Shown piece after piece: positions 1 through 56,086 of a DNA stretch of 56,086 bases; the first letter of the stretch is position 1, and each line of letters starts with the position of its first letter. Below the pieces are notes generated by a model. The model was not told the DNA's origin. It did not search any database and saw only the letters and a list, made by a program, of their open reading frames with translations. Location of the stretch: positions 1-56,086 of the forward strand of contig JALOMO010000027.1 in the NCBI GenBank assembly GCA_025455395.1, given 5' to 3'. Source of the stretch: Bacteroidales bacterium. GTDB taxonomy: Bacteria > Bacteroidota > Bacteroidia > Bacteroidales > VadinHA17. The position numbers and the translations under genes are program-made.

Positions 1-1728
1 GAAAAGTCGATAGAGATGCTTCATGAGCGTTTCGGCAACAACATAACACTGGCACAATTCCCAGTAAATGAAGGTACCGGTTTCAACACTATTGTTGACA
101 TCATCAGCATGAAGATGCTGCGCTATGCCAAGGAGGGAGGTAAGGCTGAGGTAGCTGATATCCCTGCTGACCACAAGGCAAAGGCAGAAGAGCTGCATGC
201 TGCACTGATAGAAAAAGTTGCAGAGAGTGACGAATCTCTCATGGAGCTGTTTTTTGCCAACGATACTCTGACCGAAGAGGAGATCAGCAGGGGTATCCGT
301 GCCGGTCTGCTTAAGAGAGGCATTTTCCCTGTCTTCTGCATTTCTGCAAAAGGCAATATAGGTGTCGACAGACTTCTTGATTTTATCTCTGCTTCTGCTC
401 CTTCACCCGCTGACATGCCCCCGGCAAAGAACTCAAAGGGTACTGAGGTAAAATGCACCTCTACAGGACCAGCATCAGTATTTGTATTCAAAACAACAAT
501 TGAAGAGCACATTGGCGAGATAAACTATTTCAGGGTTATGTCTGGCAAGATCAATGAAAACCTTGACGTAATAAACACAAGCAACGGAACAAAGGAAAGG
601 CTATCACAGATCTTCATATGTGCAGGAAAGAACCGTACAAGGATCCCCGAGATCCATGCAGGTGACGTTGGTGGCTTCGTGAAACTGAAGAATACAAAGA
701 CAAACCATACGCTTAATGCTCCGGGGAATGACTGGACGTATGAGTTGATGAGGTTCCCGGATCCCAAATACCGCACTGCAATCAAGCCCGTCAGCGAGAG
801 CGATGAGGAGAAGCTTGGTGAGTCGCTTAACCGCATGCACCAGGAAGATCCTACAATAATAATAGAATATTCAAAGGAGCTTAAGCAGATCATTATCCAC
901 GGACAGGGTGAGTACCATCTCAATATCCTGAAGTGGCATCTTGACAACATTTTCAAGATCGAGACCCAGTTCATAGCTCCCAAGATCCCTTACCGTGAGA
1001 CAATAACCAAGTCAGCCCAGGCTGATTACAGGCACAAGAAACAGTCAGGCGGCGCCGGCCAGTTCGGTGAAGTACATATGATCATTGAGCCTTTTGAAGA
1101 AGGTTCTGAGGCTAAGTCAATGATGAAGATCGCCGGCAAGGAGATAAAGCTGGCAAACCGTGACAAGGAGGAGATTGATCTTCCATGGGGAGGCAAACTC
1201 GTATATATGAATTGTATAGTTGGAGGTTCGATCGATGCACGCTTTATGCCTGCCATTCTTAAAGGTATAATGGAAAAGATGGAAGTAGGTCCTCTTACCG
1301 GTTCATATGCCCGTGATATCAGGGTATATGTCTATGACGGCAAGATGCACCCCGTTGATTCAAATGAAATCTCATTCCGTCTTGCAGGCCGTAATGCTTT
1401 CAGCACTGCCTTCAAGAATGCAACACCAAAGATACTTGAGCCTGTATATGATGTTGAGATCATGGTTCCTGCCGATCGTATGGGTGATGTCATAAGTGAC
1501 CTTCAGGGCCGCCGCGGAATGGTTCTCGGTATGGCAAGCGAGAAGGGATTTGAGATCATAAAGGCAAAGGTTCCGCTCGCAGAGATGAATAAGTATTCAA
1601 CTGCACTGAGTTCACTCACCGGTGGCCGGGCAATGTATACGATGAAATTCTCAGAATATGCTCAGGTCCCGGGCGAAGTCCAGGATGCTGTAATCAAAGC
1701 ATATGCTGCTGAAGAAGAAGAAGAATAG
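1..1728 (+). CDS. fusA2: Elongation factor G paralog (EF-G2 type), 5'-truncated by the window edge
   Basis: Frame is open from base 1. Contains HGQGEYHL, PKIPYRET, HKKQSGGAGQFGEV, YDGKMHPVDSNE and ILEPVYDVEI. A domain IV insertion (EEGSEAK...LPWGGK) is typical of Bacteroidetes EF-G2. Confidence 0.9.
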   Translation, partial: EKSIEMLHERFGNNITLAQFPVNEGTGFNTIVDIISMKMLRYAKEGGKAEVADIPADHKAKAEELHAALIEKVAESDESLMELFFANDTLTEEEISRGIRAGLLKRGIFPVFCISAKGNIGVDRLLDFISASAPSPADMPPAKNSKGTEVKCTSTGPASVFVFKTTIEEHIGEINYFRVMSGKINENLDVINTSNGTKERLSQIFICAGKNRTRIPEIHAGDVGGFVKLKNTKTNHTLNAPGNDWTYELMRFPDPKYRTAIKPVSESDEEKLGESLNRMHQEDPTIIIEYSKELKQIIIHGQGEYHLNILKWHLDNIFKIETQFIAPKIPYRETITKSAQADYRHKKQSGGAGQFGEVHMIIEPFEEGSEAKSMMKIAGKEIKLANRDKEEIDLPWGGKLVYMNCIVGGSIDARFMPAILKGIMEKMEVGPLTGSYARDIRVYVYDGKMHPVDSNEISFRLAGRNAFSTAFKNATPKILEPVYDVEIMVPADRMGDVISDLQGRRGMVLGMASEKGFEIIKAKVPLAEMNKYSTALSSLTGGRAMYTMKFSEYAQVPGEVQDAVIKAYAAEEEEE

Positions 1729-1762
1729 GAACAGGTATACAAAACATTATAATTGTCAAACA

Positions 1763-1790
1763 GTAGAGACGTTGCATGCAACGTCTCTAC
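1763..1790. repeat. Perfect 28-bp GTAG-type REP-like palindrome between convergent genes
   Basis: GTAGAGACGTTGCATGCAACGTCTCTAC is its own reverse complement and starts with the GTAG tetranucleotide of REP elements. Confidence 0.8.
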
Positions 1791-1820
1791 ATGTTTATGG
1801 AAATTATTTCCCTGTCAGAT

Positions 1821-3974
1821 TTAATTCAGCCTGTTGATTGTCCGCACCGCCTCCAGTCTCACCGGATCGGAGAAACCAGCGGTGTCGGCTATGATCTTAT
1901 TGCATGTCTCAATTATCACCTGCCTGTTGTAGCTATGGCTGAACCACCCGAACGCCTCAATAATAGCAACCTCTATCTTCTCTCCGGGCGCTGTGAGGAG
2001 ATACTGACACAAGGGTTCTATCGCAGGATGGTATGTAAGATTGCGCATTGCCCTGATCTCGAATATCTTGTTCTTTTCACTCTCCTTTTCGCCCGTAATT
2101 GTTACAATGGCATCTGCACATGATCCGGTCTTCCTTTCAATGTCTGTCAGTACCCGCCGGTAAATCTCACCGAGATAGTTTGCAGTATCGATACCTGCAA
2201 ATTGCTTTTCAAGTTCATTGACCAGGAGGTCCTTATCAAAGTATGCCAGGGCATCTGATGCCTGGTAACTGACTCTTTTTGAAATATTAGGGTCGGTAAC
2301 CGCCCTGATCAGCGCTGGAGCGAGCCTGGGATCACCCGATTCCTGGCAATATACTGCTGCGTGACGCCTGATCAGCTCATATGAGTCATCAAGAGCTGCT
2401 GCGGTGACCTTTATGAAGTTATCATCACACAACTGTGCCAAAAGCTTCATCGCAGTCATACGGGTGACGGAATATGGCGAACTGAAGTACTTCTCAGCCA
2501 GGAGATTGCTTATGGAGGGGTACCCTGACACCTTCAGCGTCCACAATGCCCAGCTCTGTACATCAGGGTGAGGATAATCAGCCAATTTCAGCAGCTTTGA
2601 CTCTTTGCCTGCTGCAGACATCATCTTTTCAGCATTGAGTCTCATGTCAGAGGAGGCAAATCTGAAGGTGGGGTCACCGATGATATGAGTTTCAAGCAGG
2701 CAAACCATCCGGTTCCACTCCCCTACCCTGAGGCCGTAAGAGAGAAGTCCGACCATCTCATCAGGGAATTTATCCTGAAGTGAGTTGACGGTATTGGCCT
2801 GTGCTGCGATGGTCCGTCCCGGTCCGAAAACGTAAGCTCCGGAAATGAATTCATCTGTATGAAATGACCCGTTGAAACAGGCATCGAACATGATAAATCG
2901 TGTCTTGATGTCATATTTCATGACATCAGCAGATATGATATCCATATCAGCAAACCATGCTGAATCCTTTTCTGTCTGCGTTTTTTCATTGGCACCACGG
3001 AACCATGAATCAGGGACATCAAGCCATTCTGTATACTTTGCCTTTGCCTCTGTTGTATCCTTAACACCTCTCACCTTTGAGCGGAGATAGTACTTAATGC
3101 TTTCAATATTCTGCTGAACGCCGTTAGCCGCCTGCTCAGAGCCGGCCAGCTGTGCGTCGGTTGATCCATGGTGATGCAGGAGAGCTATATCAATATTCTC
3201 AGTTGTCATGGTTGACAGAATCCTGTTTTTGATATGCTCCTCGAAAGTATAATCAATGTATTCGAGTCCGTTATCCTGCCTGTTCAGCTGAGGGAACTGC
3301 TGTAGCAGTGCGGCCTTTTCATCCATCCTTGCAGTCATTGATTCTGAATTATACCCATGCCCCGCAAAAAAGAGTACCTCATCTACAAGATCAGGATTTC
3401 TGTGTGCCTCCACCACTTTTAGGAGATAGGCTTTCAGTCTTGAGCCATCGACGTCGCCTGGAATACGAATTCGTCCTGTATATATATCGGGTGTCATCCT
3501 CTGAGGCGACTCCGGCCTCAGGCTATAATAGAAATAGAGGCCATTTGTGTCTGCCCTGAGGTAGCTGAACAGGAGGTCAAAATCCTCATAAAACCTGTCA
3601 GAGGGTACAGATGAACGATGCCACGGGTACCTCTCCTGGTCCATCTTGAAGGCAGAAGTAAGGTGTTGCGCATCGCGCAGCATCGGGACAGGTATGTCGC
3701 CGATGAATACCGCGCCTTCAAAAGCACTGTTCTTCCTTTTCATACTCTCAAGCAACGTCCTGATTGAATCAGGATGATGCCACTTGTCCTCAACAATGAC
3801 TGCTTCAAGCCCTTCAGACCTGAGAGTGGTTGCATAGAGATTGATCTCATCAGACGCTGCAGCCATGGAATGACTGTCAGCAAGTATAATAAATTCAGTT
3901 CTGCCTGTCTGTGAAAAAACTACCGGGAATGCAGATAAAGCAAGCAGTATAAGTAAGTATTTCGTTTTAGTCAT
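1821..3974 (-). CDS. Secreted/periplasmic peptidase C25 (gingipain)-like protein with C-terminal HEAT-like repeats
   Basis: Signal peptide. C25-like motifs GAVFIGDIP, SDRFY, PDIYTGRI, HHHGS, FDACFNG and IIGDPT. Helical repeats follow (AALDDSYELIRRHA, LIRAVTD). Confidence 0.7.
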   Translation of the reverse strand: MTKTKYLLILLALSAFPVVFSQTGRTEFIILADSHSMAAASDEINLYATTLRSEGLEAVIVEDKWHHPDSIRTLLESMKRKNSAFEGAVFIGDIPVPMLRDAQHLTSAFKMDQERYPWHRSSVPSDRFYEDFDLLFSYLRADTNGLYFYYSLRPESPQRMTPDIYTGRIRIPGDVDGSRLKAYLLKVVEAHRNPDLVDEVLFFAGHGYNSESMTARMDEKAALLQQFPQLNRQDNGLEYIDYTFEEHIKNRILSTMTTENIDIALLHHHGSTDAQLAGSEQAANGVQQNIESIKYYLRSKVRGVKDTTEAKAKYTEWLDVPDSWFRGANEKTQTEKDSAWFADMDIISADVMKYDIKTRFIMFDACFNGSFHTDEFISGAYVFGPGRTIAAQANTVNSLQDKFPDEMVGLLSYGLRVGEWNRMVCLLETHIIGDPTFRFASSDMRLNAEKMMSAAGKESKLLKLADYPHPDVQSWALWTLKVSGYPSISNLLAEKYFSSPYSVTRMTAMKLLAQLCDDNFIKVTAAALDDSYELIRRHAAVYCQESGDPRLAPALIRAVTDPNISKRVSYQASDALAYFDKDLLVNELEKQFAGIDTANYLGEIYRRVLTDIERKTGSCADAIVTITGEKESEKNKIFEIRAMRNLTYHPAIEPLCQYLLTAPGEKIEVAIIEAFGWFSHSYNRQVIIETCNKIIADTAGFSDPVRLEAVRTINRLN

Positions 3975-3977
3975 GTT

Positions 3978-5549
3978 TCAGAAGGTCAGGCCTAAAGTGG
4001 CATCAAAATAATAACAGGTCATTGTTTCTGTTGCATCACCTATGGCAAACACATAATCAAACCTCGGCGCAATATAAAAGGATCTTACAGTCTTGCCGGA
4101 GGTGAATCTCTCTATTCTGGCCGTGATAATGCCTCTTAACAGATCAGCCTTAAGTACATCAAAATCACTATAAACCATCTCCGGGATACTCTGTGTCTGC
4201 TCCTTGAATGAGAGTGTGGATCCCAGGTTTTTCCTGTAACTCACCTCAGCTCCTGGTGTTATTCTTGTGTTACCAGAAGCGAAAACCCTTTTATAAAAGG
4301 CTGAAACAGCAATATCCATTGTCTCCATTTCTCCGTAAGTCTGGAGAGGATAATGGCCTGAGGAGTAGTATCCAAAATTAATATTACCGCCCATATCGCT
4401 TTTGACATCATATCTCCCTATAAATGTCGTATACCTGTAACCGGCATTCACATGGACATCAGTTATTAGATGCTTGTCTTCTATCCAGCTTACAGTAGCA
4501 AGAGAATCATAAGAATAGGTCGGCTTCCTGATCGGGTATAATCGCTGAATAATTTCATCGCCGCTCATACCTGATAATGTTCCGTTCAGGCTGATTGTGT
4601 GAAATGCTCCTGAGGTGCCAATGCGCAGTATGTCTGAGAAAATAAGGGAGTTGGTCGTTGCGATACCGTCTATAAGTCTGTATGATGAGCCCGATCTGGC
4701 CTCATCCTGCACATGGTTAAAAATAAACTCGGCAGTGTTAACCAGGTTTCCTGTTTCATAAGATGCCTGGATACCTGCCGAGTAACCGGAACCACTGTAC
4801 AGCTCGGAATAGTATGTAATGTCAGGTTCATCCTTATAGTATCCTAAGCCTTGCAGGATGAAAAGGTCCTGTGACCAGTTGCCTTCAACAGAGAATGATA
4901 TTTCATTGCTTGAGGTGAATACAGAGCCTGTAATACCGAGTTTCAGCTTACCCAGATCGTATATCAGGCCGGGGGTAATCTTAAGTGAGGTGATGTTGTT
5001 TTTATTCCTGGGGTCTTTTTGTTTGGATCCAAGTGCCGCATTATATTCTGCTCCTACCGCAACAAACAGCCGGTCGCTTACCCTCATGCTTGCCTCCCCT
5101 GCGAGATCAAATCCCTCCTTAATCTGTGTACCCGGGACTGTATCACCGATGATATACGGATTAAGGCTGTTGAACATCATGGTGCTGTTATATATGAGGC
5201 CGTCATAATGATCATTCTGATAACCGAATGCTCCGGAGAGTGAAAGCTTTCCAAGTTTCATATAGCCTTTTGTTTCAGCATAAAACGAGGAGGTGGTTTC
5301 AGGTTGAATATAAAGTCTGATGTCATCTTGTTTATGGCTGTATCCTGCCTGTGCAAGGTTCAGGTTGCTCATACTGAATGTTGAGAGCGCTGCCGGGTTA
5401 GAGGTGTTTGTCCACGGAGCAAAAAGGGTAAGGTCTTCAAAGAGCCTGCTGCCTGCAGTAATGGCAATTGTATCATCAGCCATTGCAGGTCTGGTAAAAC
5501 TGACCATGGCAAGGAGCATCAGAAGCGCCTGTTTCAGGAATTTTTTCAT
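3978..5549 (-). CDS. Outer-membrane beta-barrel protein (DUF6850-like)
   Basis: Signal peptide, N-terminal NPAAL motif, amphipathic beta strands, DPRNKN motif, and a C-terminal barrel signature ending in F (DATLGLTF). Confidence 0.65.
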   Translation of the reverse strand: MKKFLKQALLMLLAMVSFTRPAMADDTIAITAGSRLFEDLTLFAPWTNTSNPAALSTFSMSNLNLAQAGYSHKQDDIRLYIQPETTSSFYAETKGYMKLGKLSLSGAFGYQNDHYDGLIYNSTMMFNSLNPYIIGDTVPGTQIKEGFDLAGEASMRVSDRLFVAVGAEYNAALGSKQKDPRNKNNITSLKITPGLIYDLGKLKLGITGSVFTSSNEISFSVEGNWSQDLFILQGLGYYKDEPDITYYSELYSGSGYSAGIQASYETGNLVNTAEFIFNHVQDEARSGSSYRLIDGIATTNSLIFSDILRIGTSGAFHTISLNGTLSGMSGDEIIQRLYPIRKPTYSYDSLATVSWIEDKHLITDVHVNAGYRYTTFIGRYDVKSDMGGNINFGYYSSGHYPLQTYGEMETMDIAVSAFYKRVFASGNTRITPGAEVSYRKNLGSTLSFKEQTQSIPEMVYSDFDVLKADLLRGIITARIERFTSGKTVRSFYIAPRFDYVFAIGDATETMTCYYFDATLGLTF

Positions 5550-5575
5550 TTTTAAGGGTTCTGTTAAAGTACTAA

Positions 5576-5613
5576 TACCATACCAGGTGATCTAAGTATC
5601 ACCTGGTATGGTA
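5576..5613. other. Intra-operon stem-loop (16-bp perfect stem, 6-nt loop)
   Basis: TACCATACCAGGTGAT-ctaagt-ATCACCTGGTATGGTA, just downstream of the lipoprotein stop codon. No strong U-tract follows. Confidence 0.75.
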
Positions 5614-5628
5614 ATGTGCCAAACCTTC

Positions 5629-6840
5629 CTAATCAACCACTGTCCGGTTAATAAAAGGTGTCGGAGTCCAGTCACCAATAAAGTCATTAAATGAATTATT
5701 GGTGTCTTTATAAATAGCTTTCCCGTCAAGTACTTTAGCCACCTTGCGTCTTACGCTCTTACTGCCGTATATTCCTGAGGTGCACCATACCATTCCTGCA
5801 TCAATCGATGTTGGAAGTCTTTTATACCTGTCAGCCTCATTTGCCCTGTTTATATCAACACCGTCAATAACCCAATCTTTATGAACCATTAAGTACTTAA
5901 TTGTTGATGTGGTTCCAGGTTTTGTCATGAAATTATTGGGGTCAGCCGCGAAGGCTGCATGGTTGAGTCCGGTAGGTAATCTGAAGATTATCAATGCTGC
6001 ACCATTGACAGAATGGAGCCAGTCAATCATTGTTGCAGAGGTGGTGTACACAACAATCATGTTAGTTGATTCAGGTGAATCGGTATCTTTTCCGGGAGCT
6101 TCGATGAATGCCTCAAACGGTGCGTCACCCATGTTTACAGGCGAATTCGGGTTCCCAAGCGGGTCAGTCTGGTGGTCAATGGCATCATGCGCAAGTACCA
6201 CGCTTGTCCTGGGCTGAATGGGATACTGCTGACCTGTCCCGGGGAACATCAGGGTATGGAATGAAACCGGTAACCTGTCCATAAGTGAACCGTCCGGATT
6301 AACCCAGGCTGAGGGTGTGGTACCAATTGGCTCAAGTACTCCTATACATAATCCGTCAAGGTAAAGAACCCCGTCACTGTTATTATAAATTTCATGGAAC
6401 TGGTCTGAGTAATAGTTTGAGCCGGTTGGTGTTTTTGAACCGCTGTAATAGACCTCCTTGATTACAAGCCCGCCAGATTTTGAGCTGGCTATCATATTAA
6501 TGTCCCAGTAATTAATGTCATAATTAACAGTAAGATTTTCAGTTATGCCGTTGAAATAGAATTCATCCGTTTCGTGAGAGGCAGAAATGGTATAGATGCC
6601 TTCTTCGAGTGGAACCTTAACTGTACCATTTTCTTTTGTGGTGACTATCGTCTCCTGTCCGTTCAGTGTATTCTGGATTGTTACTTCAAGGTCCGCAACC
6701 CCGCTAATACCGTACCCGACCGGGTAGTAGACCATTATTAATACATCATAGAGCTTGGCGCCCTCTTTCTGACATGAGGGTAGCAATGCCATCCCGGCCA
6801 CCAGGATCATTGCCAAAACAGTTAACTTTTTCATAATCAT
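5629..6840 (-). CDS. Surface lipoprotein (DUF4876-like), partner of the TonB-dependent receptor
   Basis: Lipobox LPSC followed by QKE. Motifs LVIKEVYYSGS, DQFHEIYNNSD, WVIDGV, DAG and DTNNSFNDF. The start may be 6834. Confidence 0.75.
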   Translation of the reverse strand: MIMKKLTVLAMILVAGMALLPSCQKEGAKLYDVLIMVYYPVGYGISGVADLEVTIQNTLNGQETIVTTKENGTVKVPLEEGIYTISASHETDEFYFNGITENLTVNYDINYWDINMIASSKSGGLVIKEVYYSGSKTPTGSNYYSDQFHEIYNNSDGVLYLDGLCIGVLEPIGTTPSAWVNPDGSLMDRLPVSFHTLMFPGTGQQYPIQPRTSVVLAHDAIDHQTDPLGNPNSPVNMGDAPFEAFIEAPGKDTDSPESTNMIVVYTTSATMIDWLHSVNGAALIIFRLPTGLNHAAFAADPNNFMTKPGTTSTIKYLMVHKDWVIDGVDINRANEADRYKRLPTSIDAGMVWCTSGIYGSKSVRRKVAKVLDGKAIYKDTNNSFNDFIGDWTPTPFINRTVVD

Positions 6841-6849
6841 AGATATTAG

Positions 6850-9738
6850 TTAGAATTTGAATTTAATTTCTGCTCCAAAGTAAAGAGGCTGGTTCTTCCT
6901 TGCGTATACCTCCGGTGCACCGCCCCATACTTTAAGCAGCGGTGAGTAGTTGGTTATATTGTTTGCATAGAATGAGAAATTTACCATGTCTGTTATCTCC
7001 TTCGTAAGCTTGAAGTTCAGAACGAAGTAGGGCGGATAGCCGGTCTCAAGAAAATACCAAGGGGTATTGTAGTTCTTAATCATATCTGAGTATGGCTTCG
7101 TGACAGCGAGGGCAGGGTCAAAATCATGATATTCCATCTTCCTGTCATAGTAGCCGACGGGGTTTACATACTTCGGATAAGTTCTGTCTGTAAGAACATC
7201 ATCTACAGGCTCTTCAGTATAGAACAGCGGATTACCATCAGTATCCTCATAAACATTCATCCCGCAGTCTACCCATATAATCTGGGCTGTGACAGAAGCC
7301 ACCATCCGGAGCTCCTTGATATGTGTTATGGTACGTATGTTTGTATTAAACCTCTTATCAACTGAGCCGTTCCCGCCGGGATAAACTGCCACATAGGGAA
7401 ATTCCTTCCCGCCAATGGATCCTGTTGAAGGCTTCTGAAGGTATGTATTGGCAGTCTGTCTCTTTACATACATGTAGGCACCGTCGATTACAAATGAGGT
7501 TCTGAGTGCCCTGACTGTTCCAAGATCGACTGTAAACTCTACACCCTTTTTAGTGACGATGTTATCATTCGAAGGATATGTAAAGCTGACAAACACAGTG
7601 TCCTGAGTCATTGGTACCTGCACTTCTGTTCCGGTACCCGGATCTATATAAAAGACTCCTGAGCCCTGCACCAGGTAAAGGTCAAGGCCATTCTGGACAG
7701 GTTGTGTATACTTGTTGTAAATGAAGTTTTCATAATAGGATTGAAAATCAAACCCATTCTCCATTCTTTCAGAATATAATGTTACTGACACATCGGTGCC
7801 TCCCAGTCCGAAGTCAATTCCTGCTTCAATTTTTTCATTCACAGCAGGCTCAAGTGATGTATTCCTTGGATTCTCAAAGATCTTTGTCGTAACAACAAAT
7901 GTTCCGCTCTGGGCTACGGGATCGTAGTAACTCAGACCCGTTTTGTCCCAATATGCCCGGTCAGGATAAAGGTAGAGCAGTGAAGGTGCCTTTGAGAAGA
8001 AGCCGTAACCTCCTCGCAGGGAAAGTTTATTGAGGAATTTGCTGCCACCGTCAAATAATGTATAACGCAGGTTGAACCGCGGATCAAGCATTGTGGTCTC
8101 CTCGGCTGAGGTGAATAACCCCTCGGGTTGTACATTGGTGAACCTGACGCCTGCCTGAAGATCAAGCTTTGTCTGCCCGATGGGGATGTTCAGATTCTCT
8201 TCAGCATACATCGCCAGCTGGCCGAGTGACGGGATATCCTTGTAGGACCTGGGTCTGGCATCGCTGCTGGAGGTTGGTGACGGAGGCCTGGAGAGGTCAT
8301 AGATTCTTCCTTCACCATTATTCCCGTATAATCTCCAGTCTATCCCTGCTACAATGTTGTTAAGCATGCTTCCGATCTTGAAGGACCTGTTTCCTGAAAG
8401 CTTACTGTCAAAATAATATGGTTTTCCGTCAATCGTAAGGTCGCTCAGGTAGTTTGAGGGTAGTATGGGTACCTCATTTTCACCGGGTTCGAGTGCAACA
8501 GGCTGGGGCTGTGCCCCTGATGGGATTTCCTCCAGTTCAAGCTGGTGGCCAACCTGATGCTGAATATTACCTGATACCATGAAATTTAAATTGGTGAAGA
8601 GCAGCGAATTAAGCGCCCATTTACCGTTCAGGTTCATTGATAAGCCTTTCTCGTTTGCCTCATACTCTTCAATCTCAAGCATGTCAGGATCATTCTTGCT
8701 TATATCGATTGTCTGCGTTGCCCTGGTTGAAAGGCTGAGGGTTAAAGGTCTTCCTGTCTTGAAAAAGGTGTTGTTCCAGATCAGTCCTGCATTTAACCTG
8801 TTGAAGGTCTTGTACCTGACCCTTATATCATCAAAACTCTGTGTAAAGTCAAAGTCGAGGTTGATAATCCCGGCTTTCTGGCCCAGACTGAATCCCTTTC
8901 CGGTATAAAACTGTTTTATCTCCGGGTCGATCTTAATCTTTGCAGTGAATGGTGTCTGTCCCTTTTTCAGGGTGACCTTCACGGCTCCGCTCAGCATATC
9001 GCCGTTCTCAACTCCGGCTATACCTCTTACTACTTCAATAGTCTCAATATTATCAACCGGTATCTGCCGCACATCTGTTCCGCCGGAGGCGGTAGTGGCA
9101 AATCCGGCCGTAATTCCCGTTGCAACAGTGTTAGTCTTCAGGAATTGCATGTTGGCGTCGTTTGAAACGGGCGCCCCGTCGACAATCAGTAGTGTTCCAA
9201 GGCTGGCCATATTGTCGGCCCCGTACCCGTCTTCAGTAATAATCTCCCTGATGGTCAACTGCTTAGGCCTTGAGAGATCAGGGTTCTGGGTTATTTGCCC
9301 CGGCAGCAGCTGCATCACATCTGACAGGTCAGTAGGCTGGACATGCTGTATGGCGGCCTGCTCAATCATTGATCCGGAAGCGAGTCTCCTGCCCTCTTTG
9401 GCGGTGACAACCACATCATCAATAGCCAGTGTCGCCTCGTCAATCAGGATATTTACCTTTTCCGAATCGAGGGGGAAGGAGACACGTTCCTCACGCTGGA
9501 TAAAACCAAGGCATGAGACAACGATAGTATATGTGCCGGACGGAATATTCCGAAGTTCAAAATCTCCTGCCTCACTTGTCGTTGCCCAGATATTCAGCTC
9601 CTTTATTACCACCGTAGCCATCATGACCGGCTCATTGGTAGTCTTGCAGATTACCTTACCGTTCATCGAATGCTTCGTCTGGGCAGTTAGTGTCAGCCCG
9701 GCAAGAAGCATAATCAATATTGAAAGTAGCTTTTTCAA
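6850..9738 (-). CDS. TonB-dependent receptor with N-terminal carboxypeptidase-regulatory-like domain
   Basis: Likely TTG start at 9738 (MKKLLSILIMLLAG signal peptide). TonB box-like DDVVVTA, plug motifs DVMQLLPG and IETIEVVRG, C-terminal FGAEIKFKF. Confidence 0.9.
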   Translation of the reverse strand: MKKLLSILIMLLAGLTLTAQTKHSMNGKVICKTTNEPVMMATVVIKELNIWATTSEAGDFELRNIPSGTYTIVVSCLGFIQREERVSFPLDSEKVNILIDEATLAIDDVVVTAKEGRRLASGSMIEQAAIQHVQPTDLSDVMQLLPGQITQNPDLSRPKQLTIREIITEDGYGADNMASLGTLLIVDGAPVSNDANMQFLKTNTVATGITAGFATTASGGTDVRQIPVDNIETIEVVRGIAGVENGDMLSGAVKVTLKKGQTPFTAKIKIDPEIKQFYTGKGFSLGQKAGIINLDFDFTQSFDDIRVRYKTFNRLNAGLIWNNTFFKTGRPLTLSLSTRATQTIDISKNDPDMLEIEEYEANEKGLSMNLNGKWALNSLLFTNLNFMVSGNIQHQVGHQLELEEIPSGAQPQPVALEPGENEVPILPSNYLSDLTIDGKPYYFDSKLSGNRSFKIGSMLNNIVAGIDWRLYGNNGEGRIYDLSRPPSPTSSSDARPRSYKDIPSLGQLAMYAEENLNIPIGQTKLDLQAGVRFTNVQPEGLFTSAEETTMLDPRFNLRYTLFDGGSKFLNKLSLRGGYGFFSKAPSLLYLYPDRAYWDKTGLSYYDPVAQSGTFVVTTKIFENPRNTSLEPAVNEKIEAGIDFGLGGTDVSVTLYSERMENGFDFQSYYENFIYNKYTQPVQNGLDLYLVQGSGVFYIDPGTGTEVQVPMTQDTVFVSFTYPSNDNIVTKKGVEFTVDLGTVRALRTSFVIDGAYMYVKRQTANTYLQKPSTGSIGGKEFPYVAVYPGGNGSVDKRFNTNIRTITHIKELRMVASVTAQIIWVDCGMNVYEDTDGNPLFYTEEPVDDVLTDRTYPKYVNPVGYYDRKMEYHDFDPALAVTKPYSDMIKNYNTPWYFLETGYPPYFVLNFKLTKEITDMVNFSFYANNITNYSPLLKVWGGAPEVYARKNQPLYFGAEIKFKF

Positions 9739-9745
9739 GGTACCG

Positions 9746-10993
9746 TTATTTGTTGTTTGGCTGTTTCCGTACAGTGAACTTGTTGGGGAAAAACTGAGTT
9801 GCTGCAAGGCCATAAATACCTGTGACGCCGACTATCAGCAGGTCAGGGATGTTGGCCATTAAAGGCCATCCCCTTCTTCTGATAAGAACAATAGCAATGA
9901 TCAGCGCGACAAGATTGACTGTCAGCCACCTGAAACCCGGCGATGGCCTGAAGAAGAAATTAATAAAAGCCGAGTTGTCATCCTTCAGCCTTACCTCGAA
10001 GGGGAAGATGGATGCAAAGGCTTTACCTTCTGGTCTTTCATAGAGACCTTCCCACTCCTCGCTATGTGTACCCACAACGTTATACATGTCGTCTACAGCT
10101 ATTGCCTGGTACCAGTTTTCACCCAGAACAGTTATACATTTATTGAAGAGGTCTGCATTTATTCTGAAAACATGAATATCCGGATTAAACCCGTCAACGG
10201 GAAGTCTCTGGAGATCATAGACCTCATCCATAACTACAAAGATACCCTGATTTCGCGTGAAAACATAACAATAGAACTCCCTGCTTCTCAGGTCAACTGC
10301 CTCAATGTATACAATATCCAGTTTTTCATCGGTTTCAATCCTGACGACGTATGGTTCTCCCTTTATCATTTTGATATGGAATAATGAGCCCTCAGAGTCA
10401 GTAACGAAGTATCCTTCGTCGACAGATTTCCGGGTAGTCGGAAGACCGGCGATGATCTTTGCAGGGAAAACGAAATCCTCATCAATCAGGGCGTTTGTGA
10501 AAAGTACACTCTTCTCTTCGTTTATCCTGTTCGTTTTTGCAACAATAAACTCCATCCTTTTCTCAATCCGGAAATAATCATCTGGCATTGCCAGATTGAC
10601 CTTGCCACTCTGTGATTCAAGCATCGGGTAGAGTGTCGGTACCGGCGAGTTAAGTTTACGGGGTGTATAGCGGTAGAATGAGGAGGCCCTGCTGATTGAG
10701 GGAGCCTCCATCTTGATGCCGTTGATAGAATCAGGCATTTCACCGTCTGCCATCAGTTGACGGAAATATAAAAAGGGAAGCACTCTTTCATACTCATCGG
10801 AAGTGAACTCCTTGCCAGAGGGATCGGTGCGCCTGCTTCCGTCAGCAATAACAAAATCCTGTGTTATACAGCTGTAGTATATCTGAGGCGATCTGGGCAC
10901 CTTTTCAAAGACAGTCCAGTAAAATGCCGGAAGAGCTATTGAAGCAACAAGCACGGCTGTCAGAACCAGTATATATCTGCTAACTTTAATCAT
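9746..10993 (-). CDS. Inner-membrane protein with large periplasmic domain (DUF4857-like)
   Basis: N-terminal TM helix, soluble middle region (LPFLYFRQL, YPMLES, EGYFVTD) and two C-terminal TM helices. Abuts the upstream membrane-protein gene. Confidence 0.65.
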   Translation of the reverse strand: MIKVSRYILVLTAVLVASIALPAFYWTVFEKVPRSPQIYYSCITQDFVIADGSRRTDPSGKEFTSDEYERVLPFLYFRQLMADGEMPDSINGIKMEAPSISRASSFYRYTPRKLNSPVPTLYPMLESQSGKVNLAMPDDYFRIEKRMEFIVAKTNRINEEKSVLFTNALIDEDFVFPAKIIAGLPTTRKSVDEGYFVTDSEGSLFHIKMIKGEPYVVRIETDEKLDIVYIEAVDLRSREFYCYVFTRNQGIFVVMDEVYDLQRLPVDGFNPDIHVFRINADLFNKCITVLGENWYQAIAVDDMYNVVGTHSEEWEGLYERPEGKAFASIFPFEVRLKDDNSAFINFFFRPSPGFRWLTVNLVALIIAIVLIRRRGWPLMANIPDLLIVGVTGIYGLAATQFFPNKFTVRKQPNNK

Positions 10994-10994
10994 C

Positions 10995-11663
10995 TTACAT
11001 CTCCCCTTTTCTAAATCTGTAACCAGAGAACAGTACTACAAAACTCAATAATAACGTGATAAGTATCAGTAACGGCAACACCGGCCTGAATGCCTCGATA
11101 GCCGCACCTGTATAAAAGATTGCAACAAAACCTGCGGCAACAATTGTATAAAGTCCGCGGAATATCCAAACCGGCTCCAGCAGTATAAGGGCAACAAGGA
11201 AATAGGTAGCCATCCCTCCCAGGAACCAGGGAGTCACTGTAACAAGTGATGGGTTGATCATATTTGACGGGAAGAAAATTGCGCTTCCCGCAGTGAAGAG
11301 ACCCATAACAATCAGGAAAAGAATAAGCAGCACGGCTGCTCCGAATGCATGCATCCAAATAAGAATTCCATTCTCTGAGACAGGCAGGTGAAAAGTCAGC
11401 TTTATTCTCTTATTGACCGTCTCAGGTATATATTGGGCGATAGCAACAGCCAGGCCAATGGCAAAGGGCAGGAACTTGAGTATCCCGAAGTATGCTGAAC
11501 CCCTGAAGAGGAATGAGTACCAGTAGTTGGCAGCATCAACAAACAAGATGTCATGCCTCACCTTCAGGAATATATTTATCAGGGCCAGGAGGCTCAGCCC
11601 CAATGAGATCAGAATAATCAGCCTGATCTTTATCCATTCTTTGTATATAATCGATTTCAACAT
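10995..11663 (-). CDS. Multi-pass membrane protein, putative ABC permease
   Basis: YKEWIK N-terminal motif as in ABC-2 permeases, KLTFHLP motif, about 6 hydrophobic segments. Follows an ABC ATPase. Confidence 0.65.
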   Translation of the reverse strand: MLKSIIYKEWIKIRLIILISLGLSLLALINIFLKVRHDILFVDAANYWYSFLFRGSAYFGILKFLPFAIGLAVAIAQYIPETVNKRIKLTFHLPVSENGILIWMHAFGAAVLLILFLIVMGLFTAGSAIFFPSNMINPSLVTVTPWFLGGMATYFLVALILLEPVWIFRGLYTIVAAGFVAIFYTGAAIEAFRPVLPLLILITLLLSFVVLFSGYRFRKGEM

Positions 11664-11678
11664 ATGTTCCAGTTTTTC

Positions 11679-12563
11679 TTAATATTTACGTGTAAGGCCT
11701 ATGAAAGCATCCTCCAGTGACATCTTAACCTCCTCGAAGCTATTATAGGCGATGCCTTTCATTTTAAAAAACCCTTTTACCTCCTCTTCGGTTGAATAGG
11801 TATAAAACTCAATCTTGTCCTTCACCCTTTCAATATTCACCGCCATTCCGTCAAAGTCAATAACAGCATTGTGATCGGCAAGTGAAATATTGAACTGTCT
11901 GAAGGTGTTCATGAACTGGTCAATCGGCTGTTGCGCCAGAATCCGGTTGTAATCCATGATCATGACGTCATCTATCAGTCTTTCCATATCCTGTATAATA
12001 TGAGAAGTCACAAAGACAGTTTTATGCTCTGCCTTGGCATACTCGCGCATATAGTCAATGAAGAGCCTGCGATAGCCCGGGTCAAGTCCCATCGAGAAGT
12101 CATCAAGTATCAGCAGGTCGGGGTTTTGTGCCAGGATGAGCCCCAGGGCGACCTGCGAACGCTGGCCGCATGACATGCTCGATATCTTCTGCTTCGGTGT
12201 TACCTTCAGCTTTGACATCAGTTCCCAGTAGGGGGCGCTGTTCCATCCCTCGTAGAAACCGGAATAAAACTTTTCGATCTGATGAATATTCATAAAAGTA
12301 TACTGGACATGTCCTTCGATCAGGAATCCTATTCTTCTCTTTGTCTCAGGAGTGAGAAGCTGTGTGTTCTCGCCGTAAATGAGACACTCTCCGGCACATG
12401 GCTGCAGGAATCCGTTGAGAATGTTTATGGTCGTTGATTTTCCAGTCCCGTTTTTACCCAGCAGACCCAGTATTTTGCCCTCTTCCACATTGAAGCTCAG
12501 GTTTTCATAAACCATCTTCTTTCCATAATAGTGGGTCAGGTTTTTACACTCAATTGCGTACAT
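11679..12563 (-). CDS. ABC transporter ATP-binding protein with atypical motifs
   Basis: Walker A GKNGTGKST, signature MSCGQ, Walker B LLILDD, H-loop TSH. Confidence 0.9.
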   Translation of the reverse strand: MYAIECKNLTHYYGKKMVYENLSFNVEEGKILGLLGKNGTGKSTTINILNGFLQPCAGECLIYGENTQLLTPETKRRIGFLIEGHVQYTFMNIHQIEKFYSGFYEGWNSAPYWELMSKLKVTPKQKISSMSCGQRSQVALGLILAQNPDLLILDDFSMGLDPGYRRLFIDYMREYAKAEHKTVFVTSHIIQDMERLIDDVMIMDYNRILAQQPIDQFMNTFRQFNISLADHNAVIDFDGMAVNIERVKDKIEFYTYSTEEEVKGFFKMKGIAYNSFEEVKMSLEDAFIGLTRKY

Positions 12564-12570
12564 TGGAGTA

Positions 12571-12612
12571 GTTATCAGTTGTCAGTTATCGGTTATCGGT
12601 TGTCGGCTGTAG
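12571..12612. repeat. Degenerate heptamer tandem repeat (GTTRTCR-like x6)
   Basis: gttatca gttgtca gttatcg gttatcg gttgtcg gctgtag. It overlaps the stop codon at 12586-12588. Confidence 0.75.
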
Positions 12613-14520
12613 TGTGCCCTGCTCCTGGAAGGAGAACGGGTTGGCAAGCTTGCCTGTACGTCCGTCAGAATAATGGAAGAGAAGGGTATCAGAGTTGATA
12701 GAGGCGTAGATCCTTTCAACCGTAGTCATTGAATCAATGAATATTACTGATCCGACCTCGGTACCTGCCGAGTCAAGTGAAGTTTCAAACCCGACTACAC
12801 CCTTATCATTTGAAAGGTGGCTGATAAGATAGCTGTAGCGTGCTTTCAGTGAGGCATTTGCTCCCATTCTGAGAACGTAATGCATGATCACGTCTGGAGA
12901 ATACTTTGAAAATCCGTTGAAATGTGACACCGTGGGAGTGAACATCTGCTCTGCATATTCTCTCTTTGATATTCTTGCTGCAGGCTCTTCAAAGGTAATG
13001 ACCTTATATGGCAGCTTGACGTTGAAGTCATTGCCGTTGGATGTAAAGCTCAGGTTCTTCGACTCTATCGCATTTACCAATGTCTCCTTGTCAGGCTCAC
13101 TGCCGGCAGGGAAATATATCCTTATGATGACCGGGCACGCGAATTCGCTCTGGAAACCACATGCTTCACTCTTCTGATCTAGCAGGTGCTGAAGGTATGT
13201 AGCATCCAGCGGATCAAAGAACTTATCGATTGTAAGTGTATAGTAAGTCACTGAGTCGACTTCTTTGGCAACACTCTCAATTATCCTCTTCTCGGGAACA
13301 AACAGAAGCTTTTGAAGCTTCTCATCATTATAGAGAGTTGTATCGTACAGGATGTGCACACTATGGCTGGCAACATATGTTGAAACACCGAATACACCGT
13401 TTACTTTTCGCATCTGGTTGGCAAAAGCAGTAGAGCTGCCGAAACATTTGATGTTTTTCAGTCCGCTCATTTCGAATACTCCTGCAGATGCAATCTGCTC
13501 AGGCGTACCCCATTTCTGGGCTATTGTTGGCAGCTCAAACAGAGTACCGGCAGTAATACCCAGGATTATCAGCAGACCGAGAACCAGACCCGGCAGCCAC
13601 TTCATGTTTTTCCTGTTTATCTGCAGAGTGTTTTTCTCGGGGCAGGCATAGAGACAGTCACCGCACAGAGTGCAGTCTGTATGGGTTACCTTAACCATAT
13701 TTGCAACATCAATTCCCTGGGGACACTTTTCAGAGCACAGGCCGCAGTCAATGCAGCTTTCGGTGTTGCGCGTGATATGCACCGGATCAGGCCTCACCTT
13801 TTTCATCCTTAGAATCTCAAGGAGGTAGCCTCCGGCAGTTATCACTATCAGAGGATAGAGATATGGAATATCAAGGCCAACCAGGAGGAGAATGACGTAT
13901 AATGCCATTACGCCAAGGAACCAATATGAGAATTTGAAAATTGCCGAGAGGGCTCCGAGCGGACAGAGATAACGGCACCAGAAGAGCCTCATGAAGAAAG
14001 AACCAAGCACAAGGGCTACGATAGCCAACAGCGCCCACAACAGATTCACGTCAGAGTCAAATCCTGATGCAACCGCATAATAGGGATCAAATTTCTTGCA
14101 GAAGAGCTCGCTTGATTTCAGCGTATAATAAAATGTAAGAAACAGAAGTGCATATTTGAAGAAACGAAGGGCATAATCGACCCAGCCTGTCGGTGTGATC
14201 CTTACCTTTAACTTATCGCCGAGCTTGCCTATCCACTCACTGATTGTGCCCAGCGGGCAGATGTATCCGCAGAATAGCCTTGAGAATAGCACTATGCCTA
14301 TAAAGAGCACAACGCCCATCATTATCTGGGTGCTTGTCATTGAACAGGACAGGGAGTCCATGGTAAGGTAGCTTCCCAGTGCCTGTATCCCGCCGAAAGG
14401 ACAATAGGCCTCGAAGTCAGGAGCATATGCTTTGTCAAAGAGAAGGCGGAAGCCCATAAAAGTAAGGATACCGATAATCGCAAATTGATATATCAGTTTG
14501 TACCAGTTTTGTTTTTTCAT
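12586..14520 (-). CDS. NapH/MauN-like 4Fe-4S membrane protein with C-terminal extracytoplasmic HMA-like domains
   Basis: AYCPFGG, CGYICPLG and CRYLCPLG motifs. Two ferredoxin motifs, CIDCGLCSEKCP and CTLCGDCLYACP. A TM helix is followed by an HMA-like region (SGLKNIKCFGSS...VNGVFGV). Confidence 0.8.
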   Translation of the reverse strand: MKKQNWYKLIYQFAIIGILTFMGFRLLFDKAYAPDFEAYCPFGGIQALGSYLTMDSLSCSMTSTQIMMGVVLFIGIVLFSRLFCGYICPLGTISEWIGKLGDKLKVRITPTGWVDYALRFFKYALLFLTFYYTLKSSELFCKKFDPYYAVASGFDSDVNLLWALLAIVALVLGSFFMRLFWCRYLCPLGALSAIFKFSYWFLGVMALYVILLLVGLDIPYLYPLIVITAGGYLLEILRMKKVRPDPVHITRNTESCIDCGLCSEKCPQGIDVANMVKVTHTDCTLCGDCLYACPEKNTLQINRKNMKWLPGLVLGLLIILGITAGTLFELPTIAQKWGTPEQIASAGVFEMSGLKNIKCFGSSTAFANQMRKVNGVFGVSTYVASHSVHILYDTTLYNDEKLQKLLFVPEKRIIESVAKEVDSVTYYTLTIDKFFDPLDATYLQHLLDQKSEACGFQSEFACPVIIRIYFPAGSEPDKETLVNAIESKNLSFTSNGNDFNVKLPYKVITFEEPAARISKREYAEQMFTPTVSHFNGFSKYSPDVIMHYVLRMGANASLKARYSYLISHLSNDKGVVGFETSLDSAGTEVGSVIFIDSMTTVERIYASINSDTLLFHYSDGRTGKLANPFSFQEQGTLQPTTDNR

Positions 14521-14547
14521 GGTCTGAATATAAATTGTAGTTATGGG

Positions 14548-14883
14548 TTAGTATGCAGAGTAAAAATGTCTGAATAGCTGATCCTGCATATTATCAGGGT
14601 TAAGGTGGTGGGTATCCATAAGTTCCTCGAGGGCACTTTTAAGTTGCGAATGATTACCCGGTGCCAGGTTTTTATAACTCTGAACCCCGACAAGAACACC
14701 AAGAGAGGAATAAACAACAAAAATCATTGCGATAAGAAGTACCCGTGAAGATCCTGACATAGCCTCAAGGCCGCCTCTCTTCTCAACAGCTATCCTTTTC
14801 ATGATATCGTCGGCAAAGTATTCCGGAGCTGTTATCCTCTCCTTTCGAATCTCACCTGATATTTCTGATATAAAGTCTGACAT
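14548..14883 (-). CDS. Small single-TM protein, putative anti-sigma factor
   Basis: N-terminal APEYFADDIMKRI motif resembles anti-sigma N-termini. One TM helix. Lies in an ECF sigma locus. Confidence 0.55.
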   Translation of the reverse strand: MSDFISEISGEIRKERITAPEYFADDIMKRIAVEKRGGLEAMSGSSRVLLIAMIFVVYSSLGVLVGVQSYKNLAPGNHSQLKSALEELMDTHHLNPDNMQDQLFRHFYSAY

Positions 14884-14967
14884 TGTTTTGATTTTACTTG
14901 TTAATTAATTAACATGTATATGCTAAAAAGACAACTTTAATAGTATAAACTTGCGGAACAGTGATAA

Positions 14968-15495
14968 TTATTTTCCGATGTTGTTAATGCGTTCTCTCCT
15001 TGGACAATCAATTTTATTGCAGGTCTTGCACTGATCCTCAAGCTGCATCATCTGCTTGAATATAAGTGTCAGCTTCTGCTGCTGGGCCTCGTTGCAGATT
15101 GCCTTCAGATTTACGAAATAGTCGCTTGTATGTCTTCTGAGAGATGTGTTAAGTGTCCCGATTTTTTTTGCCAGGCTGTCAAGCACTGCCGGATCTGATT
15201 CGGGGCGGGCAAGCTCTTCTATCATTGCAACGTTGGTCTCGCACAGCATATCAAGCACGAGGTTGTAAGTCCTGAGCGTACGGTCGTTTTCAACAAGCAC
15301 CTTCCGGTACTGCTCACCATCCAATCCCAGTTCAGTACGGAGCATCTCCATTGAGTTCATAGCCACCGGGTCAGTTATCTTACCGCCGGCAGATGATGAT
15401 CTCATAATTAAAAAGGTAACAACGGCAGAAGTGATGATGAGCAGCAGCATCAGATTGAGCCATAATAAAATCCTGTTGAATCTTTCAGGTATCAT
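14968..15495 (-). CDS. Spy/CpxP/ZraP-like periplasmic protein (putative metal/stress sensor)
   Basis: N-terminal TM helix, LGLDGEQ and ICNEAQ (LTxxQ-like) motifs, helical body, C-terminal CKTCNKIDC. Overlaps the sigma stop codon (ATGA). Confidence 0.65.
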   Translation of the reverse strand: MIPERFNRILLWLNLMLLLIITSAVVTFLIMRSSSAGGKITDPVAMNSMEMLRTELGLDGEQYRKVLVENDRTLRTYNLVLDMLCETNVAMIEELARPESDPAVLDSLAKKIGTLNTSLRRHTSDYFVNLKAICNEAQQQKLTLIFKQMMQLEDQCKTCNKIDCPRRERINNIGK

Positions 15496-16097
15496 ATCTT
15501 AAGATTTTTGTTTCGCAATTGATCCGTGGAAGGGGGGCAACACTTACGTTTCAGGGTTGCCCTAGCCCTGAATATCAATGATTCTACAGAAGACAATGAA
15601 AGGTCGAGAACCTGGCATATCTCCTTATAAGGCATATCTTCATAGTGATGCAGGATAAATGCCTTCTGTTGCCTGGCAGGCAGCGCGGCTACCGCCCTGG
15701 CAAGCATCTCCTGCCTCTCGGCTGATTCAAGTGTCTCACCGGGATGATCATCAGACATAGGTGCCGTGAGACTTCCTGTAAGGTCACCATGTCCGAAAAG
15801 GGCCTCAATCTGAACAAGTGAACGAAAAAGAATATTCTGTGATTTCCTGAGGTGGTTAATTGACTTGTTAAGCGAAACCCTGTAAAGCCAGTAAGATATG
15901 TCATCCTCAGCTCTCAGGACTGCGGCTGACCGGAATGTTTCAATAAAGACCTCCTGCGATATGTCCTCAGCATCTTCACGTGATCGCAAAACCTTATAGC
16001 AAGTATTAAGCACCAGGTCCTGATACTTGCATATCAGTTCACGCATGGCACTGTTATCACCCCTGATAATGGCCTTTATCAGCTCCTGGTCACTCAT
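15492..16097 (-). CDS. ECF RNA polymerase sigma factor
   Basis: Region 2 DAEDISQEVFI and YWLYRVSLN. Region 4 LPARQQKAFIL...YKEICQVLDLSLSSVESLIFRAR. Confidence 0.92.
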   Translation of the reverse strand: MSDQELIKAIIRGDNSAMRELICKYQDLVLNTCYKVLRSREDAEDISQEVFIETFRSAAVLRAEDDISYWLYRVSLNKSINHLRKSQNILFRSLVQIEALFGHGDLTGSLTAPMSDDHPGETLESAERQEMLARAVAALPARQQKAFILHHYEDMPYKEICQVLDLSLSSVESLIFRARATLKRKCCPPSTDQLRNKNLKI

Positions 16098-16160
16098 CCC
16101 TGACGGGTGACAGATAAATTAAAATGAGTGATCGATTCTTCACCCTACGCATTCCTGCCA

Positions 16161-16595
16161 TTAATTCCTTCCGGCCCAGCCCTTATCCTTTATAAAAGCC
16201 TCAGCTTCTTCCCTGGTCTTGAAGATATCACCATCTTCCTCCCACCAGGTATCGCCATAAGCCAGGCCCATCTTGTCGCAGCCCTCACCTTCAAGGAGAC
16301 TGACGCTCTCGACAGTCTTCATCTTTATCTTGTCAGGTTTAATGGCAATGACTCTGCATTTGACAGCCTTGCCCAGTGTGCTGCCGTCAGCAAAGAAACC
16401 GATGACAATACCGTAGCACTCTGTTCCCTTTTCAACCCAGCTTATCTTAGCCTGAAGCTCAGGATCAAGAGCCACTTTTGTTGATGATGTTACCTTGTTT
16501 TCCGAAGCTGTAACTTTCTGACTGTTTTTATTATCAGCACAAGAAGCAGCCACCAATCCAAAAACAATAAATAAAACTATTGACAGATTTCTCAT
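16161..16595 (-). CDS. Hypothetical lipoprotein
   Basis: Lipobox AASC after a hydrophobic stretch. A TAnnTTTG box lies upstream at 16631-16638 on the minus strand. Confidence 0.7.
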   Translation of the reverse strand: MRNLSIVLFIVFGLVAASCADNKNSQKVTASENKVTSSTKVALDPELQAKISWVEKGTECYGIVIGFFADGSTLGKAVKCRVIAIKPDKIKMKTVESVSLLEGEGCDKMGLAYGDTWWEEDGDIFKTREEAEAFIKDKGWAGRN

Positions 16596-16775
16596 TATAT
16601 GGTTCTTTAATGTGAATATTCAACCCCGTACAAAAATAATCAATAATGGGAGATCTTGACCCCTTCGGGAATACCTCTTAGTGGCACAAATGAATGATGA
16701 ATCTTTAACTATCCTTATAAAGGGTAGCAGAAAAAAACTTGCGGTCCGGAATAATGTTTTATAACATATAAAATA

Positions 16776-16804
16776 GCAGTGACGCCCTGTAGAGGCGTCA
16801 CTGC
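16776..16804 (-). terminator. Rho-independent terminator of the efflux operon
   Basis: 11-bp stem GCAGTGACGCC/GGCGTCACTGC, followed by TATTTTAT on the minus strand, about 20 nt after the last operon gene. Confidence 0.75.
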
Positions 16805-16822
16805 AACCTGTTCATTTATGTC

Positions 16823-17116
16823 TCAGACCGTTTGTTCAATGGCCCAGACAAATGCCCTTATGCCAACCTCTTCGTTGATGGCATCAATACGCCTGACAGC
16901 CTCAAGAAGAGGTGCCACCTTTTCCGGTTCGACAAACGTAAGCACAACACCATTTATCTCAGGCCATGTGTGAGTACCGAGATGTGGAACGCCTGTCTTT
17001 GATCCAGTTCCTTCTACATTGTCCCATTGTGTATAGCCCCTGATACCGAAATGCTCAAGTGTGTACTCAACCTTCTCGGTAAGTGCCAGGTTATATATTA
17101 TCATTACAGCTTTCAT
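16823..17116 (-). CDS. PII-like transporter-associated protein (PG0541 family)
   Basis: 97 aa with IRGYTQWDNVEGTGS, PHLGTHTWP and GIRAFVW. Directly downstream of the RND permease. Confidence 0.75.
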   Translation of the reverse strand: MKAVMIIYNLALTEKVEYTLEHFGIRGYTQWDNVEGTGSKTGVPHLGTHTWPEINGVVLTFVEPEKVAPLLEAVRRIDAINEEVGIRAFVWAIEQTV

Positions 17117-17134
17117 TTCTATCCTTTTTAAAGT

Positions 17135-20100
17135 TTACTCTTTAATGTCATCAAGAAATTTCATATCCCTGAATGCCTCCTTGTGTTTCTTGTCCCTTTC
17201 CCCTCTGCGGGCAATGAGGACGTATCCCACAGGAACGAGTATCATGGTAACCATGGTAGAGAAAACCAGTCCGCCGATAACCGCTATGCCCATAGGTCTC
17301 CAGAGCTCAGACCCCTCACCGGGGTTCACTGCCAACGGCAACATGGCAAGGATGGTTGTAAGAGAGGTCATTAGCACTGGCCTGAGCCTTGACCTTCCCG
17401 AAATGAGAACTGCCTCGTATAACTCTACTGACCTGTCACGTGTGAGGTTGATGAAGTCAACCAGTACGATGGCATTCTTCACAACAATACCGATCAGCAT
17501 CACAGCACCGATTCCTGCAATCAGGTTCAGGCTTTCTCCTGAGATGAAGAGAGCAATGGCAACACCGCTGAAGGCAAAAGGAATCGAAAGCATAATTATC
17601 ACCGGCATCTTAAGTGACTCAAACTGAGAAGCCATCACAAGATAGACCAGCAGCAGCGAGACTACGAGAAGTAACCCTATATCCATGAATGATTCAGTCA
17701 TATCTTCAAAGGCCCCTGATATCTCGACCATTACACCGGAAGGCAATGACACCTGATCAAGCTCTTTCTGTATATCAGCTACAATAAGATTCAGAGATCT
17801 CTTATAAGGTGTGACCGAAACGGTAACGATACGTTCCTTACGCTTTCTCTCAATATTGGGAGGGGTCCAGGCTTCCCTGACATCTGCTATCTCACCCAGC
17901 CTTATTACCTGTCCTGCCGGAGTGACTATTCCCAGATTTTCAATCTCAGTGATTGAGTTACGTGCAGATTCCTTGTATCGTACAACAACATCATATTCGT
18001 CACCTGCCTGGCGGAGGCGCGTTGCTGTCAGCCCGTCAACCCTGTTCTTAATCATTGCAGATGCCTGGGCAGTAGTGAGCCCGTGCATCATCAGCTTCTT
18101 ATGATCGAAGACGACCTGAAGCTCAGGCTTGGATCTTTTGCGACTAATCTGAATATCCTTGGCTCCTTCGATATTCTTAATCCTCGATGCCATTTCCTCT
18201 GCCACGAGGTTTGTCTGTGTAATATCATAACCATAAACCTCCAGGTTGACAGTATTGCCGCCCATTCCGCCCATATTCATATCGTCAGTGGTAGAAACAG
18301 AATAGTTGACTATTTCGGGCATAGGGGCCATTATCTGCCTTATGCTCTCAGCAACCTCTTCCACGCCTCTCGATCGCTCACTGACCGGAACAAGGGAAAA
18401 TGTATACTGAATGACATGTGTCCCTCCCTGGCTGAATATTGAGGCGAACCCGCCACTGTCATCATTACCTGTATTGGTGGAAATAAGTTTTACTTCAGGA
18501 ACGGTGGCCATCACCAGCGAATCAATCCTGTCAGCAACAATAACAGTATTATCAACCCTGGTACCTGTCTGCAATTCAACCGTTGCAGTACATCTAGACT
18601 CGTCAGCCACAGGCATGAACTCCTTACCGACATATTTCAGCAGTGACATTGACCCGGCAAACACAATGACAGCTATGGCAATTATGATCCTCTTGTGATG
18701 TATGGCCCAGTTCAGTGATTTCACGTAGAATCCATCCATCCAGTCAAGAAACTTATGTACTGACCCGTCCCATGTATATAGAGGAGCATCTTTTTTCAAC
18801 GGGCTCAGCTTCAGCAATCTGGCCGCAAGCGTCGGGGTTAGGGTAATTGCTGCAAAAGTTGATACGACAATTGTAATTGAAACAATCATACCAAGCTGTG
18901 AAAACATAACGCCGGTCAGCCCAGTTACGAAAGTAAGCGGGAAAAATACCGCCACTACGGTCAGGGTGGTGATGATTACTGCCAGCCATACCTCATTGGT
19001 GGCATAGATAGCAGCCTCACGCGGACTGCTGCCACGCTCAATATGCTTCGTAATATTCTCCAGAACCACAATTGCATCGTCGACCACCATCCCGATTGCG
19101 ATTGAGAGTGATGACAGTGAAATGATGTTTATTGAATTTCCGGTAATAAACAGGTAAATAAAGGCAAAGACCAGAGAAATCGGTATTGTCAGGATTATGA
19201 TAAATGTCGCTCTCCACCGACCGAGGAAGAAAAGGACTACCAGTATGACAAAGATACCTGCATACATGAGGGTCTCTGTCAGGTTATTGATTGAGCCGCT
19301 GATGAACTCTGCCGAGTCAAACAGCTTCTCTATCTTTACATCCTGCGGAAGATCCTTCGCAAGTTTCTCAAGCTCTTTCTCAGCGTCACGGCAAACCTGA
19401 ACGGTATTGGCGCCTGACATCTTCTGGATAAAGAGACCCATGCCCCTTTCTCCGTTAATCTTTGATATCAGCCTCGATTCCCTGATTGTGTCCGATACAA
19501 CTGCTACATCACTGAGAAGTATATCATTGCCTGCATAATTGCCAACAACGATATCCTTTATAATATCGCTCTCCTGAAATTCGCCCTGTACACGGATCGG
19601 GTAGTCTGTTGCACCCATTTCAAGAAATCCGGATGGCATGTTTATATTTTCTGCACGCAGGACATTACCTATCTGCTCAATGGTGAGATTATAAGCCTCC
19701 ATACGGCGGGGATCGACATCCACGTAAATCTCCCTTCCCGGTACGCCGGAAAGGGAAACGCTTCCAACACCCTCAATACGGTTAAGGGGGTTCACAACCT
19801 TCTCATCAAGGATCTTTTCCAGACCCTGGTAACTCTCATCTGCCGTGATAGCGTAAAAGACTATTGGCATCATGGCAGAGTTGAATTTCAGGATGTTGGG
19901 GTCCTCTGCGTCTTCCGGGAGGAAGTTTTCAATGAATGAGAGGTTACTCCGGATGTCATTTGAGGCTTCATCCAGGTTTGTTTCATACTCGAACTGTAAA
20001 AATATTACTGAGACGTTATCACTTGAAGTGGATGTCATCTCTTTCAGCCCTGTGACTGAACTCAGCACATCCTCAATCGGACGCGTTATGTTTGTCTCAA

Positions 20101-20275
20101 TGTCTGATGCACTTGCTCCCTGGTAACTTGTGTAAACGGAGAGGAACGGAAGCTCGATCTCCGGATACAGGTCAACGGACAACTGCGTCAGCGAGTACAA
20201 CCCCATAACCATCGTGATAACGAATATCAGAATCGTGGTTACGGGCTTCTTTACTGCACTGCTATATATACTCAT
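17135..20275 (-). CDS. RND efflux permease (AcrB/AcrD/AcrF family)
   Basis: 1046 aa with GMVVDDAIVVLEN, GIVVKNAIVLVD and RLRPVLMT. Confidence 0.95.
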   Translation of the reverse strand: MSIYSSAVKKPVTTILIFVITMVMGLYSLTQLSVDLYPEIELPFLSVYTSYQGASASDIETNITRPIEDVLSSVTGLKEMTSTSSDNVSVIFLQFEYETNLDEASNDIRSNLSFIENFLPEDAEDPNILKFNSAMMPIVFYAITADESYQGLEKILDEKVVNPLNRIEGVGSVSLSGVPGREIYVDVDPRRMEAYNLTIEQIGNVLRAENINMPSGFLEMGATDYPIRVQGEFQESDIIKDIVVGNYAGNDILLSDVAVVSDTIRESRLISKINGERGMGLFIQKMSGANTVQVCRDAEKELEKLAKDLPQDVKIEKLFDSAEFISGSINNLTETLMYAGIFVILVVLFFLGRWRATFIIILTIPISLVFAFIYLFITGNSINIISLSSLSIAIGMVVDDAIVVLENITKHIERGSSPREAAIYATNEVWLAVIITTLTVVAVFFPLTFVTGLTGVMFSQLGMIVSITIVVSTFAAITLTPTLAARLLKLSPLKKDAPLYTWDGSVHKFLDWMDGFYVKSLNWAIHHKRIIIAIAVIVFAGSMSLLKYVGKEFMPVADESRCTATVELQTGTRVDNTVIVADRIDSLVMATVPEVKLISTNTGNDDSGGFASIFSQGGTHVIQYTFSLVPVSERSRGVEEVAESIRQIMAPMPEIVNYSVSTTDDMNMGGMGGNTVNLEVYGYDITQTNLVAEEMASRIKNIEGAKDIQISRKRSKPELQVVFDHKKLMMHGLTTAQASAMIKNRVDGLTATRLRQAGDEYDVVVRYKESARNSITEIENLGIVTPAGQVIRLGEIADVREAWTPPNIERKRKERIVTVSVTPYKRSLNLIVADIQKELDQVSLPSGVMVEISGAFEDMTESFMDIGLLLVVSLLLVYLVMASQFESLKMPVIIMLSIPFAFSGVAIALFISGESLNLIAGIGAVMLIGIVVKNAIVLVDFINLTRDRSVELYEAVLISGRSRLRPVLMTSLTTILAMLPLAVNPGEGSELWRPMGIAVIGGLVFSTMVTMILVPVGYVLIARRGERDKKHKEAFRDMKFLDDIKE

Positions 20276-20300
20276 TGCGGTCTTAATCTTTAATTATACA

Positions 20301-21371
20301 CTACTTCACTACTTCCACCTTCTGACCGCCGATCAGGCGTGCCTGACCCTCGATAATAAGGTTGTCACCTTCTCGGATCTCCCCCTCGGCAATCTCTACC
20401 ATTTCATCAAATCGCTTTCCCAGTTTAACCGGGTACCGCAGGGCCACACCTTCATTTACCACGAAAAGATACCTCTCGTTAGTACCTTCCTGTATCAGTA
20501 CAGCATTTGAGGGTACCACAAAGGCTTCGGCCTGCCCCATGTCAATTGATACACGGGCAAACATTCCAGGCCTCAGTAACTCGTTGCCGTTCGGTATCTC
20601 TATCTCGGCCCTGAATGACCTTGACATCTGGTCAATTGTAGGATGAACACGGAATATTCTTCCTGTAAATTCCTTGTCAGGATATACATCAGCAGTTATT
20701 TTTGCCTTCATCCCATTTTTAATGAGAGGAAAGTTCTGCTCCGAGACGCTTACCATTACCTTCACAGGATTTATCTGCATGAGGGTTACGACAGCTGACT
20801 TACCGGAAGGTGTGGGAGCACCTGAGTAGAGCTCTCCTTCCTCAAGATACCTGCCGGTAATTATCCCGCCGAAGGGTGCCTCAAGGAGGGTGTTATCTTC
20901 CATGAAGTCCACATTGGTCTTTGTAACTTCATACTGCGCCTTCATCTGGTCATAGGTCTGCTCCTTGATGCTTCCGACCTTCAGAAGGGTATCCATCCTT
21001 GCAAGATCCTTTTCGAGGTTCGCAAGCTGTATCTTGTTTGCATAATACTGTGTACGGTCCATCAGAAAGAGCTTCTGCCCCTTCTGTACCCTGTCCCCCA
21101 CTTCGACATATATCTTGTCAACGCGACCAGGTGTTGAAGGAGCCATATTGACCTCCTCGAACGGCTGTATGGTAGCTGTATAATCAATTGTCCTTGCAAT
21201 TGTTGTCTTTGACACCGGGATGACCCTTACCGGAACGGCAGCGACAGTCTCAGCCGTCATGGCTGCAGCAGGCTTCTCTTTTGGAGTGCATGCAGTCATA
21301 ACCATGGCACCCGTAAGAATAACGGAAAATAAACTAGAGCGATTCATTGTATTGTGATTATTTGTTTTCAT
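20301..21371 (-). CDS. RND periplasmic adaptor (MFP), lipoprotein
   Basis: Lipobox MTAC, lipoyl-like VEVGDRVQKGQ, APFGGII, LRPGMFARV. Confidence 0.93.
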   Translation of the reverse strand: MKTNNHNTMNRSSLFSVILTGAMVMTACTPKEKPAAAMTAETVAAVPVRVIPVSKTTIARTIDYTATIQPFEEVNMAPSTPGRVDKIYVEVGDRVQKGQKLFLMDRTQYYANKIQLANLEKDLARMDTLLKVGSIKEQTYDQMKAQYEVTKTNVDFMEDNTLLEAPFGGIITGRYLEEGELYSGAPTPSGKSAVVTLMQINPVKVMVSVSEQNFPLIKNGMKAKITADVYPDKEFTGRIFRVHPTIDQMSRSFRAEIEIPNGNELLRPGMFARVSIDMGQAEAFVVPSNAVLIQEGTNERYLFVVNEGVALRYPVKLGKRFDEMVEIAEGEIREGDNLIIEGQARLIGGQKVEVVK

Positions 21372-21380
21372 TAATTATTA

Positions 21381-22700
21381 CTAAAGCTTGTTCATCAGTT
21401 TGTCGTAGGAAACCTTTGTCTGAAGCAGGTTCAGAAGGGCTGTCAGATAATTATTCTGGGCTGTCAGATAGTTGCTGTTAGCCTGTGTAAGTTCGAGACT
21501 GGATGCCATTCCCTGGTTATACTTGTTCTCAAAGCTTTGCAGTATCCTGGCTGCTACATCCACGTTTTCTTTCTGACTCCTGTACTGCTCGTTAGAGCTT
21601 ATCAGATTATAACGGAGCTGCTTTTCCTGCAACAGCAACTGATCTGATACCATTGCACGGTTATTATCCGCCTTGTCCAGATCAATCTTTGCCCTCTTGA
21701 TCCTTGATGTCCTCAGACCGCTGGCAAGAATAGGCACCTGCAACTGGAATCCGAGTACTGAGTTGGGATAAAAATCAAGGTCATTCAGCTCATCACCCAT
21801 TCCGGCCTGATTGTAGTAAATTGAAGCACCAAGGGAAGGAAGAACTGCAGCTTTCGCACCCTTCAGGGCAAGCTCCGACATCTGGTACTGACTTTCAATA
21901 AGCTGATAGTTAATATTCTCATTTATATCGAAATCCTCAGCGAGAAGTGCCTCAACATTTACCGTTTCAGTTACCTGGTCGAGGGTTTCTGTAAGCTTTA
22001 TTTCGGTTGTTCTTTCAACCCCGAGCACGAACCTGAGCATATTGGTTGTCAGTTCCAGGTTTCGCTGCATCGAGGCCCTTGTATTATTAAGTGTTGAAAG
22101 ATTAGCCTGGATCTGATCAACATCAGTTGCCTCAGCCATACCAACACTGTACATTGCTTTTGTAGAAACCATTGTCTCTTCGAGGTCGGCAATGTTTGCA
22201 TCAATGATCTTTATTGTCTCTTCATTCACCAGAATCAGATAATATGAAGTCATTACCGATTCCTTCGTATCTATCTCAGTCAGTTTCAACCCCTGACTTG
22301 CAAGTGTTGTAGCAAGCTTTGCAGTCTGTATTCCGACAATCCATGGAGCATTGAAGATAGCGGTTGAAGCTTGTACACCATATCCAAGATCATACTGAGT
22401 CCCGAATTTGAATGCCATTTGCTGCCCGTTCATTTCAATGATCCTTGTCATAATTGCAAGATTGTTTCCGAGTGACACGCTCCCGTCAACGGTTGGCAAC
22501 CCTGAGGCATAAGCCTCCCATACACCCTTCTCGGCAGCAAGAAGCTCATAGCGCGCCGATGTAACATTCCTGTTGTTCTCAATAGCATACTGCATTGCCT
22601 CCTCAACTGTCAGTGACAATGCTGCCGGTGCCTCCTGTGCTGATACACTGATACCCCACAGGGAGGCTGAAATACTAATTAATAATAGCAATCGTCTCAT
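21381..22700 (-). CDS. TolC-family outer-membrane efflux protein
   Basis: Likely start MRRLLLL at 22700. Signal peptide, LTVEEAMQYAIENN, AAVLPSL, KYNQGMASSLEL. Confidence 0.9.
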   Translation of the reverse strand: MRRLLLLISISASLWGISVSAQEAPAALSLTVEEAMQYAIENNRNVTSARYELLAAEKGVWEAYASGLPTVDGSVSLGNNLAIMTRIIEMNGQQMAFKFGTQYDLGYGVQASTAIFNAPWIVGIQTAKLATTLASQGLKLTEIDTKESVMTSYYLILVNEETIKIIDANIADLEETMVSTKAMYSVGMAEATDVDQIQANLSTLNNTRASMQRNLELTTNMLRFVLGVERTTEIKLTETLDQVTETVNVEALLAEDFDINENINYQLIESQYQMSELALKGAKAAVLPSLGASIYYNQAGMGDELNDLDFYPNSVLGFQLQVPILASGLRTSRIKRAKIDLDKADNNRAMVSDQLLLQEKQLRYNLISSNEQYRSQKENVDVAARILQSFENKYNQGMASSLELTQANSNYLTAQNNYLTALLNLLQTKVSYDKLMNKL

Positions 22701-22710
22701 ATAATAGTGT

Positions 22711-23325
22711 TTATAAATCCCTTTCAAGTTGTTCGATTATTTCTGTTCCAGCAGGAGTTGAGATACCACGCATGTAGCTCACCATTACGTTCTTAATGAG
22801 ATCACGCTGCAGATACTTCTCAGGAGGAAACTTTGATACATCCGATATCATTTCTCCCAGACCCTGGAAACACCTGCTGACTATCTCAATGTCTATCTCT
22901 TTTCTGAAGTGACCCTGTTCTATTCCTTTAATTATAATATTTTCTGATCCCTTATAATCAGGTAATTCACAGCTCTCCTTAATTTTTTCCAGTACCTTAC
23001 TGTGATATTTCTTAAGGTCGGCAAAGATTACCGGGTTCATGCTCCGTGTATGCTCCCTCATCATATTGATCATCCTGAAGATCGCGGCAATAATATTGGG
23101 TGACGATCTGATTGTCTCCTCAACCATTTTTCTCTGCCTGAAGACCATACACTTCAATACGGCAAGAAGGAGTTCATCTTTGTCACCATACTTTTCATAT
23201 ATGGTGCGTTTTGAAATTCCCAGCGTATGTGCAATATCATCCATGGTTACGGCTTTTATGCCTGCTACCCTGAATAACTCAGCAGCACCTGTAATAATCC
23301 TGTCATCGCATTCTTCCTGATTCAT
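22711..23325 (-). CDS. TetR/AcrR-family regulator
   Basis: N-terminal HTH GIKAVTMDDIAHTLGISKRTIY. First gene of the efflux operon. Confidence 0.93.
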   Translation of the reverse strand: MNQEECDDRIITGAAELFRVAGIKAVTMDDIAHTLGISKRTIYEKYGDKDELLLAVLKCMVFRQRKMVEETIRSSPNIIAAIFRMINMMREHTRSMNPVIFADLKKYHSKVLEKIKESCELPDYKGSENIIIKGIEQGHFRKEIDIEIVSRCFQGLGEMISDVSKFPPEKYLQRDLIKNVMVSYMRGISTPAGTEIIEQLERDL

Positions 23326-23357
23326 CCTTTTGCAACATAATCGGGCGCAAAAATCAG

Positions 23358-23374
23358 AAAACTATTTTAGTTTT
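23358..23374. promoter_or_regulatory. Putative TetR operator
   Basis: Inverted repeat AAAACTA-ttt-TAGTTTT about 33 bp upstream of the TetR start, next to a -7-like box. Confidence 0.5.
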
Positions 23375-23449
23375 GCAAGTTTTTTCTGTTAAATATTTAT
23401 TTTTTTTCTTTCAGAGTGCGGAAAATGCCGGTGAATGGAGAGCCAGAAA

Positions 23450-23582
23450 CATGGGCAAGGAGCATGGGGCAAGGGGCAGGGAGCCAGCAGAATTTGCGAT
23501 TTGCGATTTGCGATTGTCGAATTGTTTCTTCCGTCTTCGGTCTTCCGTCTTCGGTCTTCCGTCTTCCGCCCTCCGGCTTCCT
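23450..23582. repeat. Three adjacent, different heptamer tandem arrays
   Basis: ANGGRGC-like x4-5 (23450-23484), ATTTGCG x3 plus ATTGTCG (23492-23519), and TCTTCSG x6 plus 2 degenerate units (23527-23582). Confidence 0.9.
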
Positions 23583-24775
23583 TCATCGAAACAGGTAGAG
23601 GGTGCCCCGGTACTCTTTTCCGGCATACTCAATGTCATCATACCCCACGGCCCTGATCACATAATAGTAGGCACCTGCCTGGGCACGCCGGTCGCTGTAG
23701 TTTACCTTTCCGTCCCACCCCTGCCAGTCGAGAAGTGCTTCCCCACTACCCTCATAATGATACACCCGCTGTCCACCCTTGGCGAAGATCTGTACATCAA
23801 TGTACCTCAGTGATTTTTTTTCGGGAACGAAATAATCATTGTAGCCGTCTTCATTCGGGGTGAAGACATTTGGTATCTGCAGTGTTGACGGCTCAACCGT
23901 AATTGTAACTTTTGATGAATCGCGACATGTCAGCTCGCTTTCAATAATCAGGGTAACCTCGTAAGTGCCGGGTATATAATATGTATGAATCCCAGGGTCT
24001 GGGAGTGTGGATAGTGAGTCATCACCAAACTTCCACATATATAAGAGACCCCTGACTGACTTATCTGTGAATGACACCTTCAACGGCGCCTCTCCCGAAA
24101 CAGGCTCGGCAGTGAATTCTGACTTCACATGTATGGAGGTATAGTCAAATGATGATGTGTTCACGCATCCGAAGCTGTCAGTGACCTGTAGCATATACCT
24201 CACGTCAACCAGGGGAGGAGAGAATGTTATCGGATCAACGGCGAGGTCAGGAAAAGGAATTGTCGATGAAGGTGTTGAGGACCAGAGGTGTCTCACGCCG
24301 TTGGGAAGACGTCGTGCTGTTCCCGTGGCAGGGTCGTAATAGTTAAAGTGGTCTGGTGCCACTGTTCCGTCAAGGGCAACGTAGTCACATGTGTAATGGA
24401 GCAGTGCGGCATTGGCGACGGGATTATCAAGATTCACCCATGCGTAAAGTATCGTATCGTATGTGCCGCCATCTGTTATTCTGACCCTGTATCCTCCCTC
24501 CTGCAGCCCGGAGAGCGTTGAGCTGTTGCCCATCCCACCAGGCATGGGGATTGTAAAACCTCCTCCTGCCTGGTCATACCTGGTCCAGGTAAATATGAAG
24601 GGTGCTGTCCCGCCCGGACTGGTGGCAGTGAGAGTACCGGTGAGATGAAGACAGGGTCATGCCTCGTCGTTACCGGATAGGTTGTCATGCGCACTGCGCT
24701 GCTACCTGGAGCAGTTATCTGTGCCTGCGATGCAAATGACAATAATATCAATATGAGGATCAGGAGCCTTGACAC
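23583..24775 (-). pseudogene. PKD-domain protein with T9SS type-B (gliding-motility-associated) C-terminal domain, frameshifted near 24643
   Basis: The signal-peptide ORF (24775, ...HDPVFI) is out of frame with the body (LTGTLTATSPGG..., PKD GEAPLKVSF/WKFGD, CTD IPNVFTPNEDGYND...WDG...GAYYYVI...LFR). Could be an assembly error. Confidence 0.7.
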
Positions 24776-24933
24776 CCTTACTAAACGGATTAATAGATGA
24801 AAATCATATGCAAAACTAATAAAAAAACGTTGCCCTGATCAGCATTCACTCTCTGAGTGGTTAGTATTAAGGGTGTTGAAAACTTTCATAGCCTGATATG
24901 ATATCCCTTCGTCGCTCCTACCGTGGGTAATCT

Positions 24934-24941
24934 TATCTTTG
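24934..24941 (+). promoter_or_regulatory. Bacteroidetes sigmaA -7 box for uvrD/pcrA
   Basis: TATCTTTG matches TAnnTTTG, 25 nt upstream of the ATG. A divergent TAGTTTTG lies at 24811-24818 on the minus strand. Confidence 0.55.
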
Positions 24942-24966
24942 ATGCGGAAAAGCCGCTTTCCCGAAT

Positions 24967-27246
24967 ATGTTTCGCGACTACCTGAAAGAACTTAACGAAG
25001 CCCAGCAGGCTGCTGTCATCAACACCGACGGCCCGGCAATGGTGATAGCCGGTGCCGGTTCAGGCAAGACCCGCGTACTGACATACCGTATTGCTCATCT
25101 CCTTCAGTCGGGTGTACCGGCCTACCGCATCCTTGCGCTTACTTTTACCAACAAGGCAGCAGGTGAGATGAAAGAAAGGATAATAAGGATAGTGGGACAT
25201 GAGACGGCACGCAGCCTTTGGATGGGCACCTTCCACTCGGTGTTTGCACGTTTTCTGCGAAACGACGGGCATTACCTGGGCTATAAGAGTAACTTTACCA
25301 TCTACGACCAGGATAACAGCAGGAGCCTTGTGCGCACCATTATCAGGGAGATGAATCTTGATGACTCGGTCTACAAGCCTGCTGCCGTAGCCGCCCGCAT
25401 CTCACATGCAAAGAATAACCTTATAACTGCACAACAGTACGGGTCGGTGGCTCAGATAACTGAGACAGACAAAGCTTCGCGGGTGCCGGAGATGGCAACC
25501 ATCTACAGGCATTATGCCGCACGTTGCTTTAAAGCCAATGCAATGGACTTTGATGACCTGTTGCTGAATATCAATATACTCTTCCGTGACTTTCCCGAAG
25601 TGCTTGATCAATACAGAAAAAGATTCGACTTCGTCCTTGTTGACGAGTACCAGGATACCAATTATTCCCAGTACATAATTGTCCATAAGTTGTCTGAGCT
25701 TCACAGAAACCTGTGCGTGGTAGGCGACGATGCGCAGAGCATCTATTCATTCCGCGGTGCCCGTATAGAGAATATTCTCAATTTTAAGAACGATTACCCT
25801 GATTACCGTATCTTCAAGCTTGAGCAGAACTACCGGTCGACACAGACAATAGTAAACGCGGCAAACAGTGTTATCGAAAAGAATGCCGGACAAATAAAAA
25901 AGACTATTTATTCAAAAAATGAGGTGGGTGAAAAGATCAGGGTTGTCCAGACGACAATTGACAGTGAAGAGGGAATAGTCACCGCCTCTGACATCCTTGA
26001 CACCCGCATTCGTGAACGTCTTGACTGGAAGGATTTTGCAGTGTTGTACCGCACCAATGCCCAGTCACGTATCTTCGAGGAGATGCTTCGCAAGCGCAAC
26101 ATTCCCTATAAGATCTTTGGCGGGCAGTCGTTCTATGAACGGAAGGAGATCCGTGACCTGATAGCATACCTGCGGTTAGTAGTAAATCCTGATGATGAGG
26201 AGGCCCTGAAACGGATCATCAACTACCCTAAAAGGGGCATAGGTGACACAACGGTACAGAAGCTTGCCGATCTCGCCCTGAGTCTGAATGTAAGCATATG
26301 GTCCATACTATCCTCTTCAGACCTCTCTTCAACTTACCTGCAGCCGTCACTTAGGTCCAAACTGGCAACCTTTACCAACCTGGTAATGCCATTCATCTCA
26401 TCAGCTCCGACAGCAAGTGCGTACGATATGGCAAACAGGATGGCAGCTGCCAGCGGAATCATCACAGAACTGAGACAGGGAGAGGTGCCTGAAGACATTG
26501 ACAGGCTTGAAAATATCCAGGAGTTGCTGAACGGTATCAAGGAATTCACCGAGGCCGCTCTCACCAACGATGAGCCTGCCGACATTGCGACATGGCTGCA
26601 GTCAGTATCGCTGCTTACTGACCAGGACAGGGAGAAACCGGAGGAGCGTGACAAGGTCACTCTGATGACAATCCATTCTGCCAAGGGGCTTGAATTCAAA
26701 TATGTCTACATAGTAGGGCTCGAGGAAAATCTCTTCCCGTCGGCCATGAACCTGTTTAATCCGCGCGAACTCGAGGAAGAGCGCAGGCTGTTTTATGTTG
26801 CTCTCACCCGCGCCTGCAGACGCGTCACCCTGAGCTATGCCCTGAACAGGTACAAATGGGGCTCACTTGAACGCACTTCACCAAGCCGTTTCATAGGTGA
26901 GATTGAGGCTGAATTTCTCCACTACCCTCACTCAACGGGAAGGATTCACGATCAGGCAGCAGGATACGCAACAAAGAGCGTGAGCGAGAAAGAGGCCGCG
27001 TTTGTTGCAAAGCCCTCCGATAAAAAGCTGATCAGGGTGGCAAATGCCAGGGACACTCAAAGAGCGGAAATCAGCGCTCCGTCAGTTCTTCTGGCATCAG
27101 GCGACCGTGTACGGCATGAGCGGTTCGGAGAGGGAGTTGTGAAATCAGTTGAGGGTGAAGCCCCAAACACAACAGCAGTCATCGAGTTCGGACCAGCCGG
27201 ACCCAAAAAACTGCTGCTGCGGTTTGCGAAGCTTACAAAGCTCTGA
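24967..27246 (+). CDS. pcrA: ATP-dependent DNA helicase UvrD/PcrA
   Basis: AGAGSGKT, TFTNKAA, VDEYQD, VGDDAQSIY, LEQNYRS, TIHSAKGLEF, EERRLFYVALTRA, and a C-terminal Tudor-like RVRHERFGEG. Confidence 0.93.
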   Translation: MFRDYLKELNEAQQAAVINTDGPAMVIAGAGSGKTRVLTYRIAHLLQSGVPAYRILALTFTNKAAGEMKERIIRIVGHETARSLWMGTFHSVFARFLRNDGHYLGYKSNFTIYDQDNSRSLVRTIIREMNLDDSVYKPAAVAARISHAKNNLITAQQYGSVAQITETDKASRVPEMATIYRHYAARCFKANAMDFDDLLLNINILFRDFPEVLDQYRKRFDFVLVDEYQDTNYSQYIIVHKLSELHRNLCVVGDDAQSIYSFRGARIENILNFKNDYPDYRIFKLEQNYRSTQTIVNAANSVIEKNAGQIKKTIYSKNEVGEKIRVVQTTIDSEEGIVTASDILDTRIRERLDWKDFAVLYRTNAQSRIFEEMLRKRNIPYKIFGGQSFYERKEIRDLIAYLRLVVNPDDEEALKRIINYPKRGIGDTTVQKLADLALSLNVSIWSILSSSDLSSTYLQPSLRSKLATFTNLVMPFISSAPTASAYDMANRMAAASGIITELRQGEVPEDIDRLENIQELLNGIKEFTEAALTNDEPADIATWLQSVSLLTDQDREKPEERDKVTLMTIHSAKGLEFKYVYIVGLEENLFPSAMNLFNPRELEEERRLFYVALTRACRRVTLSYALNRYKWGSLERTSPSRFIGEIEAEFLHYPHSTGRIHDQAAGYATKSVSEKEAAFVAKPSDKKLIRVANARDTQRAEISAPSVLLASGDRVRHERFGEGVVKSVEGEAPNTTAVIEFGPAGPKKLLLRFAKLTKL

Positions 27247-27256
27247 TCTCTTCTGC

Positions 27257-28003
27257 TTATGCCTCTGCTACAGGAGCTGCCTCAACCTGGTACAATCCTT
27301 TCTCTATCAATACCGAATGGTATAGGGTTGCAAACGAAGTTTTAACCCACATATCCGATACAAGGACGCCGATGAAAAGACAGATTAATCCTGCGATGTA
27401 GATGAAGAAGGCGACAAAACCCATAAGGAATATCCTCCAACCCTGTCCGCGGGTAAGCTTCCAGCTCTCCTCGGCTGCCTGAATAGGATCAAGACCGCGG
27501 TCCATTACCAGGTACGCTGTAAATGCCAGCCGGCATCCTATTATGATCCCAGGAATGATAAGGCATACTATCCCTATACCTACCAATGCAGTAACAAGCA
27601 GGTTAGCAAGGATTATATTAAGGTAATTCTTGCGAAATCCGCTGATGAGCATGTCAAAGTCGGGAGTCTGACGGCGTACAGCCTGTACGAACATCATCTT
27701 TCCACCATACTTGAATACAGGCATTAGAAGAAAATAGTACAGAAGACCCATTAACCCCATGAATGCGGCGGCGACTCCAAAGGCACCATACCTGAACATC
27801 TCCTCCGGATCAAAGTTAAAATGATCGAAGTCCCATTTGTCGGGTTTGAAATCCACATTAAAGAATGACATCGGAGTGACAAGAATTCCGAGAATGATCA
27901 CAACCAGGAAAAGTCTCAGAAAATTGTCAGTCATGACATTCCACCCTGTGCCATAAGCAGCCCGGAAGGATGGAATAAGACGATAAGTGTTTTGTGTTTC
28001 CAT
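27257..28003 (-). CDS. Integral membrane protein (DUF975/YciC-like)
   Basis: Multiple TM helices with CLIIPGII and AAEESWKLTRG motifs. Confidence 0.7.
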   Translation of the reverse strand: METQNTYRLIPSFRAAYGTGWNVMTDNFLRLFLVVIILGILVTPMSFFNVDFKPDKWDFDHFNFDPEEMFRYGAFGVAAAFMGLMGLLYYFLLMPVFKYGGKMMFVQAVRRQTPDFDMLISGFRKNYLNIILANLLVTALVGIGIVCLIIPGIIIGCRLAFTAYLVMDRGLDPIQAAEESWKLTRGQGWRIFLMGFVAFFIYIAGLICLFIGVLVSDMWVKTSFATLYHSVLIEKGLYQVEAAPVAEA

Positions 28004-28044
28004 TTTTTTGCTTTTTACTGTTCAGAAAAAATCATTTGATGAAG

Positions 28045-28137
28045 CAAATCTAAAAGCAACTCTTTGGATGGATTTCATACCTTAGTAGTGTTTTTTGAAA
28101 TTCCTACTTTAGTATGTGGGGCACTACTTTTGTAGTG
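28045..28137. promoter_or_regulatory. -7 box (minus strand) and three TAC-N4-GTA candidate regulator sites
   Basis: TAGATTTG on the minus strand at 28045-28052. TACCTTAGTA at 28078, TACTTTAGTA at 28105, CACTACTTTTGTAGTG at 28122-28137. Confidence 0.55.
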
Positions 28138-28169
28138 ACTGTTTTTCAATGCTTTAGACATACAATCTA

Positions 28170-29120
28170 ATGAAGATAGCAGTATTAATAATATTTATTT
28201 TCTGCGCAGCACTGGCATCAGGCAGCATCCTGCTCTCCTCGCGGCTTATCAGGGAGCATCCTCTTCCGCTCATGAGGTCGCTGTTTTATCATATCATTTT
28301 CATTTTCGCCTTCGGGTTCTATGGTGTATGGGGGCAGTTTATAATTGTGACGGTGGCTGGCAGCCAGCTCACCCCTGACCTGCTCTCCACAGTGTCGGTG
28401 GTATCACTGCTTATGGGAATGCCTTTCCTTGTCTTCGGATGGATGATGCTTCTGCGGTTTGGTTCAGAATATGCCGGGTACAGGTTCAGCAATTACCTGG
28501 TTGCACTGTTCCTGCTGGTCAACTTCGGACTGCTGGTATCCCTGGGTGTTGCTACCCGTGATATGGAGTACAGCGAAGGGATGCCCCTGATAAAATACTA
28601 TTACAGCGGATCTGTTATTCTCTTCTCACTTATAACTGCCTGGCTCATTGTCTCAGGCCGGGCTCCCTCATCCGGCAAGACCGACAGGCGTAGTCTCGCT
28701 GCAATTATTGCTGCAGGAGCGGTGGCACAGGCCGCAGTGCTCCTGCTCCTGCCCCATTCAGTATGGATGGCACTTGCATTTGTTTTCCTGCTCTTTGCTG
28801 TCACCTCCCTCCTGCCTGTATACCTGACATACCAGGCTGACCCGAAGACATATCATAGGGAAGATCAGGGTCATCAGCAGGAAAACCTGGACGAGTTCTG
28901 CAGAAAAAATGAGATCTCACCCAGGGAGGCAGACATAATCAGGGAGATCTGCAACGGGCTGAGTAACCAGGAGATAGCCGACAAGCTGTTTATAAGCCTG
29001 CAGACCGTAAAAGATCATACATCACGTATCTATTCCAAAACCAACGTGAGGAACAGGATGCAACTGATGACGATGGTACGGAGGATCATTCAGCTTCAAG
29101 ACGGCCAGGCAGATACTTAA
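28170..29120 (+). CDS. Membrane-anchored LuxR-family transcriptional regulator
   Basis: About 7 TM helices, then a LuxR HTH ISPREADII...GLSNQEIADKLFISLQTVKDH. Confidence 0.88.
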   Translation: MKIAVLIIFIFCAALASGSILLSSRLIREHPLPLMRSLFYHIIFIFAFGFYGVWGQFIIVTVAGSQLTPDLLSTVSVVSLLMGMPFLVFGWMMLLRFGSEYAGYRFSNYLVALFLLVNFGLLVSLGVATRDMEYSEGMPLIKYYYSGSVILFSLITAWLIVSGRAPSSGKTDRRSLAAIIAAGAVAQAAVLLLLPHSVWMALAFVFLLFAVTSLLPVYLTYQADPKTYHREDQGHQQENLDEFCRKNEISPREADIIREICNGLSNQEIADKLFISLQTVKDHTSRIYSKTNVRNRMQLMTMVRRIIQLQDGQADT

Positions 29121-29979
29121 ATCCGGGAAGGTCTTGCAGCATCTTGCCTGGACAGAAGATCCGGTAGGCTTCCGGCCATACTTTTGAAAGATACCTGTCC
29201 TGCTTGTCCCTTATCACTACTGCAAGCTCATCCATCGCAGGATCGTTATCTTGCTGATAACTGTACCCCGTCTGCTCCATGATCTGTGCCAGATCATTGA
29301 ATCTGCCCAGGTTCTGAGTGAGGAAATCAAGCTTTTTCTCGAGTGATTTTATTGCTGAAGGATTAAGGGGACGGAAAAACCATAGCTGGTAGAGAAATGT
29401 CTTTGTCTTCTTCCGGAACTCATGAAGCAGTGACTGCTTTGGGTTGTTCCTGCAGTCAAGATATGCCCTGGCCGCGATCAGATAGTTATTTTCAAGCTCA
29501 CCTGAGAGCAGCTTAAGATCAGGATTATCCAGTGTCAGGAACCGTACCCTGAAGAGTGCCCTTGTAAGCTGTGTGCCGATGGTCTTTATCGCTGTACTCT
29601 TCTCCGCAGCCATCTCCCATGATGAATAGGGCTTGCGAAGCATCTCCACTATCTTCTCTTTACTCTTGAGCCTCAGGAAAAGCTCAGGATGCTCCTTTCG
29701 GAGCTCCCTGACGGTTTTACGCAAGACAGATGTCTCACGCCATGAACTCAGGATGCGTCCTACCTCTCTCCCGGCAACATACTCACGGTTATATGAAACC
29801 TCGTCAAGCAGCGGTCTTATCAACCTGACGGTTGCTCTCTGCCTCTTCATCAGAACCCTTATATCGTGTATGGCATCGTCATCAGGAAACGGCGACTGCC
29901 CCAGCAAGGCCAGTGACTCCCTGAGATAACCTGAAAGTGCAGGTTTGATTTCTTTAAGTACTGTTAGGTCTGTTTCCAT
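29086..29979 (-). CDS. CHAD domain (polyphosphate-binding) protein
   Basis: IHDIRVLMKR, LHEFRKKTK and LGRFNDL motifs. Basic and helical. Next to the ppk1 cluster. Confidence 0.85.
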   Translation of the reverse strand: METDLTVLKEIKPALSGYLRESLALLGQSPFPDDDAIHDIRVLMKRQRATVRLIRPLLDEVSYNREYVAGREVGRILSSWRETSVLRKTVRELRKEHPELFLRLKSKEKIVEMLRKPYSSWEMAAEKSTAIKTIGTQLTRALFRVRFLTLDNPDLKLLSGELENNYLIAARAYLDCRNNPKQSLLHEFRKKTKTFLYQLWFFRPLNPSAIKSLEKKLDFLTQNLGRFNDLAQIMEQTGYSYQQDNDPAMDELAVVIRDKQDRYLSKVWPEAYRIFCPGKMLQDLPGFKYLPGRLEAE

Positions 29980-30155
29980 TTCGTCATCACCGATGGAGGC
30001 CCGATAAAGTTACACATTTGTAACAATTATGCCGTTCCTCCTGGGAGAACTTTGCTTATTTTTGCCCCAAGTAATTCGGCAGCAACGAATTGCTAATGAG
30101 CAATGATTTTGATACATTTGAAAGAAATTGTACAGGATCATATTTACAACACAAA

Positions 30156-31199
30156 ATGGGCAAAACAAGGTTACCTCAGAAAATAGGGATATTAACCGCC
30201 GGAGGCGATTGTCCGGGAATAAACGCAGCTATCAGGGGCGTAGGTAAAACAGCCATAGTAAAATACGGGATGAAGGTGATTGGTATCAGCGACGGCTTCT
30301 CAGGCCTGATACACAAGGAGTATATGGAGCTTACAGAGCACAGTCTGTCTGGCATTCTTACACTTGGAGGAACAATACTTGGCACATCGAGGGAGAAACC
30401 TTTTAAAAGTGAAGGCAAGCCAAAGAACGAACTCCGAAAACCGATACTTATTAAGGAACACTATGAACAGCTTGGTCTTGACTGCCTTGTATGCATTGGG
30501 GGGAACGGAACGATGAAGACGGCTTACATGCTGTCGCAGAATGGGCTTAACGTCGTCGGAATTCCCAAAACAATCGACAATGATATCTGGGGCACTGATA
30601 TAACCTTCGGATTTGATTCAGCGGTAAATATTGCCACCGAGGCAATTGACAGGTTGCACTCAACAGCAAACTCGCACAAGCGCATTATGGTAATCGAAAT
30701 AATGGGCCATAATGCCGGATGGCTCGCACTCTATTCAGGCATGGCCGGCGGAGGTGATGTCATACTTATACCTGAGATTGCCCATGATGAGGATGTAATC
30801 ATGAAATACCTGGCAAAAAGGGCCAATGACAACAAACCCTATTCCATAGTTGTTGTAGCTGAAGGAATCAAGGTTCCTGAGAACGAGGAGTCACCGGGAA
30901 GATATTTTGCCAGGAAGATACAGAGTGTTACGGGACTCGAGACAAGGGAGACAGTGTTAGGATATATACAGAGAGGCGGAACCCCATCACCGATGGACAG
31001 GGTCCTTGCCTCAAGGTTTGGCGCCGCAGCGGCTAACCTGATAGCCCAGGGTAAATATGGAAAGATGGTTGCCCACAGGAACGGTTCTATCTCCTCAATT
31101 GACCTCTCAGAGGTTGCAGGCAAGGTCAAGCTGGTTGAGGCTAATGACCCGATGGTGCTGCAGGCAAGGGAGATGGGAACCTGTTTCGGACGATGTTAA
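30156..31199 (+). CDS. pfkA: 6-phosphofructokinase (PfkA family, group III-like)
   Basis: GGDCPGINA, GGTILGTSR, GGNGT, PKTIDND, EIMGH, LGYIQRGG. Likely start at 30156. Confidence 0.92.
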   Translation: MGKTRLPQKIGILTAGGDCPGINAAIRGVGKTAIVKYGMKVIGISDGFSGLIHKEYMELTEHSLSGILTLGGTILGTSREKPFKSEGKPKNELRKPILIKEHYEQLGLDCLVCIGGNGTMKTAYMLSQNGLNVVGIPKTIDNDIWGTDITFGFDSAVNIATEAIDRLHSTANSHKRIMVIEIMGHNAGWLALYSGMAGGGDVILIPEIAHDEDVIMKYLAKRANDNKPYSIVVVAEGIKVPENEESPGRYFARKIQSVTGLETRETVLGYIQRGGTPSPMDRVLASRFGAAAANLIAQGKYGKMVAHRNGSISSIDLSEVAGKVKLVEANDPMVLQAREMGTCFGRC

Positions 31200-31216
31200 T
31201 TATTATTTTATTGAAA

Positions 31217-31744
31217 ATGAAAGAGACACGCAAAAAGGTAAAAAGGATTAAAAAGGTTATCCTTGTCAGGCACAGCAAAGCCGAAGCTCAGGCACCTGAG
31301 TTTCCTGATTTCGAAAGATCACTTACAACCAAAGGAAAAACCATCTCCAAAGTCATGGCGAACATCCTTAAGTCAAAGGAGAAGGAACTGGGATTGTTGT
31401 TGACAAGCCCTGCATTCAGGGCATACGAGACTGCATTAATATTCAGCAAAGCATATGGTCTTGATCATGACAGGATAAGGCTCTGCAGCGAGCTCTATTC
31501 CGGAATCGGCTCAAATGACATAATCTCATTCTTCAAATCATTTAGTGAAGATCATGACACTGTCACCCTCTTCGGCCATAATTCACTAATCTCCGATATG
31601 GCGAGAGCACTAAATTCAGGCGTCACCGAAGAACTCCCCAAAACGGGTATAATCTGCCTCTCATTCGTGGCCGACAAATGGAACTTAATCGAACCGGGGA
31701 GCGGAAAAACCGACTATTTCCTGAAACCCAAATCTCGCTTATGA
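31217..31744 (+). CDS. SixA-like histidine phosphatase
   Basis: LVRHSKAE, DFERSLT, SPAFRAYET, LFGHN. Confidence 0.8.
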   Translation: MKETRKKVKRIKKVILVRHSKAEAQAPEFPDFERSLTTKGKTISKVMANILKSKEKELGLLLTSPAFRAYETALIFSKAYGLDHDRIRLCSELYSGIGSNDIISFFKSFSEDHDTVTLFGHNSLISDMARALNSGVTEELPKTGIICLSFVADKWNLIEPGSGKTDYFLKPKSRL

Positions 31745-33810
31745 GCAAGGCCTATATACCAAAGGAAATTAGCTGGCTCTCATTCAACGGGAGGGTTCTT
31801 CAGGAAGCTGAGAACAGTGACGTCCCTCTTGTCGAGAGACTCAAATTTCTTGGTATTTACTCCAATAACCTCGATGAATACTTCAGGGTAAGGGTGGCGA
31901 CACTGAAGAGGCTGTCACTCTTCGGTAACAAGTCGAAAATTATACTGGGTTACAACCCCAGAACTACCCTTAAGAGAGTTCACGAGATAGTGCTTGAACA
32001 AAATGAACGTTTCGAGAAGGTCTATAAGCACCTGCTTAAAGAACTTAATAAACAAAACATCCACATAATAAATGAACAGCAGCTTGACGCTAAACAGGCT
32101 CTGTTCGTCCAGGAATACTTTCACAGGGAGGTACGCACAAGACTCATGCCTCTGATCCTCACCAAGGATGGCGGATTGCCAAACCTGACTGATGATGCCA
32201 TATATTTCGCCATATTACTGAAGAATTCAATAACCGATAAAAAGCGCTACGCCCTGCTTGAAATACCCGCCGGCATCCTGCCCAGGTTCCTGCTCCTGCC
32301 TGAAAGGGATGGCGGAAAATATATCATATTTCTCGATGATGTAATACGTTACGGGATGAAGGAACTATTCTTCATCTTTCAGTTCGATGAGATTTTTGCA
32401 TACACAATCAAGCTGACCAAGGATGCAGAACTTGATATCGCCGATGATATCTCTGAGAGCTATATAGAGAAGATATCAAAAAGTCTTCAGCAACGTAAAA
32501 AAGGAACCGCAGTAAGACTCGTGTATGACAGAAACATGCCTCCGGAATTGCTTAAAATTCTTACCAGAAAGCTGAATCTCGGGCCCGATGATGCAATTAT
32601 CCCCGGCGACAGATATCATAACCTGAAGGATCTGATAAGATTCGACCAGCCTGAAGGTGCCAGATTCCGATACAAACCACTGACTCCTATTCTGCATCAT
32701 GACATTAATCAAGGCAGAAGTATCCTTTCGGTGATTAAAAAGAAGGACCTGATGCTCTACTTTCCCTACCACCCGTTTGATCATTTCATAGATCTGCTCA
32801 GGGAAGCTTCCATAGATCCTAATGTAACTTCAATTGATATAACACTTTACAGGCTCGCAAGGAACTCCAGCGTAATAAATGCCCTTCTTAATGCAGCAAG
32901 AAACGGCAAGAGCGTTACAACTGTCGTCGAGCTTCAGGCCCGCTTTGATGAGGAGGCAAACATTATCTGGGGGAAAAAACTGCTCGACGAGGGAGTCAAG
33001 GTAATATACGGAGTGCCGGGACTTAAAGTTCATTCAAAGCTTTGCCTGATCACCAGGGTAAAGAACGATGTGGTACAAAGGTTTGCAGCTGTCGGAACCG
33101 GTAACTTCAATGAGGAGACTGCCAGAGTATACACTGACCACCTCCTGCTTACCGCGGATAAGAAAATCACCAATGAGGTAGTCAAGGCCTTCAACTTCTT
33201 TGTTGCCAACTACAGGAAGGAAAAGTTCTACCATTTGCTGCTCTCACCATTTTACCTGCGTAATAAGCTCCTGATGCTCATTGAGAACGAAATCAAGAAT
33301 GCCAAAGCCGGGAAGAGAGCATATATATATGTTAAAATAAACAACTTGACTGATGAGGAGATCATAGGCAAGATCTATAAGGCAGCCTCTGCCGGGGTGA
33401 AGATCAGACTCATCGTCAGGGGCATGCTTTCACTTGTTCCCGGAGCGAAGGGTGACATGGAAAATCTGAAGGCAATAAGCATAGTTGACAAGTATCTTGA
33501 ACACTCAAGATTCCTGATCTTCTGCAATGGGGGGGATGAACTGGTCTATATCACCTCTGCCGATATCATGCCCAGAAATCTTGACCGCCGTATCGAGGTC
33601 ACATGCCCCGTTTATGATGAATCAATCAGAAAGGAGATCAGGGATGTGTTTGAGATTCAGTGGAATGATACAGTTAAGGCAAGGATCTTTGATGAAACAC
33701 AGTCTAATAATTTGGTAAAGGTAACAGGTAACCCCATCCGTTCACAGATAGAGGTCCATAAATATCTTCTGAAAGCAGGAGAGGTGACTGACGATCCTAT
33801 TCCGGCATAA
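31741..33810 (+). CDS. ppk1: Polyphosphate kinase 1
   Basis: EISWLSFNGRVLQEA, NLDEYFRVRVA, TLYR, ARFDEEANI, KVHSKL, GTGNFN, LEHSR, RNLDRRIE. Start overlaps the upstream stop (ATGA). Confidence 0.96.
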   Translation: MSKAYIPKEISWLSFNGRVLQEAENSDVPLVERLKFLGIYSNNLDEYFRVRVATLKRLSLFGNKSKIILGYNPRTTLKRVHEIVLEQNERFEKVYKHLLKELNKQNIHIINEQQLDAKQALFVQEYFHREVRTRLMPLILTKDGGLPNLTDDAIYFAILLKNSITDKKRYALLEIPAGILPRFLLLPERDGGKYIIFLDDVIRYGMKELFFIFQFDEIFAYTIKLTKDAELDIADDISESYIEKISKSLQQRKKGTAVRLVYDRNMPPELLKILTRKLNLGPDDAIIPGDRYHNLKDLIRFDQPEGARFRYKPLTPILHHDINQGRSILSVIKKKDLMLYFPYHPFDHFIDLLREASIDPNVTSIDITLYRLARNSSVINALLNAARNGKSVTTVVELQARFDEEANIIWGKKLLDEGVKVIYGVPGLKVHSKLCLITRVKNDVVQRFAAVGTGNFNEETARVYTDHLLLTADKKITNEVVKAFNFFVANYRKEKFYHLLLSPFYLRNKLLMLIENEIKNAKAGKRAYIYVKINNLTDEEIIGKIYKAASAGVKIRLIVRGMLSLVPGAKGDMENLKAISIVDKYLEHSRFLIFCNGGDELVYITSADIMPRNLDRRIEVTCPVYDESIRKEIRDVFEIQWNDTVKARIFDETQSNNLVKVTGNPIRSQIEVHKYLLKAGEVTDDPIPA

Positions 33811-35380
33811 ATTCAGGGGCTTTGCGGTACCGAGTGGCTGACTCGTAAGCATAAGCTATCTCTATCAGTTGCGGCTCACTCCATGCCTTCGCGAAGAACG
33901 ATATACCCACCGGAAGTCCGTCAATGAAACCCATCGGTACTGTAATATTGGGATAGCCTGATATCGCTGCCGGAGATGAACTGCTAAGAACAAAAGCATC
34001 GCCGTTGATAAGGTCGGTCTTCCATGCCGGCGACCCTGTCGGTGCCATAAAGGCGTCAAGATCATTCTCTGCCATCACCCTGTCAATGCCTTCCTCCCTG
34101 ACAAGCCGGTTCATCTTACCGAGGATCTCAAGAAACTCCTGTGACTCAACACTACCCTTCTTCTGTGCCTCAATGAGCAGTTCCTGATCATAATACCTTA
34201 GTTCGATCGAGTCTCTTTTATTGAACTCGATAAGTTCCTCAACACTCTTCACAGGAGCAGCCTCTCCCAATGATGCAAAGTACTTGTTTAGTCCATCCCT
34301 GAACTCATACAGTAAAACCTGGAATGAGAGGGAGGATACTTCACTGCTGTAGATATTATCGATTTCCACCACCTCGGCTCCCTGGCTTCTTATAAAATCT
34401 GCCGCTTTCTGCATCAGAGTGTCAACCTTGAAGTGCTGCCCCCTGGCTGAGGTGTACCAGCCTATCTTTTTTCCCTTCAGTCCATCCTCTTTCAGGAAGG
34501 GGGTATAGTCAGTAAGATATTTACCTTCTGATGTGGCAGTCTTGCTGTCGGCCGGATCGACGCCGGTCATTACGCCCAGCGCAATGGCTGCATCGCTCAC
34601 CGTACGTGCCATTGGGCCGGGGGTGTCCTGGGTGAATGAGATGGGTATGATGCCGCTGCGGCTCAGCAGCCCCACGGTAGGCTTGATGCCTACTATGCCG
34701 TTGGCGGTTGCAGGGCATACTATTGAGCCGTTGGTCTCTGTACCTATGGCAATCATGCAGAGGTTGGCTGATACGGCTACACCTGACCCGGAGCTTGAGC
34801 CGCAAGGGTTGCGGTCAAGGATATAAGGATTCTTTGTCTGTCCTCCGACACCGCTCCATCCGCTCGATGACAGGTTACCACGGAAGTTGGCCCACTCGCT
34901 GAGGTTCGTCTTGCCGATGATAACAGCGCCGGCATCTCTCAGCTTCTGCGCCACATAACTGTCCTGTGCAGGATGTGATCCGCGCAGCGCCCTTGATCCT
35001 GCCGTTGTCTCCATCGCATCATGAGTGTCAATATTATCCTTGAGAAGCACCGGCACGCCATGCATCGGACCTCTTATCTTGCCATCCTTCAGCTCCCTGT
35101 CGAGCTCTGCGGCAATGGTCAATGCATCAGGATTGACCTGCAATACTGCATTTAAATGCGGACCGTTGTCGTCGATGGCCTCAATACGGTCAAGATAAGC
35201 CTGAACCACCTCAGTTATGGTAAAGTCACCGTTGGCATAGCCCTGCTGAAGCTGCATGATTGTGTATTCTTCAAACAAAAAGGATTTTGCATCCTCAGAC
35301 CGCGTGCCTCCGTCTCGCTTGCATGACAACAATGTAACGATACATATAAGGACAATAAGTGACCTCTGACAATTCTTCAT
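33797..35380 (-). CDS. Amidase-signature family amidase, lipoprotein
   Basis: LLKDNID, GKTNLSEWAN, PCGSSSGSG, GTETNGSIVCP. Lipobox LLSC. Likely start at 35380. Confidence 0.9.
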   Translation of the reverse strand: MKNCQRSLIVLICIVTLLSCKRDGGTRSEDAKSFLFEEYTIMQLQQGYANGDFTITEVVQAYLDRIEAIDDNGPHLNAVLQVNPDALTIAAELDRELKDGKIRGPMHGVPVLLKDNIDTHDAMETTAGSRALRGSHPAQDSYVAQKLRDAGAVIIGKTNLSEWANFRGNLSSSGWSGVGGQTKNPYILDRNPCGSSSGSGVAVSANLCMIAIGTETNGSIVCPATANGIVGIKPTVGLLSRSGIIPISFTQDTPGPMARTVSDAAIALGVMTGVDPADSKTATSEGKYLTDYTPFLKEDGLKGKKIGWYTSARGQHFKVDTLMQKAADFIRSQGAEVVEIDNIYSSEVSSLSFQVLLYEFRDGLNKYFASLGEAAPVKSVEELIEFNKRDSIELRYYDQELLIEAQKKGSVESQEFLEILGKMNRLVREEGIDRVMAENDLDAFMAPTGSPAWKTDLINGDAFVLSSSSPAAISGYPNITVPMGFIDGLPVGISFFAKAWSEPQLIEIAYAYESATRYRKAPEFMPE

Positions 35381-35449
35381 GACATTTAATTTTAGACTGT
35401 TAATATAAAAATTATGTTTGAACATTCAATGGCTTTGACAGGGCCGGAA

Positions 35450-36088
35450 TCATTCTGCCCCATCCCGGCTCAGCTCCGGATACTTCAGAAACACAATGAC
35501 CTGGCCATCTGAAAAACTGAGACTGAATGATTCCCCTACAGCTTCATTCAGCGTTCCCCTCCACCATGACCCCAGTGCAAGATTGTTAAGAGGATACCTC
35601 AGCCCCGTAGAAGTAATCTTCAATTTGTTGTCAATGCTGAAGAGCGATACCTGCTGCCCCGGGTGAGAGGCTATGATCACACTGCGGTCATAGACCCTGA
35701 ATGACCCGGTATCAGTCAGCATGATAGCATTTATCATGCTGCTGTAGTCGGCAAGTAATGAGATATTGCCCAGGGTATGATCTTCCCTGATGCCTGTGGC
35801 ACCAATGATCACAACCTCGGTAATTTCGTTCGCCACGCACCACTTGACAGCCTTGGTCAGGTCATTGGTATCCTGATCGTCGTCGGGAAAGAGCCTGTCG
35901 CTGTATTTTTCCTTCAGTGAATCAGAAATAGAGTCAAGGTCGCCGACAATAGCGTCAGGTATACGCCCGTATCTTTCCAGTTTTTCTGCAGCACCGTCGC
36001 AACATACGATCATCTCAGCTTCAGCAAGATGAGACAGTGGAACAGGGTTTACCGGGAAGGAGCCGTCAGCAAGTAATATTGTTTTCAT
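35450..36088 (-). CDS. thiN: Thiamine diphosphokinase
   Basis: CCDGA, IVGDLDS, DQDTNDLTKA, GATGIREDHTLGN, GLRYPL. Lies in a TPP-riboswitch operon. Confidence 0.9.
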   Translation of the reverse strand: MKTILLADGSFPVNPVPLSHLAEAEMIVCCDGAAEKLERYGRIPDAIVGDLDSISDSLKEKYSDRLFPDDDQDTNDLTKAVKWCVANEITEVVIIGATGIREDHTLGNISLLADYSSMINAIMLTDTGSFRVYDRSVIIASHPGQQVSLFSIDNKLKITSTGLRYPLNNLALGSWWRGTLNEAVGESFSLSFSDGQVIVFLKYPELSRDGAE

Positions 36089-36104
36089 TGTTGATTGTAT
36101 TTAT

Positions 36105-36134
36105 GGTCTGAAGGTCTGAGGTCTGAAGGTCTGA
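36105..36134. repeat. Short tandem repeat (GGTCTGAA/GGTCTGA x4)
   Basis: ggtctgaa ggtctga ggtctgaa ggtctga. Confidence 0.75.
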
Positions 36135-36180
36135 CGCTGCGCTACGTCCTGTGGTCATAAGGCCTATGTTCATGACATTC

Positions 36181-36213
36181 AATTCTTAATTCTTAATTCT
36201 TAATTCTTAATTT
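36181..36213. repeat. Heptamer tandem repeat AATTCTT x4
   Basis: Four perfect units overlap the PnuC-family gene stop codon (36207-36209). Confidence 0.85.
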
Positions 36214-36827
36214 ATCTCTGCTGCTGACTTCCTTTTCCATGCCCTCACGCCAATAACAGCCATGACAAAATAGACCATGAACAGTGCGGCTGTCGGAAAC
36301 ATTCCCATTTTCAGATATACGATAACTGCAACTGAGTTGGCCACTATCCACACATACCACTGTTCGAGATATTTTCTTGTCAGCATCCATGTGGCCACAA
36401 CAGAGAGTGAAGTTATCAGGCCGTCCCACAGTGGCACCGGTGAATCAGTCCACCTGTCAAGCAAGTACCACAACAAAACCCACAGCAAGAGAGCCGAGAG
36501 AAGGCAGTAGAGGGCTGTCCTTCCATCTACACTTATTACATTGCCACTTGCCCCACTGACGCTTCCGCCAGCCGGCGGATCGGTCAGTGCCTTTGGCCTG
36601 TGCCACTTGTACCACCCGTAGATGCTTATGGCAACATAGTAACCCTGCAACACCATGCCTGCATAAAAACCTTTCTGGCCAAAAACCCAGATATAGACTG
36701 CCGATGTGATAATTCCCAGCGGCCAGAGAAGGATGTTTTGCCTTATCTCGAGAATGACATAGATGATGCCTGTTACCGCACCAAATAATTCCAACATATG
36801 CTCACCAAGCCATTCGTTCATTTCCAT
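36207..36827 (-). CDS. pnuC: PnuC-family transporter, likely thiamine-specific (PnuT)
   Basis: ILLWPLGI, YGWYKW, WDGLITSLS, ATWMLTRKYLEQW. The start at 36827 overlaps the receptor stop (TGATG). Under a TPP riboswitch. Confidence 0.88.
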   Translation of the reverse strand: MEMNEWLGEHMLELFGAVTGIIYVILEIRQNILLWPLGIITSAVYIWVFGQKGFYAGMVLQGYYVAISIYGWYKWHRPKALTDPPAGGSVSGASGNVISVDGRTALYCLLSALLLWVLLWYLLDRWTDSPVPLWDGLITSLSVVATWMLTRKYLEQWYVWIVANSVAVIVYLKMGMFPTAALFMVYFVMAVIGVRAWKRKSAAEIN

Positions 36828-39256
36828 CAGAATATCACAGAGATCCCGGCACTGAAGTTTATAACCGCCTGAGGAAAGAAATAAGCCCACGTCTTCTCAA
36901 TACCGTCTTCTTTCCACATGCCACCGTATGCATTGTTCTCATACAAACTATTGAAAACATTGTTTACCGCGAGGTGAAAGGCCATTTCTTCCACACCTTT
37001 AAAATATATCTTATAAGCAGCCGAAAAATTATTTACGAAATAGGGATTAATAATCCTGTTCTTGTTCATGGTGTTATCAAAGTACTGCTTACCTACATAC
37101 TTGCCTGTCAGTCTGAGCGACAATCTCTTCAACGGATTCACTTCTATCTCTGCTGACCCTGTCATGCGCGGAGAATAGGCTATATCAACAGTACCGAGGT
37201 CGGTATAAAGGTACTCCTCGCTCCAGTCAGCAGTGTTGTAATTATAATAGTAGTTCCTGAAATCCCTTATCCTGCTGCGGCTCATGGTGAGGTTCGCCTT
37301 CACTGCAACAATTGGAACGGGCCTGAAGCTTCCTGACAACTCTATGCCTGTCCTGAAACTCTCGGGCACATTTGTCATCACAGGATACCCGGTGTTGCTG
37401 ATCCTTCCTGTAGGGACGAGCTGGTCACGGTACTGCATATAGTAAAGATTGACACTGAGGGCCATTGAGCCGCTTCGGAAGCTGTAACCACCCTCAAAAT
37501 CGGTAAGCCTCTCTGGTTGAGGAGTGGCTTCATCATCACCTGCAGCTTCCTTGAAGTCAGACCGTGTCGGCTCCCGGTGAGCAACTGATACGGAAAGAAA
37601 TGCATCATTGCCGCTTCCGTCAGACCAGAAGAGGCCTGCCTTTGGATTGATGAACCTGAACAGATGGCTGGCGGTTAGGTCTTTCATATCATCATCAGCA
37701 CCGGTGAAACGGTAGTCAATCTGCCTGTACTGCATATCGGCAAAACCGCTGATACTGCCGGTAACTTTTAGAGTCACCTTCCCATAGATATTAAACTCAT
37801 CCTTGCGCCCGTTGTTGCTGTACCATTCGTATCCGGGGGTGACAGAACCCGGATATTCCATCCATATGATATTTCCGAAGTGATCACCGTCGTACCTGTT
37901 GAGGGCGCCGCCGAGGGTCCACTCAGCCGCAGTGCCGTACCTTACCAGCGACCATACTGCCCCGTAGAAGTTGTTGTCAAGCCATTTTCTCTGTACCATA
38001 TCGGTTTCTGTAACCTCAACCCCGTTATCAGTAAGTCCGTCCAGACCATATTCCGAAGGGTCACGGTCACTCTTCTGTTCTTCATAATACCCCAGGCCGG
38101 TCGTCAGATGAAGTGCCGCATTCAGAGCGAGCATCGAGCTGAACAAATGTGTATACGAAAGATGGTAATGGTTTTGCTTATAGTTGTCGGTCTCATCATC
38201 ATAGTATTGCACTTCACCATCACTGTCAGTGTATTCACCTGCAGGATTATATCTCCTGTTTACGCTGAGCATCTCCTGTGGTACGCCCCACCAGCTGATA
38301 CCTGTTCTTTCACTGCCTGTGATAAAATTAAATTTCAGCCTGTCAGAGGGTGCTGACCATATACCTGTTATCATGGCTGAGCTTATATCGGAGGCGCTCT
38401 TTTCAATATAACCGTCACTTGAAATATGAGATGCCCTGATCATCATGTTGAACCTCTCTCCCATGTCTCCGGTCCACGTCCTGGCCGAAGCCCTGAGGGT
38501 ATTGAATGATCCTGCAGACATTTCTGCTGATGCACCGGCTTCGGCTGGTGGCGTGATGGTACTTATATTCACTGATGCTCCGAATGCCCCGGCACCGTTT
38601 GTTGAGGTGCCCACGCCACGCTGTACCTGTACGCTTCCCGTCGACGAGGCAAGGTCAGGAAGATCAACCCAGAAGACCTGCTGCGATTCGGAATCATTGA
38701 GTGGTATGCCGTCAAGGGTGACATTTATTCTGCTTCCATCGGTACCGCGTATCCTTAGAGAGGTATACCCTATGCCGTTGCCGGCATCAGAGGTCTCCAC
38801 AACTGACGGAGTAAGTGAAAGAAGGAAGGGCATGTCTCTTGTCATATCATTCTTTCTGAGCTCTGATGCCTCCACAGTTGTATGTGCCATGGGAGTGCGG
38901 TTGCCGGCACGACTGCTTCTGACTATCACCTCCTCTGTAACGAACAGTGCCTCGTTCAAGACAGCATCAGCCACTGCATTGCCTTTTAAGACAACAGTTG
39001 TATCAAATGGTTCATAACCGGTAAATGTAATGCGCATTGAGTAACTCCCTTCCCTGAGACCCCGAAGGATATAGTTGCCGTCATTATCACTCGCAACACC
39101 AGCACCGAGGCTCTCAATTACCACTGAGGCGCCCGCAAGCGGATTACCCCCGGTGTCAGTTACCCGGCCTTTTATGAATCCACGGTACTGCTGTCCGGAT
39201 GTCTCAGCTGTGACTGTAATTGCAATTAATGCGAAAAAAATCAGACGCCTCATCAT
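36827..39256 (-). CDS. TonB-dependent receptor, likely for thiamine
   Basis: Signal peptide, plug motifs LRIRGTDGSRINVTLDGIPLND and VQRGVGTSTNG, C-terminal YFFPQA...F. First gene after the TPP riboswitch. Confidence 0.9.
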   Translation of the reverse strand: MMRRLIFFALIAITVTAETSGQQYRGFIKGRVTDTGGNPLAGASVVIESLGAGVASDNDGNYILRGLREGSYSMRITFTGYEPFDTTVVLKGNAVADAVLNEALFVTEEVIVRSSRAGNRTPMAHTTVEASELRKNDMTRDMPFLLSLTPSVVETSDAGNGIGYTSLRIRGTDGSRINVTLDGIPLNDSESQQVFWVDLPDLASSTGSVQVQRGVGTSTNGAGAFGASVNISTITPPAEAGASAEMSAGSFNTLRASARTWTGDMGERFNMMIRASHISSDGYIEKSASDISSAMITGIWSAPSDRLKFNFITGSERTGISWWGVPQEMLSVNRRYNPAGEYTDSDGEVQYYDDETDNYKQNHYHLSYTHLFSSMLALNAALHLTTGLGYYEEQKSDRDPSEYGLDGLTDNGVEVTETDMVQRKWLDNNFYGAVWSLVRYGTAAEWTLGGALNRYDGDHFGNIIWMEYPGSVTPGYEWYSNNGRKDEFNIYGKVTLKVTGSISGFADMQYRQIDYRFTGADDDMKDLTASHLFRFINPKAGLFWSDGSGNDAFLSVSVAHREPTRSDFKEAAGDDEATPQPERLTDFEGGYSFRSGSMALSVNLYYMQYRDQLVPTGRISNTGYPVMTNVPESFRTGIELSGSFRPVPIVAVKANLTMSRSRIRDFRNYYYNYNTADWSEEYLYTDLGTVDIAYSPRMTGSAEIEVNPLKRLSLRLTGKYVGKQYFDNTMNKNRIINPYFVNNFSAAYKIYFKGVEEMAFHLAVNNVFNSLYENNAYGGMWKEDGIEKTWAYFFPQAVINFSAGISVIF

Positions 39257-39321
39257 AGCACTTACAAATTAACTCTTCAACTGTCAGAAGTAAGGGTGGA
39301 TCACCAAGCCGGAAATGATTA

Positions 39322-39400
39322 CTCTTTTCCCTACGCCGGCATTACCCGGATCAGGTTATAAGGGTATGATCTCAGCCTGTTATTTAAGGCACCCCGATTC
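39322..39400 (-). ncRNA. TPP riboswitch
   Basis: Minus strand reads GGGGTGCC...GGCTGAGATCATACCC...AACCTGATCCGGGTAATGCCGGCGTAGGGAA, the canonical THI-box core. A TACCTTTG -7 box lies at 39408-39415. Confidence 0.95.
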
Positions 39401-39505
39401 GACATCACAAAGGTACAACGGTTATTGGAAATAACCAAAAATTCGACCTTAAGCCACATTGTCTGTAATTTGTATATTTGTTGCTGATAAGTCAGAAGCA
39501 GACAG

Positions 39506-39913
39506 ATGGACGATATACTCAGAAAGCTCAGGTACACAGACCAGGAGCGTATTGCAATACTTAACGCACCTGCCGGTTTTATAAAGAGGATGGAGAAGCT
39601 TCTTCCCGGCGTTCAGGTTGACACTGCCATCAACGCCCGTTACCTGTATAATTTTATGGTCGCATTTACCCCAGGGTCAGAGGATGTTAAAATGCTGGGG
39701 CCCTCATGCATTCATAACCTTGGCAGCGACGGCAAGCTCTGGATGGTATATCCTAAAGGAACTTCAAAAAAGATCACCTCAGATATAAACCGTGACAAAG
39801 GATGGGAACCGATAGCTGAGGCAGGCTTCAGGGCGGTGAGCCAGGTGGCGGTTGACAATGACTGGTCAGCGCTCAGATTCAGGAACTTAAAGTATGTCAA
39901 ATCGAAAAAATAA
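39506..39913 (+). CDS. Hypothetical protein (DUF3052-like)
   Basis: LWMVYPKGTSK, DINRDKGW and VAVDNDWSALRFR motifs. TATATTTG -7 box at 39473-39480. Confidence 0.75.
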   Translation: MDDILRKLRYTDQERIAILNAPAGFIKRMEKLLPGVQVDTAINARYLYNFMVAFTPGSEDVKMLGPSCIHNLGSDGKLWMVYPKGTSKKITSDINRDKGWEPIAEAGFRAVSQVAVDNDWSALRFRNLKYVKSKK

Positions 39914-39925
39914 AGATAGCAGATA

Positions 39926-41425
39926 ATGAAACTATGGCTGCCTGCTTTAGTGATGATGGCATGTTTCTCATGTTGCAATGACAGGAATGAAAAGCTCTAT
40001 CCCGGGTCGCTGGTCTTTCCTGTACAACCTACCCAGGGAGTGAAGGAAGCCATGGCCGCACGAGTCGTTCCTCATCAGAGGCAGCTGGAGTGGCAACAGC
40101 TTGAGATGACTGCCTTCCTGCATTTTTCGGTAAACACTTTTACTGACAGGGAGTGGGGTGCCGGTGACGAGTCACCGGCCCTGTTCAATCCTGTGTCTCT
40201 TGACACCGACCAGTGGGTAAGAGTGCTGCAGGAGGCAGGAATGAAGATGGTTATTATAACGGCCAAGCATCACGACGGCTTCTGCCTCTGGCCAACAAAA
40301 ACGACGTCCCATTCTGTGGCCTCAAGCCCATGGAAGGAAGGGAAGGGCGATGTGATCAGGGAGCTTAAGGATGCATGTGATAAATACGGCATGAAGTTCG
40401 GCGTTTACCTCTCTCCATGGGACAGAAATGCGGAGAGCTACGGCAATTCTCCTGCTTACAACCGTTTCTACATCGAGCAGCTCACAGAACTGCTCACATG
40501 GTATGGCAAAGTAGACGAGGTGTGGTTTGACGGTGCCAACGGCGAGGGCCCTGACGGTCGCACACAGATATATGACTGGCAGGCTTTCTATGACCTCATC
40601 CGTAAGCTGCAGCCTGACGCTGTGACGGCTATTATGGGTGAAGATGTGAGATGGGTTGGTACTGAATCAGGTTACGGACGTGAAACAGAATGGAGCGTGA
40701 CTGCCCTTGCCCCCGGCGGTACCACGGAGAGCCTTGCCATAAACGAATCGCTGGGGATAGATGCCATGTCACGCGATCTGGGCAGCAGCGAACTTCTGCA
40801 AAAGGCAGGAAGTGTGTACTGGTACCCTGCCGAAGTCGATGTCTCGATCCGCCCGGGATGGTTCTGGCATGCATCACAGGACAGCCTGGTCAAGGATGTT
40901 GAAAAACTTATCGATATATATTTCAGCTCTGTCGGACGCAATGCCGTGCTGCTCCTGAATGTGCCTCCTGACAACCGCGGGCTTATTCATGAAAATGATA
41001 TCAGAAGCCTTCTTGGAATGAGAGCATGGCTTGATGACCTGTATGGCACCGACCTGCTCAAAGGCTCACGACCTTATGGCCGGGGAGCCTCTAATGCAAC
41101 TGATGGTGACAATACTACTTCATGGAGCCCGAAACGATCATATGTGGCCTCATTCGTGCCTGCAATAGTTGCCAGGTTCGATGTGGCCATGCTGCAGGAG
41201 GATATAACCAGGGGCCAAAGGGTGGAGAAATTCGTTATTGAAGCACGCTCAGACAATCAGTGGGACACAATTGCCACAGGTACAACCATTGGATATAAGA
41301 GGCTTTTGCGGTTTCCTCCGGTGAAAGCGGATGAGATAAGACTCTCAATAACCTCCTCAAGGGCGATGCCTCACATAAGTACTTTCGCTCTCTTCCTGTC
41401 TCCTGAAAACGAAAGTGAGGATTAA
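39926..41425 (+). CDS. Alpha-L-fucosidase (GH29) with C-terminal F5/8-type domain, probable lipoprotein
   Basis: FLHF, TAKHHDGFCLWP, YLSPWD, nucleophile VWFDGA, SIRPGWF, LLNVPP, TTIGYKR. Confidence 0.92.
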   Translation: MKLWLPALVMMACFSCCNDRNEKLYPGSLVFPVQPTQGVKEAMAARVVPHQRQLEWQQLEMTAFLHFSVNTFTDREWGAGDESPALFNPVSLDTDQWVRVLQEAGMKMVIITAKHHDGFCLWPTKTTSHSVASSPWKEGKGDVIRELKDACDKYGMKFGVYLSPWDRNAESYGNSPAYNRFYIEQLTELLTWYGKVDEVWFDGANGEGPDGRTQIYDWQAFYDLIRKLQPDAVTAIMGEDVRWVGTESGYGRETEWSVTALAPGGTTESLAINESLGIDAMSRDLGSSELLQKAGSVYWYPAEVDVSIRPGWFWHASQDSLVKDVEKLIDIYFSSVGRNAVLLLNVPPDNRGLIHENDIRSLLGMRAWLDDLYGTDLLKGSRPYGRGASNATDGDNTTSWSPKRSYVASFVPAIVARFDVAMLQEDITRGQRVEKFVIEARSDNQWDTIATGTTIGYKRLLRFPPVKADEIRLSITSSRAMPHISTFALFLSPENESED

Positions 41426-41507
41426 AAAAGGTTGCCACGCATCACAAGGGCAAAATGGTACATTTCTTGTATTACTCCAACGGGTAAACATTTAAAAATA
41501 ATTACAT

Positions 41508-42068
41508 ATGAAAGTACTGGCAATAATAGCCATCTCCTTGCTGCTACCAGTGGCGGGTATGGCACAGTATGATGAACCTCTTGCAAAAGAGGATAAAAAG
41601 GCACTGAAGAAGCAGGAGAAGGAGATGTTCGAAAAGATGCTTATTGTTAATACCTCAGAGTCTATAAAGGCCAGATATTTTGTCCTTAAGGCTGACGAGA
41701 TAAGGGGACGCGGTGGAAACCTCATAAATGTAAATTCAAGTATAAACTTCGTAGCCGTTGAAGGCGAAGAGGCATATGTGCAGATGGGGTCGGAATCAGG
41801 ACTGGGTTACAATGGTGTAGGAGGTATAACAATTAAAGGTAAGATTGCCTCATTCAAGGTTGAGCAGAAGGGAAAGCACAAAACATATAACATTGTAATG
41901 CAAACGGTCTCCTCTTCTGGCAGCCTGACGATCATGATGAATATAAATGCTACCGGCGAGATGGCCTCTGCAGTGGTATCATCAAACTGGGGCGGACGTG
42001 TCGAATTCAGCGGATATCTTGTTCCTTTGCAGGGATCAAAGATATACAAGGGGTCTGAGACCTTCTGA
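41508..42068 (+). CDS. Secreted protein (DUF4251-like)
   Basis: Signal peptide, lysine-rich helix, GYNGVGGIT motif. Confidence 0.7.
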   Translation: MKVLAIIAISLLLPVAGMAQYDEPLAKEDKKALKKQEKEMFEKMLIVNTSESIKARYFVLKADEIRGRGGNLINVNSSINFVAVEGEEAYVQMGSESGLGYNGVGGITIKGKIASFKVEQKGKHKTYNIVMQTVSSSGSLTIMMNINATGEMASAVVSSNWGGRVEFSGYLVPLQGSKIYKGSETF

Positions 42069-42169
42069 CAGCAAACAGAGACATATAAAGGAGCATACTA
42101 AAATCGATGGCATCATGCCCTGAGGTAGATTCTATCCGTGTAGTCAAGCCTGCATGGGACAGAGGAAGG

Positions 42170-42766
42170 TTACCGACGTCCATTCTTTGACATTCGGGTC
42201 ATCAGCCAGCCACGCTGCCGTTCCTCCTCCGATTTATGGAAAATATCCCTGTTGACATACTTGATGGCCTCAACTGTATATAATGCACGGGGATTGTTCT
42301 TATTGATGATACTGAGAACATCCTTAATCATGCTCCGGCGAACGATAAGATATATCACAGCCACTTCACCGTCAATTCCTTCTGCCCTGACCGAAGTGAC
42401 CCCATACCCTTTTTCCCTGAGCTCGTTGATAAGATTGGTTGCGTCTTTGCGTGTGATGACTCTTACCATTTCATGGCCAATAGCCAGTTTCTCCTCGATA
42501 AGCATCCCAATGAAGTTCCCGGAAGCAAATCCGGCGGCGTATGCGACATAGCACACCCAGTTATCAAGATTCTGCATGATACGGCTTATGGCAATGATCC
42601 ATATCAGAACCTCAACGAAACCAACCAGCGGGGCGATATGTCGCATGCCCTTTGTAACGAAGATGATCCTCAGAGTTCCCAATGAAACGTCAATGATTCG
42701 TGCCACAAAGATGAAAAGGGGCAACAGTATGAAGGTAAATACCTCCGAGTTGATGAATTCCGACAT
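42170..42766 (-). CDS. DUF2179/UPF0316-family membrane protein
   Basis: ARIIDVSLGTLR, GFVEVLIW, YAAGFASGN, EEKLAIG, LREKGYGVT. Confidence 0.85.
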   Translation of the reverse strand: MSEFINSEVFTFILLPLFIFVARIIDVSLGTLRIIFVTKGMRHIAPLVGFVEVLIWIIAISRIMQNLDNWVCYVAYAAGFASGNFIGMLIEEKLAIGHEMVRVITRKDATNLINELREKGYGVTSVRAEGIDGEVAVIYLIVRRSMIKDVLSIINKNNPRALYTVEAIKYVNRDIFHKSEEERQRGWLMTRMSKNGRR

Positions 42767-42835
42767 AATTGGAGTAATGCTTACAGTTGCTAAGATATGA
42801 CTATTTTTGGAACGGGTAATTCAATAACCTGACAC

Positions 42836-43969
42836 ATGAGAAGAGCTAACCGATCATTTTCACTTGCAGCAGCCTTCCTTCCCTGTATGCTCGTTGCACA
42901 ACAGCCTGACACTGTCATCACACTTCTCTTTGCCGGTGATATCATGTGTCACGAGATGCAGCTTTCATCAGCACTTGATGATTCAACCGGCAGTTACAGC
43001 TTTGATGATGTCTTTGGTTATATAGCCCCGATCATCAGTGAGGCAGACATAGCCATTGGAAATCTTGAGGTAACACTTGGAGGCGCTCCCTATACCGGTT
43101 ATCCGGCCTTCAGTGCACCTGATGCTCTGGCAGCGTCATGCCAGAAAGCCGGGTTTGATATCCTTGTTACCGCCAACAACCACAGCGCTGATCGAAGGAG
43201 TACAGGCATTACCCGTACCTTAAAGGTTCTTGACAGCCTAGGTATACCTCACACCGGAACGTGGGTGAGCAGTGCAGCCCGTGACACTCTGTCTCCTCTG
43301 ATGATATCAGAGAACGGTATACGTATTGCCATCATCAACTATACTTACGGCACCAATGGCATTGTGGTCAACCCTCCGCCGGTAGTGGCTTATATTGATA
43401 CCCTGCGCATCGCCGGTGATGTCATAAAAGCAAGGGAGAAAAATGCAGACATAAAAATAGTCTTCGTTCACTGGGGTAATGAGTATGACACTCTACCCTC
43501 CCCTGCGCAAAAGAAGACGGCACAGGCAATCTTCCGCGCTGGCGCTGATATGATAATCGGATCACATCCTCATGTCATTCAACCAATGACTTATCTGACA
43601 GACTCATCAGGTGTGTCACGCCCGGTGGTTTGGTCTATGGGCAATTTCGTCTCAAACCAGCGCCGCAGAAGAACAGACGGAGGAGCAATGACAAGGTTCG
43701 AACTCACGAAGAGCAACGGTGAAGTAAAAGTAACCTCCTCAGGCTACATGCTTACCTGGGTTTATACTCCGACGATCAACGGCAAAAGACAATTCCGGAT
43801 TCTACCCTGCTCAGTGTATGAGGGTAATCCGGAATTCTTCCAGTCTCCCTCAGATTACACAGCAATGAAGTTGTTTTTAAATGACGCTCGCAGACTGCTG
43901 TACGAATCAAATATCGGGTTCAGGGAACTGATAAATGCAGGTGATAGCTGGATTGAGGTGGCCAGATAG
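42836..43969 (+). CDS. CapA/PgsA-family metallophosphoesterase-like protein
   Basis: FAGDIM, GNLE, ANNHSAD, VHWGNEY, GSHPHV, SMGNFVSNQ. Confidence 0.88.
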   Translation: MRRANRSFSLAAAFLPCMLVAQQPDTVITLLFAGDIMCHEMQLSSALDDSTGSYSFDDVFGYIAPIISEADIAIGNLEVTLGGAPYTGYPAFSAPDALAASCQKAGFDILVTANNHSADRRSTGITRTLKVLDSLGIPHTGTWVSSAARDTLSPLMISENGIRIAIINYTYGTNGIVVNPPPVVAYIDTLRIAGDVIKAREKNADIKIVFVHWGNEYDTLPSPAQKKTAQAIFRAGADMIIGSHPHVIQPMTYLTDSSGVSRPVVWSMGNFVSNQRRRRTDGGAMTRFELTKSNGEVKVTSSGYMLTWVYTPTINGKRQFRILPCSVYEGNPEFFQSPSDYTAMKLFLNDARRLLYESNIGFRELINAGDSWIEVAR

Positions 43970-44014
43970 CAGTGAACGGATTATTTATATCTTTGCCTTA
44001 TCATATCTGATTTC

Positions 44015-44725
44015 ATGGAGGGGTCAATCTTACTTCTTAGCGGTACAGCAGTAACAATAGGGTTTGTTCATACTCTTATTGGTCCTGACCATTATCTGCC
44101 TTTCATTGTTATGGGTGAAGCCAGAAAATGGAGTATCCGTAAAACTTTATTCATTACATTCCTCTGCGGTCTCGGACATGTCCTCAGCTCGGTGATTGTG
44201 GGCTTCATCGGTATTGCGGCAGGATTATCCCTTTCAAGACTTGAGTTCTTTGAGTCATTCAGGGGAAATATTGCAGCATGGGTGCTTATTAGTTTTGGAC
44301 TTGTGTATACCCTTATCAGCTTACGAAGCCTATACCGTAAAAGGAAACATGCACATCTGCACAGTCACACTGACAGCATTGTTCATGAACATGAACATGA
44401 TCATTTCAGCGGACACTCACACATCCACCTTTCTGACAGGAAGAATCTTACCCCATGGATTCTCTTCCTGATATTTGTCCTCGGTCCATGTGAACCTCTG
44501 ATACCTTTGCTTATGTATCCGGCCGCAGAGAATAATTTTAGTGGTGTTGTCCTGGTCTCTGCACTCTTTTCTGTCGCTACAATAGGCACAATGATGGCGG
44601 TGGTGCTGGCGTTCAGGCTTGGACTTAGCCATATTAACATGAAGCCCGTAGAACGCTATGTAAATGTCATTGCCGGCTCCACAATTGTCGTTTCAGGACT
44701 GGCTATACAACTCCTCGGACTCTGA
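44015..44725 (+). CDS. His-rich Ni/Co transporter-like membrane protein (UreH/RcnA-like)
   Basis: HTLIGPDH, GLGHVLSS, His-rich loop HAHLHSH...HEHEHDH...HSHIH, GPCEP. TATCTTTG box at 43988-43995. Confidence 0.75.
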   Translation: MEGSILLLSGTAVTIGFVHTLIGPDHYLPFIVMGEARKWSIRKTLFITFLCGLGHVLSSVIVGFIGIAAGLSLSRLEFFESFRGNIAAWVLISFGLVYTLISLRSLYRKRKHAHLHSHTDSIVHEHEHDHFSGHSHIHLSDRKNLTPWILFLIFVLGPCEPLIPLLMYPAAENNFSGVVLVSALFSVATIGTMMAVVLAFRLGLSHINMKPVERYVNVIAGSTIVVSGLAIQLLGL

Positions 44726-44845
44726 CTGAGGTAACAGGGCATTCGGTCTTTGTGCAAAAAGAAGGTCTGAGGTTGTTTCATATCTCTGGCAAACAGAGGA
44801 TCATAAAGACAAATAATATTAGTAGTTTTGCCAAAATTTCAATTG

Positions 44846-45511
44846 ATGAGTTTCGATTACAATACACAGCGGAAAAGGATGGCCCTGCCAGAATATGGAA
44901 GGAATGTTCTGAAGATGATAGAGCATATCAAAACTATAGAGGATACGGAAGAAAGAAACAGGGCTGCCCGCACGGTTATACAGATAATGGGAAATCTGAA
45001 TCCTAACCTCAGGGATGTTACTGATTTCAGGCACAAGCTCTGGGATCATCTGATGATAATTGCTGATTTTGACCTGACAGTCGACTCTCCTTATACTCCC
45101 CCTGACAGGAACAAACTAAATGCCAAGCCAAACAGGGTGCCATACCACAACGGCGAGACAAAATACGCTCATTATGGCCAGATAGTACCTTCCCTTATAG
45201 AGGCTGCAGCTGCCATGGACGATGGAGAGGAGAAAGACTATCTTACAACCCTCATCCTTAACCAGATGAAGAAAGATTATCTCACCTGGAATAAGGCACA
45301 GGTTGCAGATGAACTAATAATCAGAGATCTCTCTGACATTTCCGGAGGACGCCTGAAGGTCCCTGAGAACTTCAGGATGGCAGACATAAAAGAGCTACTT
45401 GTACAACCTAAAAGCAAAACACAGCAGGGAAGGTATCAGGGAAGGCCGCAGGATAAGTATATGGGCAGGTCAGGAAAGATGGGAAAGAAAAAACATAAAA
45501 ACGGCCACTAG
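44846..45511 (+). CDS. DUF4290-family protein
   Basis: YNTQR, LPEYGRN, HKLWDHL, YLTWNK and a basic tail. Start at 44846 after a TAGTTTTG box (44823-44830). Confidence 0.8.
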   Translation: MSFDYNTQRKRMALPEYGRNVLKMIEHIKTIEDTEERNRAARTVIQIMGNLNPNLRDVTDFRHKLWDHLMIIADFDLTVDSPYTPPDRNKLNAKPNRVPYHNGETKYAHYGQIVPSLIEAAAAMDDGEEKDYLTTLILNQMKKDYLTWNKAQVADELIIRDLSDISGGRLKVPENFRMADIKELLVQPKSKTQQGRYQGRPQDKYMGRSGKMGKKKHKNGH

Positions 45512-45515
45512 AACT

Positions 45516-45899
45516 ATGAACATTACCTCAGTAAACACATATGATGCTGCACTGCCGGGAGGTCATTACTCTCAGGCAGTAGTAGTGGGGAATATTATTT
45601 TCGTATCAGGTCAGCTACCCGTCAAACCTCTGACAGGCGACAAGTTGGAGGACGACATAAGTGAACAGACCCTTCAGGCACTAAATAATGTTTTAAATAT
45701 TGTCAAGGCTGCAGGAGGCGATATCACCACCATTGCCAGGACCACCATTTACACTGTCGATGTAAAACACTGGGAGGAGATAAACAGGGTTTATGCCTCA
45801 TTTTTTGGCCCTGTTAAGCCGGCCCGGTCAATCCTCACCGTTGCAGGTCTCCATCATGGCTTCCTCGTGGAGATTGAGGCAGTAGCCTTCACTCTATAA
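45516..45899 (+). CDS. RidA/YjgF-family reactive intermediate deaminase
   Basis: GHYSQA, FVSGQLP, INRVY, PARS (catalytic Arg), VEIEAVA. Confidence 0.88.
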   Translation: MNITSVNTYDAALPGGHYSQAVVVGNIIFVSGQLPVKPLTGDKLEDDISEQTLQALNNVLNIVKAAGGDITTIARTTIYTVDVKHWEEINRVYASFFGPVKPARSILTVAGLHHGFLVEIEAVAFTL

Positions 45900-45902
45900 T
45901 AT

Positions 45903-45942
45903 TGACACTTTGTCATGTTTGTTATTATGGCCGGCATTTTGT
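45903..45942 (+). promoter_or_regulatory. TGACA-N3-TGTCA inverted repeat plus sigma54-like -24/-12 promoter upstream of grpE
   Basis: TGACActtTGTCA at 45903-45915. TGGCCGGCATTTTGT at 45928-45942 matches TGGCACG-N4-TTGC spacing. Confidence 0.5.
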
Positions 45943-45972
45943 TAAAAGGCCAATAGTAAAAATCTTTCTATC

Positions 45973-46563
45973 ATGGTGAAAAAGAAGAGTCACGAAGAGA
46001 GTCATAACGAGTCTGTATCAGGAGATAATAGTGCTGTAAACAAGACGGCTACGGAGGCAGATGCCACAGAAACGAATGCCGCCACTGAGGAGGGCTCACC
46101 TGCAGGTGAAAATGTACAAATTGATGAACTAAAAGTAAAACTGACAGAAATGCAGGATAAATACCTGCGTCTCTCAGCAGAATTTGACAACTACAGAAAG
46201 AGGACTCTGCGTGAAAAAATTGAACTGACCAAAGCTGCAGGAGAAGGTGTTTTGGTAACCATCCTGCCGGTCATTGATGATTTTGACAGGGCTATGAATT
46301 CTTTACGTGATACTGAAAACTGTACTGCCGTTAAGGAAGGCCTTCAGCTTATCTATAATAAGATGGGCGACTTCCTGAGGCAAAACGGCGTCAGCCAGAT
46401 GGATGTACTTGATACACCTTTCAATGCTGATATCCATGAAGCTGTCACCAACATTGCTGTTGAGGATGAGGCAAAAAAAGGAAAGGTTATTGATGTCATC
46501 GTGAAGGGATACATGCTCAATGATAAAGTGATCCGCTTCCCGAAAGTGGTCGTCGGAGAATAA
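45973..46563 (+). CDS. grpE: Nucleotide exchange factor GrpE
   Basis: YLRLSAEFDNYRKRT, LPVIDDFDRA, HEAV, KGYMLNDKVIR. Confidence 0.96.
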   Translation: MVKKKSHEESHNESVSGDNSAVNKTATEADATETNAATEEGSPAGENVQIDELKVKLTEMQDKYLRLSAEFDNYRKRTLREKIELTKAAGEGVLVTILPVIDDFDRAMNSLRDTENCTAVKEGLQLIYNKMGDFLRQNGVSQMDVLDTPFNADIHEAVTNIAVEDEAKKGKVIDVIVKGYMLNDKVIRFPKVVVGE

Positions 46564-46586
46564 GTAAGTAGCGGATAACCAAAAAG

Positions 46587-47735
46587 ATGTCGAAAAGAGA
46601 CTATTACGAAATACTGGGCTTAAATAAAAGCGCTTCCAAGGATGAGATAAAGAAGGCCTACAGAAAGCAGGCTATCAAGTATCATCCTGACAAGAACCCG
46701 GGCAATAAAGAGGCTGAGGAGAAATTCAAGGAGGCTGCCGAGGCTTACGAGGTTCTCAGTAATGATGAGAAGAGGGCGCGCTATGACCAGTTCGGACATG
46801 CGGGCCTGGGCAATAACATGGGCGGCGGCTTTGGTGGCGGCATGACTGTGGAGGACATCTTCTCCTCTTTCGGAGATATCTTTGGTGATGCTTTCGGCGG
46901 GGCTTTCGGCTCACGCAGGGGCGGAGGACGATCACGGCATGTAAACAAAGGAACAAATCTCAGGGTGAAGGTGAAGCTTACCCTGGAAGAGTTTGCAAAC
47001 GGCGCAGAGAAGAAGATCAAAGTAACAAAGTATGTTACCTGCAATACATGTCACGGCAGCGGTGCTGCCTCTGACAATGACGTGACAACATGTTCTGCAT
47101 GCAAGGGTACAGGTCATACCACAAGGGTTATGAACACTATCCTCGGGCAGATGCAAACCACCGCAGCATGCAATGTCTGCGGAGGTGAGGGCAAGGTAAT
47201 ATCTAAAAAATGTCATAAGTGTTACGGTGAGGGAATAACCCAGGCCGAGGAGGTCATCCCGCTTTCTATCCCTGCAGGCCTTTCTCCGGGAATGCAGCTG
47301 TCGGTCTCAGGCAAAGGAAATGCAGCCAGAAGAGGAGGCATGAACGGTGATCTTATCGTCCTTATTGAAGAAGAGCCGCACCAGGAATTAATACGTGAAG
47401 GTAACGATCTGATATACAATTTGTTTATCAGTATCCCTGACGCTATCCTGGGGACTAATGTTGAGGTGCCGACAATAGATGGAAGGGTGAGAATCAAAAT
47501 CGATCCGGGGACACAGGGTGGTAAGATACTTCGCCTGAGAGCCAAAGGATTGCCTGATGTCAACGGCTATGGCAGAGGTGACCTGCTTGTGAATGTCAAT
47601 GTCTGGATCCCAAAGAACCTCACCAGGGAAGAACAAAAGATTATTGAACAGTATCGCAGTTCAGCTACCTTTACCCCAAAACCAGATGCTGACGATAAAG
47701 GTTTTTTCGACAGGGTAAAGAACTACTTTTCCTGA
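46587..47735 (+). CDS. dnaJ: Chaperone DnaJ
   Basis: J-domain with HPD, G/F-rich region, four CxxCxGxG repeats, C-terminal domain. Confidence 0.97.
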
Positions 47736-47838
47736 TTGTTCACACGCTTCATTTAAGGGTTGACTGATGATATCCATTGTTGTCAACCTTTTTTATATAT
47801 TTGAATTTCGCTTTCCAATAATTAAACCAGGAATAATC

Positions 47839-48765
47839 ATGCCCTTGTTCGAAGCACAGAATGTAACCAAGCGCTTTGCCACAATGACTGCGCTTGACGA
47901 CGTGAGCATAAGCGTCCCGCCTCAGAGTATTTACGGCCTTCTTGGGCCGAACGGTGCGGGTAAAACAACCCTTATCCGCATTATCAATCAGATTACTGCA
48001 CCCGACACGGGAAGGGTGCTCCTAAACGGCCAGCCAATAAAACCAGAGGATGTACTCAGGATAGGTTACCTCCCTGAAGAGCGCGGCCTGTACAAGAAAA
48101 TGAAGGTCGGTGAACAGGCCCTTTACCTTGCTCAGCTTAAGGGAGTCAACCGCACCGAAGCAATGCGCCGCCTGAAATACTGGTTCAAGAAACTTGAAAT
48201 AATTGACTGGTGGGATAAAAAGGTTGAAGAGCTGTCAAAGGGGATGCAACAGAAGGTACAGTTTGTCACCACCGTACTTCACGAACCGCAACTGCTCATC
48301 TTCGACGAACCCTTTACAGGTTTCGATCCCATAAACGTCAAAGTGCTCAAAAATGAAATACTGTACCTCCGCGAAAGAGGTGCAACAATTATTTTCTCAA
48401 CTCATAACATGGCTTCTGTTGAGGAATTATGTGATAATATCACCCTTATCAATAAAGCAAAGACTATACTTGAGGGAAGCGTTGAGAAGATACGCAATGA
48501 GTGGGCTGAAAATGAATTTGAGGTTGTCTTTGACGGAGAAGTCAATCTCACGGGTAATTCTCACTTCTCATTAATCAGATCATCATATGAAGGCGGCAAG
48601 AGTCTTGTCAGGGTCAAGTCTGCAGACGGAGGTGACACCAATGAGATAATTAAGACAATGACGGCATCAGGCAGGGTTATCTCTTTCAACCCGGCGCTGC
48701 CTTCAATGAATGATATTTTTATCAAGGTTGTTGAAACAAAAAACAGGGAAGCTTCCAATAACTAA
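47839..48765 (+). CDS. ABC-2 type ATP-binding protein (NatA/YhaQ-like)
   Basis: GPNGAGKT, YLPEERGLY, LSKGMQQ, FDEPF. Start at 47839 after a TATATTTG box (47796-47803). Confidence 0.92.
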   Translation: MPLFEAQNVTKRFATMTALDDVSISVPPQSIYGLLGPNGAGKTTLIRIINQITAPDTGRVLLNGQPIKPEDVLRIGYLPEERGLYKKMKVGEQALYLAQLKGVNRTEAMRRLKYWFKKLEIIDWWDKKVEELSKGMQQKVQFVTTVLHEPQLLIFDEPFTGFDPINVKVLKNEILYLRERGATIIFSTHNMASVEELCDNITLINKAKTILEGSVEKIRNEWAENEFEVVFDGEVNLTGNSHFSLIRSSYEGGKSLVRVKSADGGDTNEIIKTMTASGRVISFNPALPSMNDIFIKVVETKNREASNN

Positions 48766-48768
48766 GCC

Positions 48769-50118
48769 ATGAATAAGATTTCCATCATCATCCAGAGAGA
48801 GTATATTACCAGGGTACGGAAGAAGTCGTTTATAATAATGACCTTCCTCACGCCACTGCTTATGGCTCTTATCTTTGTTATCCCGGCCCTTGTAATGTCA
48901 AATGAAGACAAAGACTTCAAGAAGATAGCGGTGGTAGAGGATGGGGCCGATCTGTTCAACGGTGTTATCAGTGATACAAAGGATACTGACTTTGAGTATC
49001 TTCCTGACGCCAAAATAGACGATCTCAAAAATAATTTTTCGGAACTAGGCTACTATGGGGTTCTTTATATATCACCTCAGGTTATCACAACGCCGAATGC
49101 CATTCAGCTGATATCAAAGAAACAGCCACCTATCGGACTGCTTGATCATATTTCCGGATCGCTTGAAAAAGAGATCGAAAAACAGAAGCTGTTATCATAT
49201 AATATTGAAAATCTTGATGAAATACTCAAAAGCATAAACACCAGCATCAAGATTCAGACAATTAAGATTGATGATGCAGGTGAAGTGAGGGAGACTAGTA
49301 CTGGTATTGCAATGGGGCTGGCCTATATAAGCGGTTTTCTGATGTATATGCTGGTCTTTATGTTTGGTGCCCAGGTTATGCGCGGTGTCATTGAAGAGAA
49401 GACAAGCAGAATAGTTGAAGTAATTGTTTCATCTGTCAAGCCTGTTCAACTTATGCTTGGCAAGATCATAGGCATCGCACTTGTTGGTCTTACCCAGTTT
49501 GCTGTCTGGGTTTTGCTCACAGCCGCCATAGTCATGATTGTTAAATCCAATATCCTGCCTGCAGATACTATGGAACAGGTACAGCAGTTGCCTCAGAGTC
49601 TGGCCCAGGCAGATCAGGCTGTCGCCGGAACAGGAAACATGACAGAAGTACAGCTCACCGAAATGCAGTCACTCTTCTCCAGCGCCCTGAGCCAGCCCTG
49701 GGGACTCATAATCTTCGCATTCCTCTTCTACTTTATTACCGGGTACCTGCTGTATGCCTCACTCTTTGCTGCAATAGGGTCGGCTGTCGACAATGAGACC
49801 GAGACACAACAATTCATGCTTCCGGTTACAGTGCCAATCATACTCGGACTTATTGTGGCAATGGGTACAATGCAAAACCCTGAGAGCTCAATCTCATTCT
49901 GGTTCTCCATAATACCGCTTACCTCCCCCATTGTCATGGTAGCCCGTATCCCGTTTGATGTCCCTGTATGGGAGATAATATTATCTATGACTCTGATGGT
50001 TGCAACAATATTCGGTTGTGTCTGGATGGCTGCAAAGATTTACCGTACCGGCATACTTATGTACGGAAAGAAAACATCATACAAGGAAATATGGAAGTGG
50101 CTTACCTACAAGGGGTAA
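48769..50118 (+). CDS. ABC-2 type permease (NatB/YhaP-like)
   Basis: REYITRVRKKSF, VIEEKTSRIVE, GKIIGI, KIYRTGILMYG. Confidence 0.9.
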   Translation: MNKISIIIQREYITRVRKKSFIIMTFLTPLLMALIFVIPALVMSNEDKDFKKIAVVEDGADLFNGVISDTKDTDFEYLPDAKIDDLKNNFSELGYYGVLYISPQVITTPNAIQLISKKQPPIGLLDHISGSLEKEIEKQKLLSYNIENLDEILKSINTSIKIQTIKIDDAGEVRETSTGIAMGLAYISGFLMYMLVFMFGAQVMRGVIEEKTSRIVEVIVSSVKPVQLMLGKIIGIALVGLTQFAVWVLLTAAIVMIVKSNILPADTMEQVQQLPQSLAQADQAVAGTGNMTEVQLTEMQSLFSSALSQPWGLIIFAFLFYFITGYLLYASLFAAIGSAVDNETETQQFMLPVTVPIILGLIVAMGTMQNPESSISFWFSIIPLTSPIVMVARIPFDVPVWEIILSMTLMVATIFGCVWMAAKIYRTGILMYGKKTSYKEIWKWLTYKG

Positions 50119-50135
50119 GTAAAAATCAATAAATC

Positions 50136-51311
50136 ATGCCGCGTATACTGGTTATTGACGACGAGAAATCGATAAGGAACACCCTTAAAGATGTTCTCGA
50201 ATATGAGAAATATGATGTTGACCTGGCAGAAGATGGTGCCACCGGTATTGATATGTTCTCGCAGGGATCATATCATGCAGTACTCTGTGACATAAAGATG
50301 GCCAAGATGGACGGTATCGAGGTCCTTCAGAGATTGTTTGATATCTCATCCGATGTACCTGTAATAATGATCTCGGGCCACGGGAATATCGATACAGCAG
50401 TTGACGCAATCAAGAAGGGGGCTTTTGATTTCCTCGAGAAGCCTCTCGATCTCAACCGTCTCCTCATTACATTACGTAATGCCCTCGAGCGGGGATCGCT
50501 CATCACGCAGACAAAAGTATTGAAGAAGCAGGTCAGCAAGCGGTTCGAGATAATAGGCAATTCTCCGGCTATTCTGATGGTTAAGGAAATGATAGACAGG
50601 GTAGCTCCTACGGAAGCCCGTGTGCTCATCACCGGAGCGAACGGTACAGGGAAGGAGCTGGTTGCACATCAGATACACGAAAAGAGTAACCGGTCAAAAG
50701 GACCGTTCGTTGAGGTTAACTGCGCTGCCATCCCATCGGAACTAATTGAGAGTGAGCTGTTCGGACACGAGAAAGGATCATTTACCTCAGCCATTAAACA
50801 GCGCATTGGTAAGTTTGAACAGGCCAGCGGAGGCACTATCTTTCTTGATGAGGTCGGAGACATGAGCCTGGCAGCTCAGGCTAAGGTGCTGAGGGCTCTG
50901 CAGGAGAACAAGATAACAAGGGTTGGATCGGATAAGGACATTCATGTTGACGTCAGAGTCATCGCTGCAACAAACAAAAACATCCGGGAAGAGATTGACC
51001 GCAACAACTTCAGGGAAGACCTCTACCACAGGCTCAGCGTGATACTAATTCATGTTCCGACCCTGAACGAAAGGGCTGAAGATATCCCCCTTCTTGCAGA
51101 TCATTTCAACAATCTTATATGCAGTGAATATGGGATGGGCAGGAAGAAGATCATGTCCAATGCAATCACAGAGCTTCAGAAAATTAAGTGGACGGGAAAT
51201 ATAAGAGAGTTCAGGAATGTACTTGAACGGCTCATTATCCTGTGCCCCGAGGAGATAACCGGAAAAGATGTCATTGCATATGCCCATCCGGTGTCCGGAT
51301 TCAATCTTTGA
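50136..51311 (+). CDS. Sigma54-type response regulator (receiver + AAA+, NtrX-like, no evident HTH)
   Basis: Receiver VIDDE/CDIKM/EKP. AAA+ GANGTGKE, ESELFGHEKGSFTSA, FLDEV, FREDLYHRL, GNIREF. Confidence 0.9.
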   Translation: MPRILVIDDEKSIRNTLKDVLEYEKYDVDLAEDGATGIDMFSQGSYHAVLCDIKMAKMDGIEVLQRLFDISSDVPVIMISGHGNIDTAVDAIKKGAFDFLEKPLDLNRLLITLRNALERGSLITQTKVLKKQVSKRFEIIGNSPAILMVKEMIDRVAPTEARVLITGANGTGKELVAHQIHEKSNRSKGPFVEVNCAAIPSELIESELFGHEKGSFTSAIKQRIGKFEQASGGTIFLDEVGDMSLAAQAKVLRALQENKITRVGSDKDIHVDVRVIAATNKNIREEIDRNNFREDLYHRLSVILIHVPTLNERAEDIPLLADHFNNLICSEYGMGRKKIMSNAITELQKIKWTGNIREFRNVLERLIILCPEEITGKDVIAYAHPVSGFNL

Positions 51312-51313
51312 CC

Positions 51314-53680
51314 ATGAAAAAGCTCAACCTCAAGCTCAGCCTCAACCTAGCCTCCCTGTTCATCCTCGCTCTTTTAGCAGGGTGCGAAGGCAGTCTCTCT
51401 CCGGGGATGCCGGTCTCATTCAATGAGGAGTGGCTGTTTATCAGGCAGGACTCTGCAAATATTGACAGGATCCTTCCGGGGAATATTCCGAACCACAAGT
51501 GGGAGGATGTTACCCTGCCGCACACCGCCATCATTGAACCGCTTGTTGTTGAGGAACAGCAATGGACAGGCATCTGCTGGTACAAGAAGATATACAGGGC
51601 TCCCAGAAAGAGCCGCAGCAAGCATACAGGACTCCTATTTGACGGTATGATGCATGATGCAATCATCTACCTTAACGGCGTTGAGATAGCGCGCCATACA
51701 GGCGGGTATATTCCCTTTTATGTTGATATGTCAGCAGACCTGAAATACGGAAAGGAGAATGAGATCCTTGTCAGGCTTGATAACCGTGAGAATCCGGCCA
51801 TACCTCCGGGCAAGCCCCTCTCTGAACTTGACTTTCTTTACTACAGTGGTATTTACCGGAACGTCAGCCTGTACGTAAAAGACAGGCTCCATATAACAAA
51901 TGTAGCCGAGGCAGATGGTCTCCTCGGCGGTGGCGTACTGACAGGCTTTCAAAATGTGGGTCGTGACTCTGCAACTATAACTGTGTCAACACTTGTAAAT
52001 AACGATGACAGAACACCCAGGTCATTTCTCCTTAGAAACAGGCTGCTTGATGCCGCCGGAAATGAATCTTCCTCAGCTGCCACTGACAAGATAGAGATGG
52101 AACCTGGCCAGTCAAGGCGTATAGTTACAGAAATGAAGGTAATGCAGCCGGCACTGTGGTCACCTGATCAACCCTTCCTTTATACTCTCATCACAGAACT
52201 TGAATCGGACGATGAAATTATCGATTGTGTCGAAACACGTACAGGCATCAGGACAATAAGTATAACCTGGGATAAGGGACTCATTTTAAATGGTAATCCA
52301 GTTAATATCATTGGAACAAACCGTCACCAGGAGTATCCTTACATTGGTTATGCATTGTCAGATAATGCCAATTACAGGGATGCATTCAAGATAAGGGAAG
52401 GTGGTTTTAACCTTGTAAGATGCTCACATTACCCTCAGGCACCGGCTTTTCTCGATGCCTGTGACGAGCTGGGAATATTGGTTATGAATGCAATACCGGG
52501 CTGGCAGTTCATCGGCGATTCTCTCTTTTGCGAAGCGGTTATCCGTGATACCAGGATGATGTGCCGCCGTGACCGCAACCACCCTTCTGTCATCATGTGG
52601 GAGTCGTCTCTGAATGAGACTATGATGCCCATCGCATTCCTTAACCGTCTCCATATCGCAGTAAAGGAGGAACTTCCGTACGGTAATAATTACACATGCA
52701 GCTGGATGGATACTGTCTGTGATATCTTCATACCAGCCCGACAGCACGCCTCGGCGCCACATTACTGGAAGAACTATTCGAAGAAGAAACCGATATTCAT
52801 ATGTGAGTACGGCGACTGGGAATATTATGCTAACAATGCCGGATTCAATCAGACGGAGTTCAGTGACCTTGAACCCTCTGCCAGAAACTCCAGGCAACTG
52901 CGAAGCGCAGGCGAGAGAGGCCTCCTTCAGCAGGCCTTCAACTACCAGGAATCACACAATGATAACCTATACGGGCCTTGCTTCGGTGATGCCAACTGGC
53001 TGATTTTCGATTATAACCGCGGTTATGCTCCTGATATTGAGTCATCAGGAATAATGGATATTTTCAGGTTACCTAAGTTTTCTTACTGGTTCTACAGAAG
53101 TCAGTCAGAGGTTGACCCCGTCTGTTTCATTGCGCATTATAATTTGCCAGGTTCAGGTAACACTGTCAGGATATACAGCAATGCAGATACTGTGCACTTA
53201 TTTCAGAATGACACCCTTGTTGCAGTACAGGGAGCCGACAGAGACATAAACAGCACCAACCTGAAGCACCCTCCCTTTACATTTACTATTCCCGGTTATA
53301 AGCCAGGCATTCTTAAAGCTGTAGGTTACAGAAAGGGAACAGAATATACATCGCACTCCGTCACCACTCCGGGTCAGTCCTCCGCGTTGCGACTTACCAT
53401 TGATATGAGCAACAAACCGCTTAAAGCAGACGGTGCAGATGCAGTATTTGTATATGCAGCAGTTGTGGATTCACTTGGTAATCCTGTCCATCTTGCCGAT
53501 TCAACAATAGAATTCTCAGTCAGAGGAGATGCAGTTTTAATAGGCAATAATCCTGTGAAAGCCGAGGCAGGAGTGGCCTCTATCCTGCTCAGGGCCGGAA
53601 CCAGTCCCGGGAAGATAATGATCAGGGCAGAATCCGGATCACTTGCACAGGCCGAATTAATGGCAATAACAAAAAAATAA
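51314..53680 (+). CDS. GH2 glycoside hydrolase (beta-galactosidase-like), lipoprotein
   Basis: Lipobox LAGC, YSGIYRNV, GTNRHQEYP, RCSHYP, RNHPSVIMWESSLNE, CEYGDW. Start at 51314. Confidence 0.9.
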   Translation: MKKLNLKLSLNLASLFILALLAGCEGSLSPGMPVSFNEEWLFIRQDSANIDRILPGNIPNHKWEDVTLPHTAIIEPLVVEEQQWTGICWYKKIYRAPRKSRSKHTGLLFDGMMHDAIIYLNGVEIARHTGGYIPFYVDMSADLKYGKENEILVRLDNRENPAIPPGKPLSELDFLYYSGIYRNVSLYVKDRLHITNVAEADGLLGGGVLTGFQNVGRDSATITVSTLVNNDDRTPRSFLLRNRLLDAAGNESSSAATDKIEMEPGQSRRIVTEMKVMQPALWSPDQPFLYTLITELESDDEIIDCVETRTGIRTISITWDKGLILNGNPVNIIGTNRHQEYPYIGYALSDNANYRDAFKIREGGFNLVRCSHYPQAPAFLDACDELGILVMNAIPGWQFIGDSLFCEAVIRDTRMMCRRDRNHPSVIMWESSLNETMMPIAFLNRLHIAVKEELPYGNNYTCSWMDTVCDIFIPARQHASAPHYWKNYSKKKPIFICEYGDWEYYANNAGFNQTEFSDLEPSARNSRQLRSAGERGLLQQAFNYQESHNDNLYGPCFGDANWLIFDYNRGYAPDIESSGIMDIFRLPKFSYWFYRSQSEVDPVCFIAHYNLPGSGNTVRIYSNADTVHLFQNDTLVAVQGADRDINSTNLKHPPFTFTIPGYKPGILKAVGYRKGTEYTSHSVTTPGQSSALRLTIDMSNKPLKADGADAVFVYAAVVDSLGNPVHLADSTIEFSVRGDAVLIGNNPVKAEAGVASILLRAGTSPGKIMIRAESGSLAQAELMAITKK

Positions 53681-53697
53681 ACAGACCTGACCTAACC

Positions 53698-56085
53698 TCA
53701 GAACCGGAAGTAAATAAAGGGCTGAACAACATTATTACCAACTACATACAGAATCAGTGCTGTACCTATGACCACCAGGAACTTCACTGCCACCGGTAAC
53801 CTTATGAACAGACCCCTGTAAGCCTCTTTGACTGTTACGGGCAGGAAATGGAAGATATATCCTGAAATGATCAGTATCAGAACGGGCAGGTAGGCAATCA
53901 GCACCTTGCCATAATCACCCGGGTTAAAATAGAAGAATATCTGGCCAAGCATGAGGCTGGCTTCTTCCATCGAGCCGGCACGGAAAAAGATCCATGCAAA
54001 GCTCACGAAGTTGAACGTAACTATAAGCCCCGCCAGACGTGCAGCACGGCTTCTTCTTGTTACACCACGGAATATATGTTGCCATATCTTGTTGACAACC
54101 AGTGCAGCACCATGCAAACCTCCCCACAGTACAAATCTTGCCGCTGCTCCGTGCCACAGCCCGCCGAGGAGCATGGTGATCATCAGGTTAATCCCTGTGC
54201 GTACCGATCCTTTCCTGCTCCCGCCCAATGGTATATAAAGATAATCTTTCAGCCACCGTGAGAGTGTTATATGCCATCTCCTCCAGAAATCAGTGATGTT
54301 AGTTGCCTTGTATGGTGAATTAAAATTGAGAGGCAGCCTGAATCCCATCAAAATTGCAACACCGATAGCAATGTCAGTGTAACCGGAAAAGTCACAGTAT
54401 ATCTGCAGACCATAACCATATACTGCCATCAGGTTTTCGAATCCGCTGTAGAGAGCCGGAGTGTCAAACACCCGGTCAATAAATCCGGCAGAGATGAAAT
54501 CAGAGATAAGCATCTTTTTAATCAGTCCCTGGATAATCAGGAAGAGGCCATGGCCGAACTCATTTCGTGTGATGGTATAATCGCCTTTCATCTGGGGGAT
54601 GAACTCAGAAGCCCTGACAATAGGCCCGGCTACAAGCTGAGGAAAGAATGTCAGATAGAATGAAAAATCGATCACGTTCTTTACCGGTTCCATCCTTCCC
54701 CTGTAAATGTCTATGCTGTAACTCAAAGCCTGGAATGTAAAAAATGATATCCCGACAGGAAGAACAATACTGGTTACGTCAAAGGCTGTACCGAACAGGT
54801 TGTTTGACCATGCAGAGAATATGTCATAGGCAGCAAATGAAGTATTGAAAATGGCATTGACTGTTTCTGTGATGAACCCTGCATATTTGAAATAAGAGAG
54901 AAATCCAACCAGAATAAGGATGTTTGATATAAGCCAGAACCTCTTCCAACCCCTGCCGGCCGATCTTCCTGTCATCAGCGCTGTAAAATGGGTAAGGAGG
55001 GCTGTAAGGACAAGAAGAATAATAAAGAGACCACCAGCCCTGTAATAAAAATAGAGACTCACAAACAGCAGCCAGGTATGGCACATTGCCCTCCGTTTTC
55101 TTAGAAGGGCAAAACCTGCCATCACAACAGTGAAGAATATCCAGAACGCCGGGGTGGTGAAAATAAAGGTTTGCTCAGGATGATACCTTATCAACGAGAA
55201 TAGTGAGCGACGGCTTTCAATCACCTCTTCTTCAGGCTGAGGCAAAACAGGTGAAGCTCCAGCCAGGGTTATAGTGTCGGTTGTAATACTGTCTGTCTCA
55301 TACTTAATTGTATCAATCAAATTTACTGCAGAGGTTTCAGCGATGAAAAAGCTGTTATAAAGCCTGCTCGCAATGGTATCAGCTCCCGCATTGGAGAGGT
55401 GAGTCAGGTCTTTTGAGGCAAGTGAAGGGTTATGGTTAAACCATTCAACGATAGATCCTTCTCCGCCCATGCTCTCCCAGGCATCCCAGAAAATGGCACC
55501 GCTTCTCATTGCAGCATTTTTCTGGGCATCCCTGATGGCCGGAATATTAGTATAAGACCTTACTGAGTCTCCTGCCTTCTGGGCCATATCGGTAAGGCTT
55601 ACAAGCATCACCGGGACACCGCCGGAAACCTTTCTTAGAAACTCAACCTGTTTTAATAGCCCCTCTTCATAATAGTGATACTCGCTTCTTACATTCTTTA
55701 CGACATTAAGCCCGTATTGAAGAATAATAAGGTCAGGATCAAGCATTTCAAGGCACTTCTGAAAGTCATGGCTGTCAGTCATCACAAATTCCAGTCCTGC
55801 ACTGCCCCTTACAGGGATATTGTCAACTATTACGCCTGTGTCGCTCTCGAGGCTAAAAGCATAAATGTCAGGAGACACCCGCCCGATGAATTCGACAGTC
55901 ACATCCGACACAGAGGGAAGGGCTACTGAGTATTCCATCGGTCCGGAGCCCTGGTTGAGAAGTGAAAATGCAATCTTCCGGTTTCCTGAAGCAACCCCTA
56001 CGAAGTTTGTATCATTATTATTACTGTAAAATATGCGCAACCTGTCATATCTTGACACTGCTGAATCGGCCCCCGGCACCGCCGT
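53698..56085 (-). CDS. SGNH/GDSL domain fused to MBOAT O-acyltransferase (PatA/AlgI/DltB-like), 5'-truncated by the window edge
   Basis: SGNH blocks ILQYGLN and DLTH. MBOAT motifs LPVGISFFTFQ, FFPQLVAGPI, YCDFSGYTD, FWRRWHITLS and GLWHGA. C-terminal FIYFRF. One continuous frame. Confidence 0.85.
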   Translation of the reverse strand, partial: TAVPGADSAVSRYDRLRIFYSNNNDTNFVGVASGNRKIAFSLLNQGSGPMEYSVALPSVSDVTVEFIGRVSPDIYAFSLESDTGVIVDNIPVRGSAGLEFVMTDSHDFQKCLEMLDPDLIILQYGLNVVKNVRSEYHYYEEGLLKQVEFLRKVSGGVPVMLVSLTDMAQKAGDSVRSYTNIPAIRDAQKNAAMRSGAIFWDAWESMGGEGSIVEWFNHNPSLASKDLTHLSNAGADTIASRLYNSFFIAETSAVNLIDTIKYETDSITTDTITLAGASPVLPQPEEEVIESRRSLFSLIRYHPEQTFIFTTPAFWIFFTVVMAGFALLRKRRAMCHTWLLFVSLYFYYRAGGLFIILLVLTALLTHFTALMTGRSAGRGWKRFWLISNILILVGFLSYFKYAGFITETVNAIFNTSFAAYDIFSAWSNNLFGTAFDVTSIVLPVGISFFTFQALSYSIDIYRGRMEPVKNVIDFSFYLTFFPQLVAGPIVRASEFIPQMKGDYTITRNEFGHGLFLIIQGLIKKMLISDFISAGFIDRVFDTPALYSGFENLMAVYGYGLQIYCDFSGYTDIAIGVAILMGFRLPLNFNSPYKATNITDFWRRWHITLSRWLKDYLYIPLGGSRKGSVRTGINLMITMLLGGLWHGAAARFVLWGGLHGAALVVNKIWQHIFRGVTRRSRAARLAGLIVTFNFVSFAWIFFRAGSMEEASLMLGQIFFYFNPGDYGKVLIAYLPVLILIISGYIFHFLPVTVKEAYRGLFIRLPVAVKFLVVIGTALILYVVGNNVVQPFIYFRF

Positions 56086-56086
56086 T

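Follow-up and report, generated by a model that had tools for sequence, protein, structure and literature searches.

In this study, a conserved twelve-gene envelope operon of sediment Bacteroidales was investigated in the window, which is the whole stretch of 56,086 nucleotides of contig JALOMO010000027.1 (assembly GCA_025455395.1). The ORF calls on the window confirmed eleven minus-strand genes, all co-oriented, from the ECF sigma factor to the C25-like/HEAT protein (Table 1). The preliminary description had listed these eleven genes with gaps of about 85 nt or less; all of them are real and the spacing was borne out, the junctions in order of transcription being a 4-nt overlap followed by gaps of 84, 27, 22, 15, 1, 7, 9, 79 and 3 nt, where the 7-nt gap between the DUF4857 gene and that of the TonB-dependent transporter (TBDT) is counted from a TTG at 9738, a likelier start than that of the listed ORF (6850-9813). 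It had left out, though, the twelfth gene, for a 144-aa lipoprotein, which heads the unit. Its statement that SusD and glycoside hydrolases are absent was also upheld, as neither family matched any of the eleven proteins in Pfam or NCBIfam. Additionally, no biosynthetic genes were found in the unit with Pfam, and it contains neither a TonB paralogue nor a substrate-binding protein for the ABC module.

Terminator-like hairpins were observed only at the two ends of the unit. At the upstream end, the preceding RND/PG0541 operon is closed by a hairpin with a 12-bp stem (16804-16776), and about 35-45 nt 5' of the ATG of the lipoprotein gene stands a TAttTTTG element, the Bacteroidetes -7 consensus being TAnnTTTG. 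The hairpin at the downstream end is likely the end of the twelve-gene unit. Among sequencing runs recorded as RNA, none contained this locus.

Table 1. Features of the twelve-gene unit and its borders, in order of transcription (positions are those of the window)
Feature	Position	Strand	Basis
Intergenic region	16596..16822	-	between upstream RND/PG0541 operon and 144-aa lipoprotein gene
144-aa lipoprotein	16161..16595	-	lipobox AASC; two more invariant Cys (C60, C106) in alignment
ECF (group 4) sigma factor, 201 aa	15492..16097	-	Sigma70_r2 51.2 bits, Sigma70_r4_2 66.6 bits
Membrane-anchored periplasmic LTXXQ/CnrX-like protein, putative sensor	14968..15495	-	weak PF13801 and alignment
Single-pass anti-sigma factor, 111 aa	14548..14883	-	position in loci and predicted sigma complex
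Membrane polyferredoxin, 644 aa	12586..14520	-	Fer4_5 and 4Fe-4S dicluster domains
ABC ATPase, ABC-2 (GldA/DrrA/NodI-like) kind	11679..12563	-	ABC_tran 78.7 bits
Polytopic membrane protein, 222 aa	10995..11663	-	Atlas feature match to ABC-2 family transporter clusters
DUF4857 membrane protein	9746..10993	-	PF16149 E 9e-85
TonB-dependent transporter (non-SusC)	6850..9738	-	Plug and CarbopepD_reg_2 (CarboxypepD_reg-like N-terminal domain)
DUF4876 surface lipoprotein, putative TBDT lid	5629..6840	-	PF16215 E 3e-41
DUF6850 outer-membrane protein, signal peptide, presumed beta-barrel	3978..5549	-	PF21012 E 1.4e-64
C25-like (gingipain-fold) and HEAT-repeat protein, periplasmic	1821..3974	-	AF2 model, conserved motifs, HEAT_2
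Hairpin, 12-bp stem	1763..1790	.	between converging ends of C25/HEAT gene and EF-G paralogue

The 144-aa lipoprotein had no match in Pfam, NCBIfam or the Atlas. Its gene comes first in loci with the ECF and iron-sulfur (FeS) genes. Across 151 genomes of its order it was detected in three, each time adjoining both the FeS gene and the core of receptor, DUF4876 lipoprotein and ABC module, and it marks the ECF/FeS/core variant of the locus. The sigma factor scored 101.7 with TIGR02937 (cut-off 42.9). The putative sensor reached 21.4 bits with Metal_resist PF13801, under the cut-off of 29.2, and among its 21 orthologues PF13801 was matched by six and LTXXQ by three (E<=0.01); the orthologue alignment displays five invariant Cys, including those of a C-terminal CxxCNKxxC, and LTXXQ-type sensor homologues were found in 52 of the 151 genomes. 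The next protein had been suspected to be an anti-sigma factor, and this gained support from its predicted complex with the ECF sigma factor, with an ipSAE of 0.84 against 0.45 for the best control, a mark reached by 58 of 80 solved complexes and 2 of 110 mismatched pairs. In this prediction the partner pLDDT was at least 75, the runs agreed in at least 98% of contacts, and the cytoplasmic residues 1-34 contact sigma regions 15-55 and 125-187; the 111-aa protein is thus predicted to clamp the sigma factor. Its periplasmic tail bears a conserved ALxEL..HHL motif. A single-TM ORF of 75-135 aa occupies the same position in 33 of 33 loci.

The CnrYXH system consists of an ECF sigma factor, a short anti-sigma factor and a periplasmic metal sensor of LTXXQ fold. 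The window is similar to it in harboring an ECF sigma factor, a membrane-anchored protein with weak PF13801/LTXXQ likeness and a single-pass protein (about 110 aa) with a short cytoplasmic N-terminus that wraps the sigma factor in the predicted complex. On the other hand, the gene order differs, PF13801 stays below its cut-off, the sensor carries the CxxCNKxxC tail, some orthologous anti-sigma factors (4 of 21 aligned) hold a ZAS-type HxxxCxxC, and the module is linked to an uptake-type system and not to an efflux pump. It is important to note that a Cys-rich CnrX-like sensor would be equally compatible with metal excess, redox stress and starvation.

The N-terminal part of the polyferredoxin consists of a NapH-like Fer4_5 region with two CX3CP motifs, two [4Fe-4S] clusters (CxxCxxCxxxCP) and one further TM helix. 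It resembles NapH, NosH and CcoG in the Fer4_5 region and clusters, and CcoG also in the further helix followed by an extracytoplasmic C-terminal domain, but it remains below the cut-offs of NapH (53.1 vs 213), CcoG (TIGR02745, 24.8 vs 316.7) and NosR, and its three C-terminal ferredoxin-like (beta-alpha-beta-beta-alpha-beta) domains are unique to its family. Most domain assignments of the preliminary description held in the Pfam and NCBIfam searches, with the exception of HMA-like domains in this protein: in the fold comparison of residues 421-520, HMA domains ranked first at Z 7-8.2, but unrelated models also reach Z 7-8, and neither an MxCxxC motif nor a PF00403 match was found in the protein. 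The HMA identity was rejected on MxCxxC, its defining motif; only the ferredoxin-like fold is common to both.

These features bear on a rather unlikely reading in which copper or another thiophilic metal takes the place of iron as cargo or signal. In that case the polyferredoxin would work like the cupric reductase CcoG, its periplasmic ferredoxin-like domains would act like degenerate metallochaperone domains and the Cys-rich CnrX-like protein would sense the metal. The CcoG-like order of domains, the HMA domains at the top of the fold list, the five invariant Cys of the sensor together with the HH of the anti-sigma tail, and the recent description of copper operons with a TBDT and PepSY_TM (PMC13038864; PMC12914433) are consistent with it, whereas the CcoG score below the cut-off, the lack of MxCxxC and PF00403 at a Z of 7-8 that unrelated models share, and the only expression data for homologous cassettes, which come from iron depletion (PMC10434189), argue against it.

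In the ABC module, the best NCBIfam matches of the ATPase are PmtA, GldA (TIGR03522, E 2.4e-37) and DrrA, all under their cut-offs. The 222-aa protein matched nothing in Pfam or NCBIfam; the Atlas feature match, a lead only, scored 0.98 against clusters of its own kind and 0.90 against those with ABC2_membrane_4/2/5, and it is likely an ABC-2-type permease. In the DUF4857 protein, an N-terminal TM is followed by a large extracytoplasmic domain and then by C-terminal TMs, and the protein is accompanied by the ATPase and permease in all 18 neighbourhoods. GldA, GldF and GldG combine an ABC-2 ATPase with a permease of six helices and a further membrane protein whose large extracytoplasmic domain is flanked by terminal TM helices. 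The architecture of the window module is similar, though neither its permease nor its DUF4857 protein matched GldF or GldG at the family level. Characterised ABC-2 members mostly export or transduce force.

Among solved structures, the TBDT matched by sequence only CirA, in the plug only (E 0.003), with no match to FusA or YddB at E<=0.01. The DUF4876 protein has a solved homologue, 4q1z, a 'putative lipoprotein' (E 2e-35), while no solved relative of the DUF6850 protein, whose gene follows that of DUF4876 in most cassettes, was found by sequence. A study using AlphaFold-Multimer proposed DUF4876 as a TBDT lid and reports that a wide opening, about 20 A, remains with the predicted lids, that non-SusC TBDTs with lids in Bacteroides take small cargo such as cobamides and enterobactin, and that B. 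thetaiotaomicron mutants of both DUF4876/TBDT pairs gave no clear phenotype in 519 fitness experiments (10.1101/2023.03.17.533168).

The last gene of the unit encodes a C25-like domain (about residues 26-442) followed by a HEAT-repeat domain (about 445-717), with a signal peptide and neither a lipobox nor a T9SS CTD. Its description as gingipain-like was sustained by the fold of the predicted structure and the conserved His-Gly and Ala-Cys motifs, and not by the Pfam Peptidase_C25 score, which stays below the cut-off (16.2 vs 23). In the AF2 model (pLDDT 83.4), the C25-like domain superposes on RgpB at Z 28.4 (rmsd 2.7 A over 291 residues), on Kgp at Z 26.5 and on PorU at Z 14.1, the next unrelated fold standing at 14.2. 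All 36 aligned sequences share H268, H269, G270, D364, C366 and G369, 35 of the 36 keep H206 and H267, and the HG and DAC motifs end strands as in the gingipains and PorU. Unlike those proteins, with which the identity is 15-17%, the window protein has no prodomain, Ig-like or adhesin domain. Its HHHG and DAC motifs are separated by a helical insert of some 65 residues, HEAT repeats are fused to its C25-like domain, and the predicted location is the periplasm, not the secreted fraction.

PorU is a C25-family sortase that processes T9SS cargo, and it enters a very unlikely alternative of export and recapture, or envelope maintenance, where a peptide or lipid-linked product, processed by the C25/HEAT protein, would be exported through the ABC-2, DUF4857 and DUF6850 proteins and retrieved by the TBDT. 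Exporters or GldA as the best family matches of the ATPase, the ABC-2 look of the permease, PorU among the fold matches and T9SS-CTD proteins embedded in related loci speak for this scheme; the lack of biosynthetic genes, the twice better match of RgpB and Kgp than of PorU, and the existence in five genomes of the outer-membrane cassette with C25/HEAT but without the ABC module speak against it.

In these five other genomes, the TBDT, DUF4876, DUF6850 and C25/HEAT genes form a free-standing four-gene cassette with no ABC module beside it, and C25/HEAT is the fourth gene in all five loci. The protease, singled out in the preliminary description as a notable addition, is therefore a regular cassette member. 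Among the 34 FeS-anchored loci with a DUF6850 match, C25/HEAT follows DUF6850 in 22 and one is cut at a contig end; in six loci the ABC genes come directly after DUF6850, and in one genome (G107) the query used found no C25/HEAT homologue despite a full locus.

The neighbourhood survey covered 80 loci anchored on the FeS protein and 18 anchored on DUF4857. The ECF triad was disclosed in 36 of the 80, standing with the core in 34 and without it in none, while two are cut at contig ends, which agrees with the earlier claim that the genes form one conserved unit. This association spans at least two families, with FeS identity across the triad-bearing loci from 50% to 94% and with the cultured Prolixibacteraceae Maribellus maritimus and Draconibacterium aestuarii included, and it survives changes of gene order between families: the ABC genes may precede or follow the TBDT cassette, and some loci have an inserted BNR gene. 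Conversely, homologues of the FeS protein of similar length number more than 2600, and 22 of the 80 loci, mostly from one clade of 20 rows, have the FeS gene with neither core nor ECF; DUF4857 and DUF4876 were found nowhere in 5 of 5 such genomes checked, for which completeness is not given. The FeS protein, first taken as a notable part of the system, is hence not dedicated to it, and its persistence without the core implies a function of its own. The core, too, mostly lacks FeS and ECF: of 16 genomes, two have FeS linked to it and one has the ECF triad.

Such modularity raises the quite unlikely possibility that the locus is a mosaic of adjoining but functionally separate units, namely an envelope redox or metal stress block of lipoprotein, ECF sigma factor, sensor, anti-sigma factor and FeS protein beside an independent ABC/TBDT uptake system that would only have its chromosomal site in common with it in these lineages. 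The occurrence of each module alone, the four-gene cassette without ABC genes, the LTXXQ-type sensors in 52 of 151 genomes and a search that found no promoter motif in common favor it. Against it stand the presence of the core in all 34 decidable triad-bearing loci, the restriction of the 144-aa lipoprotein to loci with FeS and core (3 of 3 genomes), the persistence of the association through rearrangement, and the 22-27 nt gaps around the FeS gene, without a terminator-like site of note.

The distribution of the FeS protein is complementary to that of PepSY_TM-like proteins. Of the 18 DUF4857-anchored loci, 12 carry PepSY_TM_like_2, its 228-aa partner or both, but neither of the two with FeS does, nor does any of the 80 loci anchored on FeS. 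PMC13038864 describes the characterised PepSY_TM proteins as ferrisiderophore reductases of the periplasm. This substitution in the sister loci is consistent with uptake of a small-molecule metallophore, with reductive release by the polyferredoxin (PepSY_TM in sister loci) and recycling or expulsion of the ligand by ABC-2, as are the cobamide and enterobactin cargo of lidded transporters and the absence of C25/HEAT from some full loci. The C25/HEAT protein would then have an accessory role, either hydrolysing a peptidic chelator or maturing a component of the system, and would degrade no imported protein. We consider this reading unlikely. Peptidases of two unrelated families, C25-like and M16, repeatedly accompany the same cassette; the predicted lids leave their wide opening; and T9SS-secreted BNR propeller proteins, inserted in 13 of the 80 FeS-anchored loci, suggest the capture of something large at the surface.

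The Fus (FusA/FusC) and YddB/PqqL systems of Proteobacteria combine a TBDT, a periplasmic protease and an inner-membrane ABC-type transporter under iron limitation, and Fus-type variants carry other proteases or redox enzymes in the place of FusC, as reported in PMC6793856. The window holds the same three elements, and the analogy drawn in the preliminary description gained support from the M16 peptidases, which adjoin the same cassette in three related loci. It differs from Fus in its phylum, in its protease, a clan-CD C25-like cysteine peptidase with HEAT repeats in place of an M16 metalloprotease, and in the addition of a lid lipoprotein, DUF6850, an ABC-2 module with DUF4857, a polyferredoxin and a dedicated ECF switch, with no TonB paralogue.

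Homologous cassettes are reported among the iron-starvation-induced loci of B. thetaiotaomicron (BT3625-33, BT1933-39), P. gingivalis (PG1019-22) and P. intermedia (PIN17_RS07775-90), with PG1019-22 raised 20.8- to 214.5-fold and BT3625-33 36.7- to 128-fold under iron depletion, and BT1938-9, PG1019-21 and the PIN17 cassette raised in all three species (PMC10434189). By the product names given there, they share with the window the TBDT, DUF4876, HEAT-repeat, ABC ATPase and DUF4857 proteins, orthology being judged from family names and not from the sequences of those strains. Unlike the window, they lack the ECF triad, the 144-aa lipoprotein and the polyferredoxin, and BT3625-33 has two PepSY_TM proteins in its stead. 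These iron data were obtained with a chelator and on cassettes under other regulators, and they do not establish iron as the cargo. A paper of 2026 (PMC13096392) still referred to such cassettes as 'uncharacterized transport systems', in line with the earlier statement that the core recurs without an established function.

We tentatively propose, at somewhat less than an even chance, that the operon serves TonB-dependent, protease-associated import, probably for iron (or another redox-active metal) on a protein or peptide carrier. The analysis itself yields the gene set with its conservation and modularity, the gingipain fold with its motifs and the predicted sigma/anti-sigma interface; the iron response of homologous cassettes comes from the literature, and we infer the cargo, metal, ABC direction, electron flow and inducing signal. 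Close gene packing, the core beside the triad in all 34 decidable loci, the 144-aa lipoprotein, the C25/HEAT fold and motifs, the M16 peptidases, the FeS/PepSY_TM complementarity, the iron response of homologues and the predicted anti-sigma complex speak for the proposal. The FeS gene without the core, the core mostly without FeS and ECF, the full loci that lack C25/HEAT, the ABC-2 kind of the transporter, the indirect nature of the iron data, the fit of the sensor with other signals and the B. thetaiotaomicron mutants speak against it. The DUF4876 lipoprotein, as a lid on the TBDT, would capture the cargo, with DUF6850 as the constant third partner, and TonB energy would move it into the periplasm. 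There, the soluble C25-like cysteine peptidase may cleave the carrier, while the HEAT domain may hold the substrate or a partner. The polyferredoxin, probably filling the place of the PepSY_TM-like reductase-type proteins of the sister loci, would donate electrons for reduction or transfer of the metal or cofactor set free, and the ABC-2 ATPase, permease and DUF4857 protein would constitute an energised inner-membrane module. Expression would be set by the ECF sigma factor, held by the short single-pass anti-sigma factor, with the Cys-rich LTXXQ/CnrX-like protein possibly reading a metal or redox signal. By analogy, the best though still provisional reading is that sediment Bacteroidales may possess in this operon a Bacteroidota analogue of Fus-like protease-associated TonB import, whose cargo would be an iron-bearing protein or peptide.

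In this study, the minus-strand unit of the window is read as the fullest form of a modular system, equipped with a dedicated ECF circuit. Eleven minus-strand ORFs follow one another in the order ECF sigma factor, sensor candidate, 111-aa protein, 644-aa membrane polyferredoxin (FeS), ABC ATPase, permease, DUF4857, TonB-dependent transporter (TBDT), DUF4876, DUF6850, and a protein joining a gingipain-fold domain to HEAT repeats (C25/HEAT), and their junctions are a 4-nt overlap and then gaps of 84, 27, 22, 15, 1, 7, 9, 79 and 3 nt. The 7-nt gap is counted from a TTG at 9738 as the TBDT start, which gives a normal MKKLL signal peptide, while the listed ATG at 9813 gives a 68-nt overlap with DUF4857. 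Pfam and NCBIfam scans of the 11 proteins bore out most of the domain labels of the preliminary description, as they recognised an ECF sigma factor, Fer4_5 with a dicluster domain, an ABC ATPase, DUF4857, a Plug/CarbopepD_reg TBDT, DUF4876, DUF6850 and HEAT. None of the 11 matched SusD_RagB, SusD-like or glycoside hydrolase families, and a SusC model is absent among the NCBIfam matches listed for the TBDT; with neither SusD nor a glycoside hydrolase the locus is not Sus-like, and the description was right that it is no classical PUL. We count a 144-aa lipoprotein as the twelfth member of the unit, because its gene heads the ECF/FeS block in relatives too and stands beside FeS and the transport core (the ABC/DUF4857 and TBDT/DUF4876/DUF6850 genes) in all 3 of the genomes that carry it, out of 151 sampled from the order. 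Atlas gave no usable match for this lipoprotein.

Coordinates of the unit, its surroundings and selected features of related loci
Feature	Sequence	Position	Strand	Remark
Upstream operon: TetR, OM efflux protein, membrane-fusion protein, RND pump, PG0541-family P-II-like protein	window	16823-23325	-	
Hairpin, 12-bp stem and T-run	window	16804-16776		closes the RND/PG0541 operon
144-aa lipoprotein gene	window	16161-16595	-	227-nt spacer before it; 63 nt upstream of the ECF gene
Eleven ORFs, ECF sigma to C25/HEAT	window	1821-16097	-	
DUF4876 gene	window	5629-6840	-	
Hairpin at the end of the unit	window	1763-1790		faces the convergent EF-G paralogue
EF-G paralogue	window	16-1728	+	convergent on the end of the unit
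PKD-domain protein	window	23583-24545	-	CHU_C type IX secretion signal
Near-identical DNA in metagenome runs	window	6850-16840		wetland, soil and sediment runs of 12 studies
M16 (insulinase-type) peptidase, 951 aa	related locus L120	7045-9900		homologues in L130 and L132
BNR/Sortilin/Ycf48-like beta-propellers with T9SS C-terminal sorting domain	related loci L099 and L035	11970-14339 (L099); 13711-17476 (L035)		between FeS and TBDT; 11 more FeS-anchored loci
SufB/SufD-type Fe-S assembly genes	related locus L025	6616-8070 and neighbours		adjoin one DUF4857 core locus

With regard to the start of the unit, a search for an ECF promoter dyad (5-mer, 15-18 nt spacer, 4-mer) in the 220 nt preceding each of 21 lipoprotein genes reached a maximum of 6 against shuffle maxima of 4-6, and thus nothing above the shuffles. 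A sigma-70 consensus scan is ill-suited to Bacteroidota, and TAnnTTTG is a known promoter element. The RND pump was also considered as a heavy-metal Czc system and rejected, as the multidrug model scored higher (739 bits) than CusA/CzcA (463 bits), both below cut-off, and as the pump goes with a TetR gene, a PG0541-family partner and a strong closing hairpin and is missing from the Prolixibacteraceae loci. At least half of the words sampled from the near-identical stretch are present in seven metagenome runs, one of which may be the source sample. None of the runs listed as containing the locus is recorded as RNA. In run X20 (share 0.06), which is only guessed to be RNA, DUF6850, the TBDT, the junction of the sensor candidate and the 111-aa gene, the ECF gene, its junction with the lipoprotein gene and the lipoprotein gene itself are covered by 16 short contigs (mostly 95-99% alike), and such contigs do not show transcripts.

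The ECF sigma factor (group 4) carries sigma-2 and sigma-4 domains only, with PF04542 at 51.2 (cut-off 24), PF08281 at 66.6 (25.7) and TIGR02937 at 101.7 (42.9). The 111-aa protein is predicted to be its anti-sigma factor, having an adjacent gene, a TM helix and a cytoplasmic segment lying on the sigma factor in the modelled complex. A single-TM ORF of 75-135 aa occupies the place between sensor candidate and FeS in 33/33 loci having both sigma and sensor, and an alignment of 21 orthologues displays a conserved pre-TM segment and a periplasmic ALxEL..HHL motif. The predicted complex scored 0.84 against 0.45 for the best control, on a scale whose mark was reached by 58/80 solved complexes and 2/110 mismatched pairs, and this score may partly mirror known structures, since sigma/anti-sigma complexes have already been solved. 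In that model, residues 1-34 of the 111-aa protein contact sigma residues 15-55 and 125-187, with a partner pLDDT of at least 75 and at least 98% agreement of contacts between runs. The putative anti-sigma of the preliminary description has gained support from both the gene order and the predicted interface. It does not appear to be of the zinc-binding kind, since the best of four orthologues scored 14.4 on zf-HC2 (PF13490) against a cut-off of 22.2; an N-terminal HxxxCxxC occurs in 4/21 orthologues, and the window protein is without it. Anchored at its N-terminus, the sensor candidate shows two LxxQ-type motifs and an invariant set of five Cys, some of which form a terminal CxxCNKxxC; in the window it scores 21.4 on PF13801 (cut-off 29.2), while at E<=0.01 its orthologues match PF13801 in 6/21 cases (best E 1.3e-6) and LTXXQ (PF07813) in 3/21. 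Looser homologues of it occur in 52/151 genomes of the order, and the full-length kind only in the genome of the window and in one other (G107).

The FeS protein contains two CX3CP and two CxxCxxCxxxCP motifs, scores 48.8 on Fer4_5 (cut-off 22), and matches the dicluster domain as well; more than 2600 proteins of similar length are homologous to it. Its best NCBIfam matches (NapH, NosR, HgcAB-like, CcoG) are all far under their cut-offs: NapH/MauN reached 53.1 against 213 (TIGR02163) and 40.6 against 234 (NF007013), and the CcoG cupric reductase 24.8 against 316.7 (TIGR02745), over residues 252-294 only, and so the similar domain order of CcoG is an analogy only. By sequence, the solved structures related to it are ferredoxin modules only. 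In the AF2 model, the N-terminal membrane/FeS half has a pLDDT below 50 and was left uninterpreted, and three beta-alpha-beta-beta-alpha-beta domains make up the acceptable part, residues 333-640. In the fold list HMA domains rank first (Z 7-8.2, rmsd 2.1-2.9 A, 66-79 residues), a range which unrelated models also reach. The last 324 residues gave no PF00403 match at E<=1, there is no MxCxxC, and the beta1-alpha1 loops read KCFGSS and FFDPLD. The earlier label of a NapH-like 2x[4Fe-4S] protein with HMA-like domains thus survives for its Fer4_5 and dicluster part, and fails for NapH equivalence and for HMA, where the likeness is at the level of fold only. The succession of hydrophobic segments and charged loops leads us to infer cytoplasmic clusters and periplasmic C-terminal domains, which is the arrangement in NapH and CcoG.

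The 962-aa TBDT is, by its sequence, a member of the TonB-dependent transporters, with Plug PF07715 at 37.2 (cut-off 23.9); no Pfam barrel model matched at E<=0.01, and so its predicted barrel rests on length and homology. Its homologues are named TonB-dependent receptors in the accessible part of PMC10434189. Neither solved FusA nor YddB matched it by sequence at E<=0.01. The DUF4876 protein has a solved homologue, 4q1z, an unpublished-looking 'putative lipoprotein' (E 2e-35, residues 33-391), which could serve lid modelling; no solved structure was found by sequence for DUF4857 or DUF6850. The ABC ATPase is a clear member of its family (PF00005 at 78.7), while the candidate ABC-2 permease, without any Pfam or NCBIfam match, has Atlas feature matches at 0.90 to clusters with ABC2_membrane models in 19-39% of members.

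The product of the last gene is predicted to have the catalytic-domain fold of C25 (gingipain-like, clan CD). PF01364 scored 16.2 against a cut-off of 23 (E 0.0064), and a few homologues carry a precomputed match to it. A model built on 30 aligned homologues (41-83% identity) attained a pLDDT of 83.4 and a pTM of 0.80, and exhaustive structural comparison placed residues 26-442 on RgpB with Z 28.4 (rmsd 2.7 A, 291 residues), on Kgp with 26.5, on separase with 14.2 and on PorU with 14.1; Foldseek also returned 1cvr (E 4.2e-5). Residues 445-717 are HEAT repeats, and by sequence only designed and natural HEAT proteins were found among solved structures. The gingipain-like label was sound for the predicted fold and lacks a PF01364 match above the gathering score. 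In 36/36 sequences, down to 36% identity, H268, H269, G270, D364, A365, C366 and G369 are invariant, including the A365-C366 pair, and H206, H267 and the pair H206-G207 are conserved in 35/36. Strand 263-266 leads into HHHG and strand 360-363 into DAC, the places where a clan-CD dyad is expected, which makes these residues a candidate dyad; loop 206-210 has a pLDDT below 50. The protein is probably periplasmic, as it has a signal peptide and neither lipobox nor T9SS domain. A deoxyhypusine-hydroxylase-like di-iron site in the HEAT domain was considered and rejected, being a fold match only (Z 13.4) whose invariant residues show no repeated His-Glu pairs.

During the neighbourhood survey proposed in the preliminary description, the FeS scan of species-representative genomes yielded 80 loci. 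The ECF triad (sigma, sensor candidate and 111-aa protein) and the core occur together in 18 loci with the RND operon, 13 without it and 3 where RND is undecided; 4 loci have the core without the triad and 22 have neither, with or without RND, and 20 are cut at contig ends. Co-occurrence was borne out in that the triad was never found without the core among the 80. The FeS-only loci share the flanks of the window, with the RND/PG0541 operon before them and the EF-G paralogue after them, and in a quick IQ-TREE analysis, from which 16/80 rows were left out for a partial match or a stop, they fall mostly in one clade of 20 rows while deeper branches have ECF and core. This points to loss of the ECF and core blocks with retention of FeS. 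No DUF4857 or DUF4876 was found anywhere in 5/5 FeS-only genomes checked. In 20 related loci FeS directly follows the RND/PG0541 operon without ECF or core. In core-less loci the EF-G paralogue adjoins FeS (seen in L060), which marks a conserved chromosomal site with two flanking blocks present or absent. Prolixibacteraceae loci have no RND pump and read lipoprotein, ECF, sensor, anti-sigma, FeS, (BNR/T9SS propeller), TBDT, DUF4876, DUF6850, (C25/HEAT), ABC, permease and DUF4857; the propellers may be surface capture proteins. The CHU_C signal on the PKD-domain protein indicates that the organism of the window has a T9SS. In the 34 FeS-anchored loci matching DUF6850, this gene is followed by C25/HEAT in 22 and by ABC in 6; neither of these comes next in 5, and 1 breaks off at a contig end.

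Anchored on DUF4857, found in 17/151 genomes, the ATPase, permease and DUF4857 stood together in 18/18 neighbourhoods (16 other genomes), usually adjoining TBDT, DUF4876 and DUF6850 in either order. FeS is linked to the core in 2/16 of these genomes (G115 and G107) and the ECF triad in 1/16 (G107). PepSY_TM_like_2 and/or a 228-aa partner occur in 12/18 DUF4857 loci, in 0/2 of the FeS-bearing ones and in 0/80 FeS-anchored loci (PepSY_TM and CcoG reductases are treated in the accessible part of PMC13038864). C25/HEAT was detected in 7/151 genomes, and in five genomes TBDT, DUF4876, DUF6850 and C25/HEAT form a cassette without an adjacent ABC module, resembling the product list of BT1933-39. In addition, a 4291-base contig of the window's genome (C152) holds a second, partial outer-membrane cassette, with identities of 96% (TBDT end), 82% (DUF4876), 81% (DUF6850) and 80% (first 222 aa of C25/HEAT), which could be a paralogue or come from a co-binned related strain (MAG contamination 4.29%). 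Fus-like import (PMC6793856, as far as accessible) places the M16 peptidase FusC/PqqL beside a FusA-family TBDT, and the window, without an M16 gene, resembles it in architecture. The Fus analogy drawn earlier holds in that L120, L130 and L132 have an M16 peptidase next to the homologous cassette, and falls short in that the TBDT has no FusA match and the window no M16 gene. L132 has the M16 plus two C25/HEAT genes.

Iron depletion raised PG1019-22 of P. gingivalis 20.8- to 214.5-fold and, in B. thetaiotaomicron, BT3625-33 36.7- to 128-fold and BT1933-39 3.5- to 7.4-fold, and the TBDT operon of Fig. 1C of that work rose in all three species studied (PMC10434189, accessible part). The PG1019 protein co-varies with HmuY and flavodoxin, according to the accessible part of PMC12119571. 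DUF4876 proteins have been predicted to act as lids with an opening of ~20 A, with conserved proximity in 59-81 genera and, in the part of that source available, no fitness phenotype (10.1101/2023.03.17.533168). The earlier view that the core is without established function holds, as PG1019/PG1020 still figured in 2026 as a transport system yet to be characterised (PMC13096392, accessible part). No description of the ECF/FeS variant was found in literature naming DUF4876, DUF4857, DUF6850 or the BT/PG locus tags.

What we observed is consistent with a modular uptake system built from four kinds of component: the outer-membrane trio would be constant, while a periplasmic peptidase (C25/HEAT or M16), an ABC-2/DUF4857 module and a membrane redox partner (PepSY_TM-like or polyferredoxin) would be optional; its cargo, metal, electron path, ABC direction and inducing signal we infer. 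A simple linear pathway is opposed mainly by the independent persistence of FeS and by the probable ABC-2 nature of the transporter. A bolder reading, which we consider rather unlikely, is that this would be the first cysteine-protease-based import of whole proteins. The lidded TBDT, together with the second outer-membrane protein that constantly accompanies it, would draw a metalloprotein into the periplasm, such as an Fe-S or haem protein of nearby cells or of detritus; the gingipain-fold peptidase with its HEAT clamp would dismantle it, the polyferredoxin would free the cofactor reductively, the ABC-2/DUF4857 module would energise cofactor transfer, and a CnrYXH-like ECF circuit would read the periplasmic metal or redox state and switch the whole pathway.

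Few loci of P. gingivalis, P. intermedia and B. thetaiotaomicron are induced as strongly by iron starvation as the TBDT/DUF4876 cassette. This study supplies a parts list for it (a putative lid, another outer-membrane protein, a clan-CD peptidase predicted to be active, a putative ABC-2 module and redox partners that can replace one another), maps which of its modules occur together, and names cultured, non-pathogenic bacteria with the complete twelve-gene form, such as Maribellus maritimus 5E3 (L099) and Draconibacterium aestuarii Z1-6 (L102), for testing. If whole-protein import is true, Fus-type 'protein piracy' would extend to a second phylum with non-homologous parts, and should imported cargo be the substrate of the peptidase, import linked to a protease would be a general Gram-negative strategy, built at least twice from unrelated proteases.
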